The translations under genes were made by a program, and so were the position numbers. A model generated the notes under the pieces. It had not been told where the DNA came from and did not search any database. It saw only the letters and a list, made by a program, of their open reading frames with translations. From positions 2,432,001 through 2,496,000 of the forward strand of contig CBDCXM010000009.1 of assembly GCA_965223855.1 (NCBI GenBank): a stretch of 64,000 nucleotides of DNA, in the 5' to 3' direction. Source of the stretch: Candidatus Multivoradales bacterium. Lineage in GTDB: Bacteria; Acidobacteriota; Thermoanaerobaculia; Multivoradales; JAHEKO01. Position 1 is the first letter of the stretch. Every line of letters begins with the position of its first letter. Of the stretch, positions 1 through 64,000 are shown piece after piece.

Positions 1-1746
1 GCGGATCGTGCCGTTGCAGGTGATGCCGTTCGTCGTGCCACCGCCCTGGCAGCCACGGAACGCCCAGCCGCCGTCGGTCGCCTGAGCGACGTTGCCGACC
101 GTGCCGTATCCCTGGAGGGTCGTGGCGTTGAAGTAGGTGTGGTACATCCGCACGTTGGTGGTGTCCGGAGCGTTCTGATCGACCACGGTGTAGCCGCCGT
201 CGCCGAAGTCCGCGCGGAACCAGCTCTCGTCGGGGCGATAGAAGTTGGTGCCGTTGTCCTGCGTCCCGCCGATCGCGAAGTGAGGATCGGTCGGGTGAGT
301 GTCGATGTCCATGAACTGGGTGGCGGTGAACTGGCTGTTATTGAGGCTCGTCCAGTTGTTGCCGCCGTCGTCCGAACGGTAGATGCCGCCGTCGGTGCCG
401 AGGTAGAGCCGGCTGAGATCGGACGGCGCGACGGCGATGGCGTGGGTGTCGACGTGGACGCCGGCGTTGCTCTCGGTGAACGACGTGCCGCCGTTGGTCG
501 AGAAGGCGAAGACGACCGCGGGGGCGCCGCCGAGATAGACGTTGTCGGCATTCGTCGGATCGACCGCGATCGCGATGTCGTAGAAGCACTGGGGCGTGCA
601 GAAGTTGTTGTCGATCCGCTGTGTCCAGGTGGCGCCGCCGTCGGTCGAGCGCAGCACCCGCCCGCCGCCGTTGCCGGTGGCGGCGTAGAAGGTGGCGTCG
701 GGACCGGCGGTGTGCTGCACCGCGAACTCGGCTGTGCGGTCGCTCGTCCCGCCGCTGAAGACCTCGACCTGGGTGAAGGTCGGGCTGGGGGAGAGCGCGT
801 TCGTCGAATGGTAGATGCCGGGATCTACCGAGACGGTGTTGGCGACGAGGATGTCGGGATCGAGCGGGTCGAGCGCGATGTCCCGCACGCTGGTGTCGGC
901 ATCACTCGCCAGCCCGGTCAGCTTGGTGAAGGTCGGGGCGCCGGAGGTGGCGTTGGTGGAGCGGTAGATACCGCGGGAGGGCAGCGGCCCCGAAGTGGCG
1001 ACGATTCCGCCGACTCCCGACGTGGTGGCGACGAAGATCGTGCCCGGGTCGGTCGGGTGGACGAGGATCTTGCTGATCCCGCGTCCGGTAAAGACGTCGC
1101 TGGCACCGCCGTCCTGGTTGAAGGGACCCGAGATGACCGGGGAGTTGGTGTTGGCGGAGTCGATGCGGTAGACGCCGACGCCGAAGAAGCTGTCCGCCGA
1201 GAAATTGTGCTCACCCGTGCCGACGTAGACGGTGCTGGGGTCGGACGGTGCGATGGCAATGGCACCGATGGCGAGCGACGCTTCGCTGTCGAAGAGGCGC
1301 GTCCAGTTGGTACCGCCGTCGGTCGACTTGTAGAGGCCGCCCTGAGCGGTGCCGACGTACACGAGATCTTCGTCGCTCGGATCGACGGCGATCGAGATCG
1401 TCCGCCCGGAGGCGGTCGTCGTCGGCGGTTGGGAGACCTGTGCATTGGGGATCGGGTCCGGGCCGAGTTCGGTCCAGGTCGCTCCGAATGCGAGCGGCCG
1501 CGGCAGATCGAGCGCCGCTTTGAGCTGCAGCACGGCGTTCGGCCGGGCGAAGCGGTCGAAGGCGCGGAACTCGTGGATGCCGCGTCGCATCGCGATGTCC
1601 TCCGCCCGCTCGGTCAGAAACGCCTCCTTGTCGAGGCCGGTGACGGAGGAGTGCGGGACTTTCGACGATTGGGCTGAAGAGGTTCCGGCGAGCACCGAGA
1701 ACCCCAGAACGGAGACGAGAGCGAGAAGGGCGAGACAACGTTTCAT
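1..1746 (-). CDS. Secreted BNR/Asp-box beta-propeller protein (VPS10/sortilin/GH74-like); 3' end runs off the window
   Basis: Manually translated open frame from ATG 1746 (AGGAG upstream). Signal peptide MKRCLALLALVSVLGFSVLA, then WTELGP..SGRTISIAVDP..VYVGTAQGGLYKSTDGGTNW, further SxDGGxxW Asp-boxes, VHVDTHA and GGTQDNG. Missing from the ORF track because no stop lies in the window. Confidence 0.85.
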   Translation of the reverse strand, partial: MKRCLALLALVSVLGFSVLAGTSSAQSSKVPHSSVTGLDKEAFLTERAEDIAMRRGIHEFRAFDRFARPNAVLQLKAALDLPRPLAFGATWTELGPDPIPNAQVSQPPTTTASGRTISIAVDPSDEDLVYVGTAQGGLYKSTDGGTNWTRLFDSEASLAIGAIAIAPSDPSTVYVGTGEHNFSADSFFGVGVYRIDSANTNSPVISGPFNQDGGASDVFTGRGISKILVHPTDPGTIFVATTSGVGGIVATSGPLPSRGIYRSTNATSGAPTFTKLTGLASDADTSVRDIALDPLDPDILVANTVSVDPGIYHSTNALSPSPTFTQVEVFSGGTSDRTAEFAVQHTAGPDATFYAATGNGGGRVLRSTDGGATWTQRIDNNFCTPQCFYDIAIAVDPTNADNVYLGGAPAVVFAFSTNGGTSFTESNAGVHVDTHAIAVAPSDLSRLYLGTDGGIYRSDDGGNNWTSLNNSQFTATQFMDIDTHPTDPHFAIGGTQDNGTNFYRPDESWFRADFGDGGYTVVDQNAPDTTNVRMYHTYFNATTLQGYGTVGNVAQATDGGWAFRGCQGGGTTNGITCNGTIR

Positions 1747-1834
1747 GACGGCTTCTCCTGTGGTGGAGAGGGTTGCGTGGAGCCCCCGGGCGGGGGCGCT
1801 GACAGCGGGTGGGCTCGGGCTACGCGCTTATGCG

Positions 1835-1863
1835 AGTGTCCGCCTCCCTCGTAGCCATGTCAA
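1835..1863 (-). promoter_or_regulatory. Putative sigma70 promoter for the BNR protein
   Basis: On the minus strand: perfect TTGACA (1863-1858), 17-nt spacer, weak -10 GACACT (1840-1835), about 90 nt upstream of ATG 1746. Confidence 0.45.
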
Positions 1864-1900
1864 GGGAGCGGTCGCAGCGGGCTCCGAGCTCCAAGCCCGG

Positions 1901-3724
1901 TCATCGTTCGTCAGCCCGCCGCGTCCGCGTGTTGGAGTCGGTCCTCCCGTCCTCGTAGAGGCCGGTCACGCCCGTGACGGCTCCCGACTCGTCGGTCTCG
2001 AAACGCAGCCGGAAGAAGTCGGCGCTCCGCAGGACGAAGGTGTCGGGTGCGAGGGCGAAGAGCTCGGCGTAGTCCTCCGGTCGTGTGGCATCGCGGCCGT
2101 AGAAGAGGCGGCCGTCTCTGAGTTCCACCCGGCGGACTTCGTACTCGCCGGCGAACCTCTCGAGTCGCGCCGGGTCGACCTCGACGGGCCGATGGAGTGC
2201 ACGCAGCCACGCATGGAACCAATCGAGCTCACCCTCGCGCTCGCCCGATCCGAGCGCCGCCTCCAGGCTGCGGAGGGCCGCTTCGCCGCCGAAATGATCG
2301 AGAGAGAACCGCACTTCCTCCCGGATCGCTTCGATCGATTCGGGGAAGAGCTCCCGTCGCCACGCGAAGACCTCCAGCGCCTCCTGTGGCGACCGCTCCC
2401 GAGCGACGATGGTCGCGGCCCAGCGGAAGGACTCCTCGTCCTCCAGGCCTTCGAGAGCCCCCGAATCTCCCACCTCGCGCCAGTACTTGCGGCCGGCCTC
2501 GACCCCTGCGGCGGCGAGGGTATTGAGCCACTGCTGCCAGGGAGCATCCCAGGCGCGGTAGCCGAGGTAGTCGAACGGCGACGACCGATCTCCGGTCAGA
2601 AGGGCAACGACGTCTGCCGCGATGCCCTCGAGCCGCTGGCTGTTGCCCATCAGGACGACCGCGACGCGAGGCTCGAGGAAGGCGATCGAGTAGTTGGCGC
2701 TGCCGACGTCGTTGCCGGTATGGAAGATGGCGGGACCGAACGGAGTTTCGACGTACCCCCATCCCAGGGTCCAGCCGAGCCCGGTCGCTTCGTGCTCCGA
2801 CGTCGTCTCGACAGCGAGGGGGCCGAACATCCGACGATGGCGCACCTGGACCTGGCGGGACACCAGGCCTCGCCGGGCAGTGTCCGACAGTCCCTCGCCC
2901 GTCAGGACCGCGCGGAGGAACCGTGCGTAGTCGACGGCCGTCGTCTGTAGCGATCCCGCGGCCTGCGGTTCGTCGCGACGTTCCCGTCGGAGCGGTCGCC
3001 CCGCGAGGTCGTGATCTTCGGCGTAGTCGGTTTCGAACCGCTCCTGCCAGACCATGCTCGACCGCTTCATGCCGAGGGGCGCGAAGACCTCCTCCTGGGC
3101 AAGCTCCTCGAAGCCCTTGCCGGTGTGCTCTTCGATCGCCAGCTGCAGGAAGGCGAAGCCCTCACCCGAGTAGCTGTGGCGCTCTCCCGGCTCGTAGAGA
3201 AAGCTCAGCCGGTCTTCAGGCGTGAACCAGCGCCAGTTCGGCCAGCCGGTGGTGTGCGTCAGGACGTGGCGGGCGGTGAGCGCCCGATGCCGCTCGTCGC
3301 CCTCGAGATCGGTGTAGAAATCGTAGGTCGGCAGCGAGGCAGGCAGAAGTTCGGCCAGCGGGCGGTCGAGGTCGAGCCTTCCCTGATCGACGAGCCTCAT
3401 GGCGAGGTACGCGGTGATCGTCTTGCTGAACGAGAGCCCGGCGAACGACGTCGCCTCGGTGAGCGGACGGTGGTCCCTCACGTCGCGGACGCCGTAGTTC
3501 TCCTGGAGGACGAGCTCGCCGTCGTGGAGGACGGCGATCGCCATGCCGGGCAAGCGGACGGCTTCCATCCAACCCGCGATCCGGGTCTCGATCTCCGCGG
3601 CCGAGACCGTCGAGCCGTCGAGCCGGACGAGGTCGGGCTCGTCTTCGGCGTCGACCGGCCGGGCTGGAAGAGAAACGGTGAGAAGGACGATTGCGATTCC
3701 GCGCCACCAGGGTCGGGCTGCCAT
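1901..3724 (-). CDS. Secreted serine hydrolase (beta-lactamase/PBP-like family) with helical TPR-like region and C-terminal beta domain
   Basis: SxxK (SFSK), LTHTTG, PGERHSYSGEG, HTG motifs; signal peptide MAARPWWRGIAIVLLTVSLPA. Confidence 0.85.
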   Translation of the reverse strand: MAARPWWRGIAIVLLTVSLPARPVDAEDEPDLVRLDGSTVSAAEIETRIAGWMEAVRLPGMAIAVLHDGELVLQENYGVRDVRDHRPLTEATSFAGLSFSKTITAYLAMRLVDQGRLDLDRPLAELLPASLPTYDFYTDLEGDERHRALTARHVLTHTTGWPNWRWFTPEDRLSFLYEPGERHSYSGEGFAFLQLAIEEHTGKGFEELAQEEVFAPLGMKRSSMVWQERFETDYAEDHDLAGRPLRRERRDEPQAAGSLQTTAVDYARFLRAVLTGEGLSDTARRGLVSRQVQVRHRRMFGPLAVETTSEHEATGLGWTLGWGYVETPFGPAIFHTGNDVGSANYSIAFLEPRVAVVLMGNSQRLEGIAADVVALLTGDRSSPFDYLGYRAWDAPWQQWLNTLAAAGVEAGRKYWREVGDSGALEGLEDEESFRWAATIVARERSPQEALEVFAWRRELFPESIEAIREEVRFSLDHFGGEAALRSLEAALGSGEREGELDWFHAWLRALHRPVEVDPARLERFAGEYEVRRVELRDGRLFYGRDATRPEDYAELFALAPDTFVLRSADFFRLRFETDESGAVTGVTGLYEDGRTDSNTRTRRADER

Positions 3725-3829
3725 GGCCCGAGGATATCCAAGCGCCTCCCCGAACGCGGTCTCCTGGAATCCGGGCGACGCGGCCGGCGTTGCGAACCTC
3801 GAGGTCTCTCCATACCCTGGGAGGTGATG

Positions 3830-5371
3830 ATGCGTCGGCGACTCTTCGTGGTGTCCGCTCTTGTGCTTGCCGTCTCGTTCACTGTGGCGGGTGCCTTCGG
3901 CCCGTCCCCGACGGGCCCGCACGACGCCCTGGTCGAGGGACTCGAGAAGCCGGATCCTGAGGCCTATTGGCTACCTCGCCACAGGGCGGCTCTGCTCGAG
4001 GATCCACTGCTGTTCCCGCGTCGGGCGTCGGCGACGGACGCCGCCGGGGCACCGCTGCGGTTCCGCAACAAGAGGCGTGTCAGCACCGACCTGCTCGAGC
4101 CGCCCTCCGCGGTACTGCCGACCGCCCAGGCGGAGGCGCAGACGGAGCCGTATGTCGCCGTCAATCCCGAGAATCCCCTCCACCTGGTGGCCGGTTGGCA
4201 GGAGGATCGCTTCTCGGACGGCGGTGCCCGTGCACTGGGCGTCGCGGTTTCGCTCGACGGCGGTCGGCGCTGGACCGATGCGCTCGTACCCGGGTTGACG
4301 ATCGCCTCCGGCGGCACCTGGTCGCGGGCGTCGGATCCGTGGCCTGCTTTCGGACCGGGAGGCGTCGTCTACTTCAACAGCCTGCTCTTCGAGCCCGGCC
4401 TTCCCAACGACAACGCGATCGCGGTCAGCATCTCCGAGGACGGCGGTTTCACCTGGGGGCCGCCGGTGGAGGTGGTCAGGGATCCTCTCGACTTTCACGA
4501 CAAGAACTCGATGGTGGTCGACACGGTCTCGACCGGTCCCCACCGGGGCAACGCGTATGTCGCCTGGGACATCAACCTGTTCCGCGGCGGCCGGTACGTC
4601 GCTCAGCGGCTGGTGGTGGCGCGATCGACGGACGGCGGCCGCAGCTGGAGCCGGCCGCGGAGGGTGGCGCAGGGGCCGACCAACATCGGCGTCGTCCTGC
4701 GCGTCGGCTCCGACGGCACGGTCTACGCCGTCTGGGCGGCGGCGTTGCCGGGTGCGCCGACTCTGTCGCTGCGTTTCGCCAGCAGCACCAACGGCGGCCG
4801 GCGCTTCAGCAGCCCGCGCAAGATCGCCGACATGCTGCCGATCGGCGTCGAAGGGTGGCGATCCGGAGCGATCCTCCCTTCGCTGGCGATCGATCCGCTG
4901 ACCCAAGACCTCTACGTTGCCTGGGCCGATGCCCGGTTCACCGGTACCGACCAGGCGACGGTCGTGGTGTCGCGCGACGGCGGTGCCAGCTGGACGGCGC
5001 CGATGCGGGTGAGCCGCGGTCCCGACGCCAGTCCGGCGATGACGGTCAGCGTGACGACCAACGGTGCGGGCGAAGCTCTGGTCGGCTACTACACGATTCG
5101 CAACGTCGTCGGGCGCCCGACCTTCGCCGACTACTTCGTCACCCGGTCGCGCAACCGCGGAGAATCGTTCGGGCCGCGCGTGCGGGTGAGCCGACCGTCG
5201 TTCGATGCCGGTCAGGCGGCGAGGGCCGCCCAGGGGGCCTTCTTCCTCGGTGACTACGTCGGCCTCACCGGTACGGACGACGGTTTCGTCGCGGTCTTCA
5301 CGGCTGCGTTCGCGCCCTCCCGGCTGGGACCGGGGCGGCAGGCCGACGTGTTCGCCGTGGTTTCGCGCTGA
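3830..5371 (+). CDS. Secreted sialidase-like BNR/Asp-box beta-propeller protein
   Basis: GGAGG before ATG; signal peptide; repeated Asp-boxes SLDGGRRW, SEDGGFTW, STDGGRSW, STNGGRRF, SRDGGASW; C-terminal FLGDYVGL. Confidence 0.8.
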   Translation: MRRRLFVVSALVLAVSFTVAGAFGPSPTGPHDALVEGLEKPDPEAYWLPRHRAALLEDPLLFPRRASATDAAGAPLRFRNKRRVSTDLLEPPSAVLPTAQAEAQTEPYVAVNPENPLHLVAGWQEDRFSDGGARALGVAVSLDGGRRWTDALVPGLTIASGGTWSRASDPWPAFGPGGVVYFNSLLFEPGLPNDNAIAVSISEDGGFTWGPPVEVVRDPLDFHDKNSMVVDTVSTGPHRGNAYVAWDINLFRGGRYVAQRLVVARSTDGGRSWSRPRRVAQGPTNIGVVLRVGSDGTVYAVWAAALPGAPTLSLRFASSTNGGRRFSSPRKIADMLPIGVEGWRSGAILPSLAIDPLTQDLYVAWADARFTGTDQATVVVSRDGGASWTAPMRVSRGPDASPAMTVSVTTNGAGEALVGYYTIRNVVGRPTFADYFVTRSRNRGESFGPRVRVSRPSFDAGQAARAAQGAFFLGDYVGLTGTDDGFVAVFTAAFAPSRLGPGRQADVFAVVSR

Positions 5372-5556
5372 CTGCCGGCCCGACGAGGGGGCGCGCTCGC
5401 CCGGGCCCGGTGTCGGTCCGCACTCAGGGGGCCGGCCTGCGATATCTTGCGATCGTGAATCTTCGGCAGTGGGGGAGCGGAAGGTCTCGCGCGACGGTGG
5501 CCCAGCGGTGACGGGTACGCGCGCGACACCGATCGAGAGCTCTCGAGGAGGCTGAG

Positions 5557-8460
5557 GTGGAGGCGGCGGGATCGAACTGGTCACGACTGTGCCGACGCCT
5601 GGGGGTGACCGTCTACCGAGGCGAGGGCCGGGCGGCACTACTGCTCTTCTTCTCGTTCTTCCTCTGCCTGACATTCCAGTACGCCGCCAAGACGGTCCGT
5701 CAGGCGACCTTCGTCGACAGCCTCGGTGCCGCGCAGCTTCCGTGGGTCTATCTCATGGTGGCCGTCGTCTCCTACCCGGCGGCGTGGCTGATCGCTCACT
5801 TCTCCCGTGTCGCTTCGCTCCGGAAGGTGGCGATCTCGTCCTTCTCGATCGTCGCGCTCAGCCTGCTCGGCTTCTGGTGGCTGTTCGGCCTCGGGTCCAA
5901 CTGGGTGCCGGTGGCGTTCTACGTCTGGGTGTCGGTGGCGATCGCCGTGACGATGACCCAACTCTGGGGACTGGCGAGCGAGACCTTCGACGCCCGGCAG
6001 GCGAAGCGACTGTTCGGTTTCCTCGGTGGCGGTGCCCTGCTGGGCGGGATCGCCGGCGGCCTGGTGGCGCGCTTCGCCGCCGCGCAGGCGGCGCCGCGCG
6101 ATGCACTTCTGGTGGCGGCGGCGCTGCTCGTGGCGATCGCGCTCCTGCTCCCGCTGCTCGACAGGAAGCCGGTCGCGTCGCGATCCGCCGGACACGTGGT
6201 CGCCCGAGAGTCGAAGCGCAAGGGGTGGTCGCTGCTTCGACGCTCGCCCTACGTGCGCCTCATCGCCGCCGTCATGCTGCTGACCGTGGTGGTGTCGCAG
6301 GTCGTCGATCTGCAGTTCAACTGGGCGGTCGAGGTTTCCACCGGCAGCCTCGAGGATCGCACTGCGTTCTTCGGCAACTTCTTCAGCCTCATGGGCGTGG
6401 CGGCTCTGTTCTTCCAACTCTTCCTGACGACCCGCATTCACAAGGCTCTCGGCGTCGGCGTGGCGTTGAGAGTCCTTCCCGCCTCACTGGGTGCCGGCAC
6501 GCTGGCGCTGCTGATCACCGCTTCCGCGTTGCCGGGCAGCCTGCTGATCGCGGTCCTCGGGCTCAAGCTGATCGAGAGCGGCATGCGCTACTCGATCGAC
6601 GATTCGTCGCGCGAGCTCCTCTTCCTGCCGTTGACGCGCGACGATCGCGTCGAGGCCAAGGCGTTCGTCGACATCGTCGTCAAGCGCGGCGCGAAGGGGG
6701 TCGCGGCGATCGTGCTGCTCCCGGTCACCCTGGGCTGGCTCACACCCGTGAGTCTCGGCTGGCTTTCGCTGGCCGCCGTCGTCGTCTGGCTGTGGCTGGT
6801 CTCGCGGGTGGTCCGGGGATACGTCCGCAGCTTCCGTCGCGGCCTCGAGCGTCGCGAGATCGACCGTGGGGCGTTCATCGACCTCTCGGACGGCACGACA
6901 CTGGCACTGCTGGTGGAGTCGCTCGGCAGTCTCGACGGCCGCCAGGTCGTGCACAGCATCGACCTTCTCGCGGACCAGGGACACGCCAGGCTCGTGCCGC
7001 CGCTGCTGCTGTTCCACGACGATCCCGAGGTTCGTCTGAGGACTCTCCGCGTGCTGGCAGCCGAGGGGAGGAGCGACGCTCTGCCGCTGGTCGAGCGGCG
7101 GCTCGCTGACGACAGCCCGGAAGTGAGGGCCGAGGCGACCCGCGTGCTCGCGGAGATGAGGCACGAGGACGCCTGCGAGATGATGCTGCCGCGACTCGGC
7201 TCGCACGAGGTCGGGGTCAAGGCGGCGGCGATCGCCTGCCTGGCAACGCACGGTGACGGCGAGATGGCCTCGACCGCCGAGGAGACGCTCGAAGACCTGA
7301 TCTCCGAGGCGGAGGCCGAGGCGAGGATCGAGGCGGCGCGAGTCATCGGCGCTCTCTCCGAACAGCGCTTCGCCGGCCGGCTGGTCCTGCTGCTCTACGA
7401 CCCGGAGCCGGAGGTCGTGAGGGCAGCGATCGGAGCGATCCGGCGACGTTGCGAGCGCGACGGCCCCAACCCCCTCTACCTGCCGACGCTGATCTCGCTG
7501 CTGGCGAACCGGCGGCTCAAGCACGACGCACGGCAGGCGCTGGCGGCCTACGGAGCCGATGCCGTTCCGGCGCTCGTTCACATGATGGAAGAGCCGGACG
7601 AGCCGATCTGGGTCCGTCGGGCCATCCCGAAGACGATCGCGAGGATCGAAGATCCCGGCGCGCGGGAGGCGCTCCTTCAAGGGCTGGGGGTGCATACGGA
7701 CCCCTTCCTGCGACGAAAGCTCCTCGAGGCGCTCGCCTCGACCGGAAAGGCTCCTCTCGACTCGGTCGCCGCCCAGAGGGTTCGCAGCGAGATTCGCGTC
7801 GAGGCGAGGCGCTACCTTCTGATGCTGGCCGATCTCTACACTCTCGACCCCGGAGCCGCGGAGGAAGTGCATGCGCTGAGGATCGCCTCGCCGGTGCGGC
7901 TGCTCGATCGTCTCCTCGCGGAGCGGGCCGAGGACCACCGCCGCAATCTGTTCTTCCTGCTCTCCTTCCTCTACGAGCGGGAGTCGATCTGGAACGCGTT
8001 CCGCGGGCTCGGCGAGCCGTCGCTGCGGCCCAGTGCGCTCGAGTACCTCGACTACACCCTGGGCGGCGATGAACATCGTGACGTGCTCGCCGCGATCGGC
8101 GACGCGCCTCTGGTGGAGAAGTTGGGCCGCTCCGAGCGGACCTTCGGCATCGCGCGGGGCTCGAGGTCGGTGGTCGTCGCCAAGCACCTGTCCCCGCAGG
8201 ACGATGCGAAGGTCGATGCGCCCTTCCTGACGGTCGGGGCGATTCACGCGGTGGTCTCCGACCAGCTCATCGATCTGCTCCCGGTCGTCGAGTCGCTCCT
8301 CTCGACCGCCACCGACGACTTCGTGCTCGAGACCGCAACCTGGGCGCTCGGGACAGGAATGGCGCAGGGTCGTGCCGTCCGCATGCGGCAGGAAGGACCA
8401 CGGGAACCTCCGGGGACAGCCCCGGGGCGAGCCAGGCGGGAGGGCAGAGACCGGACATGA
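5557..8460 (+). CDS. NTT/TLC-like (Npt1/Npt2) nucleotide transporter MFS domain fused to HEAT repeats
   Basis: About 12 TM helices with family-like motifs (KTVRQATF, QLPWVY, FYVWVSV, W..ASETFDARQAKRLFG, RYSIDDSSRELLFLP, AKAFVD), followed by HEAT repeats (DDPEVRLRTLRVL, DDSPEVRAEATRVL, DPEPEVVRAAIGAI). Confidence 0.85.
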   Translation: MEAAGSNWSRLCRRLGVTVYRGEGRAALLLFFSFFLCLTFQYAAKTVRQATFVDSLGAAQLPWVYLMVAVVSYPAAWLIAHFSRVASLRKVAISSFSIVALSLLGFWWLFGLGSNWVPVAFYVWVSVAIAVTMTQLWGLASETFDARQAKRLFGFLGGGALLGGIAGGLVARFAAAQAAPRDALLVAAALLVAIALLLPLLDRKPVASRSAGHVVARESKRKGWSLLRRSPYVRLIAAVMLLTVVVSQVVDLQFNWAVEVSTGSLEDRTAFFGNFFSLMGVAALFFQLFLTTRIHKALGVGVALRVLPASLGAGTLALLITASALPGSLLIAVLGLKLIESGMRYSIDDSSRELLFLPLTRDDRVEAKAFVDIVVKRGAKGVAAIVLLPVTLGWLTPVSLGWLSLAAVVVWLWLVSRVVRGYVRSFRRGLERREIDRGAFIDLSDGTTLALLVESLGSLDGRQVVHSIDLLADQGHARLVPPLLLFHDDPEVRLRTLRVLAAEGRSDALPLVERRLADDSPEVRAEATRVLAEMRHEDACEMMLPRLGSHEVGVKAAAIACLATHGDGEMASTAEETLEDLISEAEAEARIEAARVIGALSEQRFAGRLVLLLYDPEPEVVRAAIGAIRRRCERDGPNPLYLPTLISLLANRRLKHDARQALAAYGADAVPALVHMMEEPDEPIWVRRAIPKTIARIEDPGAREALLQGLGVHTDPFLRRKLLEALASTGKAPLDSVAAQRVRSEIRVEARRYLLMLADLYTLDPGAAEEVHALRIASPVRLLDRLLAERAEDHRRNLFFLLSFLYERESIWNAFRGLGEPSLRPSALEYLDYTLGGDEHRDVLAAIGDAPLVEKLGRSERTFGIARGSRSVVVAKHLSPQDDAKVDAPFLTVGAIHAVVSDQLIDLLPVVESLLSTATDDFVLETATWALGTGMAQGRAVRMRQEGPREPPGTAPGRARREGRDRT

Positions 8461-8489
8461 GAGAGTCGAGTCGGCGAGTGGAGGTCGGA

Positions 8490-8933
8490 ATGACTGAGTT
8501 GGCGCGCATCGAGCGAGTCCTGCTGCTCCAGCGAGTGAAGCTGCTGGCTTCGTGCAGTGCGGACCAGATTCTGCGTATCTCCGGCATCACCAGCGAGGGC
8601 ACCTTCGAGGCGGGGGAGGTGATCTACGAGGCGGGCGAGCCGGCGAGGGCGCTCTATTTCGTCGAGCGCGGTACCGTGAGGCTCACGCCGGCGCGCCCCG
8701 GCGAGACCCTCGTGGGTCCGGCCCAGACGTTCGGGGTCGTGGAGATCCTGAGTGGTCGGATGCGCACCCGCACCGCGATGGCGGAGTCGGAGACCCGCGT
8801 CCTGGCGGTCAGTGCGGAAGACTTCTTCGATCTGCTCTCGAACAACATCGAGATCGTCAAGGCGCTCTTCCGCCAGCTCCTCGGTGAGCGGGCCGCGGAT
8901 ACCGACGCCGGAGAGACAGGGAGTAGCCGATGA
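8490..8933 (+). CDS. Stand-alone cyclic-nucleotide-binding-fold protein
   Basis: GGAGG before ATG 8490 (alternative start 8457 overlaps the upstream stop); FEAGEVIYEAGEPARALYFVERGTV...FGVVEILSGRMRTRTAMA; no HTH. Confidence 0.85.
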   Translation: MTELARIERVLLLQRVKLLASCSADQILRISGITSEGTFEAGEVIYEAGEPARALYFVERGTVRLTPARPGETLVGPAQTFGVVEILSGRMRTRTAMAESETRVLAVSAEDFFDLLSNNIEIVKALFRQLLGERAADTDAGETGSSR

Positions 8934-11047
8934 GACGAGTGACCGCGAGCGCTCTCGCCCTGATCTTCGTCGGGGCGATGGGCGCGAGCTCTCCGGCCGC
9001 CGCCAAGCGGGTGGTCGCGATCGGCGACGTCCATGGCAGCTTCGATGAGTTCACCGCCATCCTCCGTGCCGCCGAGCTGATCGACGAGGAGGGGCGCTGG
9101 AGTGGTGGTGAGTCGATCTTCGTGCAGACGGGGGATCTGCTTGACCGGGGGGTCGGAGTGCGGGCGGTGATGGATCTGCTGATGGCCCTCGAACCTCAGG
9201 CTGCCGCGGCCGGGGGGCGGATCGTCGGGCTGCTGGGCAATCACGAGGTGATGAACATGGTGGGCGTGCGGCGCGATGTCGCGATGCAGGGACAGTCGCC
9301 GGGTCCCGTCTACGCGACGTTCGCCGATAGCGACTCGAAGCGGCGACAACGGGAGGCGGCCGACGCCTGGAAGCGTTGGCAGGCCCGCTTCCCCGACTGC
9401 GCTCCGGGCAGCAGGAGGGAGTGGCTCGCCGCCCACCCGGAGGGGTACGTCGAGTACGCGACCGCCTTCACGGCGGAGGGGGCCTACGGCAGGTGGCTGC
9501 GTGAGCGCTCCGCGGTCGCCAGGGTCGGCGGGTCGATCTTCGCCCACGGTGGTCTCAGCCCTGAGCTGGCCGCGAGTGGAAAGGGCGGTTCCATCGAGGC
9601 GATCAACGATGCGGTGGCCGCCGAGCTGGCGCGCTGGGACGAGGATTTCGCCTTTCTGGTGGAGGCCGGCGTGGCGCTCGAGTTCAGCGAGTTGACCGAG
9701 GTCTCGTGCGCGCTCGAGCAGGTGCTCGCTCCCTCCGCGGCGGATCCCGGCAGCGGTGCCGATCGGGAGAGGTTCGCCGAGATCGACTCCCGATTCCCGT
9801 CTCCCTCCGGTTGGCTGTCGTTCTCCGGGGACGGTCCCCTCTGGTTTCGCGGCTATGCGAAGTGGGGAGACGAGAAGAGCGGTAGCGTCGATCGGCTGCT
9901 CGCCGCCTACGGGGCCGAGCGATTGGTCGCTGGGCACACGCCGCAGCCGGGGACCGTCGCCTCGCGCTTCGGAGGGAAGGTGTTTCTGATCGACACCGCT
10001 GTCGTCTACGGGGCGGAGGCGAAGGGGCGTCCGGCCGCCCTGGAGCTGATCGATGGCCGGGCATCGGCGATCTATCTCGACGGCACGGTGAGGCTCGACA
10101 TCGACGAGAGCACGCCTGACGCGGGATCGCCGACCGTCGAAGCCGTGCCGTTCCGCTGGTTGGGCGAAGAGGGAGAGGCGTTGCCGTTCGACGATGCCGA
10201 GGCCGTGCGGCAGTTCCTTTCGACTGCCGAGATCGTCTCGATCAGGGCACTTCCCGACGGCGTGACCAAACCGCGGCGGATGGCGATGGAGTCCGGAGGA
10301 GTGCGCGCCAGGGCGGTCTTCCGCTACGTCCACATCGAATCGCTGCGCAAGCGACTGTCGTCCGGCGAGTTCGTCATGTACTTCCGCGACAGCTACGTCA
10401 ACGAGGTGGCCGCCTACGAGCTGGCAGCGCTTTTCGGACTCGACAACATCCCGCCCGTCGTGCTGCGCGAGGTGAGCGGCCAGGAGGGATCGGTGCAGGC
10501 CTGGCTGGAACACTCGATGCGCGAGACCGACCGACGCCAAAGGGGACTCAAACCTCCGAATCAGCGCTACTACAACAACCAGTTCTACCAGATGCGGGTG
10601 TTCGACAACCTGATCCACAACATCGACCGCAACCAGGGCAACTTCCTGTTCGACGAGAACTGGAAGCTGTGGATGATCGATCACACGAGAGCCTTCGCGC
10701 GAGAGAAGAAGAAGCTCTGGGCGCCGGACGAGGTGATCGGTCTCACCCCGGAACTGTGGCGACGGTTGCAGGAAGTCAAGGACGAGGAGATCGTCGCGGC
10801 CCTCGATGCCTACCTCCCCGGACCCGAGCTGCGAGCCCTGCTCGCAAGACGGGAGCTGCTCGTCGAACTCATCCGTCGGAGAATCGCCGAGAGGGGCGAG
10901 GGACGTGTGCTCTTCGATCTCGATCCGGCGAAGCCGGAGGTCGTGGTCACGATCGAGGAACCGCCGCCGTTGCCGGAGGCGGATGTCGAGACCGGAGCCG
11001 AGGCTCAGGCGGGGGGCGAAGCGGAGGACAGTGAGGACGTGAACTAG
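8930..11047 (+). CDS. Exported metallophosphoesterase (Shewanella-like PPP phosphatase) fused to a C-terminal atypical kinase-like domain
   Basis: Signal peptide; GDVHG, GDLLDRG, GNHE, AHGG, GPLWFRG, AGHT, IDT; then AVFR, EVAAYEL..LFGLDNIPPVVLR, GSVQAW, FDNLIHNIDRNQGNFL, WMIDHTRAF (PI3K/PI4K-FAM20-HipA-like). Confidence 0.8.
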   Translation: MRRVTASALALIFVGAMGASSPAAAKRVVAIGDVHGSFDEFTAILRAAELIDEEGRWSGGESIFVQTGDLLDRGVGVRAVMDLLMALEPQAAAAGGRIVGLLGNHEVMNMVGVRRDVAMQGQSPGPVYATFADSDSKRRQREAADAWKRWQARFPDCAPGSRREWLAAHPEGYVEYATAFTAEGAYGRWLRERSAVARVGGSIFAHGGLSPELAASGKGGSIEAINDAVAAELARWDEDFAFLVEAGVALEFSELTEVSCALEQVLAPSAADPGSGADRERFAEIDSRFPSPSGWLSFSGDGPLWFRGYAKWGDEKSGSVDRLLAAYGAERLVAGHTPQPGTVASRFGGKVFLIDTAVVYGAEAKGRPAALELIDGRASAIYLDGTVRLDIDESTPDAGSPTVEAVPFRWLGEEGEALPFDDAEAVRQFLSTAEIVSIRALPDGVTKPRRMAMESGGVRARAVFRYVHIESLRKRLSSGEFVMYFRDSYVNEVAAYELAALFGLDNIPPVVLREVSGQEGSVQAWLEHSMRETDRRQRGLKPPNQRYYNNQFYQMRVFDNLIHNIDRNQGNFLFDENWKLWMIDHTRAFAREKKKLWAPDEVIGLTPELWRRLQEVKDEEIVAALDAYLPGPELRALLARRELLVELIRRRIAERGEGRVLFDLDPAKPEVVVTIEEPPPLPEADVETGAEAQAGGEAEDSEDVN

Positions 11048-12336
11048 CGGTCGGGCCGGCGGGACCGTCGGGGCAGCGCCTCGGCGCCGACCACGACCGG
11101 CCAGGCCGACACGGTTCCGGTCTCGAAGCCGTCGTCGAAGATGGCGCTGATCGAGAAGACTGCGAGCGTGTTGGGGAAGAACCCGGTCACGTAGAGGTGT
11201 CGGGCATCCGGGGAGCTGCGGACATCCGCCGGTGACGAGATTCCCGTGACACCGTCGACCCCCTCGCAGGTCAGCTTCGCCAGCTCGAGGCGTCCTGCCG
11301 CGGCGTCGATGCGAACCGCAGCGATGGCCTGATGAATACCCAGCGTGGCGAAGAGAGTCCTGTCGCTCGTGAAGCCCAGCTTGGCTGCTGGATCGGCCGC
11401 GTTGGGGGTACAGCCTCCCTGGGAGGGCGGATTGGGCAACTCGGCGAGCAGCTTCAGATCGCCGGTGGTCGGGTCGCGTGCGAGGAGAGTCAGCCAGTCG
11501 AATCCTTCGAGGAACGTCTGACTCGCGGCCACCACGAAGTGGCCGTCCGGACTGACGGCTACATCGGTGACCAGGTCGAGCCAGCCCGAGCTTGCGACCG
11601 CGTCTCCGAACGCCAGCGAGCCATCGGCCCCGCGCGCGAAGTGAATCACGCTGTCGTCGAGTACCGAAGCGACGTAGAGCGAACTGCCGTCCGGGGAGAG
11701 GTTCAGCCCGAGCGGAGCAGAGAGCCCGGTCACCCCGTCGACGCCGTCGACGACCGCCTCGAGGTACGTCAGCCTTCCCGAGGCCGAGCGTTCGAAGACC
11801 GCCACGGCGGAATCGCTGAGACCGGCCACGTAGAGGTGCCGGTCGTCAGGCGAGAGCACCAGATCCCGAGCACCGTCGAGTCCGTCGACGCCCCCGATCC
11901 CGTCGATCAGGGTCTGGTCGAGTTGGAGCAGCCCGGTCGACGGGTCGCGCTGCCACACACTCACCTGGTCCGACTGTGCCGAGGCGGCGTAGATTTGCAG
12001 GCCGTCGGAGGACACGGCGAGAGCGGCGACCAGCGCCAACGACGTGTCGAACGCCCGCTGGACGAAGGTGAGCAGCCCGGTCGACGGGTCCCGCTCGAAC
12101 ACCACCAGGGAGCGGCCGCTGGTGGCGGCGACGACAACGTGCCGTCCGTCGGGAGTGACCGCGACCTCGATCGGCTGCTGCAGGCCGGTGATTCCCGACG
12201 TTCCGTCCTCGAGGACCTGCAGGAAGCGGAGTGCGGCAGAGCCGCTCGCCGGAGCCGCCGCAGCGAGCAGGAAGCCGAGCAGCAGCGCAGGGACGAGGCG
12301 GCGGAGACCGTATCGGGCACGAGTGGGCGGGAGCAT
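11044..12336 (-). CDS. Secreted lactonase-type beta-propeller protein with IFDDGFETG..W tag near the C-terminus
   Basis: Signal peptide; repeated SPDGRHLYVA..DSAVAVFERD..TG.L blades and DGVDGVTGL repeats. Confidence 0.8.
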   Translation of the reverse strand: MLPPTRARYGLRRLVPALLLGFLLAAAAPASGSAALRFLQVLEDGTSGITGLQQPIEVAVTPDGRHVVVAATSGRSLVVFERDPSTGLLTFVQRAFDTSLALVAALAVSSDGLQIYAASAQSDQVSVWQRDPSTGLLQLDQTLIDGIGGVDGLDGARDLVLSPDDRHLYVAGLSDSAVAVFERSASGRLTYLEAVVDGVDGVTGLSAPLGLNLSPDGSSLYVASVLDDSVIHFARGADGSLAFGDAVASSGWLDLVTDVAVSPDGHFVVAASQTFLEGFDWLTLLARDPTTGDLKLLAELPNPPSQGGCTPNAADPAAKLGFTSDRTLFATLGIHQAIAAVRIDAAAGRLELAKLTCEGVDGVTGISSPADVRSSPDARHLYVTGFFPNTLAVFSISAIFDDGFETGTVSAWPVVVGAEALPRRSRRPDR

Positions 12337-12473
12337 GGTGGAGCAGATTCAGAGTCCGAGCCGGATCGCGAGGACTCTCCGGGTGAGTGCCTGCTGCGAG
12401 GCGAGAGGTTCAGAAGCTGGCGGTGCTCTCGGAGCAGCGACTATGCTGCTGCGAAACGTCGAGGGAGGTTGCC

Positions 12474-13325
12474 ATGGTGACAGTTCAACGGTGGATCCGC
12501 AGGGTTCTGAGCCCGGCCCGCGACCAGGCGCCGATCGGCTTCGCGCTGCTGCTGATGCTGCCGGCCGGCGGCGCTGTGGCCGACGAACGAGCTCTCGATC
12601 TTGCCGGCGCGCGGCTCGTCGATCTCACCTGGACGCTGGGCGAGGAGACCCTCTACTGGCCGACTTCGCCGTCGCGCTTCGAGCTGCAGGTGCTGGCGCA
12701 CGGTGAGACCGAGGCCGGCTTCTTCTACGCGGCGAACTCCTTCTGCACGCCCGAGCATGGCGGGACGCACCTCGACGCACCGATCCACTTCGCCAGGGAC
12801 CGTTGGACAGCGGAGGAGATCCCGGTCGAGCGACTGGCCGGCCCGCTGGTGGTGATCGACGTCAGCGAGGCGGCGGCTGAAGCGGAGGAGTACCTGCTCT
12901 CATCGGAAGACGTGAACCGCTACGAGGAGGCTCACGGCCGGATCGCTCCCGGTTCGATCGTCATGCTCCGCACCGGCTGGGACCGCTTCTGGCCCGAGGC
13001 CCGCGCCTATCTGGGCGATGACACGCCGGGCGACGCATCGAAGCTCAGGTTCCCCTCCTACGGCGTTGCCGCGGTGCAGCTCCTCGTCGAGCGGGGCGTC
13101 GCCGCGCTGGGTGTCGACACCGCCAGCATCGACCCCGGAAGCTCGACCGACTTCCCCGTCCATCGGCTGGCGAACGAGGCGAATCTCTACGGCCTCGAGA
13201 ACGTAGCCCGGCTGGGAGAGGTACCCGCCAGCGGCGCCTGGGTCTTCGCCCTGCCGACCAAGATCGAGGGCGGCTCGGGCGCGCCGGTCAGGATCGTCGC
13301 CGTGGTCGGCCGATCCACGCAGTAG
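12474..13325 (+). CDS. Cyclase family (kynurenine formamidase-like) metallohydrolase
   Basis: EHGGTHLDAPIHF, MLRTGW, GVDTASID, GLENV, GGSGAPVRIVA; GGAGG before ATG; possible signal peptide. Confidence 0.9.
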   Translation: MVTVQRWIRRVLSPARDQAPIGFALLLMLPAGGAVADERALDLAGARLVDLTWTLGEETLYWPTSPSRFELQVLAHGETEAGFFYAANSFCTPEHGGTHLDAPIHFARDRWTAEEIPVERLAGPLVVIDVSEAAAEAEEYLLSSEDVNRYEEAHGRIAPGSIVMLRTGWDRFWPEARAYLGDDTPGDASKLRFPSYGVAAVQLLVERGVAALGVDTASIDPGSSTDFPVHRLANEANLYGLENVARLGEVPASGAWVFALPTKIEGGSGAPVRIVAVVGRSTQ

Positions 13326-13588
13326 GCGGCGAGACGGTTCCACCTGGTGGGTGACGGCGCATAGGCCGTCGAGTGGCCGGCTTGCTCGCTTGCCGAGGCC
13401 CGCAGCTTTGCCTTCGGCTTGTCCCGGTCGGGCCGGAGGAGGCCGTTGACCGGTTGCCGCCTTCGCGCATACCGATCGATCGCCTGGCCCGATAGCGGCC
13501 GGCTCACCGTTCTACTTTACAGAGCAACCTGTCGCGATACGCCCAAGGCTGCTAGTCTTCATGAACCACTTACTGGAAAGGAAGTTCG

Positions 13589-15688
13589 ATGCGGCCGCGG
13601 GGTAACCGGCGGCTCGCCGTTGTGGCGTGCCTGTGTTGGGGATTTGCCTGGAGCGTGGAAGCCGACTCCAGGGGGAGTTCCAGGCAGGGGGTCTTCGACC
13701 GGGACGGCCAGGCGGTGACCTGGTATGACGGCAGCTACGCGCTGCTCATCGGAGTCAGCGAGTACCGCCACTGGCCGGACCTCGACAGCATTCCCGGCGA
13801 ACTGAGGAAGTTGGCGGCCGCGCTCGAACGAAACGGCTTCGAGGTCTTCACTCATCTGGATCCGACCTCGGATGAGCTGCGGTCCGCCTATCGCGACTTC
13901 ATCAACGCCCACGGACGCCAACCGCATCACCGATTGGTGCTCTTCTTTTCCGGGCACGGCTACACACGAGAAGCCACCGTAGGAAGACTGGGCTACATCG
14001 TTCCCTCGGATGCGCCGAGGCCCGAGGACGATCTCGACGGATTCCTCGCCGCCGCCATGTCGATGGAGGAGGTTTCGACGCTCAGCACCGGTTTCGATGC
14101 GAAGCATGCTCTCTTCGCATTCGACAGTTGCTTTTCCGGCTCGATCTTCGGCTCGCGAGCCGTCAGCCGCCCTCGGTACATCGACAAGAAGACCTCCAAG
14201 CCGGTTCGGATGTTCATCGCCGCCGGCAACGCAGATCAGGAGGTGCCGGCGCAAAGTGTCTTCACGCCGCTCCTTTCCCAGGGTCTGGAAGGGGCCGCCG
14301 ACCTCGACTCGGACGGCTACGTCACCGGCGAGGAGCTCGGGTACTACCTCAACACGCAGGTGAACGGTCGCGACGACATAGATCAGACGCCGCAGTGGGG
14401 CAAGAGCAACCATCCGGCTTTCAAAGAGGGCGACTTCGTTTTTCAGGTGACTCGCGAGCGTCTGACCGCCCAGGCCGCTCAGGTTCGCCTCGCTCGTCAT
14501 CTCGGTGACGTGATCACCCCTGATCTTCTGACCGGCATCGTGGACGCGTTGGCTCCCGAGCACTCCGGACCGCGCCAGGATCAGCTCCTCGATCGGATCG
14601 GGAGGCTGTCGAACGACCGGCGGAGTCAGATGGAGGTGGCTCGCTTCTACGGGCGTCATCGCGAGGAGATCCTGCGCGTCGTTGCGTCCACGCGTTCGTC
14701 GGCGAGTTCGGAGCGCTCCACCGGCTCGAGTTCCCAGTACGAGCGTTCTCGCCTCCGTCGCTCGAGAATCGCGCCCGATGCGCCCGCCACGACGGCGTCG
14801 CCGCTCGCCATCGACCCGGTGCTCCGGGCCGAGAAGGAGATCGCGAGCCTTCCGGCGGGCCGGCGGGGGCAGGCTGTCGCCGACCTCGTCCGCCAGATCC
14901 TCCCCGACCTTGCGCCGGCGGACCTGCGATCGGTAGGGGTTCTCGTCTGGGCGCTAGGGAGGTTCGGCAGCGAGGCGCTGGGGACGTCGGCGGCGATCGC
15001 TCTGGAGTCGGAGTTGCTGGCGCCGCTGCGCGAGACGAGGCCTCCCGGCGGCCTCGAAGGTTGGGTAGCGGTGCCGGGTGGCACCTTCGTCATGGGAGGC
15101 GGCTACTCAGGGCAGCGTGAACGCGAGGTCGAGGTCAGCGGATTCTGCATCCTCGACCACGAGGTCACGAACGACGAGTTCCGTCGACTCGTCCCTCACC
15201 ACGCGGGCGAGGCAGATTTGCCGGCTGTCGGCGTCACCTGGTACCAGGCCCGCGCATACGCCGCGTGGTTGGGAGGGCGGCTGCCGACCGAGGCCGAGTG
15301 GGAGTACGCAGCCCGAGGGGGCTGTGCCGCCCGCTTCTGCGACGCCGCCGGAGCCGAGGTGCACCCCCGAGAGATCGCCTGGTACCGGGACAATGCACGA
15401 GGCTCCCTGCACCCGGTGAGGCAGTTGGAGCCAAGCCCGAGGGGGCTCTACGACATGCTCGGCAACGCCGCCGAGTGGGTCGAAGACTTCCATGGCGAGT
15501 ATCCGACCGAGACTCGTCGCGACCCCGTGGGGGCCGCGAGCGGTGGCGAGCGCGTGGTCCGCGGCGGGTCGTATGTCGACTCGGCCGTTGACCTGATGCC
15601 CGAGAACCGGAGCGGCAGCACCGATGCGAGGTACTACCTCGGCTTCAGGGTGGTGATCCCAGGAAGGGAGACGTGTGGTGCGTTGTAG
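13589..15688 (+). CDS. Secreted caspase-like (peptidase C14) protein with C-terminal FGE/SUMF1-like domain
   Basis: YALLIGVSEY, FFSGHG (His), FDSCFSG (Cys), SVFT..L..GL.GAADLDSDGYVT..EL, QTPQWG; then VPGGTFVMG, HEVTN, RLPTEAEWEYAARG, GLYDMLGNAAEWV, RVVRGGS, LGFRV. Confidence 0.9.
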   Translation: MRPRGNRRLAVVACLCWGFAWSVEADSRGSSRQGVFDRDGQAVTWYDGSYALLIGVSEYRHWPDLDSIPGELRKLAAALERNGFEVFTHLDPTSDELRSAYRDFINAHGRQPHHRLVLFFSGHGYTREATVGRLGYIVPSDAPRPEDDLDGFLAAAMSMEEVSTLSTGFDAKHALFAFDSCFSGSIFGSRAVSRPRYIDKKTSKPVRMFIAAGNADQEVPAQSVFTPLLSQGLEGAADLDSDGYVTGEELGYYLNTQVNGRDDIDQTPQWGKSNHPAFKEGDFVFQVTRERLTAQAAQVRLARHLGDVITPDLLTGIVDALAPEHSGPRQDQLLDRIGRLSNDRRSQMEVARFYGRHREEILRVVASTRSSASSERSTGSSSQYERSRLRRSRIAPDAPATTASPLAIDPVLRAEKEIASLPAGRRGQAVADLVRQILPDLAPADLRSVGVLVWALGRFGSEALGTSAAIALESELLAPLRETRPPGGLEGWVAVPGGTFVMGGGYSGQREREVEVSGFCILDHEVTNDEFRRLVPHHAGEADLPAVGVTWYQARAYAAWLGGRLPTEAEWEYAARGGCAARFCDAAGAEVHPREIAWYRDNARGSLHPVRQLEPSPRGLYDMLGNAAEWVEDFHGEYPTETRRDPVGAASGGERVVRGGSYVDSAVDLMPENRSGSTDARYYLGFRVVIPGRETCGAL

Positions 15689-15758
15689 AGACGGCATGCC
15701 CTCGGACGGCCCGGGCCGTTCGGGGAGCCAGGTTCCAGCCCGACAGGAGGTCGAAGAT

Positions 15759-17327
15759 ATGAGTTCTCGGATCGCTGCGACGTTGACATTGGTGCTGGCC
15801 CTTCTGGCCGCACCTGCGATGGCCCAGAAGGTGACGTTCAAAACCGTGCCTTCGGGTGCGAAGATCTATGTCGAGTCGTCGACCGGATCGAGGAAGCTGC
15901 TCGGTACCGGTACGGCGACCTACAGGCTCCAGAAGAAGCAGCCGAACCGCATCGTGGTCGTCAAGGCCGGGTACGAGTCGCTCGTTCGAGACTTCCCTGT
16001 GATCAAGGGCAGCCGCCGTTCCAAGGCTCCGATCACGCTCGCGCTGGTCAATCGAGTGGTCCAGGTGTCCACGCGGCCCGCAGGAGGGGAGCTGTTCATG
16101 AATGGGGGCAGCCTGGGCACGGCCCCCGTCAATGTCGTCGTGCCGATCGACACGGTCGTGACCGTAGACGCCAAGCTTCCTGGCTACCGTGCGGTCAGCC
16201 GCCGCTACGGCCATCGCGGACCGTCCACGGCTCAATGGCCCCTGACCGACGAGATCGTGTTCCAGACCCGGGTGGTCCAGGTTCGGTCGGATCCGATTCA
16301 CGCGACGCTCGTCGTCGATGGCCAGCCGTTGCGGAAGAACCCCGCGGAGATCGTAATTCCGGACAACCAGTGTGTGCGAGTCGAGGCAACCCGGGCGGGG
16401 TATCGCGGTGACGAGCGGCTCTACTGCAACCAGCCCTCGTCGGATCCTCCTCCTCCGGACGATGTGCTCGAGCTGCAACGAGTGCTCATGCTGCGGGTCA
16501 AACCGGGAGATGCGGTGATCAAGGTGGACGGCGAGTTGATGGGCCAGGGGAGCCTCAGCCTGGTTCTTCCCGAAGAGGGCTGTCGGACGGTCGAGGTCGA
16601 GAAGGAGGGCTACGTGCCCTTCACGGAGTCCTACTGCAATCAGCTTCACGTGCAGGCCCCCCCGACCTCGATGAACATCGAGCTGCGAGACCGGATCGTG
16701 GACATCACTACCGAGCCGAGCCTGGCCGAGATCAGGGTCGACGGCCAGCTCATGCGTGAGGGCAAGTACCGCATGCGGGTCAAGAGGGGCGTCTGCAGGA
16801 ACATCTACATCAGCATGGCCGAGTTCACGAGCTTGAGACGTCAGGTCTGCAACCACCCCGACGAGATCGACTTCGAGCACAACCTGCACTTCACTCTGTC
16901 CAGAGACGAGGCCTACGACTACGCCCGTCCTGCAGAGGATCTCGCCAATCGGAACATCACCGTTCAGGTGCAGGATCCGGACGTCACCTACGATCAGGCC
17001 TGGAAGGTCCTCAGTCGTTCGATTCTCGACGGCTTCGACGTCCTGGAGGTGACCGACAAGGAGACCGGCTATCTGAGGACTGCATGGGAGGTCACCTACT
17101 TCGCCGGCAGCACGGTGCGAACTCGGGTGGTCGCGAAGCTGGGCGCCGAGGATCCGATCACTTTCGTCGTGAAGATCCTGAGCGAGTATGCGGACGGCAA
17201 GAACGTCTCGGCGAGTGACGATCAGGCCTACCGGCCGTGGGACCAGCTCCTTCGCAAGTACGACCCGTTGATGGAGACCGTGCAGAATCGGGTCAGGGGC
17301 ATGACGCTGATGACGATGGAGGAGTGA
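15759..17327 (+). CDS. Secreted protein with five PEGA-like repeats and a C-terminal BamC-like alpha/beta domain
   Basis: AGGAGG RBS; signal peptide; five (T/S)xPxxAx(I/L)xVDG-type repeats; C-terminal AWKVL..GFDVLEVTDKETGYLRTAW. Confidence 0.7.
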   Translation: MSSRIAATLTLVLALLAAPAMAQKVTFKTVPSGAKIYVESSTGSRKLLGTGTATYRLQKKQPNRIVVVKAGYESLVRDFPVIKGSRRSKAPITLALVNRVVQVSTRPAGGELFMNGGSLGTAPVNVVVPIDTVVTVDAKLPGYRAVSRRYGHRGPSTAQWPLTDEIVFQTRVVQVRSDPIHATLVVDGQPLRKNPAEIVIPDNQCVRVEATRAGYRGDERLYCNQPSSDPPPPDDVLELQRVLMLRVKPGDAVIKVDGELMGQGSLSLVLPEEGCRTVEVEKEGYVPFTESYCNQLHVQAPPTSMNIELRDRIVDITTEPSLAEIRVDGQLMREGKYRMRVKRGVCRNIYISMAEFTSLRRQVCNHPDEIDFEHNLHFTLSRDEAYDYARPAEDLANRNITVQVQDPDVTYDQAWKVLSRSILDGFDVLEVTDKETGYLRTAWEVTYFAGSTVRTRVVAKLGAEDPITFVVKILSEYADGKNVSASDDQAYRPWDQLLRKYDPLMETVQNRVRGMTLMTMEE

Positions 17328-17334
17328 CCGAGCG

Positions 17335-18129
17335 CTACCAGCTCTCTTTGACGGCCACCCAGACGCCGTCGAGGAGCTCGAGCTTGATCTCGCCGGTCAC
17401 GGGCTCTCCCTCCATCGTCGCGCTGACGTCGAGGTAGGCGACGTCGCCGACCCGTCTGCCGCCCGTCACTTCGACGGCGGTCGGAGCCATCAGTCGCAGG
17501 AACTCGAGGTTCTCCTGCTGCTCCTCCTCGGGCATCGAACGGAACATCTCCGCCTGCTCGGCGGGGAGCAGAGAGAGGATGAGGTCGGTGTCGTCACCTG
17601 CGAGCGCCTCCGACCAGGCCAGGTAGGCGGCCCCTGCCTCTCCACCGCCGGCCGGCAGCACCTCGCCGGGGAGCTCTGAAGGGAGGGTGGCCGCGAAGTC
17701 GAAGTGGAACGAGACCGCCGAGTCGAAGACCTCGAAGTCGGCGCTCACGGTGCCGGCGTACTCCTCGGGGCCGAAGGTGGTGAAGGCGACCTCGAAGGTC
17801 TGGCCGGAGGAGTTGCCGCTCTGGAAGCAGTAGTTGGTCATCTGCGTCTCGCCGGCGTCATCGACGGTGAACTGAACGGAGCGGTTGCCGAACTCTCCCG
17901 GGCACATGTCGTCGACTTCCAGATAGGGGATTTCCTGCTCGGAGAGGGTGACGAGGACGACCGTCTGTCCCTCCTCCCAGGGGTGCTCCTGTTCGTGGAC
18001 CGTCACGTGGGGCATGGCGATCGACTCGCCGTCCGCCTCCACCGAGCCGGTGGCCTCACCGGCGGAAAGGCCGTCCGGGCAGGCGAATGCAAGCAGCGTG
18101 GCGATGGAGAGTTGCAGGACTCTTTGCAT
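17335..18129 (-). CDS. Secreted acidic hypothetical protein
   Basis: AAGGAG RBS, signal peptide, typical codon usage; beta-rich N-half and an NTF2/DUF4878-like C-terminal part (inference). Confidence 0.7.
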   Translation of the reverse strand: MQRVLQLSIATLLAFACPDGLSAGEATGSVEADGESIAMPHVTVHEQEHPWEEGQTVVLVTLSEQEIPYLEVDDMCPGEFGNRSVQFTVDDAGETQMTNYCFQSGNSSGQTFEVAFTTFGPEEYAGTVSADFEVFDSAVSFHFDFAATLPSELPGEVLPAGGGEAGAAYLAWSEALAGDDTDLILSLLPAEQAEMFRSMPEEEQQENLEFLRLMAPTAVEVTGGRRVGDVAYLDVSATMEGEPVTGEIKLELLDGVWVAVKESW

Positions 18130-18246
18130 CGAGGTACTCCTTCTCGTTGACCGTCTGAGTACGGGACGGCGAGTGTAGCCTGCCGGTGGACGGATGCCGC
18201 AGCCCTGCTACGCTGAGAGCCGGACCTCTCGGCGAAGGAGCGACTC

Positions 18247-19158
18247 ATGAAGACTCTCGAACGATGGTTGCCGGCGAGCGTGCCGCCGACTTCACTTCTG
18301 GTCCTGCTGATGGTGCCGGTGATGGCGACCTGCTCGGCGCTCGTCTGCCAGCCGCCGCGCGAGCTGTCGCCCTCGGAGCTGCGGCTGCTCTACGACTTCG
18401 AGGCGTCGGCTGCGCCGACGATTCTGTGCGAAGGTGATCCCCTTCGCGTTCGGTGGGAGATGAGCGCGACTGAGTTATGGGGTGACGGCCGCGACCTCTG
18501 CCCGACGCTCGAGGACTGCCCCGGCAGCCCGGACTACACGCCGCTCGCCAGCGTCGAGATCACCAGTTCTCCCGCCGGGCTGCTGGCCGCCGATCCCGTG
18601 CCCGCGGACGAGCTCGCCGGGGAGCGATCGGTGACCCCGACCGCATCGGGCGTCGTCAGGGCCGCGGCGACGCTGACCGATCGCAGGCGGGCGAGCACCG
18701 ACGCCAGGGACCTTCCCTTCGAGGTTCTCGACGCCGGCGTCGTCGACTACCGCCAGGTGCTCGTCGGGACCGGCGTCTGCCTCGAGGGCTCGCCACGTAG
18801 GCCCGGCTGGCTGGCGCCGTCGATCGATCGCGACACGCTCCTCGGCGAGAGTGTCGATCCGGTGTCTCTGTGCAACCTGACGCCGTTCGAGCAGATCCGC
18901 CTCCAGGTGCAATGGGACTCGGGGCCCGACACGGAGGGGATGGTGGCGCGCGGCGACTGCTATCCGTTCCTCGACGTGAGCGGCCTCGATCGGAGAGTGA
19001 GACGCGTCGTGCCCACCGTGGTCGATCCGACCGCTCTCGTGGGGACCGACTGCCCACCGCCTGCCGACGGCACGGTGGTCGGTGAGCCGCCGCGCCCCGA
19101 CCGGCCGCCGAGGGACTACCTGCTCGAGATCGAAGTCCGCTGCCGGATCGACCCCTAG
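18247..19158 (+). CDS. Exported Cys/Pro-rich hypothetical protein
   Basis: AAGGAG RBS; hydrophobic N-terminus followed by ATC (possible lipobox); multiple Cys. Confidence 0.6.
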   Translation: MKTLERWLPASVPPTSLLVLLMVPVMATCSALVCQPPRELSPSELRLLYDFEASAAPTILCEGDPLRVRWEMSATELWGDGRDLCPTLEDCPGSPDYTPLASVEITSSPAGLLAADPVPADELAGERSVTPTASGVVRAAATLTDRRRASTDARDLPFEVLDAGVVDYRQVLVGTGVCLEGSPRRPGWLAPSIDRDTLLGESVDPVSLCNLTPFEQIRLQVQWDSGPDTEGMVARGDCYPFLDVSGLDRRVRRVVPTVVDPTALVGTDCPPPADGTVVGEPPRPDRPPRDYLLEIEVRCRIDP

Positions 19159-19171
19159 CCTTCTCTGCGAC

Positions 19172-20656
19172 ATGGCACAACGCTGCAGGTGGGGTGCTGG
19201 TGCCGGCGGCGGTTGGGGGGCTCTTGCTGGCGCGTTGCTGTGCTGCCTGATCGCTGCTGCGTCGACAGCCGGCCGGTCGTCCGCCGACCGGTCGCCCGCC
19301 GGAGAGGGGCGCCCCAACTTCGTCCTCCTCATGACCGACGATCAGGCGTGGGACGCGGTGGGGCTGCTCGATCCCCTGGTGGACACACCGAACCTGGATC
19401 TCCTGGCCGCCTCCGGCGCACGGTTCGAGAATGCCTTCGTCTCGACCTCGATCTGCCCGGCGAGCCGGGCTTCGATCCTCACGGGGCTCTACTTTCCGGC
19501 CCACGGCTACACCTTCGACCAGCCTCCGCTGACGACTGCCGATCTCGCCGTGACGTGGCCGGCGCTGCTGCGAGCGAGTGGTTACCGGGTGGCGCTCATC
19601 GGCAAGAACGGCCTCGGCCTCGACGACCCGGCGCTCGACCAGCTCTTCGACGAATGGGAGACCTATCCTCGCGAGTACTTCCTCGACGACGGAGGTCGGG
19701 AGGTCCATCTCACCGATCTCCTCGCCGAGAAGGCGAGCGGGTTTGTCGCCCGCCAGGATGCCGATCAGCCGTTCGCACTCATCGTCTGGTTCCACGCCCC
19801 GCACGCTGTCGGAGGCTTTGCTGCCGAGCCGTTCGTGCCGCCGCGGCGCTACGAATCGCTCTACGACGGGATCGTCTTTCCTCGTCGGCCCGGTTCGAGC
19901 CCGGAGCAGTGGTTCGACCGCCCCGGCTTCTTCGACCGGGGGCTCAACCGCCAGCGGCGCGACCTGTGGTGGAGCGACGGGCGGTACCAGCACAACTCGC
20001 GCCGCTACCACGCCATGGTCCGTGGTGTCGACGATGCGGTCGGTGCCGTGATGAGCTCTCTGGCGAAGCACGGTCTCGCGGGCGACACGGTCATGATCTT
20101 CACCTCGGACAACGGCTTCTACCGCGGTGAGCGCCTCTTCGGCGGCAAATGGCTGGGGCACGACCCATCGAGCCGGGTACCCCTGTACGTCCGGCTCGCA
20201 CCTTCGAAGCCCCGCGTCTTCGACGAGCTCGTAGTCAACGTCGATCTGGCGCCGACGATCCTCGAACTGGCGGGCGAGGCCGCTCCGAGTGCCATGCAGG
20301 GGAGGAGCCTCGTGCCGCTGATGGTCGACGAGGAGGCGTCGTGGCGCGAGGACCTCTTCCTCGAACACAGCTACTCGCCGGCCGGGATGCCCGGGATTCC
20401 GCGCTTCTTCGGTGTCAGAAGTGAGCTGTGGAAGTACCTCTACTTCCCCGACCACGGGTACGAGGAGCTCTTCGACCTCCGCTCCGATCCTGCCGAGCTC
20501 CGCGACCTCGCGGGCGATCCGGACTTCGAGGAGGTTCGCCGGGAACTGCGCAGACGGGCGGAAGAGCTGCGCTTCGAACTCGGCGGTGACATCTTCCAGG
20601 ACGGATTCGAGGCGGGGGATACCTCGAGCTGGACAACGGTCGTACCAAGGCCGTGA
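19172..20656 (+). CDS. Secreted sulfatase with C-terminal IFQDGFEAGDTSSW tag
   Basis: RPNFVLLMTDD, TPNLD, CPASRASILTG, IGK, HAPH, IFTSDNG, GKW, NVDLAPT, ELFDL..DP.E. Confidence 0.92.
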   Translation: MAQRCRWGAGAGGGWGALAGALLCCLIAAASTAGRSSADRSPAGEGRPNFVLLMTDDQAWDAVGLLDPLVDTPNLDLLAASGARFENAFVSTSICPASRASILTGLYFPAHGYTFDQPPLTTADLAVTWPALLRASGYRVALIGKNGLGLDDPALDQLFDEWETYPREYFLDDGGREVHLTDLLAEKASGFVARQDADQPFALIVWFHAPHAVGGFAAEPFVPPRRYESLYDGIVFPRRPGSSPEQWFDRPGFFDRGLNRQRRDLWWSDGRYQHNSRRYHAMVRGVDDAVGAVMSSLAKHGLAGDTVMIFTSDNGFYRGERLFGGKWLGHDPSSRVPLYVRLAPSKPRVFDELVVNVDLAPTILELAGEAAPSAMQGRSLVPLMVDEEASWREDLFLEHSYSPAGMPGIPRFFGVRSELWKYLYFPDHGYEELFDLRSDPAELRDLAGDPDFEEVRRELRRRAEELRFELGGDIFQDGFEAGDTSSWTTVVPRP

Positions 20657-20672
20657 AAGGGCGGCTGGCTGT

Positions 20673-21830
20673 TCAGGGAGTGGCGTCGGCGGGGAGGGCC
20701 TCGGCTGGGGCTGTGGAGTCTCGGGCCGGGGCGGCACCGACCGAGACCGGCATCGAGATCCGCCGCGTGCCGCAAACGCTCGTCACCTCGACCGCGACCT
20801 CTCCGCCCTCGCCGTCCCAGTCGACGACGATCGACCGCATACCCTGTCCGGACACCAGTCTCGCGCCGGCAGGGAGCTCCCAGGAAAACGTACTCGCGGC
20901 GAAGGCGTTGCCAACCCGATAGACGACGCCGGTTTCCCCGGGGACGACCTCCCGGACTCCGTCGAGATGGGGGGAGTTGCCGTCCTGTACGCGAACGAAG
21001 TCGACCTCCAGCGTCTGGGGGAACGAGGTCGTAGCGTCCGGCGTTCCCGGCCAGTGTCCCCCAACGGCCACATTGAGGAGCAGGTGGAAACGCTCGTCGA
21101 AGGGCCACGGGTGCTCACCGAGGTCCGATGGAGTTCTGGTCGAGTAGAGGATGTCGTCGACCAGCCAGCGGATCACGCCGGGCTCGCGTTCGACGGCGAA
21201 GCGGTGGAAATCGTCGGCGAAGCTTCGTTCACCCGGAAGGGAGAAGCTGGTTCCGGTGAAGCGATGGTCGGGATGAGGAGTACCGAAGTGGAGGGTGCCG
21301 TGCACGGTCGACGGTTCCGAGCCGATGTTCTCCATGATGTCGATCTCTCCGCTCCGCGGCCAGCCGCCGAAAACCTCGTCCGTGGGTAGCATCCAGAAGG
21401 CGGGCCAGAGGCCCTGACCGCTCGTCATCCGAATCCGCGCTTCGACCCGGCCGAAGGTGAAGTCCCCGATCCCGCGAGTACGCAGTCGAGCCGAGGTGTA
21501 GTCGGAGCCGTGGTAGGGCTCGCTCTTCGCGATGATCCGCAGGCTGCCGCCCTCGACTTCGGCGTTCTCCGAACGGTAGTACTGGAGTTCGCCGTTGCCC
21601 CACCCGGCAGGGACGCCGTAGTCGGCTCCCGTCCCGATCATGAATTCCCACTTCGATGTGTCGACGGTCGTACCTTCGAACTCGTCGGCCCAGACGATCG
21701 AGGGGCACTGCCGGACAGCGCTCTGATCAATGGAGGCGGCCGTCGAGACCAGGGTCAAGATCGACACGACTACGACGAGCAGAGGTAGCCGTCGGTCGAG
21801 GGGGCGGTAGCGCGGAGGTTGGCAAGGCAC
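20673..21830 (-). CDS. GH16 beta-glucanase/laminarinase with C-terminal PKD-like domain
   Basis: WADEF, WGNGELQYY, YTSARL, GLWPAFWML, WPRSGEIDIME (catalytic ExDxxE), LLLNVAVGG.WPG. Start is approximate (GTG 21830). Confidence 0.9.
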   Translation of the reverse strand: MPCQPPRYRPLDRRLPLLVVVVSILTLVSTAASIDQSAVRQCPSIVWADEFEGTTVDTSKWEFMIGTGADYGVPAGWGNGELQYYRSENAEVEGGSLRIIAKSEPYHGSDYTSARLRTRGIGDFTFGRVEARIRMTSGQGLWPAFWMLPTDEVFGGWPRSGEIDIMENIGSEPSTVHGTLHFGTPHPDHRFTGTSFSLPGERSFADDFHRFAVEREPGVIRWLVDDILYSTRTPSDLGEHPWPFDERFHLLLNVAVGGHWPGTPDATTSFPQTLEVDFVRVQDGNSPHLDGVREVVPGETGVVYRVGNAFAASTFSWELPAGARLVSGQGMRSIVVDWDGEGGEVAVEVTSVCGTRRISMPVSVGAAPARDSTAPAEALPADATP

Positions 21831-22045
21831 GGTTCGTCGCCGGGACGTCTGGACAGCTTGCGGTGGCGGATCCGGATCGTTGGAGGGCCTCGCCCCGCGG
21901 TGTCCGGAGCATCCTAGCCCCGTTCCGGAGCGGGCTCGCTTCAGGAGCGCATGCGGCTCGCTCGACCGGTGCCGGCCGGGTCTTCTCGCGGCCCTACGTG
22001 AAGGAATCGATTGTCTTCCGTCGCCGGGTCCGAGAGCCTTTCCGC

Positions 22046-22861
22046 ATGCCACGCTTCCTTCATCTCACGACCGCCTGGGCCGTGGTGACGCTTCTCTTCA
22101 CCGGGCCAGGGCGACTCTTGGCTTCGGGCGCGGGGCCGAGCCTCCTGGTCTTCACCCGGACGGAGGGCTTCGACCATCCGTCGATCGTGGACGGCGTCAC
22201 GATGTTCGTGGAGTTGGCGGCGGCCCACGGTTTCACGGTTTCGGTGACCGACGAGACCGGTGAGTTCACCGACACGGGACTCGGCGCCTACGACGTCGTC
22301 GTCTGGCTTTCGACGACGGGGGACGTTCTCGACCCTCCCGAGGAGGCGGCGTTTCGCGCCTTCATCGAGCAGGGAGGCGGCTATCTGGGGATTCATGCGG
22401 CGGCCGATTGCGAGTACGGGTGGCCCTGGTACGGCGAGGAGATCCTCGGCAACGGAGCGTGGTTCGACTCGCATCCCGCGATTCAGGAGGCTCGCCTGCT
22501 GCTCGAGGGGGACGGCTCGCCGGCCCCGGGGAGTTGGGAGGGGGACACGCTCTTCACCGACGAGTGGTACAACTTCCGAGCCAATCCTCGAGACGTGGTC
22601 CAGGTGGTGCAGACGCTCGATGAGAGTTCCTACTCGGGGGGCAACATGGGCCCCGATCATCCGATCGCCTGGGCGCGCACCGTCCTGCTCGGGAGGGTCT
22701 TCTACACCGGCCTGGGCCATCGCTCGGAGACCTTCGCCGATCCGCGGTTCCGGGCGCAGATCGTCGATGCCGTCGGCTGGCTCAGCGGCGCAGGGTCGAG
22801 CATCTTCTCCGACGGCTTTGAAAGCGGTGACACCTCGGCCTGGGGCGCGACGACTCCCTGA
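22046..22861 (+). CDS. Secreted ThuA-domain (class I GATase-like) protein with C-terminal IFSDGFESGDTSAW tag
   Basis: LLVFTRTEGFDHPSI, STTGDVL, GGGYLGIHAAAD, DEWYNF, DHPIAW, GRVFYTGLGH. Confidence 0.9.
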   Translation: MPRFLHLTTAWAVVTLLFTGPGRLLASGAGPSLLVFTRTEGFDHPSIVDGVTMFVELAAAHGFTVSVTDETGEFTDTGLGAYDVVVWLSTTGDVLDPPEEAAFRAFIEQGGGYLGIHAAADCEYGWPWYGEEILGNGAWFDSHPAIQEARLLLEGDGSPAPGSWEGDTLFTDEWYNFRANPRDVVQVVQTLDESSYSGGNMGPDHPIAWARTVLLGRVFYTGLGHRSETFADPRFRAQIVDAVGWLSGAGSSIFSDGFESGDTSAWGATTP

Positions 22862-22930
22862 ACGGGTACACGGGTGCCGGGCCGCCCGTGCCTGATGCCC
22901 TGCTATCTTCGGGCGGTTCGATACACAGGG

Positions 22931-24190
22931 ATGATCTCGATGAAGCCGACAGGAAGACTCCTCGTTTCACTCCTCGTCGCGGCGACCGCTGCCGCCGCCT
23001 CCGAGCCCGCTCCGAGCCTCTTCACGCCGGTGGAAGGCCCCCTGGATCCGTCGTTGGCGAGCGTGGAGAGTCGACGAATCGCCGTCGAAGCAGCACTGCT
23101 GACGCCTGATCTCGACGAGGTGAGACTCGATCTGCCGGGTGTGGGGCCGGTCTTCGCCCGCCTGACGTCGTTCGAGGATCGGGGTGCCGGAGGGGTGACC
23201 TGGAGGGGCGTGCTGGCAGGAGAGGACGGAGGAGGGGTCACCCTCACCTCCCGACGCGGCTTCGTCGCGGGACTGGTGACCGGGCCGGTGGGAGTGTGGG
23301 AGATCCGAACGCTCGCCGACGGAGGGCAGGCGGTGGATCGGATCGACCAGGCGAGGTACCCCGTCTGTGGAACGCCGCAGCCGGCCCAGCCGGTTCCTTT
23401 TCTCGGCGACGTCGATCCCTGTCCTGCTCCGGTCGATCCGGTCGGCCAGGTCGATGTCCTGAGCCTCTACACGCCGCAGGCCCGCGACGCTTCGGGAGGC
23501 GTGCCGCAGATCGAGGCGCTGATCCAGGCGGCGGTCGACAACACCAACACCGCATTCCTCAACTCGGAGATGCCGATCCGCTTCCGTCTCGTCGGCACCG
23601 CGCTCGCCGATCACGACGACAGCGGCAACATCAGTACCGACCTCAACTGGCTGCGGAACGATTCGGAGGCGGCGGCTCTGAGGGACAGCGTTCGAGCGGA
23701 CCTGGTGTCGCTCATCACCCAGGACGGGGGCGGCTTCTGCGGCCTCGGCCAGCTGCCGCTCACCTGGGGGGCGGGGGGCAATCCGAACTCCGTCTTCCAG
23801 GTGACGGCGAGGGGTTGCGCCGTGGGGAATCTCTCCTACGCCCATGAGCACGGTCACAACATGGGGCTCGAGCACAACCCGCAGAACGCCAACCCCCCCG
23901 GGGCGGGCAGCTACCCCTACCGTTTCGGCCACTACGTCAACGGCTCCTACCGGACGGTGATGTCCTACTCGAGCCAGTGCACCAGCGGCTGTACGAGGGT
24001 GACGCAGTGGTCGAACCCCGAAGTCGTCTTCCTCGGCGAGCCGACCGGGCTCGAGGACCAGCGCGACAACCGGCGGGCGTCCGGGCTGACCGACGGTTGT
24101 GTGACCGACTACCGGCTCTCCGACCCGGCGATCTTCTCCGACGGCTTCGAGTCGGGCGACACCTCGGCCTGGTCGACTTCGCTGCCCTGA
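22931..24190 (+). CDS. Secreted M12/reprolysin-like (peptidyl-Asp type) metallopeptidase with C-terminal IFSDGFESGDTSAW tag
   Basis: HEHGHNMGLEH zinc motif, Met-turn RTVMSY, WSNP, prodomain with Cys; signal peptide (start 22931 or 22940). Confidence 0.9.
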   Translation: MISMKPTGRLLVSLLVAATAAAASEPAPSLFTPVEGPLDPSLASVESRRIAVEAALLTPDLDEVRLDLPGVGPVFARLTSFEDRGAGGVTWRGVLAGEDGGGVTLTSRRGFVAGLVTGPVGVWEIRTLADGGQAVDRIDQARYPVCGTPQPAQPVPFLGDVDPCPAPVDPVGQVDVLSLYTPQARDASGGVPQIEALIQAAVDNTNTAFLNSEMPIRFRLVGTALADHDDSGNISTDLNWLRNDSEAAALRDSVRADLVSLITQDGGGFCGLGQLPLTWGAGGNPNSVFQVTARGCAVGNLSYAHEHGHNMGLEHNPQNANPPGAGSYPYRFGHYVNGSYRTVMSYSSQCTSGCTRVTQWSNPEVVFLGEPTGLEDQRDNRRASGLTDGCVTDYRLSDPAIFSDGFESGDTSAWSTSLP

Positions 24191-24260
24191 ACCTCCGCCG
24201 CTCGGGGCGCCGTTCTGCCAGCGGTTCCGACCGCGGTTCCGCAAGAAAGCGGCCGGCGAC

Positions 24261-24288
24261 GTAATCTTTCCCCGATTGCGCCGTCGAA
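24261..24288 (+). promoter_or_regulatory. Possible ECF-type autoregulatory promoter (near-leaderless)
   Basis: GTAAT-N16-CGTCGAA immediately upstream of ATG 24297, which has no SD sequence. Confidence 0.35.
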
Positions 24289-24296
24289 CAGACTGT

Positions 24297-24902
24297 ATGG
24301 ACACTCTCGAACCCCGAACGTCCGATTCCTCCGAAGCCGGCGGAGCCAGCCGGGATCCCGGCGCTGGAGGCGAGGCCTCCGCGCCGGCGCGCTCGCTGGC
24401 GGCTCTCTACGAGGAGCACGCCCGCAATGTTCTGGCGGCCGCCTTCCGTGTTACCGGAAGTCGCCAGGATGCGGAAGATGTGCTGCAGACGGTCTTCCTC
24501 AGGCTTTCGCGTCGTTGGGACGGCCTCGAGCTGAGGGACTCCGTCGGCGGCTACCTGCACCGCGCCGCCGTCAACGGTTCGCTCGATCTGCTGCGCTCGC
24601 GTTCGCGAGCCGGCTCGGTGCCCCTCGACGACCTGGTCGTGGAGCTGCCCGAGACCGGCGAAGCGTCGGCCGAGCGGCAGCTCGAGGGACGGGAGTTCCG
24701 TCGCCGGCTGCGACAGGCACTCGTACGGTTGTCGGACAAGGCGGCGAGAGTCTTCGCGTTGCGGTACTTCGAAGGGCTCGGCAACACCGAGATCGCGACG
24801 ATGCTCGGGATGCCGAGGGTCTCGGTCGCGGTGACGCTGCACCGGGCGCGCAAACAACTACAGGTCGAACTGGCGCAGTTCGCTGAAGGTGAGGTCTCAT
24901 GA
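24297..24902 (+). CDS. ECF RNA polymerase sigma factor
   Basis: Region 2 DAEDVLQTVFLRL..YLHRAAVNGSLDLLR; region 4 VFALRYFEGLGNTEIATMLG..VAVTLHRARKQL. Confidence 0.93.
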   Translation: MDTLEPRTSDSSEAGGASRDPGAGGEASAPARSLAALYEEHARNVLAAAFRVTGSRQDAEDVLQTVFLRLSRRWDGLELRDSVGGYLHRAAVNGSLDLLRSRSRAGSVPLDDLVVELPETGEASAERQLEGREFRRRLRQALVRLSDKAARVFALRYFEGLGNTEIATMLGMPRVSVAVTLHRARKQLQVELAQFAEGEVS

Positions 24903-27598
24903 TGAACAGGAAGCCGACGATGAAAGAGCAGATGGATCTGGCAGCGAGTCAGATTCGCGCGAGCGAACTCGCGGAAGAGGACGTGCGCGAGATCACCCGA
25001 AGGGTGTGGCAACGGGTCGAGGATGGTTCGGCCGAGACCGTCGAGGCGGCACAGGTCGAGACGATCCGCGGTTGCGACGACTATCAGCGGCTCATCCCCG
25101 CTTTCGTGAACGGCAGCCTCTCGCCTTCCCGGGCGCTGCTGCTCGAGGACCACGCGCGTCAGTGCGTCCCCTGCCGTCGGGCGCTCTCCGGCGCCCGTTC
25201 GGGGGGTGCCGCCTCGGGCGGCCGCTCCGCGGCGAACGATCGGTCCCGGCGAGCGCCTCGAACGCGCTGGCTCGCGGCGGCGGCCGTCGCCGTCGTCGCC
25301 CTCGGCAGCGGGCTGCTGCTCTGGCGTTCCGGTTCGGCCCTGCCCTACGGTGCGATCGTCGAATCGACCGGTGCGGGGCTCTATCGCGCCGCGTCCCTCG
25401 AGCCGGTCGCCGTGGGCGATGAGCTGGCGGTCGGTGAGCGGCTCCGCAGCGGGCCGGGTGAGAGTTCGTTCCTGCGTCTGGCCGACGGTTCGAGAGTCGA
25501 GGTCCGAGGGCGCTCGGAGCTCTCCGTCGAAGCGCGACGTGGCACCACCGTGCGAGTCGAGCGCGGCGACGTGATCGTCGAAGCGGCGCCGCAGGGAGCG
25601 GGGAGGCTCTTCGTGTCGACCGCCGATTGTCTGGTGTCGGTGAAAGGGACGATCTTCGCCGTCAGCCGCGGGACTCGCGGCTCGCAGGTGGCGGTGATCG
25701 AGGGCGAAGTTCAGGTCGATCACGCGGGCCGCGAAGAGGTGCTCTACGCCGGCGATCGCACGGCGACGTACGCCGGTTTTTCGCACGGCCGTTTCGACGA
25801 GGCGTTCGAGTGGAGCCGCAACGTCGACAGCTACCTGGCGCTGCTCAAGGAGGTGACCGAGCTGCGGCAGGCGCTGGCACGCGACCTTCCTCGACCGGAA
25901 CTGCGTTACTCGAGTCGGCTGCTCGATCTGGCGCCCGACGGGATGGCCTTCTACGTCGCCCTGCCGAACTTCGCCGAGACGGTCAGCGAAGCGAACCGCA
26001 TCGTGCAGGAGCGGGTCGCCCAGAGCCCGGTGCTCAACGAGTGGTGGGCTTCGCGGCAGAGCGCCGAGGCGCGCACGCATCTCGCGACGGTCTCCGCCCT
26101 TCTCGCCGAGGTCGGCGGGTACCTCGGCGACGAGATCGTCGTCGCGGCGGCCGCCGGCCCGGAATCAGGGTCGAGCGGGAATCCGATGAAGGAAGGGCCT
26201 CTGGTGCTCGCCGAGCTGGTCGATGCGGCCTCGATGCGGCAGTTCGTCGAGGGGCTGGGCGTCGGTCACGAGGGCGCGGAAGGGGTGGTCTTCCTCGACG
26301 AGGACTCGCTGCTCGAAGAGGGCACGGCGGCGCGGGGCGGGTCCGGTCTCGTGATGTGGCTCGGCGACGACACCCTGATCGCCGCTCCTGATGCCGCAGT
26401 CGTGCGGGCTGCGGTAGCACGAATGGAGTCGACCTCGCGGCCGGTGCCTGAGGGCTTCAAGCGTCATCTGGCGGACGCCTATGCCGAGGGTGCCGAGATT
26501 CTGGTCGGCGCCGACCTTCACGCACTGATGGAGGTCGCCGGTCGCGACATCGGTGAGGAGCGCGAGGCTCTCGACCAGCTCGGATTGCTCGACGCGAGCC
26601 ATCTGATCCTGCAGCAGCGGCGCGTGGGCGAGCGCACGCAGAGCGACGCCGTGCTGGCGTTCGACGGACCCCGTCGTGGCCTGGCGGCGGCGCTTGCCGC
26701 GCCGGCGCCGATGGGCTCGCTCGCCTACGTCTCCCCGGACGCCAAGGTCGCGGCGGCGGCGATCCTCACCAGCCCGGCCGAGCTCTTCGACCGGATGCTG
26801 GCCCTCGCCGCACGAGACTCCGAAGCTGTGGCCGAGCTGCAGCGGATCGAGGCCGAACTCGGCGTCGACCTGCGCGACGACGTCGCGGCGGCGCTGGGAG
26901 GCGAACTGGCGGTCGCGCTCGACGGCCCTCTGCTCCCGGAGCCGGCCTGGAAGGTCGTTGCCGAGGTCTACGATCCCGACAAGCTGGTCTGGGCGCTGCA
27001 GCAGCTCTTGGCGGCAGCCAACGACGAGCGGGCTGCTCGCGGCGAGGAGCCGATCGAGTGGCTCGAGGAGGAGGTCGGTGGCCGTCTCTACCACCGCGTC
27101 GCGGGAGATCGGACGTTCGAGATGACCTTCGACGAGGGATATCTGGTCGCCGGATCGAATCGCGGCGTCATCGAGCGCGCCATCCGCTTCCGGCAGTCGG
27201 GCTACTCGCTGACGACCTCGGCGCGCTTCTCGCGCCTGCTGCCGGCCGGCAGTCAGCCGAACTTCTCGGCTCTCTTCTACCAGGACGCTCTGGAGCTCCT
27301 GAAGCCGCTGGCCGACCGCATCGCCACGGGCGGGCTCACCGACGAGCAGGCTGCGGCGATCGAAGAGCTGCGGCAGAGCACCGAGCCGACGCTGGCCTAC
27401 GCTATCGGTGAAGACGATCGCATCGTGTTCGCCGTCGACGGGGTAGCGGACCTGCTGGCGGCCGGGATTCCGGCCCTTCTGGGATTCGGCGATCTCGGCG
27501 CCTTCGGCGTCGCCCTCGACGATGCCGAGACGGGAGCGAGCACAAGCGTGGAGGCGCGAGCGGGGCAGGGTGGAACCCTGGCTCGTCCGGCGGCGTAG
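24899..27598 (+). CDS. Large anti-sigma factor: ZAS zinc motif, TM helix, FecR domain and large DUF3352-like periplasmic domain
   Basis: HARQCVPC (HxxxCxxC); one TM; [27 protein letters not shown]; about 550 aa C-terminal alpha/beta region; ATGA overlap with the sigma gene. Confidence 0.8.
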
Positions 27599-27605
27599 AG
27601 AAGGC

Positions 27606-28520
27606 ATGGCCCCGGTCCTCGAGCTCGAAGACCTGACCGTCCGGTTCGGTCGCCTGGAGGCGCTGTCGCACCTGAGCGGCAGCTTCTCCGCTCGGGCGTT
27701 GGGACTCCTCGGTCCAAACGGGGCCGGCAAGACGACGCTGATTCACACCCTGCTCGGCTTCCACTCCCCGGCCGGCGGCTCGGCGAAGCTGCTCGGGCAC
27801 GATGTCGCGACACAGGCACACCGGACCCGGTCGCTCATCGGCTACATGCCGGAGCGCGACAGCTTCATCGAGGGGATGAGTGCCGTTCGCCTGGTGAGGA
27901 TGATGGGGGAGCTCTCCGGCCTGCCGAGGGCCGCGGCGCTCGAGCGGGCCCACGAGGCGCTCTACTGCGTCGGCCTCGGGGAAGCTCGTTATCGCAACCT
28001 CGAAACCTATTCGCTCGGCATGAAGCAACGCGCGAAGCTGGCGCAGGCGATGGTTCACGGCCCGCGGCTGCTGTTTCTCGACGAGCCGACGAACGGCCTC
28101 GACCCGCCGGCGCGCGAGCAGATGGTGCGGCTGATTCGCGAGATCCGCGACAGTGGGGACGTGAGGATCGTCCTGTCGTCGCACCTGCTGCGGGACGTCG
28201 AAGAGTGCTGTGACGAGGTGCTGATCCTCAAGCAGGGACGGGTCGCCCACCACTGCAGTCTGGAGGCCGAGCGGCGCGAGAACCGCAAGTTCCTGCAGGT
28301 CCAGATCCGCGGAGACCGGGAGAGCTTCGTCGAGCGATTGACCGGCCTCGGATGCGAGTGTGCGATCGACGACAAGCAGCGGATCCGGCTGGTACTGCCG
28401 CCGCAGGTCGAGGTGCGAGCGCTCTATGAGACCGCCGGCTCGATCGGGGCGCAGATCCGTCACCTCGACTACAAGCGCGACTCGCTGCAGGACATTTTCC
28501 TGCAGGCGATGGAGAACTGA
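27606..28520 (+). CDS. ABC transporter ATP-binding protein
   Basis: [30 protein letters not shown]. Confidence 0.95.
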
Positions 28521-29403
28521 TGGCGGTGTACCAGCGAAGCTTCGAGCCCTGGAAGGGACCGCAGACTGCGGCGCGCTGGCGCTTTCTCGTGCCGGCTCGC
28601 TACGCTCTCGAGGATCTCTTCCGGTCGAAGCTCTTCCTCGTCTTCTTCACGTTCTGTTTCGTCCTTCCGCTGCTGGCTACGGCGGCGATCTACCTGCGGC
28701 ACAACACCGACTTCGTGGCGTTCCTGACCGCCGGCGGTGAGAACGTCGACGAGTGGATACCGATCGACGAGCTGTTCTTCGGCTTCTTCATGCGCGTCCA
28801 GGGGACGCTCGCCTTCCTGCTCGTCGTCTTCTCGGGGCCGCGGCTGGTGTCGCGCGACCTCGCGAACAACGGTCTCGCGCTCTATCTGTGCCGGCCGTTC
28901 AGCAAGACGCAGTATGTCGCCGCCAAGGCGACGGTGATCGCCGTTCTGCTCTCCGCGATCACCTGGATCCCGGGGCTCCTTCTCTGGGGCCTTCAGGTCG
29001 CCCTGGAAGGGTTCGGCTGGGCGGGCGAACACTGGCGCTCGGCGGTCGCGCTGGTGGTCGGCTCCTGGACCTGGATCGCGGTGCTGGCGCTGCTGTCGCT
29101 GGCGATCTCGGCGTGGGTGAAGTGGCGGCCTGTGGCAGGTTTCGTGCTGCTGCTGATCTACTTCGGCGGCTTCTTCTTCGCCCAGATCGTCTCCGCGCTC
29201 TTCCACACCGACGTGGGGCACCTGCTCGATCTGCATCACAACATCCGACGCGTCTGGACACAGCTCTTCGACACCTCCGCCCCGTTCTTCTTCACTCTCC
29301 CCGCCGGGGTGTCACCGGGCGCGGCCTGGGCGGCGCTCTTCGCGTTGGTGCTGGTAGCGACCTGGATGCTGGCGCGACGGATCCGCGCCTACGAGGTGGT
29401 GTC

Positions 29404-29407
<4 letters not shown>
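28520..29407 (+). CDS. ABC-2 type permease
   Basis: About 6 TM; [23 protein letters not shown]; translationally coupled to the ATPase gene. Confidence 0.85.
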
Positions 29408-30401
<994 letters not shown>

Positions 30402-30405
<4 letters not shown>

Positions 30406-31232
30406 ACGCGAGCGCGACCGACTGGCGGCTCACGGCGAGGCAGCTATGGGGAACCTGCCGACTCGACCTGCGGCGGGCGCTGCTCTCACCCCGCTCGCTG
30501 GCGCTCTATCTCCTCGCCTTCGCCCCCGTGATGCTGGTGACGATCTGGGCGCTCCTTCCGTTCCCGGTGGAGGAGTTCTCGGGCCCGGCAGAGGGGGTGA
30601 AGGTCTTCACGGCGCTGTTCGAGTTCTACATCCGCGTGTCGATCTTCTTCAGCACTCTCTTCCTGTTCGTGAGCCTCTACCGATCGGAGATCCTCGAGCG
30701 GAGCCTCCACTACTACCTGCTCACGCCGGCGCGCCGCGAAGTGGTGGCGCTGGGCAAGTATCTGGCCGCCTGGATCGCCACCGCCGGCGTCTTCATGGTC
30801 AGCACGACGGTGATGTTCGTCCTCGTCGCTTCGCCGTGGGGGCCCGCCGCGCTCGGCAACTATCTCTTCTCCGGGCCCGGTCTCGTCAACCTGCTGGGCT
30901 ACCTCGGGGTCGTCGTTCTCGCCTGCGCCGGTTACGGAGCGCTCTTCCTCCTGGTCGGGACGCTCTTCCGAAACCCGGTGATCCCCGCGGCTCTCATCTG
31001 GGGGTGGGAAGCGATCAATCTGGCTCTGCCGCCGGTTCTCAAGCCGTTCAGCGTCATTCATCACCTGCAGTCGCTCTACCCGATTCCGGTGGCCCGGCCG
31101 GTCCTCGAGGTCGTCGTCTCTCCCGCGCCCGCCTGGCTCGCGGTGGTGGGCGCCATCGGCTTCACCGCGCTCGTCCTCTTTCTCGCCTCCTGGAAGGTGA
31201 GACGGATGGACCTGGCCTACGGCGGAGAGTAG
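30402..31232 (+). CDS. ABC-2 type permease
   Basis: About 6 TM; [25 protein letters not shown]. Confidence 0.85.
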
Positions 31233-31249
31233 GCAGGCTGGGAGCGGCG

Positions 31250-32260
31250 TCAGCGCGCGTCAGGGCAGTCCGTCACCCAGTGCTCGGCGCCGAGCACGAG
31301 GTCCTGCCCGTCGAAGAACTCCTCGACCAGGTCACCGCTCTCGTAGCGGTTGCAGCAGAACTCCGACGGCGCAGGCGGTGCCGCAGCGTTGGCGATCAGC
31401 ATGTGCTGGCCGCTCGCCTCGAAGGCGGGGGAGAAGACGTTGTTGCGAATGGTGCAACGGGTCGCCTGACCGCCGCAGCGCAGGGTGTAGTGCCCCCACC
31501 GTTCGAAGTAGTTGTCTTCGATCAGGAGATCGACCTCGGAGTGGTTGGTGCCGAAGACGATGTCTGTGCGGCCGATGTCGGGGTTGTCGGGGTCGATGTA
31601 GTTGCCGCGTATCCGGACGTGGCCGCCGGCGAAGGTCGCCTCGCCGATCTGGAAGCCGTCGGCGTGCGAGGACGGCGTGCCGACCAGGGTGTGCATGTAG
31701 TTCTCCGAGATGACGACGCCGGAGAGGTCTCCCTGAATGAAGAAGAAGTCCTCGCAGCCGACGATTTCGTTGCGGTGGACCTGCGCCCGAGGTGCGCCGC
31801 TCTCGAAGTAGAACGCCTTGCTGGTCGAGGAGCAGTCGATGCGGCTGTACTCGAGTACGAAGTCGCGACTCCCCCCTTCCACCTTGATCGGGTAGAGGCC
31901 GCCGCAGTCGATCTCCGTGTTGCGGATCACGACATCGTCGGCCGCGATCCGCAGACAGCCGTCGACGACGACGTTCTCGATCAGGGTCGGCGCGGTGATC
32001 GTCGAGGGGCCGGTGTAGGGCGTCGTCGGTGCCGGGCCGACCACCCCGACTCCCAGTGTCACCCCCGCGTCGGCGGGCACTACGTGGGCGTAGGGGGTTC
32101 GCGTCTCGACGCTCCAGCCGCTCGTGTCGCCGCTCTCGAAGCCGTCGGCGAAGATCAAGGTCGAACGACAGTCCTGGGCCCGGGCGCTCGACGCCGGGGC
32201 CACAGCGAGGAGCGACGCGACGATCCACGTGGTCGTTCGGGCACGAGTTCGGCAGGACAT
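31250..32260 (-). CDS. Secreted right-handed beta-helix (pectin-lyase-like) protein with N-terminal IFADGFESGDTSGW tag
   Basis: Signal peptide ending ARA-Q; beta-helix coils (VVIRNTEI, VHRNEIVG, VISENYMH, HADGFQI, IRGNYI, IEDNYF, IRNNVF). Confidence 0.75.
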   Translation of the reverse strand: MSCRTRARTTTWIVASLLAVAPASSARAQDCRSTLIFADGFESGDTSGWSVETRTPYAHVVPADAGVTLGVGVVGPAPTTPYTGPSTITAPTLIENVVVDGCLRIAADDVVIRNTEIDCGGLYPIKVEGGSRDFVLEYSRIDCSSTSKAFYFESGAPRAQVHRNEIVGCEDFFFIQGDLSGVVISENYMHTLVGTPSSHADGFQIGEATFAGGHVRIRGNYIDPDNPDIGRTDIVFGTNHSEVDLLIEDNYFERWGHYTLRCGGQATRCTIRNNVFSPAFEASGQHMLIANAAAPPAPSEFCCNRYESGDLVEEFFDGQDLVLGAEHWVTDCPDAR

Positions 32261-32335
32261 CGGCCGAGACTAGCTATCGCGCCCCAGTCCCGATTGTGGA
32301 AAATGACCAGTCGGGGCCGATCGGGACGCCTTTCG

Positions 32336-32363
32336 GCGGGAACTTTCCCGCGCCGGAGTCGTT
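32336..32363 (+). promoter_or_regulatory. ECF-type promoter GGAAC-N17-GTT overlapped by a perfect 7-2-7 inverted repeat
   Basis: GGAAC 32339-32343, GTT 32361-32363; GCGGGAA-CT-TTCCCGC at 32336-32351; upstream of the GGAGG RBS and ATG 32391. Confidence 0.5.
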
Positions 32364-32390
32364 GGTTCCTCGACAACGGAGGATGCACTC

Positions 32391-33710
32391 ATGAGTCGCA
32401 GCTTTGTCGTTTCCGTTTCGCCGCGCCGGGTCTGCCGCGGTGCTCTTCTTGCGATCGTGCTGCTGGGCGCGACGGCGCTGCCTGCCGGAACGGTCGAGGA
32501 GCTGCTCCATCGAGGGAGCCTCGAGGAGGCCGAGCGCCTGATGGAGCGATCCTCGAAGGAGGCGGCAGGTGACGCACTGGCGTCCGGCAGGCTGGCCCTC
32601 TACGGTAATCGACTCGACCTGGCCGAGCGCTACCTCACGAGCGCTCTCGAGTCCGCAACTTCGGACGGCGATCCTTCGCGGGCCGATGCCGCCCGGGCTC
32701 TGGCGGAGGTTCATTCACGACGTGGAGAGTTCGGCGCCGCCGCTTCGCTCCTCGAGGAGGTGCATCCGGCCGCGGCGTCACAGCTGAGGAGCTTCGGCGG
32801 CCGGACTCCCTACGCCCTGAGCGAGGCGTCGCCGCGATCGAGCCGGATTCCGTTCGTGCAGACCGACCCGCTGCCGCTGCTCGAGGCCCGTATCGACGGC
32901 GGGGACCCCGTCTATCTGCTGCTCGATACCGGTGCCGGGCAGTTGATCCTCGACAGCGAGTTCGCGGCCGAGCGCGGCCTCGCGACCTTCGGCAGTGGAA
33001 GCGGCACCGTCGCCGGTGGTCAGCAGGCGGAGTACGAGCTCGGGGCGATCCGCTCGCTCGGGCTGGGTGAGTGGACGCTCGAGGACCTGCCGGTGAAGAT
33101 CCTGCCCACGCGACGACTGGCTCCAGTGGCTGGAGGGAGGACGGTCGACGGGATTCTCGGCACCCACGTGCTCTCCCGCTTCAGGGCGACGATCGACTAT
33201 CCGGGAGGGGTGCTCCTCCTGCAGCGACTCGGGGAAGGGGAGTCGCCGAACATTCCCGACTGCGCCTTCGAGATGCCTTTCTGGATGGCCGGCGATCACT
33301 TCCTGCTGGCCCGGGGCACGGTGGGCGATCTCGAGCCGGGTCTCTTCCTCGTCGACACCGGTCTCGCGGGACCGGCCTTCGCGGCGCCGCGATCGACCCT
33401 CGAGGCGCTCGGTGTCGAGCTCGAGGAGACGCCTGCGATGGAGGGGCTCGGCGGAGCGGGCAAGGTGTCGGTGAAGCCGTTCGACCTCGACCGCCTGAGC
33501 CTGGGGGCGGTCGAGCGGCAAGGACTCGTGGGCCTCGCCGGAGCCTTTCCGGAGAGCCTCCCGCAGTCCCTCGGCTTGCCGGTCGTCGGCCTGATCTCCC
33601 ATGCCTTCTTCCGCCCCTACGCGCTCTCCTTCGATTTCGGCTCGATGCGCCTTCGGATGACGCCCGAGGGTTGCAGGGCTCCAGTCAGCGAGTCGGGGGC
33701 AGAGGGGTGA
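32391..33710 (+). CDS. Secreted TPR + tandem retropepsin-like aspartyl protease
   Basis: LLDTGA..DGILG and LVDTG..VGLIS; N-terminal helical repeats; signal peptide. Confidence 0.85.
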   Translation: MSRSFVVSVSPRRVCRGALLAIVLLGATALPAGTVEELLHRGSLEEAERLMERSSKEAAGDALASGRLALYGNRLDLAERYLTSALESATSDGDPSRADAARALAEVHSRRGEFGAAASLLEEVHPAAASQLRSFGGRTPYALSEASPRSSRIPFVQTDPLPLLEARIDGGDPVYLLLDTGAGQLILDSEFAAERGLATFGSGSGTVAGGQQAEYELGAIRSLGLGEWTLEDLPVKILPTRRLAPVAGGRTVDGILGTHVLSRFRATIDYPGGVLLLQRLGEGESPNIPDCAFEMPFWMAGDHFLLARGTVGDLEPGLFLVDTGLAGPAFAAPRSTLEALGVELEETPAMEGLGGAGKVSVKPFDLDRLSLGAVERQGLVGLAGAFPESLPQSLGLPVVGLISHAFFRPYALSFDFGSMRLRMTPEGCRAPVSESGAEG

Positions 33711-33777
33711 GGATGACGGCCGCGGTGTAGGCTTCCTCGCGAGGGTCGTCCGACCCGCTTTACGAGAGGAGCCGCCC

Positions 33778-34152
33778 ATGCGTCTGGGACATTTTTCGAT
33801 CAGCCTCGCCGTCAGTGACCTGGCCGCTTCGCGCGCCTTCTACGAAGCGCTCGGCTTCACGAAGAGCGGCGGCGAGCCCGAGCAGGGTTGGCTGATCCTG
33901 CAGAACGGCGACAGCACCCTGGGACTGTTCCAGGGGATGTTCGAGGAGAACATCCTCACCTTCAACCCGGGCTGGGACGCGCAGTGCAACCGGCTCGAGG
34001 AGTTCGACGATGTGCGCGACATCCAGCGCCGCCTGAAGGAGCACGGCATCGCCCTCGCCAGCGAAGCGGACGAGTCGTCGACCGGTCCGGCCAGCCTGAC
34101 GGTCAAAGACCCCGACGGCAACGTGGTGTTGATCGATCAGCATGTCGATTGA
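33778..34152 (+). CDS. VOC/glyoxalase family protein
   Basis: FSISLAVSDLAASRAFYEALGF, GLFQGMFEENILTFNPGWD, DPDGNVVLIDQHV. Confidence 0.9.
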   Translation: MRLGHFSISLAVSDLAASRAFYEALGFTKSGGEPEQGWLILQNGDSTLGLFQGMFEENILTFNPGWDAQCNRLEEFDDVRDIQRRLKEHGIALASEADESSTGPASLTVKDPDGNVVLIDQHVD

Positions 34153-34585
34153 CTCCGGAGTGCGAGCGGTGAGTTCGGCGCGGCGAAGCCTGCAGCTCGA
34201 AGAGCTGGAGGGGCGCTACGCGGTCTGCCGGCTCGACGCGGCGGCCGCGGTCCCCGACTGGGCGCACGGTGAGCTGTGTTCGATCACCCGCACCGCCGAC
34301 GAGCTGTCGATCGTCACCCTCGAGGAAGGGATCCCGGGCTCGGTCGAGGCGGACGGAGACTGGACGGTCTTCAAGCTTCTCGGACGGTTTCATTTCTCGG
34401 AGATCGGCATCCTGCAGTCGTTCGCCGAGCCTCTGGCGGCGGTGGGAATAGGGATCTTCGTGCTCTCGACCTTCGATACCGACTATCTGATGGTCAAGCA
34501 CCAGGTGCGCCATAAGGCTGCCCGGGTCCTCGAGCGTGCCGGTCACACGGTGCGTTTGCGCGCCGTCGACCCCAGCCCGGCCTGA
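34142..34585 (+). CDS. ACT-domain protein
   Basis: SITRTADELSIV, GIL..FAEPLAAVGIGIFVLSTFDTDYLMVK; start may be GTG 34169. Confidence 0.85.
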   Translation: MSIDSGVRAVSSARRSLQLEELEGRYAVCRLDAAAAVPDWAHGELCSITRTADELSIVTLEEGIPGSVEADGDWTVFKLLGRFHFSEIGILQSFAEPLAAVGIGIFVLSTFDTDYLMVKHQVRHKAARVLERAGHTVRLRAVDPSPA

Positions 34586-34642
34586 CGCGGAGACTCAGGG
34601 TGCGGGACTCGGGGTGCCGGCCTGCCGCGTGAGAACAGCAGG

Positions 34643-35983
34643 CTAGGCGTTCGGGTCGGGGGAGGTACCCATGATCTGGTCGAGCGTCAGCCCGCGCGAG
34701 CGCTCGATCCGGCGCCGTCGGCGCTCGAACTGGTCGGCGGCGAAGTCGGTGAAGGGGTCGAGCTCGAGACCGAACGGGACGTCGGGAAGGTACTGGTCGA
34801 ACACCTCCTGAACGATTCCGAGCGCCGGCTCGAGGAGCGCCTCCATCGTCGCCTCGATCGTCCGCCACACCGGCTCGCCGTGCTCGGCGACCAGCCGGGA
34901 CAGGAGGAAGACGCCGTATGCCAGGTGACGCGACTCGTCGGCCTGCAGGTGCCGCACGAGCGTTTGCATCCCGGGAAGGATGCTGCGCTCTTCCAGGATC
35001 GAGTAGTAGGTGTGGTAGCCGGTCTCGGCGAGCACACCCTCGACGATCATGTTGTAGGTGGTCGACGCTTCGGCGACTGCGTGGGGTGAGGCGTCGGTGC
35101 GGAGCCTCCCCATCGCCTCGGGCAGTGCATCGCTGAAAATCCGCGCGTGGCTCGGCGTCAGCAGTTCCTCGAGACCCGTCGGGCTCCCGGCCACCTCATC
35201 GAAGAATCGTCGGAACGTCTCGACGTGCTTTGCCTCCTCCCACAAGAACGAGGTCAGGTACATCTCCTCCTCGAGTCGCTCCTCGGCCGCCACCACCTGG
35301 ATCAACGGCAGCAGGTCGAGGGCGACCGACTCTTCGCCGGCGCCGAACAGGGTGGCGAGCTGGAGAAGGAGGCGCTGCTCGCCGGGGTCGAGCTCGAGCC
35401 AGTCGCTCCGATCGCGGGTGAGGTCGACGTCGGTCGGGTTCCAGATGCCGTGGCGCTTGGCCTTCTGCCACAGCACCATCGGCGGAGACTCACGGGCCAG
35501 TCCCTCCCCGCTCAGGCTCCGATAGGAGCGGTGGACGGTTGCGGCCTCGCCGCGCGCACCCGCCTCCTGGCCCGGGTCGGGGAACGTCGTTCGGAGGCTT
35601 CGGGCGCAGGCGACCAGCTCCCTCGCTGCGGCGGTGTGGGGTACCAGCTCGATCAGCCGCCCCCTTTCGACGAGGATCCGCTTCTGAAGCAGAGCCGGGA
35701 TGGCGCCGATCTCTCCTTCGAGCACCGCTTTCCAGGTGGCGAGCGGCGCTTCGAGCAGGAAACGGGCGGTTCGCCGATCTTCATCGGTGGCTCTCCGGGC
35801 CGCTCGGCACTCGCCCTGCTCGAGGTCGAGGAAGACGGCCTCTTCGGGGGCGCCGGCCCGGGCGAGGACGAGCGAACCCCGCCAGCGGCTGGCGGCTCGA
35901 CGGTAGGCGTCGCTGCCCCTGAGGGCGACGCCCAGCTTCTCGGCCCAGTCGTCCGAGAACACTCGGGAAGCTTCGGCGGACAT
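34643..35983 (-). CDS. SCP2 lipid-binding domain fused to R2-like ligand-binding Mn/Fe oxidase (R2lox)
   Basis: N-terminal VFSDDWA..YRRAASRWRG..FLDLEQGECR..W..VLEG (SCP2-like); C-terminal LWQKAKRHGIWNP, GEESV, WEEAKH, YNMIVEGVLAETGY, DESRH. Confidence 0.88.
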   Translation of the reverse strand: MSAEASRVFSDDWAEKLGVALRGSDAYRRAASRWRGSLVLARAGAPEEAVFLDLEQGECRAARRATDEDRRTARFLLEAPLATWKAVLEGEIGAIPALLQKRILVERGRLIELVPHTAAARELVACARSLRTTFPDPGQEAGARGEAATVHRSYRSLSGEGLARESPPMVLWQKAKRHGIWNPTDVDLTRDRSDWLELDPGEQRLLLQLATLFGAGEESVALDLLPLIQVVAAEERLEEEMYLTSFLWEEAKHVETFRRFFDEVAGSPTGLEELLTPSHARIFSDALPEAMGRLRTDASPHAVAEASTTYNMIVEGVLAETGYHTYYSILEERSILPGMQTLVRHLQADESRHLAYGVFLLSRLVAEHGEPVWRTIEATMEALLEPALGIVQEVFDQYLPDVPFGLELDPFTDFAADQFERRRRRIERSRGLTLDQIMGTSPDPNA

Positions 35984-36062
35984 CGCCCCATCGTATCCGT
36001 CCCGGTAGCACCGCCGGTGTGGGGGTACCGGTGGCGGGCAGTGCGTGAGAAGTTCAGGCTCG

Positions 36063-36506
36063 ATGGAAGGAGCCCGGTTCAGAATCCGGCGAGCCAAACC
36101 GAGCGATCTGCCGTCGCTGCGACGGCTGGCAGAAGAGCTCAGCGCAGCTGCGCCTCGTGAGACGGTCGAGGCGATCCTCGGCGCAGGGAGGCCGGCGTCC
36201 CAGGAGATCTTCGTGGCCGACGGGGTAGAGCTCCTCGGCTGGATTCACGTCATCGAGGCCGATCGGCTTACGGTAGGCGGCATGGCGGAGGTCGTGGGGC
36301 TGGTGGTTCGAGAGGACGAACGCCGCGCAGGGGTAGGCGGCAGCCTCGTCGACGCCGCCCGAAGCTGGGCACGGCGAAGAGGCCGCACCCGGCTGCGGGT
36401 CAGGGTGCGCAGGGAGCGGGCTTCGGCGCGGCGCTTCTACGAAGCCCTGGGGTTCGAGACGAAGAAGCGACAGGTCGTGCTCGACCTGCCGCTCGACTCC
36501 GGGTAG
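36063..36506 (+). CDS. GNAT family N-acetyltransferase
   Basis: LVVREDERRAGVGGSLV, ARRFYEALGF. Confidence 0.88.
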   Translation: MEGARFRIRRAKPSDLPSLRRLAEELSAAAPRETVEAILGAGRPASQEIFVADGVELLGWIHVIEADRLTVGGMAEVVGLVVREDERRAGVGGSLVDAARSWARRRGRTRLRVRVRRERASARRFYEALGFETKKRQVVLDLPLDSG

Positions 36507-36517
36507 CGGGAGACGCG

Positions 36518-36929
36518 GTGTCGAGGCATCGATGGGAAACACCACTCGCCTGGATCTCGCTCGCCACCCTGGCGGTCTATGCGCCCGCCGAAACCTACGC
36601 CTCGCGACACGATCTCGGCGATCCGAACTATCTGGTCGATGTCGTGGCGATGCCTGCTCCTGCTCCTTGCCGGGGTGCGCTCACTGCGGGCGAAACCGGC
36701 CTCCGGTGTGGCGTTCCTGACCGCGGCCTGGGGATGGTGTGGCGCTCTCGCCTGGCGCAGCTACTTCCTGCGGGTGGTCTCGCGCGAGCGCGAGCTCGGC
36801 ATCTACGCACCCGGGCAGGAGTGGCAGGAGACCGTGCTCGGGTGGGCCCTCCTCTACTCGCTGGCGGTCCTGTGCGCCTGTCTGTGGCTCGCCTGGCGGG
36901 GTGGGCGGCCGGGCGCCGGCGAGCGCTGA
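36518..36929 (+). pseudogene. Small 4-TM membrane protein gene interrupted by a frameshift at about 36653
   Basis: Hydrophobic frame from 36518 up to ..VDVVAM continues in the +1 frame as LLLLAGVRSLR..; sequence reads ATG-C-CTG.CTC.CTG. Confidence 0.65.
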
Positions 36930-37079
36930 GCCTGAGCCGGCCGCCGGTCCGAGCTCGGCATCGAGACGGCTGACCAGGTGTCTCCAGGCGAGATAGTAGA
37001 ACGCTGGTCGAACTGCCGCTGCGCGGCGTGAGGTCCCGGCGGCTGGCCACGGCGACGGCTCCGGGGCACTATTGGCGGC

Positions 37080-37553
37080 ATGAGCGATCGATGGAAACTC
37101 GTCGTGGCCCTCGCGCTGCCGCTTCTCGTGGGTGCGCTGTCGGGAGCCGCGACGACCGAAGGGGTCCAGAGCTGGTATCCGGGCCTCGAGAAGCCCGCCT
37201 TCAACCCTCCATCGTGGGTCTTCGGCCCGGTCTGGACCTTGCTCTACCTGATGATGGGGTTCGCGGCCTTCCGCATCTGGAGGCGTGCCGGCTCGACTTC
37301 CGGGGTCAGGCTCGCCCTCGCGCTCTTCTGCTGCCAACTGGTGCTCAACGGCCTCTGGTCGATCCTCTTCTTCGGGCTCCGCGCTCCGGGGTGGGCCTTC
37401 GCCGAGATCGTGGCGCTGTGGTTGGCGATCGTCGCGACCATCTGGAGCTTTCGCCGCGTCGAGGCGGCAAGCGTCTGGTGGCTCCTGCCGTACCTCGCGT
37501 GGGTGTCCTTCGCCGCCGTCCTCAACTACTCGCTGTGGACGTTGAACTCATGA
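37080..37553 (+). CDS. tspO: TspO/MBR tryptophan-rich sensory protein
   Basis: WYPGLEKPAFNPPSWVFGPVWTLLY, QLVLNGLWSILFFG, LLPYLAWVSFAAVLN. Confidence 0.95.
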   Translation: MSDRWKLVVALALPLLVGALSGAATTEGVQSWYPGLEKPAFNPPSWVFGPVWTLLYLMMGFAAFRIWRRAGSTSGVRLALALFCCQLVLNGLWSILFFGLRAPGWAFAEIVALWLAIVATIWSFRRVEAASVWWLLPYLAWVSFAAVLNYSLWTLNS

Positions 37554-38039
37554 TGGCGGCGTGGAGCGGTCGCGGCGGGCCGAGTCGTGCTCGTCGAGAG
37601 AGGTGGCGATCATCGTCGCCTGCATCTGGAGCACCCGGCGACGGTTTCCCGCAGCCTCGGCCCACACCTCGCCGGTGCAGGCGGTGAGAGTCCGTCCGGG
37701 GCGCAGCACCCGACCGACGGCGACGAAGCGGTCGCCGACGGCGGGGGAGAGCAGGTTGACTTTGAACTCGACCGACAACACCTCCTGCTCGGCGGCCATC
37801 AGCGAGAAGGCGGCGTAGCCGCACGCGCTGTCGGCCACCGCGGTGATCGCCGCCGCGTGCAGGAAGCCGTGCTGCTGGGTCAGGGCTTCCGAGTAGGGCA
37901 GTGCGATCTCCACCTCGCCGGCTCGCACCGAGATCAGCTCAGCTCCCAGCAGAGCCATCATCTTCTGCCGCGCGAAGCTCTCGCGAACGCGCGCCTCGAA
38001 AGCGGGGTTTCGCGGCTGGAAGAGTGTCGGATCGGCCAT
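37548..38039 (-). CDS. PaaI family thioesterase
   Basis: LTQQHGFLHAAAITAVADSACGYAA, VEFKVNLLSPA. Confidence 0.92.
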   Translation of the reverse strand: MADPTLFQPRNPAFEARVRESFARQKMMALLGAELISVRAGEVEIALPYSEALTQQHGFLHAAAITAVADSACGYAAFSLMAAEQEVLSVEFKVNLLSPAVGDRFVAVGRVLRPGRTLTACTGEVWAEAAGNRRRVLQMQATMIATSLDEHDSARRDRSTPPS

Positions 38040-38110
38040 GGCGCTTCGCGACGGGAGGGTGGTCGCTGCCCCGATCCTGAGCCGGGGAACCCAGTCGCCT
38101 TGTGGGCACC

Positions 38111-39058
38111 TTACAGGCTGGGACCCGAGGTCGTCGTTGGGCCCTGCCGGTCCCAGTGTCGGCGCAAGGACGCCATCACATCTTCGAGGCGGCCGAAGAT
38201 CACGTCGAGATGGTCTTCGCCGTCGAAGAAGCGAGCGTCGCACCCCGGCACAGCGGCGGCGACAAAGCGCGCCATCGCCACCGGCACATGGACGTCCTGC
38301 GTCCCGTGCCAGAGCACAACCCTGTCGGGAGCAAGGGCGTCGAGCGGGAAGCCCCACGGCCGGGTGAACAGGTAGGCGTCGAAGGCCGCGCCGCGACTTC
38401 CCTGGCGAAAGGCCTCGAGAGTCTCTTCCACATAGAGGCGCGCCACTTCCGGCCGGCGTCGACTCTCGGGGAGAGCGCGGGCGAAACCCTCTACCACCCG
38501 CTCGAGCTTGCCGCCGTCGTCGAGAGCTCGTCGATGCCGGCCGAGGGCGAGATAGAGCAGGGGGCGCACGAGGCCGGGGGCGAGTCCCGCGAGCCGGAAC
38601 TGCAGTCGATTGGCCGGCATCATGCCGCGGGTACCCAGGGGGTCGATCGGGCCGAGCCCGGCGAGCACGCCACAGCTTCTCACCCGATCGGGTAGCGCAT
38701 GCAGCGAGGCCAGGGCATACGGGCCTCCGCCCGAAGGGCCGAGCACTCCGAACTGCTCGAGCTCCAGGGCATCGGCGACTCGTGCCGCGTCTCCGGGCCA
38801 GGCGGCGAGATGGCGCCGGGGTTCGAAGTCCGACCGGCCCATGCCGGGTCGGTCGATCCCGATCAGTCGGATGCCGGCGCGCCGGGCGGCCTGGTGGGCG
38901 ATCGACACTTCCAGTCTCGAACCGGGATGGCCGTGGCAGTGGAGGAACGGAGCGCCCTCGGGATCTCCCGCTTCGGCGAAGGCGATGCGCCGACCGTCGG
39001 GAAGGGTGAGCCGTCCGGCTTGCTCACGAAGGGGTTCGTCGAGCGTGAGTCTGTTCAT
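38111..39058 (-). CDS. Alpha/beta fold hydrolase
   Basis: HGHPGSR, DRPGMGRS, GPSGGGPYA nucleophile elbow, WHGTQD, GEDH. Confidence 0.9.
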   Translation of the reverse strand: MNRLTLDEPLREQAGRLTLPDGRRIAFAEAGDPEGAPFLHCHGHPGSRLEVSIAHQAARRAGIRLIGIDRPGMGRSDFEPRRHLAAWPGDAARVADALELEQFGVLGPSGGGPYALASLHALPDRVRSCGVLAGLGPIDPLGTRGMMPANRLQFRLAGLAPGLVRPLLYLALGRHRRALDDGGKLERVVEGFARALPESRRRPEVARLYVEETLEAFRQGSRGAAFDAYLFTRPWGFPLDALAPDRVVLWHGTQDVHVPVAMARFVAAAVPGCDARFFDGEDHLDVIFGRLEDVMASLRRHWDRQGPTTTSGPSL

Positions 39059-39200
39059 CGTCGATTCTCCTCTCGAAGCGCAGTGGGCCGGAGGGGCCGG
39101 CCCCGCTCGTCGAAGAGGTCTACGCCTCCGGTTCGGCTGCCGATCCGGAGGTGGGACCGGTGGTTCGTGTCGCGGGACGAACGACAGGGACCGTACATCG

Positions 39201-40025
39201 TCAGGGGACGGACTGTGCGTCGAGGTAGGCGGCCACGGAGTCGCGATGACTGCGGCTCACCGGGACGCGAGCGTCGCCCCGGACTTCGAGGGTCCAGCTT
39301 CCTCCGCTCCGATCGAGGCCGTCTATGGCGTTGCCGGCGACGAGGAAGCTTCGGTGAACCCGCACGAAGCCGGGTCCCAGACGCGCTTCGAGCGCTGCCA
39401 GCGACGACCGGACGGTGAAGCGGCGCCCTCCGGCGTGAACCAGCACGTAGTTGCGGGCCGCCTCGAGGTGGGTCACCCGGTCGAGCCGCAGGTAGCGGCT
39501 GCCCTGGGGTGTCTGAACTTCGAGGTTGCCCGGAGAGCTGGTAGCCGCCTCGGCCGTCCTGCGTCGAGCGAACGCCTGATAGGCGACGATCAGTGCGACG
39601 ATGACGAAGTAGATCTTGACGTCCTTCTTGTACTCGAACCACAGGTTGGGCAGGAACGGGCCGGGGGTGTAGGCGCGGCCGACGAAGCCGTAGACGACGG
39701 CTCGAAGCCCGAGCATCAGGGCGTAGTGACCGGCGGCGAACCCGACCGATCCCAGCAGGTGCGTTCCCGCAGTACGCAGTGGGCGCTCCGGTTCGACGGG
39801 GAAGCGACGCACCCAGGCGACGACGAAGGCGATCATCAGGAGAGCGGCCAGGGCGCTCGTCCCCTGCTCGGTGAAGAGGCGCAGGTCCGAGAGCCCCTGT
39901 CCGGTGCGCCCGCGGACGTCGAGCTTGGTCAGGGTGTCGAGGGTCCAGAAGAACGCCACGGCCGCCGTCCACGCGGCGACCTGCCACCAGGCGAAGCCGG
40001 ATCGGCTGTCGGGTCCTTTTGACAT
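39201..40025 (-). CDS. Membrane-anchored LytTR-domain transcriptional regulator
   Basis: 4 N-terminal TM segments; LEAARNYVLVH, LAALEARL..FVRVHRSFLV, VPVSR; no receiver domain. Confidence 0.88.
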   Translation of the reverse strand: MSKGPDSRSGFAWWQVAAWTAAVAFFWTLDTLTKLDVRGRTGQGLSDLRLFTEQGTSALAALLMIAFVVAWVRRFPVEPERPLRTAGTHLLGSVGFAAGHYALMLGLRAVVYGFVGRAYTPGPFLPNLWFEYKKDVKIYFVIVALIVAYQAFARRRTAEAATSSPGNLEVQTPQGSRYLRLDRVTHLEAARNYVLVHAGGRRFTVRSSLAALEARLGPGFVRVHRSFLVAGNAIDGLDRSGGSWTLEVRGDARVPVSRSHRDSVAAYLDAQSVP

Positions 40026-40106
40026 TCGTCCCGGATGGAGGTCGGTTGGTCCCAGATGTGAGGTAGGTGAGCCTCGGGAGCAGTATAAGCAGGTCGGAGG
40101 TGACAG

Positions 40107-40868
40107 ATGACACGAACGCACGTTCTCGACGCCCTGACCTTGAATCTGCTGCGGAGAGTCGCAGCTCTCGCAATCGTCGCGACCCTCGCGGCGTGCGGCG
40201 GCGGTTCGCCGACCGAGCCGCCCTCGACGCACCAGCCGACGTCCGGGATCGGCATCGCCTTCCGGGACGGCGGCCGCCATGCCGATCGGGTCCCCCTGAT
40301 CGAGACGCTCGTCGTCGAAGCCTTCGATCGTTCGAGAGGGCTGATCGCGATCGACGGTATCGGCGTGACGATCACGGCCGGACCGAACCTGATCCCCCGG
40401 GGATGGCGGGTCGGAGGCCGCGCTGACGGGCCACGAGCCGTCACTCTGGCCGTCGACCCATCGGCGACCGACGACGAGATCGCGCGTCAGCTCCCTTCGA
40501 TCGCCGCCCACGAGTTTCACCACGTGGCGAGAATTCGCGGAGTCGGCTACGGCTCGACGCTGCTCGAGGCGATGGTGTCGGAGGGGTTGGCCGACCACTT
40601 CGCCTCGGACGTCTACGCCGAGCCGCTACCGCCCTGGGCGATCGCGCTGTCGGACCCGGAGATCGCCGCATGGATCGCTCGTGCCCGCCCCGACTTCGAC
40701 TCTTCGAGCTACTCCCACTCCGCCTGGTTCTTTGGCTCGACGCCGGCAATCCCGATGTGGACCGGCTACACGCTTGGGTACCGGCTGGTGGACGACTACC
40801 GCGAGGCTCATCCGGGGAGCACGGGAGCGAGTCTCGTCAACGCGCCGGCCCGATGGTTCCGGCCGTGA
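40107..40868 (+). CDS. DUF2268-like Zn-dependent protease lipoprotein
   Basis: Lipobox LAAC; HEFHH..R, TLLEAMVSEGLADHF, WTGYTLGYRLV. Confidence 0.85.
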   Translation: MTRTHVLDALTLNLLRRVAALAIVATLAACGGGSPTEPPSTHQPTSGIGIAFRDGGRHADRVPLIETLVVEAFDRSRGLIAIDGIGVTITAGPNLIPRGWRVGGRADGPRAVTLAVDPSATDDEIARQLPSIAAHEFHHVARIRGVGYGSTLLEAMVSEGLADHFASDVYAEPLPPWAIALSDPEIAAWIARARPDFDSSSYSHSAWFFGSTPAIPMWTGYTLGYRLVDDYREAHPGSTGASLVNAPARWFRP

Positions 40869-41048
40869 GTCGGGCAGGCGGTGACGGGAGGCGGGGTCGC
40901 TGCACCAGTTAGCGGAGCCTGTCGTGTAGACAGCACGACCCGCCTCGGCGCGGCACGGTGGCGCGGGAGCGCCGAGGCTCCGCGGGCGCCGACACGAGGG
41001 CGAAGCCGACTATGATGGCGCCCCCATGCGCATCGCGAGACCGGATTC

Positions 41049-42128
41049 ATGACCCTGCTGCTGATCTACGTCGCCGTCGCCCTCGGCTTCTCCTTCATCT
41101 GCTCCGTGCTGGAGGCGGTGCTGCTTTCGATCACCCCCGCCTACGTCGGCACCCTCAACGAGAAGCGACCGGCGCTGGCGACGACGTTGCGCAAGCTCAA
41201 GGAGGATGTCGACCGTCCGCTGGCAGCGATCCTTTCTCTCAACACCATCGCTCACACTGTCGGGGCGGTGGGCGTAGGTGCCGAGGCGCAGAAGCTTTGG
41301 GGCTCCGAAGTGCTGACGATCGCCTCGGCGGTCCTCACGCTGCTGGTGCTGTTCCTGTCGGAGATCATCCCCAAGACACTGGGTGCGGTCTATTGGCGCC
41401 GGTTGGCCCCGCTGGCCGCCTGGCTGCTGCCGCCGCTGATCTGGGTTCTCTTCCCGCTGGTCTGGGTGTCGCAGCTCATGTCGGGGATGTTCTCGGCCGG
41501 AAAGAAGAAGGGGCGTACCGTGCTGCCGGAGGAGATTGCGGCCATGGCGCAGCTCGGTTTCAAGGCCGGCACGGTCGAGGAGCTGGAAGGCAATATCGTG
41601 CGCAACCTCTTCCGTCTCGGTGACGTTCGGGTTCGCGACATCATGACGCCCCGCACCGTGGTCTTCACCCTGGAGGCGACGCGGACGGTGGCGTCGGTGC
41701 TCGACGAGCATTCGAAGCTGCCGTTCTCCCGCATTCCGCTGTGGAGCGAGGATCCGCACAACGTCGTCGGCTACGTTCGTCGCGACGCCCTCCTCGATGC
41801 CGGTCGCAAGGAGGGGGAGCGCGAGATCGGCGAGTTGATGACGCCGATTCTCGTCGTGCCGGAGACGTTGACGGTGTGGCGACTGTTCGAGCGCCTCATC
41901 GACGAGCGGGAGCACATCACGGTCGTGATCGACGAGTTCGGCAGCGTCGCCGGTCTGGCGACGATGGAGGATGTGCTCGAGACGCTGCTCGGCCTGGAGA
42001 TCGTCGATGAGGTCGATCCGGTCCCGGACATGAGGGCGCTCGCGCGCCAGAGATGGGAGGAGAGGGCGCAGAGGCTCGGCATCCCGGTGGAGAGCGTCGC
42101 CGACGAGTCCGGCGAGTCCGATGGGTGA
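41049..42128 (+). CDS. CNNM/DUF21 + CBS pair protein (CorB/hemolysin-C-like)
   Basis: SFICSVLEAVLLS, ILSLNTIAHTVGA, SEIIPKT, IMTPR, FSRIP, DEFGSVAGLATMEDVLE. Confidence 0.93.
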   Translation: MTLLLIYVAVALGFSFICSVLEAVLLSITPAYVGTLNEKRPALATTLRKLKEDVDRPLAAILSLNTIAHTVGAVGVGAEAQKLWGSEVLTIASAVLTLLVLFLSEIIPKTLGAVYWRRLAPLAAWLLPPLIWVLFPLVWVSQLMSGMFSAGKKKGRTVLPEEIAAMAQLGFKAGTVEELEGNIVRNLFRLGDVRVRDIMTPRTVVFTLEATRTVASVLDEHSKLPFSRIPLWSEDPHNVVGYVRRDALLDAGRKEGEREIGELMTPILVVPETLTVWRLFERLIDEREHITVVIDEFGSVAGLATMEDVLETLLGLEIVDEVDPVPDMRALARQRWEERAQRLGIPVESVADESGESDG

Positions 42129-42666
42129 CGGGAGCCTCCGAAGGAACCGGCTGGTGGCCGCCGCCGTCGCCGCCCTGATGGCGTCGAGCGGGATCTCGGC
42201 CGGCGAGAAGACCGACCCGGAGCCCTTCTTCTTCGCCCTCTCGGTCGCCGACGTCGATGCCAGTGTCGACTGGTATGAGCGACTCTTCGCTTTCGAGACG
42301 AGCCGGCAGGTCGATCTGCCGGAGAGGGGGCTCAGGATCCGGCTCCTGGCGCGCCCCGGTGCTCTGCTGGAACTGATCGAGAGCAGCGCAGCGGCTCCGC
42401 TCGTTCGTCATGCTCCCGCGGTCGAGCGTCGGCATGAAGTCCATGGCGTCTTCAAGTTCGGCTTCCTCGTCGCCGATCTCGACGAGATGATGGACACCCT
42501 CGAGCGGGAGGGAGTGCCGCCCAGGGGAGAGGTGATCGTGGAACCCGACGGCACCCTGCGTTCGCTCCAGGTCGAGGATCCCGACGGCAACGTCGTTCAG
42601 GTGTTCGAGCACCTGAGCGACGCCGCGATGTCGCAGCCGGGGCGGGACGAGCCGCTCGAGGAGTGA
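42121..42666 (+). CDS. Exported VOC family protein
   Basis: Signal peptide; ALSVADVDASVDWYERLF, GFLVADLD, DPDGNVVQVFE. Confidence 0.85.
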   Translation: MGDGSLRRNRLVAAAVAALMASSGISAGEKTDPEPFFFALSVADVDASVDWYERLFAFETSRQVDLPERGLRIRLLARPGALLELIESSAAAPLVRHAPAVERRHEVHGVFKFGFLVADLDEMMDTLEREGVPPRGEVIVEPDGTLRSLQVEDPDGNVVQVFEHLSDAAMSQPGRDEPLEE

Positions 42667-42670
42667 GAGG

Positions 42671-43324
42671 ATGGCGGCGATGAGAGCCTCGCGGCTTCAC
42701 TGGACTCTGGTGCTGGTCGGCTTCTTCGCTTCGACGGCGAGTGTCGCGCAGATCGCGTCCGGATCGACACGGGCGTGGATCGCACAGGTGGACGGCGTCC
42801 TCTCCGGGGAGGCCATCGAGGCCGGGCGACTGGAGGTGGCTGCCCACAGGCTCGAGGGATACCTCATCGTCGAGGTGCGCTCTCCGGCCCCGCAGTCGGT
42901 GGCGCTGTGCCTCGGGCGTGGAGAGGTGGTCACCGCGCTGGTCGCCGATGCGGGGCTCCACAGTCGGCGCTACCGTGGCGGTGGCACACAATGGCATCTT
43001 CAGCAGGCGATCTCCCCGCTGCCGCGAGGCGAAGTCGAGCCGTCACGCGGGATGCAGGTCGGGGCCCTCGCCGATCTCTTCGAGGTGCACGGCTGGGTGG
43101 CGAGCCCTGCCGGCATGGGGGTGCCGGGGCACACGGAGTTCGTCGTCGGGCCCGAGCTGGCGGGCGCCGATCGCTTCGCGGTCGCCGTCCTTGCCGAGGG
43201 CGAGCCCCTCGATGCCCTCACGTGGCCGGACGGTGGCCCGGCCGGCTGTAGCGACCGGCGGCTACCGGAGGGCGCGGTGCTGACTCTCGACTTCGGTGGC
43301 GGTGATTGGCTGCCGCTTCACTGA
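42671..43324 (+). CDS. Secreted hypothetical protein
   Basis: Co-directional, 4 nt after the upstream stop; signal peptide; no motif recognised. Confidence 0.6.
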   Translation: MAAMRASRLHWTLVLVGFFASTASVAQIASGSTRAWIAQVDGVLSGEAIEAGRLEVAAHRLEGYLIVEVRSPAPQSVALCLGRGEVVTALVADAGLHSRRYRGGGTQWHLQQAISPLPRGEVEPSRGMQVGALADLFEVHGWVASPAGMGVPGHTEFVVGPELAGADRFAVAVLAEGEPLDALTWPDGGPAGCSDRRLPEGAVLTLDFGGGDWLPLH

Positions 43325-43387
43325 GCGACTCGGCGCGCTGAAGAGCCGCTCCACTGAGGGCGTCGCTCACCGCTGAAAAAGCCGTCT

Positions 43388-44461
43388 TCAGTCGTCGTCG
43401 GCGTCGACCAGCCCCTTCATCTCGGTCGTCACCGTCACGACCTCCTCGAGGACCAGACCGACCGTCTCGCCACGCGGGATGACGGCGGCCTTGCCGTCTG
43501 CCTTCGAGGCGACGACTGCCGTTCCCGCGGCGGCGCCGACGGCCGCTCCCGCCAGCACTTCGCCGCCGCCCTTGCCGCCGAGGACCCGTCCAAGGACCGC
43601 GCCGGCGATCGCTCCGACGACGATCTTCTTCCTCTCACCCTTGGCGCTCCGGCCCTGCTCGGACATCGAGGCCTCGAGGACGAGGGTCTCTCCCGAGGGC
43701 AGAATCAGTTCGTTGAAGGCGATCGCGATCGACGCCTGGCCCCCGACTCTCTTGAGCGGCGTGACTTCTATCACCTCGCCCCGGATAGGGGCACCGGCGC
43801 GAACCGCCAGCTCACCGCCCTCGCCGTAGAGGTCGCGGGCGAGACGAGCGTCGAAGCGATCGCCGACCCGGTGGGTCTCGCTGCTGAGGGTCTCGTCGAT
43901 CTCGATATGGAGCACCGTGCCCGGGCTGAGCGTCGCCTGCCTGGGCGGTGACGCGGAAGCTTCCGTGCCGTCCTCCGGGGCAGGGGACGGCGAGGCCGAT
44001 GGGTCGATTTCGGCACTCTGCTCGGCGACCTCGGCTTCGATTCGCGCTTCCCGCTCGGCCAGTTCCCGCTCCCAGAGCCCAAGCTCACGGGCGCGCTCCT
44101 CGTCCGCCTCGCGCTCGGCGGCGAGCCGGTCGAGCTCCGCCTGCCGGCGCTCGCGGGCTTCGGCCTGTCGCTGCTGTTCGGCCAGTGCCGCCTGCTCGGC
44201 TTCCAGCCGCGCCTGCTCTTCCTCCTGACGCATCTGTTCTTCGCGCTCCACCGCGAGACGGGCAGCTTCGTTCTCTGAGGCGATCTGTTCGAGCTCCTCT
44301 CGCTGAGCCGCCAACTGGCGCTCGAGCTCTTCGACTTGGCTTTGCAGGGTGTCGGCCTGCCGCTCTTCTCGGCCGGCATCCTGAAGGCAGCCGGACAGCG
44401 TGAGCAGCAGGAGCGCTATCAGCGCCGTCGGGCGGTGGGTGAAGGGGAGGGGTCTGATCAT
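43388..44461 (-). CDS. Lipoprotein with long coiled coil and C-terminal TrbI/VirB10-like beta domain with glycine zipper
   Basis: Lipobox LSGC; E/Q/R/A-rich coil; TLSPGTVLHIEIDETLSSE..VGDRF.A.L..D; GAIAGAVLG..GAAVGAAAG; IPRGE. Confidence 0.75.
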   Translation of the reverse strand: MIRPLPFTHRPTALIALLLLTLSGCLQDAGREERQADTLQSQVEELERQLAAQREELEQIASENEAARLAVEREEQMRQEEEQARLEAEQAALAEQQRQAEARERRQAELDRLAAEREADEERARELGLWERELAEREARIEAEVAEQSAEIDPSASPSPAPEDGTEASASPPRQATLSPGTVLHIEIDETLSSETHRVGDRFDARLARDLYGEGGELAVRAGAPIRGEVIEVTPLKRVGGQASIAIAFNELILPSGETLVLEASMSEQGRSAKGERKKIVVGAIAGAVLGRVLGGKGGGEVLAGAAVGAAAGTAVVASKADGKAAVIPRGETVGLVLEEVVTVTTEMKGLVDADDD

Positions 44462-44494
44462 CTCGGGTTCCTTTCCAGTCGAGCACTCGAGGAG

Positions 44495-44510
44495 TGCAAA
44501 GCCGGTCCCA
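44495..44510 (-). promoter_or_regulatory. Putative sigma54 (-24/-12) promoter
   Basis: Minus strand TGGGAC-CGGCT-TTGCA (GG-N10-GC), 34 nt upstream of ATG 44461. Confidence 0.55.
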
Positions 44511-44591
44511 GGTCACTCTATTCCCTGCGGGCTTCCGGCGAGAGCGCGGCCCCGGTTCCGGCGAGTGCGACGGTGTCCGACTCGGGATACG

Positions 44592-44813
44592 ATGCCTGAG
44601 GTCATGGATCTCGATTCGATTCTCGAAGGCGCCAACTGGCGCGTCATCATCGTGCTGGCGGTGTTGTGGGTTCTGCCACGAATCGTCCGTGCTTTGCGGA
44701 GCCGGCCGGGATCGGTGGAATCGATCGAGGATCGCCATCCCCGCCACAGCGAACTCGACTCCGCCGAGGCGCGCGAGGGAGGCACGGGACCGCCACCAAT
44801 CGTGCCCAGGTAA
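44592..44813 (+). CDS. Small single-TM hypothetical protein
   Basis: WRVIIVLAVLWVLPRIVR hydrophobic segment; fills an otherwise long intergenic gap. Confidence 0.4.
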   Translation: MPEVMDLDSILEGANWRVIIVLAVLWVLPRIVRALRSRPGSVESIEDRHPRHSELDSAEAREGGTGPPPIVPR

Positions 44814-44865
44814 GGCGCTCGGTTCTGCCACTCGGCAGCGACGAGCCGGAAGGGAGGAAGACAGC

Positions 44866-46317
44866 GTGATCTCCAACCGCGGAAAGCTCTGTGTCGTCGC
44901 CCTCATGTTCCATGGTGCCGCATCGCTGGGAGCGGCGCCGACTCCGCTCTCCGGCGATCTCGCCGCCGCGATCCGCAACGTACCGCCCGGCGGGAGTCTC
45001 GAGGTCACTGGAGTCGATCTCGAGGGACTCGGCGCGACCGCACTTCACCTGACCCGCTTCGAGGTCTTCGACGCGAAGGCGCGGCTGCTGGTGCGAGGAG
45101 TCGAGGAGGTGCGGGAGCTGCCGGTTCCCGGCAACCGTTACCTGCGTGGATGGGTCGACGGCGATCGCGCTTCGCTTGCCTATCTCTCGCTCAGCGAGGA
45201 CGGGGAGATCCGGGGGCTGGTCAGGGCGGGTGGCCGCTTCCACCTGATCGGGAACCGCGAGCGCGGAGTGGCTCTCGAAGCAGTCGAGGTGCGAGCCGTC
45301 GACGCCGCCTCCCTGGGGCGCGAGGCGAGCGAGTTCTCGTGCGCGACCGACTCGCTCACCGTGGAGCCGGGAGCGCTGTTGCGAGGTTTCGGCGCTGCCG
45401 CTCCCTCCGCACCCGCTCGAGCGACCGCGGGCGGCAGCTACACGGTCCGCCTGGGGATCGAGACGGACAACGAGTATCTGGCGCTCTTCGGTGGCAACAC
45501 CTTCGACGCGATCGACTACGCGGCCGACGTGATCGCCTTCGCGTCGACCCTCTACGACGCGGAGACCGCGACCGACTTTCGCATCATCGAGGTCTCGCTG
45601 TGGGAGGCACCGGACCCGTGGTTGGAGTCTGCCACCTTCTGCGGCCTCCTGGAGTTCGGGCGCTACTGGAACGACAACTACGGCGGCACGGTGGGGGGAG
45701 AGGTCTACTCGGCCGGCCACTTTTTCAGTGGCAAGAACAACGGCGGCGGCGTCGCCTGGGTCGGGGTGCTCTGTTCGGGAGCGTTCAACTACAACCACGA
45801 GGGCAACTGCTCGCTCTCGCCTGCGACCGACAACTATGGAGGACCCTACGGCTACAGCGGCGACCTCGACGGTAACTTCGACCTCGGCAACCCGCAGGTT
45901 GTGTGGGACGTCTACGTCGTCGCTCACGAGCTCGGCCACAACTTCGATTCGCCGCATACGCACTGCTACGCCGGCCTCCAGGGCAACCCGAACCCGATCG
46001 ACATGTGCTTCTCCGGCGAGGACGGCTGCTACGTCGGAGCGACCTCGCTGCCTTCCGGGTGCCCCGGATCAGGCTCCGCCTGCGGCACGGTGATGAGCTA
46101 CTGCAATCAGATGGCCGGAGGGATCGGCAACATCGGGTTCAGCCTGGGCACGGGCCATCCCTACGGCGTGGCGCCGGGCCGGGTGCCGACCCAGATGGGC
46201 GATCACCTGGCGGTCGTCTCTTCGGCGAACCCCGCCTGCCTGGCGCGGGCTGCCGAGATCTTCAGCGACGGCTTCGAGAGCGGCGACACGCTCAGCTGGT
46301 CGGTGACCATCCCGTGA
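44866..46317 (+). CDS. Secreted M12/reprolysin-like metallopeptidase with C-terminal IFSDGFESGDTLSW tag
   Basis: GGAGG + GTG; signal peptide; IETDNEY, GGVAWVGVLC, HELGHNFDSPHTH, GTVMSYC. Confidence 0.9.
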   Translation: MISNRGKLCVVALMFHGAASLGAAPTPLSGDLAAAIRNVPPGGSLEVTGVDLEGLGATALHLTRFEVFDAKARLLVRGVEEVRELPVPGNRYLRGWVDGDRASLAYLSLSEDGEIRGLVRAGGRFHLIGNRERGVALEAVEVRAVDAASLGREASEFSCATDSLTVEPGALLRGFGAAAPSAPARATAGGSYTVRLGIETDNEYLALFGGNTFDAIDYAADVIAFASTLYDAETATDFRIIEVSLWEAPDPWLESATFCGLLEFGRYWNDNYGGTVGGEVYSAGHFFSGKNNGGGVAWVGVLCSGAFNYNHEGNCSLSPATDNYGGPYGYSGDLDGNFDLGNPQVVWDVYVVAHELGHNFDSPHTHCYAGLQGNPNPIDMCFSGEDGCYVGATSLPSGCPGSGSACGTVMSYCNQMAGGIGNIGFSLGTGHPYGVAPGRVPTQMGDHLAVVSSANPACLARAAEIFSDGFESGDTLSWSVTIP

Positions 46318-46344
46318 ACCCCCCTCGCGCGTGAGAACTTCAGG

Positions 46345-47364
46345 CTAGAGTTCGGCTCGCTCGTGAGCGAGGCGCAGGGCGGCGGCATCCGTCGTGATGC
46401 CCTCGGCGTCCGCCAGCTCGAGGACCGCCAGCGTGGTGTCGTAGATCCCCTCGAGACGCGCGGCCATCTCGTTCTCGTCGATGCGGCCGAGTTCGCGGGC
46501 GCCGCTGATGATGCCGCCGGCGCTGACGACGTAGTCGGGTGCCCAGGCGATGCCTCGTTCTCTGAGGCGGTCGGCGTCGGCGGCGCTCGCGAGCTGATTG
46601 TTGGCGGCGCCGCAGACGCCGCGAGCGCGCAGCCGCCCGATGCTGGCAGCGTTGAGGACCGCTCCGAGGGCGCAGGGAGAGACGAGGTCGACCTCCGCCT
46701 CCAGCACACCGTCGCTGTCGACAGGGGTCGCTCCGGTTTCCTCGCATACACGGCGAAGCCGCTCCCGATCGACGTCGGCGACCTGCACCCTGGCTCCCGC
46801 GTCGGCCAGGTGGCCGCACAGCTTGGCCCCGACCCCACCTGCTCCCTGGACGGCGATCGTCACCCCGTCGAGGCTCGGACGACCCAGCACGCGCTCCGCC
46901 ATCGCCCGCAAGCCATGGAAGAGCCCGATCGCCGTCGCGACCGAGGTGTCGGCCCCCGGAAGGCCGGCGACATAGCGGGTGGCCTCCCGGATCACGGCCA
47001 TGTCGTCGGCGTTGGTGCCGACGTCGGGAGCGCACAGGTAGCGACCGCCGAGCCGGTCGACCGCCGTGCCGAAGGCTCGAAGCAGCTCGGCGCTCTTGTC
47101 GCGCGCGGGATCGCCGAGAATGACGCTCTTGCCGCCGCCCCAACCGAGCCCGGTCAGCGCCCACTTGTGCGTCATCGCGCGGCTGAGACGGAGGACGTCG
47201 GTGAGGGCCGCTTCGCCGCTCTCGTAGGGCCGGAACCGAATCCCACCGAGTGCGGCGCCACCGCGGACCCTGTGAAGGGCGATGATCGCCCGAAGGCCGA
47301 CCTCGGACTCGTGAAGGTGGAGGATCTCCTCGTGACCGTCCCATTCGAGATGCTCGAAGACCAT
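46345..47364 (-). CDS. Glu/Leu/Phe/Val dehydrogenase (leucine-dehydrogenase-like)
   Basis: ALGGIR, LSRAMTHK, GGGKSVI, DVGT, QGAGGVG, PCALG, GAANNQL, APDYVVSAGG. Confidence 0.93.
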   Translation of the reverse strand: MVFEHLEWDGHEEILHLHESEVGLRAIIALHRVRGGAALGGIRFRPYESGEAALTDVLRLSRAMTHKWALTGLGWGGGKSVILGDPARDKSAELLRAFGTAVDRLGGRYLCAPDVGTNADDMAVIREATRYVAGLPGADTSVATAIGLFHGLRAMAERVLGRPSLDGVTIAVQGAGGVGAKLCGHLADAGARVQVADVDRERLRRVCEETGATPVDSDGVLEAEVDLVSPCALGAVLNAASIGRLRARGVCGAANNQLASAADADRLRERGIAWAPDYVVSAGGIISGARELGRIDENEMAARLEGIYDTTLAVLELADAEGITTDAAALRLAHERAEL

Positions 47365-47447
47365 GGCTCGATCCTATCCTCGGCTCGAGGCTCTCCAGAC
47401 GGATGGAGAGAGGAATACGAGGCCCGGGGCGATGTTGGAGACCGGTG

Positions 47448-48824
47448 ATGGTCGCCTTTGCAACCGTGCTCTTCTCTCTGGTGGTCGGTGTCGTGCCGGT
47501 CGAGCTGCTGGTCGGAGCCGGCGTCGAGGCCGTGGAGGTGCGGCTCGACGGCCGCCCGATCGCCCGGCTCGACGGCGAACCATGGTCTCTTGAATGCGAC
47601 TTCGGGGACGAACTGCTGCCACACCGCCTGGAGGCAATCGCCCTCGACGCCTCGGGCGTAGAGGTAGCGCGTGCCGTTCAGTGGGTGAACGTCGCCGGTC
47701 CCCGTGCGGCTCTGGAGCTGTCGACCGGTGGCACTCCCGAGAAGGGCGGCGAGGCTCGACTGTCCTGGGACAGCGTGCTCGGAGAGGACCCGGAGCGGCT
47801 GAGCGTGACCTTCGACGGCGAGCCGATCCAGGTCGACGGCAACGTCGTGCGTTGGCCCCCCTACGATCCCGACCGGGTGCACGTCGTACGGGCGGAGGCG
47901 ACCTTTCCCGGCGGTCTCGAGGCGTCCGCTCACGCGACGCTCGGCGCCTGGGGCACCACAACGGCCAGTCATATGACGGCGGTGCCGGTCGAGTGGACAG
48001 GCTCAGGGGAGCCGGATCCGGCCGTCATGAACGGATGGTTCGAGGCCGCCGGGGCCACGCTGGAGGTCGTAGCGGTCGAGAAGCCGCTCGCCGAGATCGT
48101 GATCGTGCGGGATCGCCAGACGCAATGGCAGATGGATCACCTCGCTCGAACCGAAGCGGCGCCGCAACCGCCGATCGTGACGCAGCCACCCGGTGCCAGC
48201 GCCTCGCAGGGCTTCGGGCGGGATAGCGGTTTCGGTCCTCCTGCGGTGGCGACGTCGGTGCGAAGCCGTCTGCGGTTCGAGGCCGATCAGCGCGTGCGCC
48301 TGCTGGGCACGACACCTCACCTGGCGGGAGAGGGAGGGCTGGAGAGGCGCGTCTTCCCGCGGTCGGATCCCTACGGGCGCAACGACGGAGGCCTGCTCTG
48401 GCTGTTGGCGACTCGCGAGCCCGCGAAGGAGCGCGCCGGGCCTCAGCCGCTGACGGATGCCGTCGCCGTGGCGGGTCAGTCGGCAGCGGAGGGACACCGG
48501 CGGCGGGTGGTCGTCCTCTTCACCTCGGGTCGCGACGAGGACGTGAGTGAGCTCGATCCCGCACAGGTGCGGCGCTATCTGGCCGCGCTCGGAGTGCCGC
48601 TCGAGGTCTGGACCGCCTCGCGGCCCGAGAGCGGGAGCTCCGGGCGGTCGGCCGGGTCGTGGGGAGACGCCACCCTGATTCGGGACGCGGAGTCGCTTCG
48701 GCGCGCACAAAGACGTCTCAACCGGCGCCTCGAACGTCAGCGGATCGTCTGGGTGCGGGGGGCCTTCCTGCCGCAGGACGTCTCCCTGACCGCTGCGGTG
48801 AGATCGCTGGCGCTGTTGCGCTGA
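47448..48824 (+). CDS. Hypothetical protein with Ig-like N-terminal domains and degenerate VWA-like C-terminus
   Basis: Ig-like VRLDG..HRLEAIALDASG; C-terminal LTDAVAVAG..RRRVVVLFTSGRDEDVS..YLAALGVPLEVW. Confidence 0.6.
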   Translation: MVAFATVLFSLVVGVVPVELLVGAGVEAVEVRLDGRPIARLDGEPWSLECDFGDELLPHRLEAIALDASGVEVARAVQWVNVAGPRAALELSTGGTPEKGGEARLSWDSVLGEDPERLSVTFDGEPIQVDGNVVRWPPYDPDRVHVVRAEATFPGGLEASAHATLGAWGTTTASHMTAVPVEWTGSGEPDPAVMNGWFEAAGATLEVVAVEKPLAEIVIVRDRQTQWQMDHLARTEAAPQPPIVTQPPGASASQGFGRDSGFGPPAVATSVRSRLRFEADQRVRLLGTTPHLAGEGGLERRVFPRSDPYGRNDGGLLWLLATREPAKERAGPQPLTDAVAVAGQSAAEGHRRRVVVLFTSGRDEDVSELDPAQVRRYLAALGVPLEVWTASRPESGSSGRSAGSWGDATLIRDAESLRRAQRRLNRRLERQRIVWVRGAFLPQDVSLTAAVRSLALLR

Positions 48825-48940
48825 CCCAGCCAGCGCCGCATGCGCCCAGGGGGTGCAGCCACGCCGGCCGTCGGGAGTGGGCCGCTCCGGGCGATGTCGA
48901 GCGTGAGAGGGAAGGGCTAGAGTAGGAGGGACTCCGACCC

Positions 48941-50161
48941 GTGCACGAGACCGACCCAACGAACGAATCCCCCCTCGCCGGCCTGCGCGTCATCGAGATG
49001 ACGGAAGCGTTGGCGGGTCCCTACTGCGCGATGATGCTCGGGGATCTGGGAGCCGACGTCATCAAGATCGAGCGCCTCGGCGAGGGTGACCAGTCGCGCA
49101 AGTGGGGGCCGCCCTTCCTCGAGGGAGAGAGCGCCTACTTCCTCTCCGTCAACCGCAACAAGCGCAGCCTCGAGCTCGACGTCAAGGACGCCGAAGATGC
49201 GGGCGTACTGCAAAGGCTGCTGGCGACCGCCGACGTCTTCGTCACCAACAATCCAAGGCGTGCTTCTCTCGAGCGCCTCGGACTCGACGCCGGGTCGCTG
49301 CGGCGACGCTTCCCGGCGCTCGTCCATGTCGCGATCTCGGGCTACGGTCACTCCGGGCCCAAGGCGGGGCGGGCGGGCTACGACCTGATCGCCCAGGGAG
49401 AGGCGGGTCTCATGGCGCTCACCGGCGCCGAGTCCGACGGGCCGATGCGGTTCCCGACCGCGATGGCGGACATCAGCGCCGGGGTCTACGCCACCCTCGG
49501 GGCGTTGGCGGCGCTCTATCGGCGCGATCGATCGGGCGGCAGCGGTGAGGGAGCCGCGATCGACGTTTCCCTGCTCGACAGTCAGGTTGCGTGGCTCGCC
49601 AACATCGGCAGCACCTGCCTCGCGACCGGGGAGCGGCCGGTGAAGATCGGCAACCTTCACCCGACGATCACTCCGTACCAGCCGATGCGCGCCCGCGATG
49701 GCGACCTGATCGTCGCGGTCGGCACCGACCGGCTCTGGCGGCGCTTCTGCGAGGTGCTGGAGATCTCCGGCTCGGTGGGCGCCGACGAGCGGTTCGCCAC
49801 GAATCCCGGGCGCAACGAGCATCGCGAGACGCTGATCCCTCTGCTCGAAGAGCGCCTCGCGCGCAGAGATGCCGCCGAGTGGGTCGAGGCTCTCGTCGCC
49901 GCCGACGTGCCGGCGGGGCCGATCCTCTTTCCCGATCAGACCTTGCAGGAGCCGCAGGTTCTGGCCCGCGGGATGGTGGTCGAGCTGGAGCACCCGTTGA
50001 TCGGCACGGTGCGATCGATCGGCAACCCGATCCACATGAACGACGGGCCGACCTACCGCCGGCATCCGCCGCGACTCGGAGAGCACAACGAGGAACTGAG
50101 AGCGGAACTGGAGGCAACTTCGGACGAGGCGCCGCGTATCAGGGGCAGGAGGACACGATGA
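48941..50161 (+). CDS. CaiB/BaiF family III CoA-transferase
   Basis: PLAGLRVIE, AGPYC..LGDLGADVIKIE, NRNKRS, GYDLIAQ, AD..AG, PPRLGEH. Confidence 0.95.
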   Translation: MHETDPTNESPLAGLRVIEMTEALAGPYCAMMLGDLGADVIKIERLGEGDQSRKWGPPFLEGESAYFLSVNRNKRSLELDVKDAEDAGVLQRLLATADVFVTNNPRRASLERLGLDAGSLRRRFPALVHVAISGYGHSGPKAGRAGYDLIAQGEAGLMALTGAESDGPMRFPTAMADISAGVYATLGALAALYRRDRSGGSGEGAAIDVSLLDSQVAWLANIGSTCLATGERPVKIGNLHPTITPYQPMRARDGDLIVAVGTDRLWRRFCEVLEISGSVGADERFATNPGRNEHRETLIPLLEERLARRDAAEWVEALVAADVPAGPILFPDQTLQEPQVLARGMVVELEHPLIGTVRSIGNPIHMNDGPTYRRHPPRLGEHNEELRAELEATSDEAPRIRGRRTR

Positions 50162-50358
50162 CGACCTTTCTACTTTGGCTTCTGCTGCTGATCGTCTGCT
50201 GGCCGGCGGCTTTGCTGGCGCTGGTGCTCTATCCGCTGGTCTGGTTGCTCCTGTTGCCGTTCCGGCTGGTCGGGCTGGCGGTGGACGGCGTCTTCAGCTT
50301 TCTCGGAGCGCTCATCCGTCTGCCCGCCAGACTCCTGGCCGGGCCGCAGCGCGCCTGA
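50158..50358 (+). CDS. Small hydrophobic membrane protein (66 aa)
   Basis: AGGAGG RBS; ATGA overlap; MTTFLLWLLLLIVCWPAALLALVLYPLVWLLLLPFRLVG... Confidence 0.75.
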   Translation: MTTFLLWLLLLIVCWPAALLALVLYPLVWLLLLPFRLVGLAVDGVFSFLGALIRLPARLLAGPQRA

Positions 50359-50432
50359 TCTCCCCTCGCTCGGCTTCCGGGTCTGCGCCGCCGCTCTGAC
50401 ACAATCGGCGCCGTCCGGAGCGGAGGAGTGCG

Positions 50433-51758
50433 ATGATGAAGAAGAGAGGCTTGCGGGCGCTGACCTGCGTCGTCGTCGCGTCGGTCTGGTGGCCGGCGAT
50501 GGAGGCGGATGGCCAGGAGGCGCGGCGCCGCTGGGAGCGGATGAACCAGATCCGCGCCGAGAAGTTCGACCGTGTGTTGCCCGAGGCGATGCGCGAGAAC
50601 GGCGTCGACATGTGGATCACCATGATCCGCGAGGCCAACTACGGCAATCTGTGGCCGGACTTCGGGTTCGGCTACGCCTCGACCGACGGGTACTACGTCT
50701 TTACCGACCGGGGGGGAGACCGGATCGAGCGCGCGGCGCTGGGCATCAGCGGCTACATGATCGAGCAAAGCGGCGCCTACGATCTGTTTCTGGGCGCCGA
50801 CGCCCTGGCCGACTTCGTTGCCGAGCGGGATCCACAGACCATCGCGCTCAACATGAGCCGCGCGATCGGACCGCTCGACACCCTGTCCCACACCGGTTTC
50901 GAGCAGATCGTCGAGACCCTGGGCGAGCCCTGGGCATCGCGGATCGTCTCTGCCGAGAAGCTCGCTTCGGACTTCCGGTCGCGTCGCGTCGCCAGCGAAG
51001 TCGCTGCCTTCGCCGAGGCCGGTGAGATCTCGCGCGAACTCGCCGAGCGAGCGTTGTCGAACGAGGTCATCGAGCCCGGCGTGACCCGCCTCGAGGAGGT
51101 CGCGTGGTGGCTCCGGGACCGGCTCCTCGAGCGCGGCCTCGACTCCTCGTTCGGCATGCCGTCGATCTACGTCACCGGCCCGGACGGCATCGTCGCGATC
51201 TCCGACTCGACGGTTCTCCAGCGGGGAGACGTCGTGATGATCGACTGGGGTGTCGGCTTCCTGAACCTCTACACCGACATGAAGCGGATCGCCTATCTGC
51301 TTCAGGAGGGGGAGACCGAGGCCCCCGACTCGATTCAGCACGCCTTCGACCGCGCCCGGGAGGCGCGATCGGTCGTCAAGGGCGCGATTCGAGCCGGTGT
51401 CACCGCCGGCGAAGCCGAGGAAGCCGTCTACGCGGCGCTCGAAGCGGCCGGATTCGTGCGGATCGACTTCAACCAGCCGACGGAGGATCCGGCGACGACC
51501 GATGTCGTCATCGGCTGCCATTCGGTCGGCAATTCGGGCCACGGGAGCGGCCCGTCGGTCGCCTTCTTCAACCCGGTGAGACGTGGCTACATGCTGCATC
51601 CGACGAATCTGCTGTCGATCGAGCTCTTCGCCTACACGGCGATCCCCGAGTGGGGGGGCAGGAAGCTGCGCGTCCCGCTGGAGGACGACGCCGTGCTCAC
51701 GCAGCGGGGGATGGAGTGGCTCTATCCCGCGAACGATCGCATCCTGCTGGTGCGATGA
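50433..51758 (+). CDS. Secreted M24 (Xaa-Pro) metallopeptidase
   Basis: Pita-bread ligand pattern IDWG, TDMKR, HSVG..GH, IELF, LEDD; signal peptide. Confidence 0.85.
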   Translation: MMKKRGLRALTCVVVASVWWPAMEADGQEARRRWERMNQIRAEKFDRVLPEAMRENGVDMWITMIREANYGNLWPDFGFGYASTDGYYVFTDRGGDRIERAALGISGYMIEQSGAYDLFLGADALADFVAERDPQTIALNMSRAIGPLDTLSHTGFEQIVETLGEPWASRIVSAEKLASDFRSRRVASEVAAFAEAGEISRELAERALSNEVIEPGVTRLEEVAWWLRDRLLERGLDSSFGMPSIYVTGPDGIVAISDSTVLQRGDVVMIDWGVGFLNLYTDMKRIAYLLQEGETEAPDSIQHAFDRAREARSVVKGAIRAGVTAGEAEEAVYAALEAAGFVRIDFNQPTEDPATTDVVIGCHSVGNSGHGSGPSVAFFNPVRRGYMLHPTNLLSIELFAYTAIPEWGGRKLRVPLEDDAVLTQRGMEWLYPANDRILLVR

Positions 51759-53497
51759 CGGCGCAGGCGGCGACCAGGCGGCGCGTCGCTGCCGGTACCG
51801 GGCCGACTCTCCCGGCGTTGCTGCTGCTGACACTGATGTCGTCGGTGAGCTCCGCTGAAACGGAGGCGCCGACGCTGCGCGACGACGGCCCGTGGGTGGT
51901 TCGGATCGCCGACTGGACCGAGTCGGGACTCGAAGGGGTGCGGGCCCGTTTCGATCACATCGGCGTCGACGCCGCGACGGGCGCCCTGCGCTTCGTCGTC
52001 GACAGGGCGCTGGATCGTGATCTGCTGCTCGCCACCGGCTGGACGCTCGAGCTCGAACTCGAGGAGACCGAGCGACTCCGCTGGATCGAAGCTCAGTTCG
52101 CCGCCGGCCACTCGCTGCGCCAGATCCCGGGGTTCGAGTGCTACCGCACGGTCGAGGAGACGCTAGCGACCGGAGCGCAGCTCGCGCTCGACTACCCGGA
52201 TCTCGCGACCTGGACCGATCTCGGTGACAGTTGGGAGAAGCAGTTTCCCGGGCACGGCGGCCCCGGCTACGACCTGATGGTGCTGAAACTGACCCAGGCC
52301 GCCGTGGCGGGGCCGAAGCCCGACCTGATGCTCGTCGGCGCGCTGCATGCCCGTGAGTACGCGACGGCGGAACTCGTGACGCGCTTCGCGGAGGCGCTCG
52401 TGGCGGGGTACGGCGTCGATCCCGACCTGACCTGGATCCTCGACCACCACGAGATTCATCTCGTGCTGCAGGCGAACCCCGACGGGCGCAAGCGGGCGGA
52501 GAGCGGTCTCTCGTGGCGTAAGAACGCCAACGACGACTTCTGCAGCGGCACGAACGATCGGGGTATCGACCTGAACCGCAACTTCGACTTTCAGTGGGGA
52601 TGCTGTGGCGGCTCGAGCGGCGATCCGTGTCAGATCACCTTCCGCGGACCGTCGGCACGCTCCGAGCCCGAGGCGATCGTGCTGATGGACTACATGGACT
52701 CGATCTTCGCCGACCAGCGGCCGGACGATCTGACGACCCCCGCTCCGCCGGACGCCGAGGGCATCTACATCGACGTGCACTCGTTCGGCGAGGTTTTCCT
52801 GTCCTCCTGGGGCTTCACGACGGCCGATCCTCCCAACGCCGCCGCATTGCTGACCCTCGGTCGCAAGTACTCGTTCTTCCCCGCCTACACGGCTGTACTC
52901 GGCAGCCTCGGCACGGTCGACGGAGCCACCAAGGACTACGCGTACGGTCGGCTCGGTGTGCCGGGCTACACCGCGGAGCTGGGGACGAGCTTCTTCCAGG
53001 ACTGCACGACCTTCGAGAACGAGATCGTTCCCGGCAATCTGCCGGCGCTGACCCAGATCGCCAAGAGCGTCCGAGCTCCCTACACGATCCCCTCCGGCCC
53101 AGACGCGATCGATCCGCAGGTCACCGTCACTCCTGACGGCCTGACGGCGACGGTCACCGCGACGATCGACGACACCCGCTACAGCACTCCCTCCGAGCCC
53201 CGGCAGCCGATCGATACTGCCGAGCTCTACCTCGACGCTCCGCCGTGGGACGGCGGGCTGCCGATGACGATGTCTCCGGCCGACGGAGGGTTCGACGAGA
53301 CGATCGAGCCGGTCGAGCTGACGGTGGACCTCACCGGTGTCGGCTCCGGCCGTCACCTCGTCTACCTCCGCGGCCGCGATGCGGCCGGCAACTGGGGGGC
53401 GTTCAGCGCCCGTTTCGTGGACATCGACTCGCAGCCCGTCTTTGCCGACGGATTCGAGTCGGGTGACACCTCCGCCTGGTCGGCGACGGTACCGTGA
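51755..53497 (+). CDS. Secreted M14 zinc carboxypeptidase with Ig-like domain and C-terminal VFADGFESGDTSAW tag
   Basis: HARE, NPDGR, WRKN, GIDLNRNF, SEPE, DVHSF, YTAELG; ATGA overlap. Confidence 0.92.
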   Translation: MTAQAATRRRVAAGTGPTLPALLLLTLMSSVSSAETEAPTLRDDGPWVVRIADWTESGLEGVRARFDHIGVDAATGALRFVVDRALDRDLLLATGWTLELELEETERLRWIEAQFAAGHSLRQIPGFECYRTVEETLATGAQLALDYPDLATWTDLGDSWEKQFPGHGGPGYDLMVLKLTQAAVAGPKPDLMLVGALHAREYATAELVTRFAEALVAGYGVDPDLTWILDHHEIHLVLQANPDGRKRAESGLSWRKNANDDFCSGTNDRGIDLNRNFDFQWGCCGGSSGDPCQITFRGPSARSEPEAIVLMDYMDSIFADQRPDDLTTPAPPDAEGIYIDVHSFGEVFLSSWGFTTADPPNAAALLTLGRKYSFFPAYTAVLGSLGTVDGATKDYAYGRLGVPGYTAELGTSFFQDCTTFENEIVPGNLPALTQIAKSVRAPYTIPSGPDAIDPQVTVTPDGLTATVTATIDDTRYSTPSEPRQPIDTAELYLDAPPWDGGLPMTMSPADGGFDETIEPVELTVDLTGVGSGRHLVYLRGRDAAGNWGAFSARFVDIDSQPVFADGFESGDTSAWSATVP

Positions 53498-54423
53498 GCG
53501 GGAGCATGGTGGAGCCGATCCCGGGAGGCGGTCGTCTGCGCACCGGCCTTGCCGGCGCGGGATCGCTGCGGTGGGTCGCCGCGGACCTGACCCTCCCTCT
53601 CGAGGAGGGACGGAGGAGACTCGACCTGTCACCGCTGTCCGCGGTCGCGCTCGGACGAGCGCTGGCCGGTGCCGTGCTGGTGAGGCGGATCGCGCTCAAG
53701 GTTCCTTCTCGGGTCACTCTGGAGGTTCGCGGTGACGGCAGCCTGACGAAGGTCCTGGCCGAGGCGAGCGTCGGCGGCGCGGTGCGGGGCATCGTGAGCC
53801 CGGCGCGGCTGCCGACTCCAGAGGACGGATCGATGCGGCTGGCCCCCTGGGTCGGCTCGGGGACGCTCCGGGTCACGCGGGAAGGGACGGATCGAAGGTA
53901 CTCGAGCGAGGTCGAGCTGGTGTCGGGCGAGATAGGGCTCGACCTGGCGCACTACCTGGAGCAGAGCGAGCAGATCCGCTCGGCGGTGTTGGTCGGCGTG
54001 CTCCCGGCTTCGACCGGGATCGCTGCGGCAGGAGGGCTGATCGTGGAGGCTCTGCCCGGCACCGACAGCGAAGCGCTGTCGAGGCTGGAGGCCAATCTGC
54101 GCGGTTTCGAAGGCCTCAGCCATCTCCTCGAAACTGGGGGACTGGCGGCAGTCGAAAGGGCAGCCTTCGAGGGCTTCGAAGTCGAGCAGCTCGAAGAGTC
54201 GCCGCTCGAGTACCACTGCGACTGCAGTCGCGAGAGACTAGGCGCCCAGCTTGCCGTCCTGGCGCGCCGCGACTCGGACGCGTTGTACGAAGAGGATGGA
54301 GTCTGCCGCGCGGAATGCGCCTTCTGCGCCGAGCGTTACGAGTTCACGGCGGACGAGCTGGCGGGGAAGGCGGCAGGACAGCCCTCCTCACAAACCCGAG
54401 AGAGCCAGGAGGAGTTGCCATGA
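53494..54423 (+). CDS. hslO: Hsp33 redox-regulated chaperone
   Basis: SGEIGLDLAHYLEQSEQIRS, AAGGLIVEALPG, CDC...CAFC zinc centre. Confidence 0.93.
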   Translation: MSGSMVEPIPGGGRLRTGLAGAGSLRWVAADLTLPLEEGRRRLDLSPLSAVALGRALAGAVLVRRIALKVPSRVTLEVRGDGSLTKVLAEASVGGAVRGIVSPARLPTPEDGSMRLAPWVGSGTLRVTREGTDRRYSSEVELVSGEIGLDLAHYLEQSEQIRSAVLVGVLPASTGIAAAGGLIVEALPGTDSEALSRLEANLRGFEGLSHLLETGGLAAVERAAFEGFEVEQLEESPLEYHCDCSRERLGAQLAVLARRDSDALYEEDGVCRAECAFCAERYEFTADELAGKAAGQPSSQTRESQEELP

Positions 54424-55127
54424 TCCGAAGAATGCTGCCCGTCGCGGCGATGTTGATCGCCGCGGCTAGCGTCGCCGGTGCGTCAGAGAAGCAGGCAAAG
54501 AAGCTCGACGCCTCGCGCGAGGCCTTCCTCCGTCTGATGGAGATCGACGATCGCGGCGTGCCCGAGCGCCTCGTCGATCAGGCGAGCTGCATCGCGATCC
54601 TGCCCAAGGTGGTCAAGGGTGCCTTCGTCTGGGGTGGCCGGCGTGGCCACGGTGTGATGAGCTGCCGCAACGAGGAGTCGGTCTGGAGCCCGCCGGCCTT
54701 TGTCAAGATCACCGGCGGGAGCTTCGGTCTGCAGGCCGGGGCGCAGGTGACCGATCTCGTCCTGTTCTTCATGAACGAGAAGGGGGCGCGGTCGATGATG
54801 CGCTCGAAGTTCCTGCTCGGGGGAGACGTGACCGTCGCCGCCGGGCCGGTCGGCCGAGCCGCGGAGGCCGGCACGGACCTGCGCTTCAACGCCGAGATCT
54901 ACGCCTACGCGCGCTCGCGGGGTCTGTTCGCGGGTCTTTCGGTCGAAGGGGCGCAACTCTCCGTGTACCAGCGCTGGGTCGAGGCCTACTACGGCGAGCG
55001 CTTGTGGCCGGAAGACGTCCTCTTCGAGCACGAGGTTCCCAGGCTACCTCCCGAGGCGAAGACTTTCCTCAGCGTTCTGCCCGATCCGCCGAGGCCGGTC
55101 GCGGACGCGCCTGCCTCGCAGGACTGA
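54420..55127 (+). CDS. Lipid-binding SYLF (Ysc84/DUF500) domain protein, exported
   Basis: KGAFVWGG..G.GVMSCR, WSPPAF, GGSFGLQAG, VAAGPVGR, YARSRGLFAGLSVEG. Confidence 0.92.
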   Translation: MIRRMLPVAAMLIAAASVAGASEKQAKKLDASREAFLRLMEIDDRGVPERLVDQASCIAILPKVVKGAFVWGGRRGHGVMSCRNEESVWSPPAFVKITGGSFGLQAGAQVTDLVLFFMNEKGARSMMRSKFLLGGDVTVAAGPVGRAAEAGTDLRFNAEIYAYARSRGLFAGLSVEGAQLSVYQRWVEAYYGERLWPEDVLFEHEVPRLPPEAKTFLSVLPDPPRPVADAPASQD

Positions 55128-55141
55128 AGCCGGCAGCTGCC

Positions 55142-55585
55142 GTGTTCGGTTGGTCTCCGCAGCCCTCGCGGGAGGGACGACACCTCGTTCTCTTCGACGG
55201 CTACTGTGGGCTGTGCGACCGGGCCGTGAGCTTCCTGCTGCGGCGCGACCGGCACGGGGTGCTGACCTATGCGCCGCTGCAGGGGGAGACTGGGCTCGCG
55301 GTACGGCAGCGATTCGAAGTTTCCGAAGCGCTCGATTCGATGCTGTTCGTCGAGGATCACGGCACTCCGGAGGCGCGCCTTCACGTCCGTTCTGGCGGGG
55401 CGCTGCAGGCTCTCGCGAAGATCGGCGGGCCGTGGCGCTGGTTGTCCGCTCCCTTTCGGCTGGTCCCTCGCCCGCTCAGAGACGCGATCTACGAGTTCGT
55501 CGCCAAGCGGCGGCTCCTCTGGTTCGGCACGCTCGACACCTGCCGGGTGCCGAGCGTCGAAGAGCGGGATCGCTTCCTGCCCTGA
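55142..55585 (+). CDS. DCC1-like thiol-disulfide oxidoreductase (DUF393)
   Basis: LFDGYCGLC, YAPLQ, LRDAIYEFVAKRR..WFG..C, RFL. Confidence 0.9.
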   Translation: MFGWSPQPSREGRHLVLFDGYCGLCDRAVSFLLRRDRHGVLTYAPLQGETGLAVRQRFEVSEALDSMLFVEDHGTPEARLHVRSGGALQALAKIGGPWRWLSAPFRLVPRPLRDAIYEFVAKRRLLWFGTLDTCRVPSVEERDRFLP

Positions 55586-55611
55586 CCCGAGTCCATCGGG
55601 AGGAGCACCCC

Positions 55612-55652
55612 GGGGGCCTGCTGAGGAACTCTCGAGTTCTTCAGCAGACCCC
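55612..55652. terminator. Stem-loop between convergent genes
   Basis: GGGGGC-CTGCTGAGGAACT-CTCG-AGTTCTTCAGCAG-ACCCC near-perfect hairpin; no U-tract. Confidence 0.55.
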
Positions 55653-56530
55653 TAGAAGGTGACGACCAGTGCGGTCGTCACAACGGTATCGAGATCGTCG
55701 AGGACGAACGTCGCGACGTCCCCGGTCGGCGTGCCGTCGGCAAACTCGAGGGGGAGGACCCCGAGGGCCGGCAGATTGTCGTAGAGCATCTTCACGCCTA
55801 CCTTGAGAGCCAGCTTTTCGCTCATCGAAACCGCGAGGGAGTTGAGGAAGTCGGCCCGCCAGTCCTCGCTCTCGGCGAGGTTCTGGTTGAAGACCAGGGT
55901 GCTGCCGAATCGCGTTGCCCTGCCGAGCGAGCGACCGTAGTCGTAGGAGAGACGGAGGCCGAGAAAGGCGTCGTCGAGACCGGGAGCGGGCACCAGGTCG
56001 TCCTGCGAGGTGTAGGTCACGCCGTAGTCGGTCTTGAAGTGAGAGCTTTCGTCTTCCCACCACAGATGACCGAGGCCGCCGAGGCCGACGACACGCTCGC
56101 TGAACCCGGCGAACTCATTGCGCTCCCAGGTGAGGCCGGCGTACCAGAAGACCCGGTCGGAGAGCTGCCGGTCGTAGCGGGCTCCCCAGGCGTAGTTCTC
56201 GGCGGTGAGCTCGGTGGAGGACGTCTCGTCGACGACGAAGTCGTCCGGCGACGTCCCGACCGCCCTTCGAGCCGTCGTAGTGCTCTCGGCACGCAGCCCG
56301 TTGGCGGTGAGGGTCAGCGAGGCGTCCTCCATCGTCCTGACAAACGCGGCGGCCAGGCCGAGCGTGTCGGTCTCCGAGTTGCCGCTGGTGGAGACGAGGC
56401 TGAACTCGGCACTCTTCGCCCAACCGAGCTTCGTCTCCTCCTCCTGGCTGTGTGCCGCCGACACCGCCAGCAGCGGCAGAACTACGCCGTAGCAGAGGGC
56501 GGCGCAGGCCGCCCGTCCATGAGTTCCCAT
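55652..56530 (-). CDS. DUF481/YdiY-like outer-membrane beta-barrel
   Basis: GGAGGAG RBS; signal peptide; TSGNSET, TAENY, amphipathic strands; C-terminal Phe (LVVTF). Confidence 0.85.
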   Translation of the reverse strand: MGTHGRAACAALCYGVVLPLLAVSAAHSQEEETKLGWAKSAEFSLVSTSGNSETDTLGLAAAFVRTMEDASLTLTANGLRAESTTTARRAVGTSPDDFVVDETSSTELTAENYAWGARYDRQLSDRVFWYAGLTWERNEFAGFSERVVGLGGLGHLWWEDESSHFKTDYGVTYTSQDDLVPAPGLDDAFLGLRLSYDYGRSLGRATRFGSTLVFNQNLAESEDWRADFLNSLAVSMSEKLALKVGVKMLYDNLPALGVLPLEFADGTPTGDVATFVLDDLDTVVTTALVVTF

Positions 56531-56663
56531 GAGATTCTCCTCCAGATGATCGTGTCCCGCCCGCCCGACAGGGTCGGCGCGGCGGCGACCGGGTTCCTCG
56601 TGCTTGGACCGCTTCGCGGGCGCGAAGTCACGCCCTCGCCGTGTCAGGCGGATCGATGCTCCC

Positions 56664-58385
56664 TCAGCCCTCGAGCACCATGCGCTCGCGCAGTTTCTCG
56701 GCGGCCGGCGAGAACGGAGCGTGGGTGAGGATCTTCTGGATGCCGGCGACGGCCTTCGCCGCGTCCCCGACCGTCTGGTAGAGAACCACCTCGCCGTAGA
56801 GATCTTCTGCCAGATGATCGAGCCGCTCGGCGACGACCGTGGCGGCGCTTCCCTCGGGGTAGTTCGTGAGGTAGGCCGCTCCGATTTCGAGGCGGTCGAA
56901 CGAGTCGGCCAGCCTGGCGAGCCTCTCGCTCGCCAGGGTCGCCACCTCCGGATCGGCTTCTGCCGACAGCCGCTCGAGCGCGGCGAGGTCGTCGAGCCGC
57001 TTCGACAGCACGACCAGACCGCGCTGCGCACGCTGCCCCTGCTCGCTCTGAGGCGCCGATCTCCACGCCTCGAGGAAGCAGCCGACCGCCTCTCCCTGCC
57101 GCGACAGCCGGCTGTAGGCCTCACCCAGCTCGAGGGCGACTCGAGAGGCGAACTCGCTCTCCGGATAGTTGCTCGAGAAGGTCTCGAGGAACTCCGTCTG
57201 ATAGACGCCGGCCTGGAGAACCTCCACCGCCCTCGGGTAGAGCTCCTGGCGAATAGCGGCGAACGACTCGTTCTCGTCGACCAGGGTGGCGATCAGAGAA
57301 CTCGACGGGGAGAGCGCCTCGAGATCGTCGATCTCCCGGCGATAGCTGGCGATGAGGTGCGAATAGTCGCGCTCCAGCTCCGGTCTCTCCCTCTCCCGGT
57401 CCCGAAGAGCGTGCAGCTTGTCGAGTCGGATTGCGTCCGCCGCGTCGCCGATCGGCCAGGTGTGGAGGGCCACCGTGCGGGCGTAATCCAGTGCCTCGGT
57501 CTCGAGCTTCTCCCCTTCGGCCCAGTCGAGCAGCACGCGCTGGGTCGAGGCGCGCAGTCGGTCGGCGTCGGGTCGCTCGGTCGCCGGCAGGAGCGAGTCG
57601 CGCCGGATCTCGGCGCTGCGCACGCGCTGCTCGAAGAAGGGGTGCGTCCGCCAGTAGCCGAACTCCTGCGTCTGAGGGATGTGAACCTGCATCTTGTTCA
57701 TCAGACTCGCCGTGCCGCGGGGGTCGTAGCCGGCCAGCGAGGCGAGCCGCTGGCCGGTAGCGTCGGCCTCGTCCTCGAACTCGCGGCTGTAGCTGCGCAG
57801 CAGAAGTTCGCTGGTGACGAGGCTGGCCGCCGCGGCACCCTGCACGCGGCTGGCGGAGGTGTCGTCGCGAGCGTAGGGGTCGTAGTAGGGGTCGTTGCGC
57901 TGCTCGCGCGAGCGGCTGACTTCGTTGGCGAGCACGCCGATGACGAGCGCCTGACCGAGCACGTTGAGAAGGCGGGCCTTCTTCTGGGTGCGGATGCCGT
58001 GGCGCTCGATGACGTGGGCGATCTCGTGACCGAGCAGATTGGCGAGCTCGTCGTCGTCGAGATCGAGGCGCAGCATGCCGCGGGTCAGGAAGATGTGTCC
58101 TCCCGGGAGGGCGAAGGCGTTCGGCACCGGCATGTCGACGAGATGAAAGGCGAACGGGAAGTCACGGAAGCCCGAAACCTCGACCAGCTCGAAGCCGATA
58201 CGGGTGACTCGCCGCAGTTCCTCGTCGTCCTCGAGAGCGCCGTAGAACTCCAGTGCCTGGCGGGCGAAGTCGAAGCTCTGCCGGAAGAGACGCGGATCGC
58301 TGATCGTCTGAGCGGACGATGCAGTCGGTGCCGCGATGGCGACGATCAGGGTCGCTACGCACAGATGGAGGAGGCGAGGAGACAT
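56664..58385 (-). CDS. M48 family metalloprotease with C-terminal TPR (BepA-like)
   Basis: PNAFALPGG, ELANLLGHEIAH, YSREFEDEAD, AGYDP, THP...R; signal peptide. Confidence 0.9.
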   Translation of the reverse strand: MSPRLLHLCVATLIVAIAAPTASSAQTISDPRLFRQSFDFARQALEFYGALEDDEELRRVTRIGFELVEVSGFRDFPFAFHLVDMPVPNAFALPGGHIFLTRGMLRLDLDDDELANLLGHEIAHVIERHGIRTQKKARLLNVLGQALVIGVLANEVSRSREQRNDPYYDPYARDDTSASRVQGAAAASLVTSELLLRSYSREFEDEADATGQRLASLAGYDPRGTASLMNKMQVHIPQTQEFGYWRTHPFFEQRVRSAEIRRDSLLPATERPDADRLRASTQRVLLDWAEGEKLETEALDYARTVALHTWPIGDAADAIRLDKLHALRDRERERPELERDYSHLIASYRREIDDLEALSPSSSLIATLVDENESFAAIRQELYPRAVEVLQAGVYQTEFLETFSSNYPESEFASRVALELGEAYSRLSRQGEAVGCFLEAWRSAPQSEQGQRAQRGLVVLSKRLDDLAALERLSAEADPEVATLASERLARLADSFDRLEIGAAYLTNYPEGSAATVVAERLDHLAEDLYGEVVLYQTVGDAAKAVAGIQKILTHAPFSPAAEKLRERMVLEG

Positions 58386-58491
58386 TGTGCGGAAGAAAAG
58401 TTGCGAAAAGCGTGCCACGAACGGGTGCGCCGTTCGCGAGCCGAGCCCTGTGATACCTTGCCCGACGCCTTTCGACAAGGAGTTGAGCGTG

Positions 58492-59910
58492 ATGTCCAGC
58501 CCGCTGCCCGATCCCAACGTCGCCACGGTGCTCGAGGAGATCACCGACCGCGCCGACACCGTACTCACCCGCGGAGAGGATCAGCCCTCCGCCGTCGCAC
58601 GCCTCGTCAGTCGAGCGGAGCAAGGTCCCAACGGGAGGGTCGCGATCCTCGACGGTTGCCGGACCCCCTTCTCGAAAGGGGGCACCGACCTCGCTGACAT
58701 GGACGTCGTCGATCTCGCATCGGTGGCGGCGGCCGAGGTCGTCCAACGCAACGACTTCGACCCCGCGGGAATCGGCCTGTCCGTCTTCGGCTGTGTGGTG
58801 CCCGCCCTCAACGCCCCCAACCTCGGTCGCGAGGTCGTCTTCCGCGCCGGGCTGCCGACGGCGATTCCAGGCACGACGGTCAATTTGGCGTGCGCGTCGG
58901 CGAACCGGGCGATCACCTCCGGTGCAGAGGCGATCCTCACCGGGCAGACCGAACTGGTGCTGGCGGGCGGTGCCGAGTCGCTCTCAAACGTGCCGATTCA
59001 GTACTCGAAGAGCGGCGCGCGGCGCCTCGCCGAGTTCAGCAGAGCGAAGTCGCTCGGACAGCGCCTCGCCGTGCTGGCGAAGGTGCGGCCCAGGGACCTC
59101 GTGCCTGTGCCGCCGGCGATCGCCGAATACACGACCGGCAAGTCGATGGGGCAGTCAGCCGAGCAGATGGCGCAGGAGAACGACGTTTCGCGGCGCTCGC
59201 AGGACGAGATCGCGTTGCTCTCGCACCAGCGCGCCGCGGCAGCGCACGCCGAAGGGCGCTTCGAGGGCCAGGTGGCGCTGACGATGCCGCGCCCAGGCTA
59301 TGACCGGGCGGTGACGACCGACAACGGAGTTCGCAGCGACAGCTCGATGGAGGCACTCGAGGCGTTACGGCCCGTCTTCGACAAGCGCTATGGCTCGATC
59401 ACGGCCGGCAATGCGAGTCCGATCACCGATGGCGGATCCGCCGTGCTGCTCTCCAGCGAGCGCAGGGCAGAGTCCTTCGACAGAGCCCCGCTCGGCTATG
59501 TGCGCTCCTGGGCCTACGCGGCGCTCGATCCCGCCGGCCAGCTGCTCCAGGGGCCCGCCTACGCAGTACCCGCGGCGCTCGACGCGGCCGGAATGACGCT
59601 CGCCGACATCGACCTGATCGAGATGCACGAGGCGTTCGCCGCGCAGGTGGTGTCGAACCTCAAGGCGTTCGCGTCGCCGAAGTTCGCCCGCGAAGAGCTG
59701 GGACGCGACGAGCCGGTGGGGGTGGTCGATTTCGAGCGCTTCAACGTCAACGGCGGCTCGATCGCCATCGGCCACCCGTTCGGCGCGACCGGCGGTCGGG
59801 TGACGATCCAGCTCCTGGAGGAGCTGGGAAGGCGCGGCCTCGAGCGCGGGCTGATCTCGGTCTGCGCCGCCGGTGCCGTCGGCTTCGCGATGGTCGTCGA
59901 GCGAAGCTGA
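58492..59910 (+). CDS. fadI: Acetyl-CoA C-acyltransferase (FadI-type thiolase)
   Basis: CRTPF, LACASA, GGAESLS, TAGNASPITDG, MHEAFAAQ, GGSIAIGHPFGATG, CAAG. Confidence 0.9.
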   Translation: MSSPLPDPNVATVLEEITDRADTVLTRGEDQPSAVARLVSRAEQGPNGRVAILDGCRTPFSKGGTDLADMDVVDLASVAAAEVVQRNDFDPAGIGLSVFGCVVPALNAPNLGREVVFRAGLPTAIPGTTVNLACASANRAITSGAEAILTGQTELVLAGGAESLSNVPIQYSKSGARRLAEFSRAKSLGQRLAVLAKVRPRDLVPVPPAIAEYTTGKSMGQSAEQMAQENDVSRRSQDEIALLSHQRAAAAHAEGRFEGQVALTMPRPGYDRAVTTDNGVRSDSSMEALEALRPVFDKRYGSITAGNASPITDGGSAVLLSSERRAESFDRAPLGYVRSWAYAALDPAGQLLQGPAYAVPAALDAAGMTLADIDLIEMHEAFAAQVVSNLKAFASPKFAREELGRDEPVGVVDFERFNVNGGSIAIGHPFGATGGRVTIQLLEELGRRGLERGLISVCAAGAVGFAMVVERS

Positions 59911-59919
59911 CGCCGCTCG

Positions 59920-61086
59920 TCAGTCTCGAGCTGCGGCTCGAGGAGTCGGCGGCGGCGGTGGCGCCAGGTGCTTCGCCAGCACGACGAGCGTGAGGTCGTC
60001 GGTCAGTTCCGCCTGGCCACGGTGCTGGTCGAAGGCGAGCAGGACCCGGTCGTGAACGGCGCGCGGTGAGCCGACCGCGCCGAGTAGATCCCGGATTCGG
60101 TCGAAGCCGAACGCGTCCCCCGAGGCGTTGACCGCCTCCGCGAGACCATCGGTGAAGAGGAGCAGGAGGTCGCCATCCTCCAGCACGACGCGGAACGCCT
60201 CGAGCTCGACCTCGGCTCGCATGCCGAGCGGCAGTTGTCCGCTACCGAGCTCTTCGATCTCGCCGCCGGCCCGCCGCAGCAACGGGAAGGGATGCCCGGC
60301 GCAGGCGAAGTCGAGGGTGCCGGTGTCGGGATCGAGGAGCCCGTAGAAGAGCGTCATGAAGGCGCGGCGATCGCCGGTGCGATAGAGCGCTCGGTTCAGC
60401 ACCTCGAGAACGGCGACCGGTGACGGGTCGAGGTCGAGTGCCGTCTTGAGGGTGGCGTTGGCGATCGCCATCAGCAGACCTGCGGCGATTCCGTGCCCGC
60501 TGGCGTCGCCGACGACCACCGCGACCCTGCCATCCGGCGTCGGCAGAAGGTCGTAGTAGTCGCCGCCGATGGTGTTGGCGGTGCGGTAGGAGTGCGCGAT
60601 GTCGTAGCCGGCGAAGTGGGGCACCTGATCGGGCAGCAGGTCGCGCTGCAACTGGCGGGCGACCTCGAGTTCGTCTCGGACGTGGATCCTGTCGACCAGC
60701 TCCATGATCAGGACGAGGACCAGCCCGGCGATGCTGGCGAGGAAGAAGATCGGCGAGTAGTCGAGCGAGATCGACCAGGACTCGCCGGAGAAGCTCACCG
60801 GGTCGTCGTCGATCAACCCGATCAGAGCCAGCAGCAGCGAGGCGGCGAAGAGCAGGCGCCGGGTCGGCTGCAACTTGAACGACATGCCGAGAAAGAGAAC
60901 CTTGGCGCGGTGCCACCAGAGTGCCAGGTCCCCTTCCGGCTCGGGGTCCTCGCGATCGCGGGACAGGACGTCGTAGGCGTTGGCGACGTCACGGTCGAAG
61001 AGCCGGCGGAACTCGTCGGCGCTCGCTCCCTCCGTGTAGTCCCGGAAGAAGCTCTTGGTCTGTCGAACGTAGTCGCGCGGTGCCAT
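59920..61086 (-). CDS. Membrane-anchored PP2C/SpoIIE (RsbU-like) phosphatase
   Basis: Two TM; ELEVARQLQRDLLP, IGGDYYD, GDASGHG, AGHP, FTDGLAE, DDLT. Confidence 0.92.
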   Translation of the reverse strand: MAPRDYVRQTKSFFRDYTEGASADEFRRLFDRDVANAYDVLSRDREDPEPEGDLALWWHRAKVLFLGMSFKLQPTRRLLFAASLLLALIGLIDDDPVSFSGESWSISLDYSPIFFLASIAGLVLVLIMELVDRIHVRDELEVARQLQRDLLPDQVPHFAGYDIAHSYRTANTIGGDYYDLLPTPDGRVAVVVGDASGHGIAAGLLMAIANATLKTALDLDPSPVAVLEVLNRALYRTGDRRAFMTLFYGLLDPDTGTLDFACAGHPFPLLRRAGGEIEELGSGQLPLGMRAEVELEAFRVVLEDGDLLLLFTDGLAEAVNASGDAFGFDRIRDLLGAVGSPRAVHDRVLLAFDQHRGQAELTDDLTLVVLAKHLAPPPPPTPRAAARD

Positions 61087-61118
61087 GGCGGAGTTACGTC
61101 GTGGATCCCGGCGGGTTC

Positions 61119-62735
61119 TCAGGCACCGGCCCCACCGAAGCGAACGCCGGTGAGCTCTGCCATCTCCCGCTTCCATGTAGTGAGGTCGTCGATGCCGAGT
61201 TCGGCGAGAGTCGAATATCCGCAAGCTCGAGCGAGAATCTTCATCAGGTCGACCGAGGACGCGAAGAACCGGGCGAGGCGAGCTGCTGCCGTGTCTCTCG
61301 GCAGGCGCTCTCGCAGGTGCGGCTGTTGTGTCGCGATCCCGACCGGGCAGTTGTTGGTGTGGCACGCCCGCATGCCGATGCAGCCGATCGCCTGGAGGGC
61401 GGAATTGGCCACCGCCACGCCGTCGGCGCCGAGGGCGAGCGCCTTCACGAAATCGGCCGGTGTGCGCAAGCCGCCGGTGATGATGAGGGTGACCTCACCG
61501 CTCTTGCCGCTGCGGTCGAAGTGTCGTCGCGCCCGGGCTAGGGCAGGGATCGTCGGCACCGAGATGTTGTCTCGGAACAGCAGGGGCGCGGCGCCGGTGC
61601 CGCCGCCGCGCCCGTCGAGGATCACGTAGTCGACGCCGACCTCGAAGGCGGCATCGAGGTCGCTCTCGATGTGCTGGGCGGAGAGTTTGAATCCGATCGG
61701 GATGCCGCCGGTCGCCTTTCGGACCTCGGCGGCGAAATCGCGGTAGTCGGACAGCTCCTCCCAATCGGGGAATCGGGCCGGAGAAATTGCGTCCTGACCG
61801 ACCTCGAGGCCGCGGACCTCGGCGATCTTTTCGTTGACCTTGTGCCCGGGGAGGTGCCCGCCGGTGCCGGTCTTGGCGCCCTGCCCTCCCTTGAAGTGGA
61901 AGGCGCGAACGCGGTCGAGCTGCTCCATCGAGAAGCCGAAGCGAGCGGACGCCAGCTCGTAGAAGTAGCGCGTGTTCTCGGCAGCTTCCTCGGGGAGCAT
62001 CCCTCCTTCGCCGGAGCAGATCCCGGTCCCGGCAAGCTCGGCGCCACGGCTGAGCGCCACCTTCGCCTCCGGAGAGAGGGCGCCGAAGCTCATGTCCGAG
62101 ACGAAGAGCGGGATGTCGAGCTCGAGAGGCCGAGCGGCGCAGGGGCCGATCACCAGTGAGGTCGAGACGGGGGCCTCGTCGAGCAGCGGCAGCCGCGCGA
62201 GCTGAGCGGTGACGAACTGCAGATCGTCCCACCGGGGAAGATCCCGCCTCGGGACGCCCATCGCTTCGACAGGGCCATGGTGACCGGTGGATTTGAGTCC
62301 CGTGTCGGCGAGCTGGCGGATGAAGGCGACGGCATCCTCGACCTTCTCGCCGTGGGAAGGATCCTGGAAGTCGCCCTGGTAGGCGTCGCGGTCGTATGGC
62401 TGCGGATTGTTCTCCTCCCAAGCGGCGATCTCGTCACCGTCGACGCAGACACTGTCGTCCTCGATCCAGGAGGTGAACCGTTCGAGGCGCTCGGCGGGGT
62501 CGTAGGCGCTGATGCCGGTGCGATAGCGGTAGTCCCAGTCGTGGAGTCCGCAGATCAGATCGTCGCCCTCGATGCGGCCGTCGGACATCAGGGCGCCGCG
62601 ATGCACGCAACGTCCGTAGAGAACCGAAACGTCGTCGTCCCACCGCACGATCACGAGATCGACGTTGCCGACCCTTGCGTGAGTCGGCTTGCGATCGGGC
62701 AGGTCACTCCAGGATGTGAGGGCGATCTTGTTCAA
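61119..62735 (-). CDS. Rieske [2Fe-2S] domain fused to FMN-binding glutamate-synthase-family domain
   Basis: CVHRG..CGLHDW; SDMSFGALS, SGEGGM, KGGQGAKTGTGGHLPG, DGRGGGTGAAP, CIGMRACHTNNCPVG; TTG start. Confidence 0.92.
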   Translation of the reverse strand: MNKIALTSWSDLPDRKPTHARVGNVDLVIVRWDDDVSVLYGRCVHRGALMSDGRIEGDDLICGLHDWDYRYRTGISAYDPAERLERFTSWIEDDSVCVDGDEIAAWEENNPQPYDRDAYQGDFQDPSHGEKVEDAVAFIRQLADTGLKSTGHHGPVEAMGVPRRDLPRWDDLQFVTAQLARLPLLDEAPVSTSLVIGPCAARPLELDIPLFVSDMSFGALSPEAKVALSRGAELAGTGICSGEGGMLPEEAAENTRYFYELASARFGFSMEQLDRVRAFHFKGGQGAKTGTGGHLPGHKVNEKIAEVRGLEVGQDAISPARFPDWEELSDYRDFAAEVRKATGGIPIGFKLSAQHIESDLDAAFEVGVDYVILDGRGGGTGAAPLLFRDNISVPTIPALARARRHFDRSGKSGEVTLIITGGLRTPADFVKALALGADGVAVANSALQAIGCIGMRACHTNNCPVGIATQQPHLRERLPRDTAAARLARFFASSVDLMKILARACGYSTLAELGIDDLTTWKREMAELTGVRFGGAGA

Positions 62736-62827
62736 AGAGTCGGGCTCCGCGGGACGGTGATCGGTGCGATCGAGGCTACACCAGCCATCGCGCGCATCGA
62801 TTGATCGTCTCGGACTATCCTGTGCCC

Positions 62828-63382
62828 ATGGAGACGCCGATTCTCGTCGCTCTCGGCTCCAACATCGAACCGGAGAGGCGACTGCCGTCGGCGGTGCGGC
62901 GGTTGGCGTCCCTGCCGTTCGTCGAAGTCGTCGCCGCCTCCACCGTCTTCGAGAGTGAGCCGCTCGGGGCTCCCGGCACTCCGCTGTTTCTCAATGCGGT
63001 GGTCGCCCTCGAGACCGCCCTCGGGCCGCGCTCCCTGAAGTTCGGGGTGCTGCGCGAGATCGAGTGGCTGGAGGGACGCCGCCGCTCGAGCGACCCCAAT
63101 GCGCCTCGGACGCTCGATCTCGACCTGGTGCTCTACCGGGATCGAGTCGCGCAGGATGCTGACCTGCGCCTGCCCGATCCCGATCTCGCTACGCAGCCGC
63201 ACGTCGTCGTGCCGGCCGCCGAGCTCGCGCCGAACTTGATTCCACCGGGCATGAGCGAGCCCCTGGAGGCGCTGGCCCGGAAGATGAGATCGGGACTGGT
63301 GGCCAGGAGGGATGTGGCTCTCTCCTTCGATAGCCAGGCCGATCTCGACGGAGAGTCCGGGCGCACTGTCGAGCCGAACTGA
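62828..63382 (+). CDS. folK: 2-amino-4-hydroxy-6-hydroxymethyldihydropteridine diphosphokinase
   Basis: ALGSNI, FLNAVV, IE..EGRRR, PRTLDLDL, LPDP, VVVP.AELAP. Confidence 0.93.
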   Translation: METPILVALGSNIEPERRLPSAVRRLASLPFVEVVAASTVFESEPLGAPGTPLFLNAVVALETALGPRSLKFGVLREIEWLEGRRRSSDPNAPRTLDLDLVLYRDRVAQDADLRLPDPDLATQPHVVVPAAELAPNLIPPGMSEPLEALARKMRSGLVARRDVALSFDSQADLDGESGRTVEPN

Positions 63383-63406
63383 GTCGAGCCGCCCTGAGTC
63401 GAGCCG
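63368..63406 (+). repeat. Three-copy tandem repeat with 15-nt period across the folK stop
   Basis: GTCGAGCCG at 63368, 63383 and 63398, linked by AACTGA and CCCTGA. Confidence 0.7.
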
Positions 63407-63612
63407 CGACCTCGCCCCGCCCACCTGCGCTTGTCGGGTAGAACGGCCTCTTGCCCGAGGCCGCCGGAGCGACGGCGTCAGCCCGCGCTGCCGGTCCCCG
63501 GCACCATCGCCAGCAGGAGCCTCCGCCTTACTTGAAACCCCTTCTCACCGAGCGTCGGATTTCACTCGCGGGTCCTCTCCGGGAGAGACCTGTCCCTCCA
63601 GCCACCCTCCTC

Positions 63613-63999
63613 CTATCCTTCGGACCTCCCACGCCCATAGCCGAAGCCGATCGCCAGCAGCGCCATCACCAGCAGTCCCCAGGAGTGGAAGTTGTAGAGG
63701 CCGATCTTCCAGGCCGCGAGTGGGACGTTGGCGCCGCCGAGCGTCTGGTTGGCGGCAAAGACGGTGGGAATGCAGTAGGGCAGCAGGAACGGATAGGTGC
63801 ACACGGTGAGGTCGAGCAGGTTGGCTCGTCGGACGGCGCCGACCCCCGCTCGCTCGCCGAGACGCCGGACGACGGGTCCGACAGCCAGCAGGGCGACGAC
63901 CGAATGGGTCGTGGCGACGACCGCCGTCGAGGCCGCGAGGAACAGCGAGCGCTCAGCCTGCGGGGGCGAGGCGCTGCGCCTCTCGAAGCGGGTGAGCCA
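63613..63999 (-). CDS. C-terminal part of an NhaC-family Na+/H+ antiporter-like transporter (5' end outside window)
   Basis: Manual translation ..THSVVALLAVGP..RRANLLDLTVCTYPFLLPY..YNFHSWGLLVMALLAIGFGYGR. Confidence 0.7.
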   Translation of the reverse strand, partial: WLTRFERRSASPPQAERSLFLAASTAVVATTHSVVALLAVGPVVRRLGERAGVGAVRRANLLDLTVCTYPFLLPYCIPTVFAANQTLGGANVPLAAWKIGLYNFHSWGLLVMALLAIGFGYGRGRSEG

Positions 64000-64000
64000 C

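Follow-up and report, generated by a model that had tools for sequence, protein, structure and literature searches.

A translationally coupled operon for an NTT-HEAT carrier, a cNMP-binding-fold protein and a predicted exported phosphatase-kinase-fold protein in an acidobacteriotal genome, and its possible role in phosphorylation outside the cytoplasm

The window analyzed here is a stretch of 64,000 nucleotides from the genome of a Candidatus Multivoradales bacterium (Acidobacteriota; contig CBDCXM010000009.1), which carries three adjoining genes on the + strand. Gene 1 (5557..8460) has a GTG start and encodes an NTT/TLC-like carrier of 967 aa with a HEAT domain (Pfam TLC, 1.1e-13; HEAT_2, 1.2e-28), gene 2 (8457..8933) encodes a stand-alone protein of 158 aa with a cNMP-binding fold (cNBD; PF00027, 1.1e-16), and gene 3 (8930..11047) encodes a protein of 705 aa that is predicted to be exported and to combine a phosphatase with a kinase-fold domain. 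As read from the sequence, genes 1–3 are one translationally coupled operon with ATGA overlaps at both junctions, where the carrier stop meets the cNBD start (8457..8460, + strand) and the cNBD stop meets the start of the phosphatase-kinase gene (8930..8933, + strand). A simple promoter and terminator scan gave no signal above that of shuffled sequences. An earlier note on this DNA had described a co-directional, closely coupled gene trio with ATGA at 8930–8933; the open reading frames lie at exactly the coordinates that it gave, all on the + strand, and the overlap is present. Its domain labels were also correct, with TLC, HEAT_2, cNMP_binding and Metallophos above the Pfam cut-offs and PI3_PI4_kinase sub-threshold, and could be sharpened, the phosphatase to a Shewanella-like enzyme and the kinase-like domain to a fold nearest to the FAM20 secretory kinases and PI4K type II. 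The overlap between genes 1 and 2 was absent from that note.

The product of gene 1 would be an inner-membrane carrier of the NTT/TLC type with 12 helices and both termini in the cytoplasm. It is a member of Pfam TLC (PF03219; 51.3 bits, cut-off 21), and a search of the PDB matched it to solved NTT1 ATP/ADP carriers (9j3j, 1.2e-13; 9j3n, 1.7e-13), with which it has motifs in common over residues 116–440 of the alignment. Against TIGR00769, the model for canonical NTP/NDP exchange transporters, it reached 48.7 bits, below the cut-off of 387.2, and on these sequence comparisons the carrier is a distant branch of the NTT family and no canonical exchanger. It therefore shares a homologous membrane domain (~1e-13) of 12 helices with the plastid and chlamydial ATP/ADP translocases of the NTT1 type, but is very divergent from them by the TIGR00769 score and differs in a predicted cytoplasmic HEAT extension of ~500 residues. 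The 12 hydrophobic segments occupy residues 22–416 (5620..6804, + strand; limits approximate, from hydropathy), and the N-terminus, the central loop and the stretch right after segment 12 were found by a hydropathy script to be rich in Lys and Arg, because of which the HEAT domain is placed in the cytoplasm. This predicted HEAT solenoid (residues ~452–931; 6910..8349, + strand) matched Pfam HEAT_2 with 99.7 bits in five stretches, has a mean column identity of 60% in its alignment, and is the predicted docking site of the cNBD protein. With a TLC domain, C-terminal HEAT repeats and a cNBD gene overlapping by four bases, the carrier has the features of the NTT-HEAT(-cNBD) clade, to which it is assigned by architecture and not by tree (Major, Embley and Williams, 2017; PMC5381601). 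In the available part of that article, TLC-HEAT fusions are accompanied by a cNMP-binding protein that is fused to them or encoded a few bases downstream, the two genes are proposed to form one operon, and NTT-HEAT proteins have no known substrate (PMC5381601). The same text includes only three Acidobacteria sequences, does not contain the word kinase, and mentions phosphatase only as PP2A and in spelling out where the acronym HEAT comes from (PMC5381601). The operon in the window shares the architecture described there, to which the present analysis adds exported partners of the phosphatase and kinase-fold types.

Gene 2 scored 61 bits against cNMP_binding (PF00027; cut-off 27.5), its nearest solved structure is the CNBD of MloK1 (5.5e-11), and hydropathy found neither a hydrophobic N-terminus nor any other hydrophobic segment in its product. 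At least 90% of 19 cNBD orthologues retain the Arg of the phosphate-binding cassette, and the cassette Glu that follows FG is replaced, the window protein reading FGV and its relatives varying at this position. A complex model of the HEAT solenoid with the cNBD protein scored 0.63, the best of three controls scoring 0.00; 116 of 157 solved complexes attain this level vs. 2 of 215 mismatched pairs, benchmark counts that apply only roughly to a run with custom alignments. The model runs share at least 68% of contacts, with a partner pLDDT of at least 76, and the model supports HEAT-cNBD binding, short of demonstrating it. Fused NTT-HEAT-cNBD forms were found among the genomes of relatives and are also present in the available text of the 2017 description (PMC5381601). 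The cNBD protein would accordingly dock on the HEAT solenoid as a regulatory unit, which may gate the carrier upon a cytoplasmic nucleotide signal.

Gene 3 begins with a signal-peptide-like N-terminus (8930..9004, + strand) composed of MRR, a 16-residue hydrophobic core and AAA followed by K, with a hydropathy of 2.01 over residues 4–18 and a cleavage site assigned by eye rather than by program. A signal-like N-terminus was likewise seen by eye in 23 of the 24 open reading frames of relatives that encode the metallophosphatase (MPE) and/or the kinase-fold domain (KIN), the 24th running off its contig, and a strict signal heuristic was passed by 103 of 140 Met-start representatives, by none of 19 cNBD controls and by none of 21 HEAT controls. 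The export that had been supposed for the product of the 8930 frame agrees with a Sec-like N-terminus, judged by heuristic and by eye, in this protein and its relatives. We infer that the product lies outside the cytoplasm, where the Sec pathway would place both the phosphatase and the kinase-like domain beyond the cytoplasmic membrane. Two other signals were considered and rejected, a Tat signal, for which RR is present and the rest of the consensus is missing by eye, and a lipoprotein signal, for which there is no Cys.

The phosphatase half (9005..10129, + strand) is a Shewanella-like PPP metallophosphatase domain, which matched PDB entries 2z72, 1v73 and 2zbm with E-values from 7e-29 to 1.6e-28, the match to the Shewanella protein-tyrosine phosphatase 2z72 being 6.9e-29, and gene 3 scored 45.2 bits against Pfam Metallophos (cut-off 21.5). 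The GDxHG, GDxxDRG, GNHE and HGG motifs are intact and were invariant in 15 of 15 aligned sequences, and these motifs, together with nearest similarity to the Shewanella enzyme, identify the domain as a Shewanella-like PPP phosphatase. All PPP motifs are common to this half and the cold-active Shewanella protein-tyrosine phosphatase and SLP/Shelph enzymes, whereas the domain in gene 3 differs from the Shewanella enzyme in carrying inserts (~400 vs. 342 residues) and in its fusion to a kinase-fold domain. Similarity to the dinucleoside tetraphosphatase ApaH is weak (6.9e-5, far under the cut-off).

The phosphatase half is followed by the KIN domain (10130..11002, + strand), of the Fam20, PI4K-II and HipA-like group, in which the catalytic loop reads DRNxGN and IDH(T)R stands where DFG is expected. 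A KIN profile searched against the PDB matched FAM20A (8e-14), FAM20C (4e-11 to 9e-11) and FAM20B (3e-8), with PI4KII behind them (2e-5), and from such sequence profiles the fold is predicted to be Fam20/PI4K-II-like. The Fam20 kinases (FAM20C, FAM20A and FAM20B; PDB 5yh3, 5wrr and 5xom) are the best solved relatives and have the DFG-like Asp in common with KIN, with DRH in their catalytic loop vs. DRN in KIN. Fam20 kinases also carry a signal peptide and act outside the cytosol, both of which are predicted for KIN, and they rely on ATP that an exchanger brings into the secretory lumen. In contrast to them, KIN is much smaller, bacterial, often fused to a phosphatase and below the Pfam cut-off, with Arg or His in place of the Lys of FKP. 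For PI4K type II (PDB 4hnd and 4wtv), the region of the catalytic loop aligns with KIN at ~2e-5, but this is a cytosolic lipid kinase, unlike the predicted exported KIN. All 150 representative relatives retain the Asp of the catalytic loop and the DFG-like Asp, and 146 of them retain the loop Asn. At the position that aligns with the FAM20 ATP-binding Lys, 99 of the 150 have Arg, 38 have His and only 6 have Lys. Replacement of the ATP-binding Lys by Arg inactivates classical protein kinases, and the chemistry of KIN may therefore be atypical or involve no phosphotransfer.

None of the family models compared claims the domain. Its score against PI3_PI4_kinase (PF00454) stayed below the cut-off of 27.1 both for the whole of gene 3 (22.7 bits) and for KIN alone (24.9 bits), with a sub-threshold or borderline match in 22 of 23 family members, and against the Fam20 model (PF06702) the window KIN reached 18.5 bits (cut-off 26.8) and 20 of 23 relatives matched only at E up to 1, so that homology with Fam20 is visible only by profile against the PDB. 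Similarly, the SCO1664 family (TIGR03843) gave 52.8 bits for gene 3, which is outside that family at a cut-off of 172.4, and the likeness is a weak one limited to the C-lobe of KIN (3.5e-14). The KIN profile retrieved 8336 cluster representatives with an E-value of 0.001 or lower, of which 1052 were at 1e-30 or lower, the weaker matches probably including other kinase families. This points to KIN as a large family without any Pfam model, composed of bacterial, predicted-exported relatives of the Fam20 secretory kinases.

The carrier adjoins MPE/KIN genes in 16 of 24 genomes of the same family, and three further same-family genomes have a contig that breaks off directly behind the carrier or cNBD gene. 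Among 151 genomes of the phylum (37 KIN-positive and 114 KIN-negative), an NTT-like gene was present in 36 of the 37 KIN-positive vs. 24 of the 114 KIN-negative genomes, and KIN lay within 10 kb of an NTT-like gene in 15 of the 37, which represent 10 families, the other 22 having no KIN within that distance of an NTT-like match. In public KIN loci a carrier was present in 36 of 77, in at least three gene orders, and the flank was without a carrier in 41, a more sensitive profile of the carrier membrane domain finding no additional carriers in these 77 loci. Adjacency was also seen in two of four genomes whose records are labeled as other phyla. Linkage can be incomplete in other ways as well; in one genome (G029) the cNBD-MPE-KIN cluster and the NTT-HEAT gene are on separate contigs, and seven KIN-negative genomes (G043, G049, G087, G101, G109, G127, and G152) have a full-length NTT-HEAT gene. 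Recurring as it does across many further genomes, the arrangement is more than chance, and the operon would be part of a conserved cell-envelope module in Acidobacteriota. The earlier note had asked whether signal-bearing kinase-like or SLP proteins co-occur with NTT-HEAT genes in other genomes, and such linkage is conserved in all three surveys, with signal-bearing MPE/KIN proteins recurring beside NTT-like and NTT-HEAT genes.

Other exported proteins also occur beside NTT-like carriers. Signal-bearing Metallophos genes adjoin carriers without KIN in G109, G049, and G095, and in G043 the NTT-HEAT and cNBD genes are followed by a signal-bearing, PEP-synthase-like ATP-grasp protein, an adjacency restricted to G043, with full-length relatives in non-adjacent positions in G077, G071, G097, G060, and G141. 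A second exported family, in which the motif HDDSRxxN...DFGS was read by eye, lies less than 8 kb from NTT-like genes at nine places in seven genomes. Profile-profile comparison gave no significant relation of this family to KIN (probability 0.27%, E 0.23), a search against the PDB gave no match, and there is a weak match to HipA_2 (E 0.021), with atlas neighbors scoring only 0.79–0.81; its possible kinase-like nature is a lead, not a finding. In five of the 14 loci for which carrier neighbors were annotated (G101, G049, G095, G079, and G167), NTT-HEAT has PAS histidine kinases and single-domain response regulators on its flanks, and in G084 an FHA-GAF-SpoIIE phosphatase adjoins it.

The periplasm is usually taught as being without ATP, and to our knowledge known periplasmic phosphorylation avoids ATP. 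This assumption becomes directly testable through the conserved linkage of a nucleotide-carrier homologue to exported enzymes whose kinase and phosphatase motifs are intact. NTT-HEAT(-cNBD) proteins are spread over many free-living bacteria as well as cyanobacteria, Chlamydiae and oomycetes, we know of no role for them since their description in 2017, and the linkage is a first functional context for them. Periplasmic phosphoryl or nucleotidyl chemistry has precedents in LpxT (PMC2229476) and the periplasm-targeted ligase Lig E (bioRxiv 10.64898/2026.03.22.713542), which, as far as the available text of these reports goes, are ATP-independent or pre-charged and not linked to a nucleotide carrier. 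A search of the literature on exported bacterial Fam20-like kinases, periplasmic kinases or ATP supply, and NTT-HEAT partners, with subscription journals mostly outside its scope, found no description of the linkage.

The recurrent linkage suggests ATP-dependent phosphorylation outside the cytoplasm in some bacteria. For the operon in the window, we tentatively favor, with somewhat less than even confidence, an ATP-supplied extracytoplasmic phosphorylation module, in which the carrier would deliver adenine nucleotide outward, ATP leaving in exchange for ADP and perhaps Pi, the exported KIN would use this ATP to phosphorylate an envelope substrate, and the fused phosphatase would undo the phosphorylation. 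The interpretation in the earlier note is partly supported, its ATP-outward carrier and exported phosphorylation being inference. A rather doubtful generalization is that in Acidobacteriota and some other bacteria NTT carriers export ATP for ADP with or without Pi under a HEAT/cNBD gate and feed Sec-exported kinases, both Fam20/PI4K-II-like and of the second, DFG-bearing family, with exported Shewanella-like phosphatases removing the marks that these kinases leave. If true, bacteria would have an equivalent of the secretory-pathway kinases of eukaryotes with their luminal ATP supply, and the widespread, uncharacterized NTT-HEAT family would gain its function. Against a supply of ATP stand the Arg or His at the Lys position of KIN, the carriers without KIN, the divergence of the carrier and the incomplete linkage; in addition, ATP in a periplasm behind a porin-bearing outer membrane would be expected to leak, and the two-component neighbors fit a signaling role as well as a supply role.

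The carrier may instead import a nucleotide or another phosphorylated compound that the exported enzymes make, trim or capture, for scavenging or the sensing of external nucleotides, which we consider unlikely. Every characterized NTT in the available text of Major et al. imports nucleotides into its own cell or organelle (PMC5381601), and the net-importing NTTs of parasites differ in this from the window carrier, which belongs to a presumably free-living bacterium and has export as its proposed direction. Uptake would also agree with the exported Metallophos genes beside NTT-HEAT where KIN is absent, and with the weak ApaH-like similarity, but a kinase fold with invariant Asp residues has no obvious role in scavenging and would still need an external phosphate donor, removal of phosphate would oppose a carrier for phosphorylated substrates, and among solved structures the phosphatase is nearest to a protein-tyrosine phosphatase and not to a nucleotidase.

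Trans-envelope signaling, with the NTT-like protein as sensor or transceptor, the exported proteins as periplasmic ligand-binding or modulating partners and HEAT/cNBD as a relay to cytoplasmic partners such as two-component proteins, is decidedly improbable. It would account for the histidine kinases, response regulators and SpoIIE phosphatase beside NTT-HEAT, for HEAT repeats as protein-interaction scaffolds on which the cNBD protein docks in the model, and for a KIN with Arg or His at the Lys position as a nucleotide-binding pseudoenzyme. However, retention of the KIN Asp residues, the loop Asn and all PPP motifs points to enzymes rather than mere binders, and the carrier retains motifs common to solved NTT1 carriers over the aligned length.

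It is highly improbable that KIN uses another donor, such as polyphosphate, pyrophosphate or a lipid-linked phosphate, or catalyzes another nucleotide-dependent reaction, with the carrier moving a substrate or product and not the energy source. FAM20 and PI4KII, the only solved relatives of KIN found, all use ATP, and with three exported families of ATP-type folds or motifs beside NTT-like carriers, a shared need for nucleotide is the simplest explanation. The atypical basic residue at the Lys position would suit another donor, as would the periplasmic LpxT, which uses the lipid undecaprenyl pyrophosphate and not ATP (PMC2229476), and the varied adenine-containing cofactors carried by NTT relatives in the available text of the 2017 article (PMC5381601). 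Finally, that the neighborhood is meaningless and the genes merely co-inherited in one lineage is scarcely credible even though the evidence comes mostly from one phylum and related genomes are non-independent samples, since adjacency persists where gene order or strand has changed, where MPE and KIN have fused or split and where carrier and KIN genes are duplicated, it is seen across the 10 families, and a rough estimate from copy numbers predicts chance adjacency within 10 kb in ~1 of 37 genomes vs. the 15 observed.

The adjacency of an NTT-HEAT carrier with exported metallophosphatase (MPE) and kinase-fold (KIN) genes or domains, which the earlier note proposed to look for by gene-neighbourhood comparison, recurs within the same family, in a phylum sample and in public loci. 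In the source genome, the carrier gene (gene 1, 5557-8460, 967 aa), a cNBD gene (gene 2, 8457-8933, 158 aa) and a phosphatase-kinase gene (gene 3, 8930-11047, 705 aa) are open reading frames on the plus strand whose coordinates match exactly those previously assigned. The ATGA start/stop overlap already noted at 8930-8933 (+) is present in the sequence, and a further ATGA overlap at 8457-8460 (+) adds gene 1, and therefore all three genes are translationally coupled. The G+C content of the operon region (∼69%) is similar to that of the flanking DNA.

Among the 24 other genomes of the family, the carrier adjoins MPE and/or KIN in 16 (G001-G004, G006, G008, G010, G011, G014-G016, G019-G021, G023, and G024), while the contig breaks off at the carrier or directly past the cNBD gene in G007, G009, and G013, and neither carrier nor MPE/KIN was found with the queries used in G005, G012, G017, G018, and G022 (G005, an unpublished genome, gave only a weak phosphatase-like match, 3.9e-6). 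Cassette variants within the family include tandem carrier duplication (G008, G019, and G024), fusion of cNBD to the carrier (G006), fused or split MPE and KIN, and one to three additional KIN genes. In G029, from a different family, cNBD-MPE-KIN and the NTT-HEAT carrier lie on separate contigs; in its loci L028 and L029, the cNBD gene is linked to exported MPE and KIN and not to the carrier.

The phylum sample of 151 genomes contains an NTT-like match (E ≤1e-20) in 60 and a KIN match (E ≤1e-15) in 37. An NTT-like match is present in 36 of those 37 and in 24 of the 114 genomes lacking a KIN match; these counts take in the unpublished G087 (NTT-positive, KIN-negative), on which no claim depends alone, and none of the linkage counts amounts to a statistical test, as relatedness makes the genomes dependent samples. 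Of the 37 with KIN, 15 have a KIN and an NTT-like gene no more than 10 kb apart (G000, G015, G019, G041, G042, G071, G084, G092, G097, G110, G129, G141, G145, G147, and G173), spread over 10 families and in same-strand, divergent or convergent arrangement, where copy numbers would predict chance adjacency in roughly 1 genome in 37. Public species-representative genomes encode a KIN relative in 333 stretches, and among the best 77 of these loci, a carrier occurs in the fetched flank of 36 (32 including the membrane domain and 4 represented by HEAT alone, at a contig end), with gene orders including carrier-cNBD-MPE/KIN, MPE(-KIN)-carrier with or without a convergent KIN, KIN-carrier, and divergent pairs. 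The linkage sample is almost wholly acidobacterial; it includes four genomes with labels of other phyla, of which two show adjacency (MAGs labelled Desulfobacterales and Deltaproteobacteria, labels that may be imprecise), while in another the two genes are separated and in the last no carrier was matched. The Desulfobacterales-labelled MAG contains, at L060:470-5515 (+), a string of DUF3089, KIN, a TLC-like carrier without HEAT (445 aa), and an MFS_2 transporter.

The NTT-HEAT label given to gene 1 is borne out by its Pfam matches (TLC, 51.3 bits against a cut-off of 21; HEAT_2, 99.7 bits), and gene 1 is similar, at E ∼1e-13, to the Arabidopsis and Chlamydia NTT1 structures (9j3j, 9j3n), which are ATP/ADP carriers. 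Gene 1 is far from the canonical exchangers, reaching only 48.7 bits against the TIGR00769 cut-off of 387.2. Hydropathy gives 12 membrane segments within residues 22-416, and three K/R-rich stretches (the N-terminus, the central loop with its 9 K/R, and the part immediately past segment 12) would place the ∼500-residue HEAT domain in the cytoplasm; a thirteenth, marginal segment within that domain (1.45 vs. a threshold of 1.4) is taken to be an amphipathic helix.

The gene 2 product is a stand-alone cNMP-binding fold (PF00027, 61 bits), in agreement with its previous label, and among solved structures it is closest to the MloK1 cAMP-binding domain (5.5e-11). At least 90% of 19 orthologues retain the phosphate-binding-cassette Arg, and the Glu after FG is not kept. 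Cyclic-nucleotide signalling is plausible, since the source genome has a single class III cyclase domain and 11 matches to cNMP-binding. Binding of the cNBD protein to the HEAT domain is supported, rather than demonstrated, by a complex model scoring 0.63 (best of three controls, 0.00), a score reached by 116 of 157 solved complexes and 2 of 215 mismatched pairs, counts that are only rough here because custom alignments were used. Contact agreement between runs was at least 68% and partner pLDDT at least 76, and the modelled interface includes the invariant residues W234, R237, L331, L335, E474, T475, and W478 of HEAT and I18 and E19 of cNBD. Natural fusions of the HEAT carrier and cNBD, for example in G006 and as described in PMC5381601, agree with the docking model.

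The gene 3 product begins with MRR, a 16-residue hydrophobic core and AAA, and its residues ∼26-400 align with the cold-active protein-tyrosine phosphatase of Shewanella (2z72, 1v73; E ∼1e-28), with the motifs GDxHG, GDxxDRG, GNHE, and HGG and a late His kept in 15 of 15 aligned sequences. A basic stretch, hydrophobic core and small-residue site were seen by eye before the first domain in 23 of 24 MPE/KIN ORFs of related genomes, the 24th running off its contig, and 103 of 140 Met-start KIN representatives passed a strict signal heuristic that no control sequence passed (0/19 cNBD, 0/21 HEAT). The sequences that failed mostly begin within the domain or lack a K/R ahead of their hydrophobic stretch, and both kinds look like mis-called starts. 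The signal-like N-termini of gene 3 and its relatives thus fit the exported product that the earlier note had predicted.

The KIN domain (residues ∼400-690) falls below every Pfam cut-off (PI3_PI4_kinase 24.9/27.1, Fam20C 18.5/26.8, HipA_2 15.2/27). A profile from 23 aligned KIN domains matches FAM20A (8e-14), FAM20C (3.9e-11 and 8.7e-11), and FAM20B (3.3e-8) in the PDB, followed by nematode Fam20 (2.6e-6) and PI4K type II (1.8e-5); judged by these matches and by the Pfam scores, KIN appears to form a bacterial branch, so far without a name, within the Fam20/PI4K-II/HipA-like kinase group. The same profile recovered 8336 cluster representatives at E ≤0.001 from 1.84 billion proteins, the weaker hits probably including other kinase families, and 1052 at E ≤1e-30. 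A stand-alone KIN at L023:10623-11702 (+) carries a remnant of the first phosphatase motif (VLAIGDSHSG) behind its signal peptide, as though a fused ancestor had lost its phosphatase domain.

All 150 best KIN representatives retain two Asp residues, one in the catalytic loop (DRN) and one in IDH(T)R, which align with FAM20 NMDRHH and LDN(A/G)RGF; the Asn of the loop is present in 146 of them and the Arg that follows it in 148. Where FAM20 has the Lys of FKP, KIN has mostly Arg (99) or His (38) and rarely Lys (6); four of the seven with none of these have Lys two residues earlier in the same strand. This pattern indicates that a basic residue, seldom Lys, is selected there. On sequence evidence, KIN is not a decayed pseudokinase, and its chemistry may be atypical.

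Other genes also lie beside carriers, as seen in 14 further annotated loci. NTT-HEAT occurs with a signal-bearing Metallophos gene both without KIN (G109, G049, and G095) and with it (G145 and G084). The low-GC acidobacterial G084 has an exported Metallophos gene with five KIN genes in tandem behind it (KIN 274-276 aa; L123:7365-12881, +), a string divergent from the NTT-HEAT gene, which itself adjoins an FHA-GAF-SpoIIE phosphatase gene. In G043, the carrier and cNBD are directly followed by a 990-aa signal-bearing protein (L115:9095-12067, +) whose C-terminal part matches a PEP synthase-like ATP-grasp nucleotide-binding domain (PPDK_N 3.3e-26; PDB 8a8e 1.2e-16); none of its relatives in five other genomes adjoins a carrier, and another signal-bearing protein without an assigned family follows at L115:12078-13439. 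A second exported family (∼540 aa; e.g., L120:2219-3820 (-) and L112:4617-6251 (+)) has no Pfam match and shows an invariant HDDSRxxN...DFGS-like motif resembling a kinase catalytic loop and DFG; a kinase-like nature is offered as a lead only. The family sits no more than 8 kb from an NTT-like gene at nine places, in 7 of the 28 genomes having it (G049, G066, G079, G095, G121, G124, and G177). In addition, five loci (L111, L112, L120, L121, and L117, in G101, G049, G095, G079, and G167, respectively) have histidine kinases of PAS or PAS/GAF type and single-domain response regulators directly beside NTT-HEAT(-cNBD). An Omp85-family gene lies within the same gene string as NTT-HEAT in G095.

The simplest reading covering all these parts, tentatively preferred, is a refined form of the nucleotide-supply model of the earlier note, in which HEAT and cNBD would gate an NTT-type carrier from the cytoplasmic side, and this carrier would provide exported, nucleotide-requiring enzymes with a nucleotide. 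Once exported, the kinase-fold domain would phosphorylate an envelope target and the fused Shewanella-like phosphatase would take the mark off again, an extracytoplasmic cycle producing ADP and Pi. ADP and Pi are counter-substrates of class I NTT exchange. Arg or His at the Lys position, two-component neighbours, carriers without KIN, and KIN copies far from any carrier leave room for three other readings, of which uptake rather than supply by the carrier is unlikely, a signalling device formed by the carrier and the exported proteins is rather improbable, and use of another donor or catalysis of another reaction by KIN has only a slight chance. A bolder reading, a bacterial extracytoplasmic ATP-dependent phosphorylation system, is conceivable and somewhat doubtful.

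The NTT-HEAT and cNBD pair has been published with its function stated as unknown, and that paper mentions neither a kinase nor an exported phosphatase partner (PMC5381601). A Fam20 review likewise contains no text on bacterial relatives, its lone occurrence of "bacteria" being in a reference title (PMC7948968). The linkage was not found in literature on periplasmic kinases or ATP, bacterial Fam20, Shewanella-like phosphatases or NTT-HEAT, a search with most subscription journals outside its scope; the conserved exported kinase-fold and phosphatase partners therefore add to the published module.

The operon is flanked by an ORF for a 673-aa protein (window 1901-3922, minus strand), a BNR-repeat protein ORF (3011-5371) whose true start is likely later, a seven-bladed lactonase-like propeller (11044-12336, minus strand) whose stop overlaps that of gene 3, and a PF04199 "cyclase" family protein (12387-13325); hydrophobic N-termini in several of these suggest export. 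Elsewhere, about 20 of the 97 loci L013-L109 (e.g., L050:1272-2447 (-), L057, and L091) have a gene for a membrane-anchored Hanks-type Ser/Thr kinase near a stand-alone KIN, which may be due to chance, such kinases being many in Acidobacteriota.

Follow-up and report, generated by a model that had tools for sequence, protein, structure and literature searches.

We found that a short tag shared by many kinds of exported protein in the genome of Candidatus Multivoradales (G000) matches the strand segment at the N-terminal end of a ConA-like jelly-roll domain that lacks annotation and that we call X. Homology and a split gene architecture show the tag to be, as judged from sequence, a detached N-terminal strand segment of X. 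Since the tag is the missing first piece of X, it is probably a docking plug and not a classical sorting signal. Strand complementation, in which a strand-deficient secreted X docks about 85 tagged exported proteins, is in our view the probable explanation.

The window, i.e. the whole stretch of 64,000 nucleotides that was analysed, contains the tetrapeptide DGFE exactly 7 times in six-frame translation, and all 7 sites fall inside the motif [IV]F.DGFE.G...W. The coordinates that the first-pass annotation had given for the seven motifs were thereby found to be correct. The carriers in and beside the window are the following:

1..1695, minus strand: BNR/sortilin-like carrier, N-terminal part (full gene G000:C9:2431296-2433746)
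11044..12336, minus strand: lactonase-type beta-propeller carrier, variant tag IFDDGFETGTVSAW at 11101-11142, then 18 residues
19172..20656, plus strand: Cys-type sulfatase carrier, tag IFQDGFEAGDTSSWTTVVPRP at 20591-20653, stop directly after
22046..22861, plus strand: ThuA-family carrier, terminal tag at 22802-22858
22940..24190, plus strand: M12 (reprolysin-like) metalloprotease carrier, terminal tag at 24131-24187
31250..32260, minus strand: beta-helix carrier, N-terminal tag at 32114-32155, directly after the signal peptide
44866..46317, plus strand: second M12 metalloprotease carrier, terminal tag at 46258-46314
51755..53497, plus strand: M14 carboxypeptidase carrier, terminal tag at 53438-53494

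The folds of the carriers in the window are as diverse as had been claimed, with Pfam matches to Lactonase, Sulfatase, ThuA, Reprolysin (twice), Beta_helix and Peptidase_M14. A tag had also been predicted on the BNR-type gene cut at position 1, and the C-terminus of its product, located 704 bases before the window start, indeed reads ...EIFADGFESGDTSVWSNTIP. Five C-terminal tags in the window have a distance of 16 residues from the D to the stop; this distance is 18 residues in the sulfatase and 29 in the lactonase. The beta-helix protein carries the tag at its N-terminus, so the tag is independent of position.

The genome-wide motif scan that had been proposed on the basis of the window yielded 85 tag carriers, much more than the 7 of the window. 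The tag is exactly terminal in 78 of the 85, with the 19-residue consensus [IVL]-F-x-DGFESGDTSAW-S-x-T-[VIL]-P-stop, and N-terminal in two. Ten positions are invariant or nearly invariant, and acidic and hydroxyl residues (D, E, D, T, S) are frequent. When stripped of the tag, the carrier bodies form 62 unrelated BLASTP clusters, among which hydrolases and propellers predominate. A hydrophobic N-terminal signal-like segment was present in 80 of the 85 carriers and a lipobox in none, both according to a crude hydropathy scan (not SignalP). As a control for chance, the reversed pattern was searched in this genome and gave 0 matches versus 85 forward and reverse hits. Conservation at the protein level, as originally proposed, is supported by the coding sequences: the 85 57-mers encoding the tag are all distinct, and the Ser+4 codon is AGY 36 times and TCN 40 times.

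Tag counts outside G000 are DNA pattern matches, for which a relaxed pattern replaced a strict one that had missed diverged tags; where in the protein the motif lies was verified only for G000, for 125 named loci and for 18 loci of tag-poor genomes. In the other genomes, 9 of 125 tags end directly at the W and are thus without the second strand. An internal position, ahead of a 190-residue domain, was also seen among the tags of relatives.

In relatives that are tag-poor, a C-terminal X domain of 190-260 residues comes after the motif, and no partner gene was found near the tags in these genomes. In tag-rich genomes, a single X, led by a signal peptide, begins just past the point of the motif. 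A GSDH-family carrier of this genome is 50% identical over 385 residues to a GSDH-X protein of G022; the alignment spans the motif, after which the carrier ends and the G022 protein runs on into X. With the X domain of relatives as tblastn query, one X gene only was detected in this genome (E 9e-8), about 1.7 Mb distant from the window:

G000:C9:733682-734308, minus strand: strand-less X (P0001), 208 residues, Sec-exported, mature form residues 25-208, motif absent

A word-based homologue search with P0001 returned only 4 close relatives and a profile search was used instead, which gave 3083 representatives at E≤0.001. Among the best 150 of these 3083, 35 are stand-alone X proteins of 202-233 residues, all led by a signal peptide, and 92 of the 114 longer X proteins contain the relaxed motif. 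A short match, P0154 (277 residues), has the motif and no leading signal peptide. None of the 35 stand-alone representatives has the motif at its N-terminus, and in alignment A1 their signal peptides occupy the place that the motif takes in the fused forms. As for the acceptor of a donor-strand system, a strand present in complete homologues is therefore absent from stand-alone X.

The AF2 model of a fused X (pLDDT 84.5, pTM 0.82) shows a two-sheet jelly roll. When Foldseek was run with this model, 254 PDB chains were found at E≤0.001, with PL36, PL7 and PL20 lyases on top, and lectin-like jelly rolls were also similar; the matches include 6kcw (E 5e-6, TMq 0.61) and 2zzj. The fold of X is thus common to the ConA-like jelly rolls (PL7, PL20, PL36, PF14099, PF21340, LamG-like and CBM4_9-type), and X scores below the cutoff of every Pfam family. 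Assignment to PF14099 or PF21340 was rejected because the best matches miss the gathering cutoff; PF14099 reached 25.7-27.2 bits against a cutoff of 29.9 on P0044, P0068 and P0027 (3 of 16 family members), and P0056 gave a fourth weak match to a polysaccharide-lyase family, with 19.8 bits. No meaningful Pfam match was obtained for any of 38 stand-alone X members, and no solved structure matched X in a PDB sequence search (best E 0.25). The motif region weakly matches CBM_4_9 (E 0.023), and a neighbour of X in the ESM Atlas carries the name LamG-like jellyroll. The DGFESG loop of the fused-X model has a pLDDT below 50, so the cis position of the segment is without independent confirmation.

The tag and strand-less X co-occur across genomes. 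Among 41 relatives, strand-less X was found in 19 of 21 tag-rich genomes and in 0 of 12 genomes with zero tags. In a survey of the class, comprising 151 genomes that are each at least 90% complete, it was present in all 17 tag-rich genomes (12 genera), in 3 of 9 genomes with 1-7 pattern matches and in 1 of 125 zero-tag genomes. In G035 (97% complete, 123 pattern matches), no strand-less X was detected even at E≤1 and there is only a weak match to a fused X. Strand-less X was also not found in G004 (77% complete, 11 pattern matches). G041, on the other hand, has a stand-alone X and zero pattern matches, and G068 has X and only one pattern match.

When mature X was co-folded with a 36-residue tail (the last 36 residues of the M14 carboxypeptidase being the first row of the tail alignment), ipSAE values of 0.93, 0.92 and 0.92 were obtained, versus 0.01 for the best control. 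Of 157 solved complexes, 116 attained the calibration mark for ipSAE, as did 2 of 215 mismatched pairs; these counts are only rough because the alignments were our own. Contact agreement in the co-fold runs was at least 89% and the pLDDT of the partner at least 76, while the pLDDT of the tail went down to 26 with an unrelated chain 1. In the model, tail residues 18-21 lie against X 202-208, the last strand, and tail residues 31-34 against X strand 53-58. By sequence, the donor peptide corresponds to the missing strand; its modelled placement stands beside a cis model that is unsure of the DGFESG loop. Possibly the co-fold does no more than put a split domain back together, and it is silent on affinity and on cellular events. 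Folding of the tag as an integral strand of the carrier's own domain had been named as the observation that would speak against a recognition signal. This was not seen in the AF2 model of a propeller carrier: the body is confident, while the tag has a pLDDT below 50 and forms no strand.

According to strand complementation, the tag would complete the strand-deficient X in trans after export. I-F-x-D would pair with the C-terminal strand of X and W-S-x-T with X strand 53-58, and the Phe of DGFE would fill a core pocket. Every tagged enzyme would in this way dock non-covalently on one common receptor module. In the three relatives with an SLH-bearing X, the cell wall would be the place where the complex is held, and in this genome, where X is anchorless, its lectin-like fold may supply targeting. 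We infer that the tag and X bind each other in the cell; the location of the complex and the ligand of X are guesses on our part. The first-pass annotation had left two options, of which non-covalent docking is supported in a specific form by homology, co-occurrence and the co-fold; for outer-membrane export, no sign of a translocon was seen. A single receptor gene would serve 85 ligand genes, which we counted against docking. The cases of G035, G004, G041 and G068, the missing anchor of P0001 and the tags that end at the W also weigh against it.

With slightly better than an even chance, the system is a natural proteome-wide tag-and-catcher derived from a split lectin-like jelly roll. About 2% of the genes would then encode tagged exported proteins, which are captured by one strand-deficient secreted X (SLH-anchored in some lineages), and the arrangement would recur across several orders of Thermoanaerobaculia and perhaps also in Pseudomonadota. 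If so, it would be a third mode of exoproteome organisation beside covalent sorting and cohesin-dockerin docking. Docking of the tag on X would be a new organising principle, with one small receptor gene targeting dozens of enzymes. It would also account for a tag that no annotation model covers despite its abundance in uncultured Acidobacteriota, and give a function to two sets of "hypothetical" sequences, namely the family of stand-alone X proteins and the tails of 19 residues. Moreover, tag and X would be a naturally occurring peptide-receptor pair encoded in genes, and two purified proteins would suffice to check the claim.

C-terminal signals of the sortase type consist of a short motif, a hydrophobic transmembrane helix and a basic cluster, and the CTD of T9SS substrates is a folded beta-sandwich of 70-100 residues. 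The tag lies outside the sortase, exosortase, rhombosortase and T9SS types, as had been proposed. A signal for sortase, exosortase, rhombosortase or archaeosortase was rejected because the protein ends 5 residues past the Trp and has no hydrophobic stretch (78 of 85 carriers), and a T9SS CTD (PF18962 / TIGR04183 type) because conservation covers only 19 residues and the tail is without a Pfam or NCBIfam match. When the carriers and their isolated 24-32-residue tails were scanned, no family model for the tag was found in Pfam or NCBIfam, and the NCBIfam CTERM models did not match either. No paper was found by the motif, and among the papers listed first by topic none concerns the tag, as judged from titles and abstracts. 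Like LPXTG, PEP-CTERM, GlyGly-CTERM and T9SS signals, it is a common terminal tag on unrelated exported folds with a lineage-specific expansion; unlike these, it has no transmembrane helix, basic cluster or 70-100-residue domain, and it also occurs at N-terminal and internal positions. Its proposed reader would be a soluble incomplete domain, whereas C-terminal sorting signals are read by a membrane transpeptidase or translocon.

Cellulosomes are built on SLH-anchored scaffoldins by cohesin-dockerin docking. The dockerin has about 70 residues, folds with two calcium-binding repeats and attaches to the surface of a cohesin that is itself complete. In our case too, many secreted enzymes share one small terminal module for one predicted non-covalent receptor module, and some X receptors have SLH anchors. 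However, the tag is 19 residues long and does not fold by itself, and it would, by prediction, join the fold of its receptor. A cohesin-dockerin system as such was rejected since no Dockerin_1 (PF00404) match was found in the 85 carriers, the sole dockerin being on X of G068. Donor-strand complementation or exchange is known from chaperone-usher pili, Bacteroidia type V pili and TasA-type fibres. As in these systems, a strand-deficient beta-sandwich would be completed in trans by a short strand of another polypeptide, and the donor segment of X corresponds to the missing strand. The acceptor here is a ConA-like jelly roll and not an Ig-like pilin, and the donors are on about 85 unrelated enzymes instead of identical subunits. 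Two short strands and a loop would be donated, and no polymer, chaperone or usher is evident.

A genuine role of the tag as a signal for secretion or sorting, read by a dedicated outer-membrane translocon or processing enzyme, with X as a pilot, a chaperone or an unrelated protein, is in our opinion unlikely. The extreme C-terminal position and fixed length of the tag in 78 of 85 carriers would fit such a signal, as would the varied exported carriers, mainly hydrolases and propellers. In addition, sulfatase-family lipoprotein genes with a conserved C-terminus of their own lie ≤6 kb from X in 11 of 19 genomes, which marks the X locus as a conserved envelope locus. However, a non-exhaustive search found no candidate translocon, and N-terminal and internal tags exist. 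Moreover, the tag lacks a transmembrane helix, a basic tail and a T9SS-type domain, and it matches a structural strand whose complement is encoded in the same genomes.

It is highly improbable that the tag is a self-contained element acting without X, such as a metal-binding cap, a protease-protecting tail or a glycosylation site. Its richness in D, E, D, T and S would suit such roles, and the X gene is adjoined by a GT2 gene and by genes for large membrane proteins that lack annotation; yet the co-occurrence with X would stay unexplained, as would the absence of exactly this segment from stand-alone X (0/35). The lone tail was also modelled as disordered, with a pLDDT of 26 in the control and below 50 in the carrier. 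We give still less credence to the tags being non-functional stumps left by repeated loss of a C-terminal X, the stand-alone X then being an unrelated lectin-like protein that never needed a first strand. Homologues do carry a full X after the same motif, the DGFESG loop is of low confidence in the fused-X model, and G035 combines many tags with no detectable strand-less X. Against this, 78 of 85 tags end at the same residue with 10 positions invariant or nearly so, although all 85 coding sequences differ, with Ser codons switching between codon families. The tags also sit on 62 unrelated bodies. Nor would stumps fit the presence of strand-less X in 17/17 tag-rich versus 1/125 tag-free genomes or the co-fold (0.92 versus 0.01 for the control).

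Under strand complementation, our preferred reading, X would be the receptor, and anchors on X were seen in some relatives. P0001 has none. An extension after X in G104 looked SLH-like by eye, had no Pfam match and was not counted. Strand-less X is fused to Dockerin_1 in G068 and to SLH (PF00395, E 5e-12 to 1e-11) in G032, G169 and G155.

All seven copies of the motif reported in the first-pass annotation were recovered: translated in six frames, the window yields seven DGFE, each within the motif and where it had been placed. Pfam confirmed the diverse folds of the carriers (Lactonase, Sulfatase, ThuA, two Reprolysin, Beta_helix and Peptidase_M14). Five copies lie exactly at the C-terminus; 2 extra residues follow the tag in the sulfatase and 18 in the lactonase, and in the beta-helix carrier the tag is N-terminal, immediately after the signal peptide. 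A tag had also been predicted at the end of the BNR-type gene that window position 1 truncates, and it is present there. Other exported proteins of the window lack the tag. When whole carriers and isolated tails of 24-32 residues were searched against Pfam and NCBIfam, no model touching the motif was found, and we found no description of the tag in the family libraries or papers searched. The window also contains the following genes:

5557-8457 (+): 967-residue ORF with a TLC/MFS-type transporter region and HEAT/Armadillo repeats; the next gene encodes a small cNMP-binding protein
13589-15685 (+): caspase-like Peptidase_C14 domain and FGE-sulfatase (formylglycine-generating-enzyme-like) domain in one ORF; the tagged Cys-type sulfatase follows about 3.5 kb downstream
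24480-31229 (+), between two tagged genes: ECF sigma factor, FecR/zf-HC2 anti-sigma-like protein (871 residues) and two ABC ATPase/permease pairs

The tag is real and abundant. In the assembly containing the window (G000; 4.52 Mb, 9 contigs) we found 85 motif-bearing ORFs, of which 78 end exactly 16 residues after the Asp of DGFE; two carry the tag N-terminally and the remaining ones end 18-45 residues after the Asp. Relative to this Asp, conservation covers positions -3 to +15, [IVL]-F-x-D-G-F-E-S-G-D-T-S-A-W-S-x-T-[VIL]-P, and is absent further upstream. Stripped of the tag, the carriers fall into 62 unrelated BLASTP clusters. Their Pfam families include proteases (S8, M36, M28, trypsin-like), other enzymes (GDSL lipases, GH5/39 glycosidases, cytochrome c peroxidases), GSDH, FG-GAP and BNR propellers, CHRD, DUF11 and beta-helices, while 32 of the 78 non-window carriers had no Pfam match at E<=1e-5. 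A crude hydropathy scan indicated a signal-like N-terminus in 80/85 carriers, and one of the other five has a Tat-like signal; a lipobox is present in 0/85. As previously proposed, conservation is at the protein level: since all 85 tag-coding 57-mers differ and Ser+4 is encoded by AGY 36 times and by TCN 40 times, selection acts on the tag peptide.

A degenerate DNA pattern for the strict tag matched at least 125 loci. Among the matches listed, most are in MAGs labelled Thermoanaerobaculia, Acidobacteriota or Holophagae, with single matches in contigs labelled Kangiella, Polyangiaceae and Deltaproteobacteria. The 16-residue form was found in 75 of the 125 loci listed, nine end right at the Trp and most others end within 19 residues. 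With a relaxed pattern, the distribution in 41 relatives was bimodal (21 genomes with 11-123 matches, 12 with none and 8 with 1-7), and a reversed-pattern control gave 0 matches in every one of them. At one locus of a MAG contig labelled Holophagae (L058), the tag runs into a Gly/Pro stretch and a segment that is hydrophobic and helix-like, placing the motif ahead of a possible membrane anchor.

In the tag-poor genomes G022 and G015, the motif is not terminal but is followed by a further 190-260 residues that form a C-terminal domain, which we call X. A GSDH-family carrier of G000 and a GSDH-X protein of G022 share 50% identity over 385 residues, and their alignment extends through the motif; beyond it one protein ends, whereas the other goes on into X. 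A tblastn search of G000 with X gave one gene (C9:733682-734308, minus strand, E 9e-8), and a profile search confirmed its product as the sole X of this genome. The gene has a good Shine-Dalgarno sequence; the protein, P0001, is 208 residues long and carries a Sec signal peptide, and its X domain starts just past the position of the motif segment in fused forms. In the tag-poor genomes we also observed, in some cases, a third context for the motif, in which a conserved Lys-rich tail of 36-39 residues with a Cys replaces X or the stop (L207 in G022; L209 and L212 in G015).

A profile of stand-alone X forms matched 3083 representatives at E<=0.001 among 1.84 billion proteins. The best 150 of these comprise 35 stand-alone proteins of 202-233 residues, all signal-peptide-led and none with an N-terminal motif; a 277-residue protein (P0154) that is not signal-peptide-led and has the motif; and 114 longer proteins, 92 of which contain the relaxed motif, some 12-20 residues ahead of the X copy in the examples checked. 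The AF2 model of fused X is all-beta (pLDDT 84.5, pTM 0.82), with the DGFESG loop below pLDDT 50 and the Trp segment forming a strand. Foldseek matched this model to ConA-like jelly rolls, namely PL36, PL7 and PL20 lyases, lectin-like subdomains and a sialidase lectin. No Pfam family scored above its cutoff on X and sequence searches against solved structures gave no match; in the ESM Atlas, X clusters are named 'hypothetical protein' and are commonest in Acidobacteriota and Pseudomonadota. On the most plausible reading, the tag is the strand-donating half of a split domain of lectin-like type and docks on a shared strand-deficient receptor.

The tag and strand-less X, the signal-peptide-led form without the motif segment, occur together in the same genomes.

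Genomes with strand-less X, called where the profile match of a short ORF spanned the columns of the signal peptide (query start <=12), or from an inspected sequence. The counts of the two samples are not additive because the samples overlap (12 genomes in common), and they overstate the statistical weight because related genomes are not independent.
41 relatives, tag-rich (11-123 matches): 19/21
41 relatives, zero matches: 0/12
151 class genomes (>=90% complete), tag-rich (>=10 matches; 12 genera): 17/17
151 class genomes (>=90% complete), 1-7 matches: 3/9
151 class genomes (>=90% complete), zero matches: 1/125

The pattern occurs repeatedly, in two or more orders, and its distribution inside families is patchy. 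Only fused X forms were found in the zero-hit relative G007 and in the tag-poor G015, G020 and G022; the single zero-hit class genome with strand-less X is G041. Two tag-rich relatives lack it, G004 (77% complete) and G035 (97% complete, 123 matches), where it was not found even at E<=1. G035, with many tags and no detectable X, is the main fact against docking: either its X gene was missed in the assembly or has diverged beyond detection, or another reader is used in this lineage.

We modelled the proposed docking by co-folding the mature form of P0001, represented by an alignment of 38 stand-alone proteins, and the 36 C-terminal residues of carriers, represented by 78 aligned tails. The ipSAE values were 0.93, 0.92 and 0.92, compared to 0.01 for the best of three controls, although the co-fold may merely rebuild a fold because tag and X together form a split domain. 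The calibration mark, reached by 116/157 solved complexes and 2/215 mismatched pairs, holds only roughly here because self-made alignments were used. The runs had at least 89% of contacts in common, with partner pLDDT of at least 76. In the predicted complex, I-F-x-D of the tag lies against X residues 202-208 (the last strand), W-S-x-T lies against 53-58, and the Phe of DGFE contacts residues 31, 41-43 and 202. The alternative that the tag is an integral strand of each carrier's own domain is not supported by the models: in the AF2 model of a propeller carrier the tag is disordered (pLDDT below 50, no strand), and with an unrelated chain 1 as control the tail drops to pLDDT 26, so the tail lies outside the carrier's own fold. 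The surface docking suggested in the first-pass annotation persists as predicted strand-donor docking on X. The data establish homology, split architecture and co-occurrence, and the modelled complex predicts binding.

SLH domains follow strand-less X in two genomes of one family, G032 and G169, and in G155 from another order, and a dockerin follows it in G068, as would be expected for a cell-wall-anchored receptor. Such an anchor is absent from X in most genomes, G000 included, and many X copies have a short terminal extension resembling F-x-S-F-R-T-L-A-P. The P0001 gene has as neighbours a GT2 gene, three genes of the sulfatase family, and large genes for membrane proteins in which Pfam found no match. 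In 11/19 genomes, strand-less X has sulfatase-family genes with the ending A-L-G-Y-[LV]-x no more than 6 kb away, and 21/22 sulfatase-family ORFs within this distance end in [AS/EVT]-[LI]-G-Y-[LVIT] plus 0-3 residues, which appears to be another conserved C-terminal motif. The three sulfatase-family genes flanking X in G000, outside the window (C9:728451-737243; locus L222, 2451-11243), have the ending E-A-L-G-Y-L(-N), and at least two of their products have lipobox-like signal peptides.
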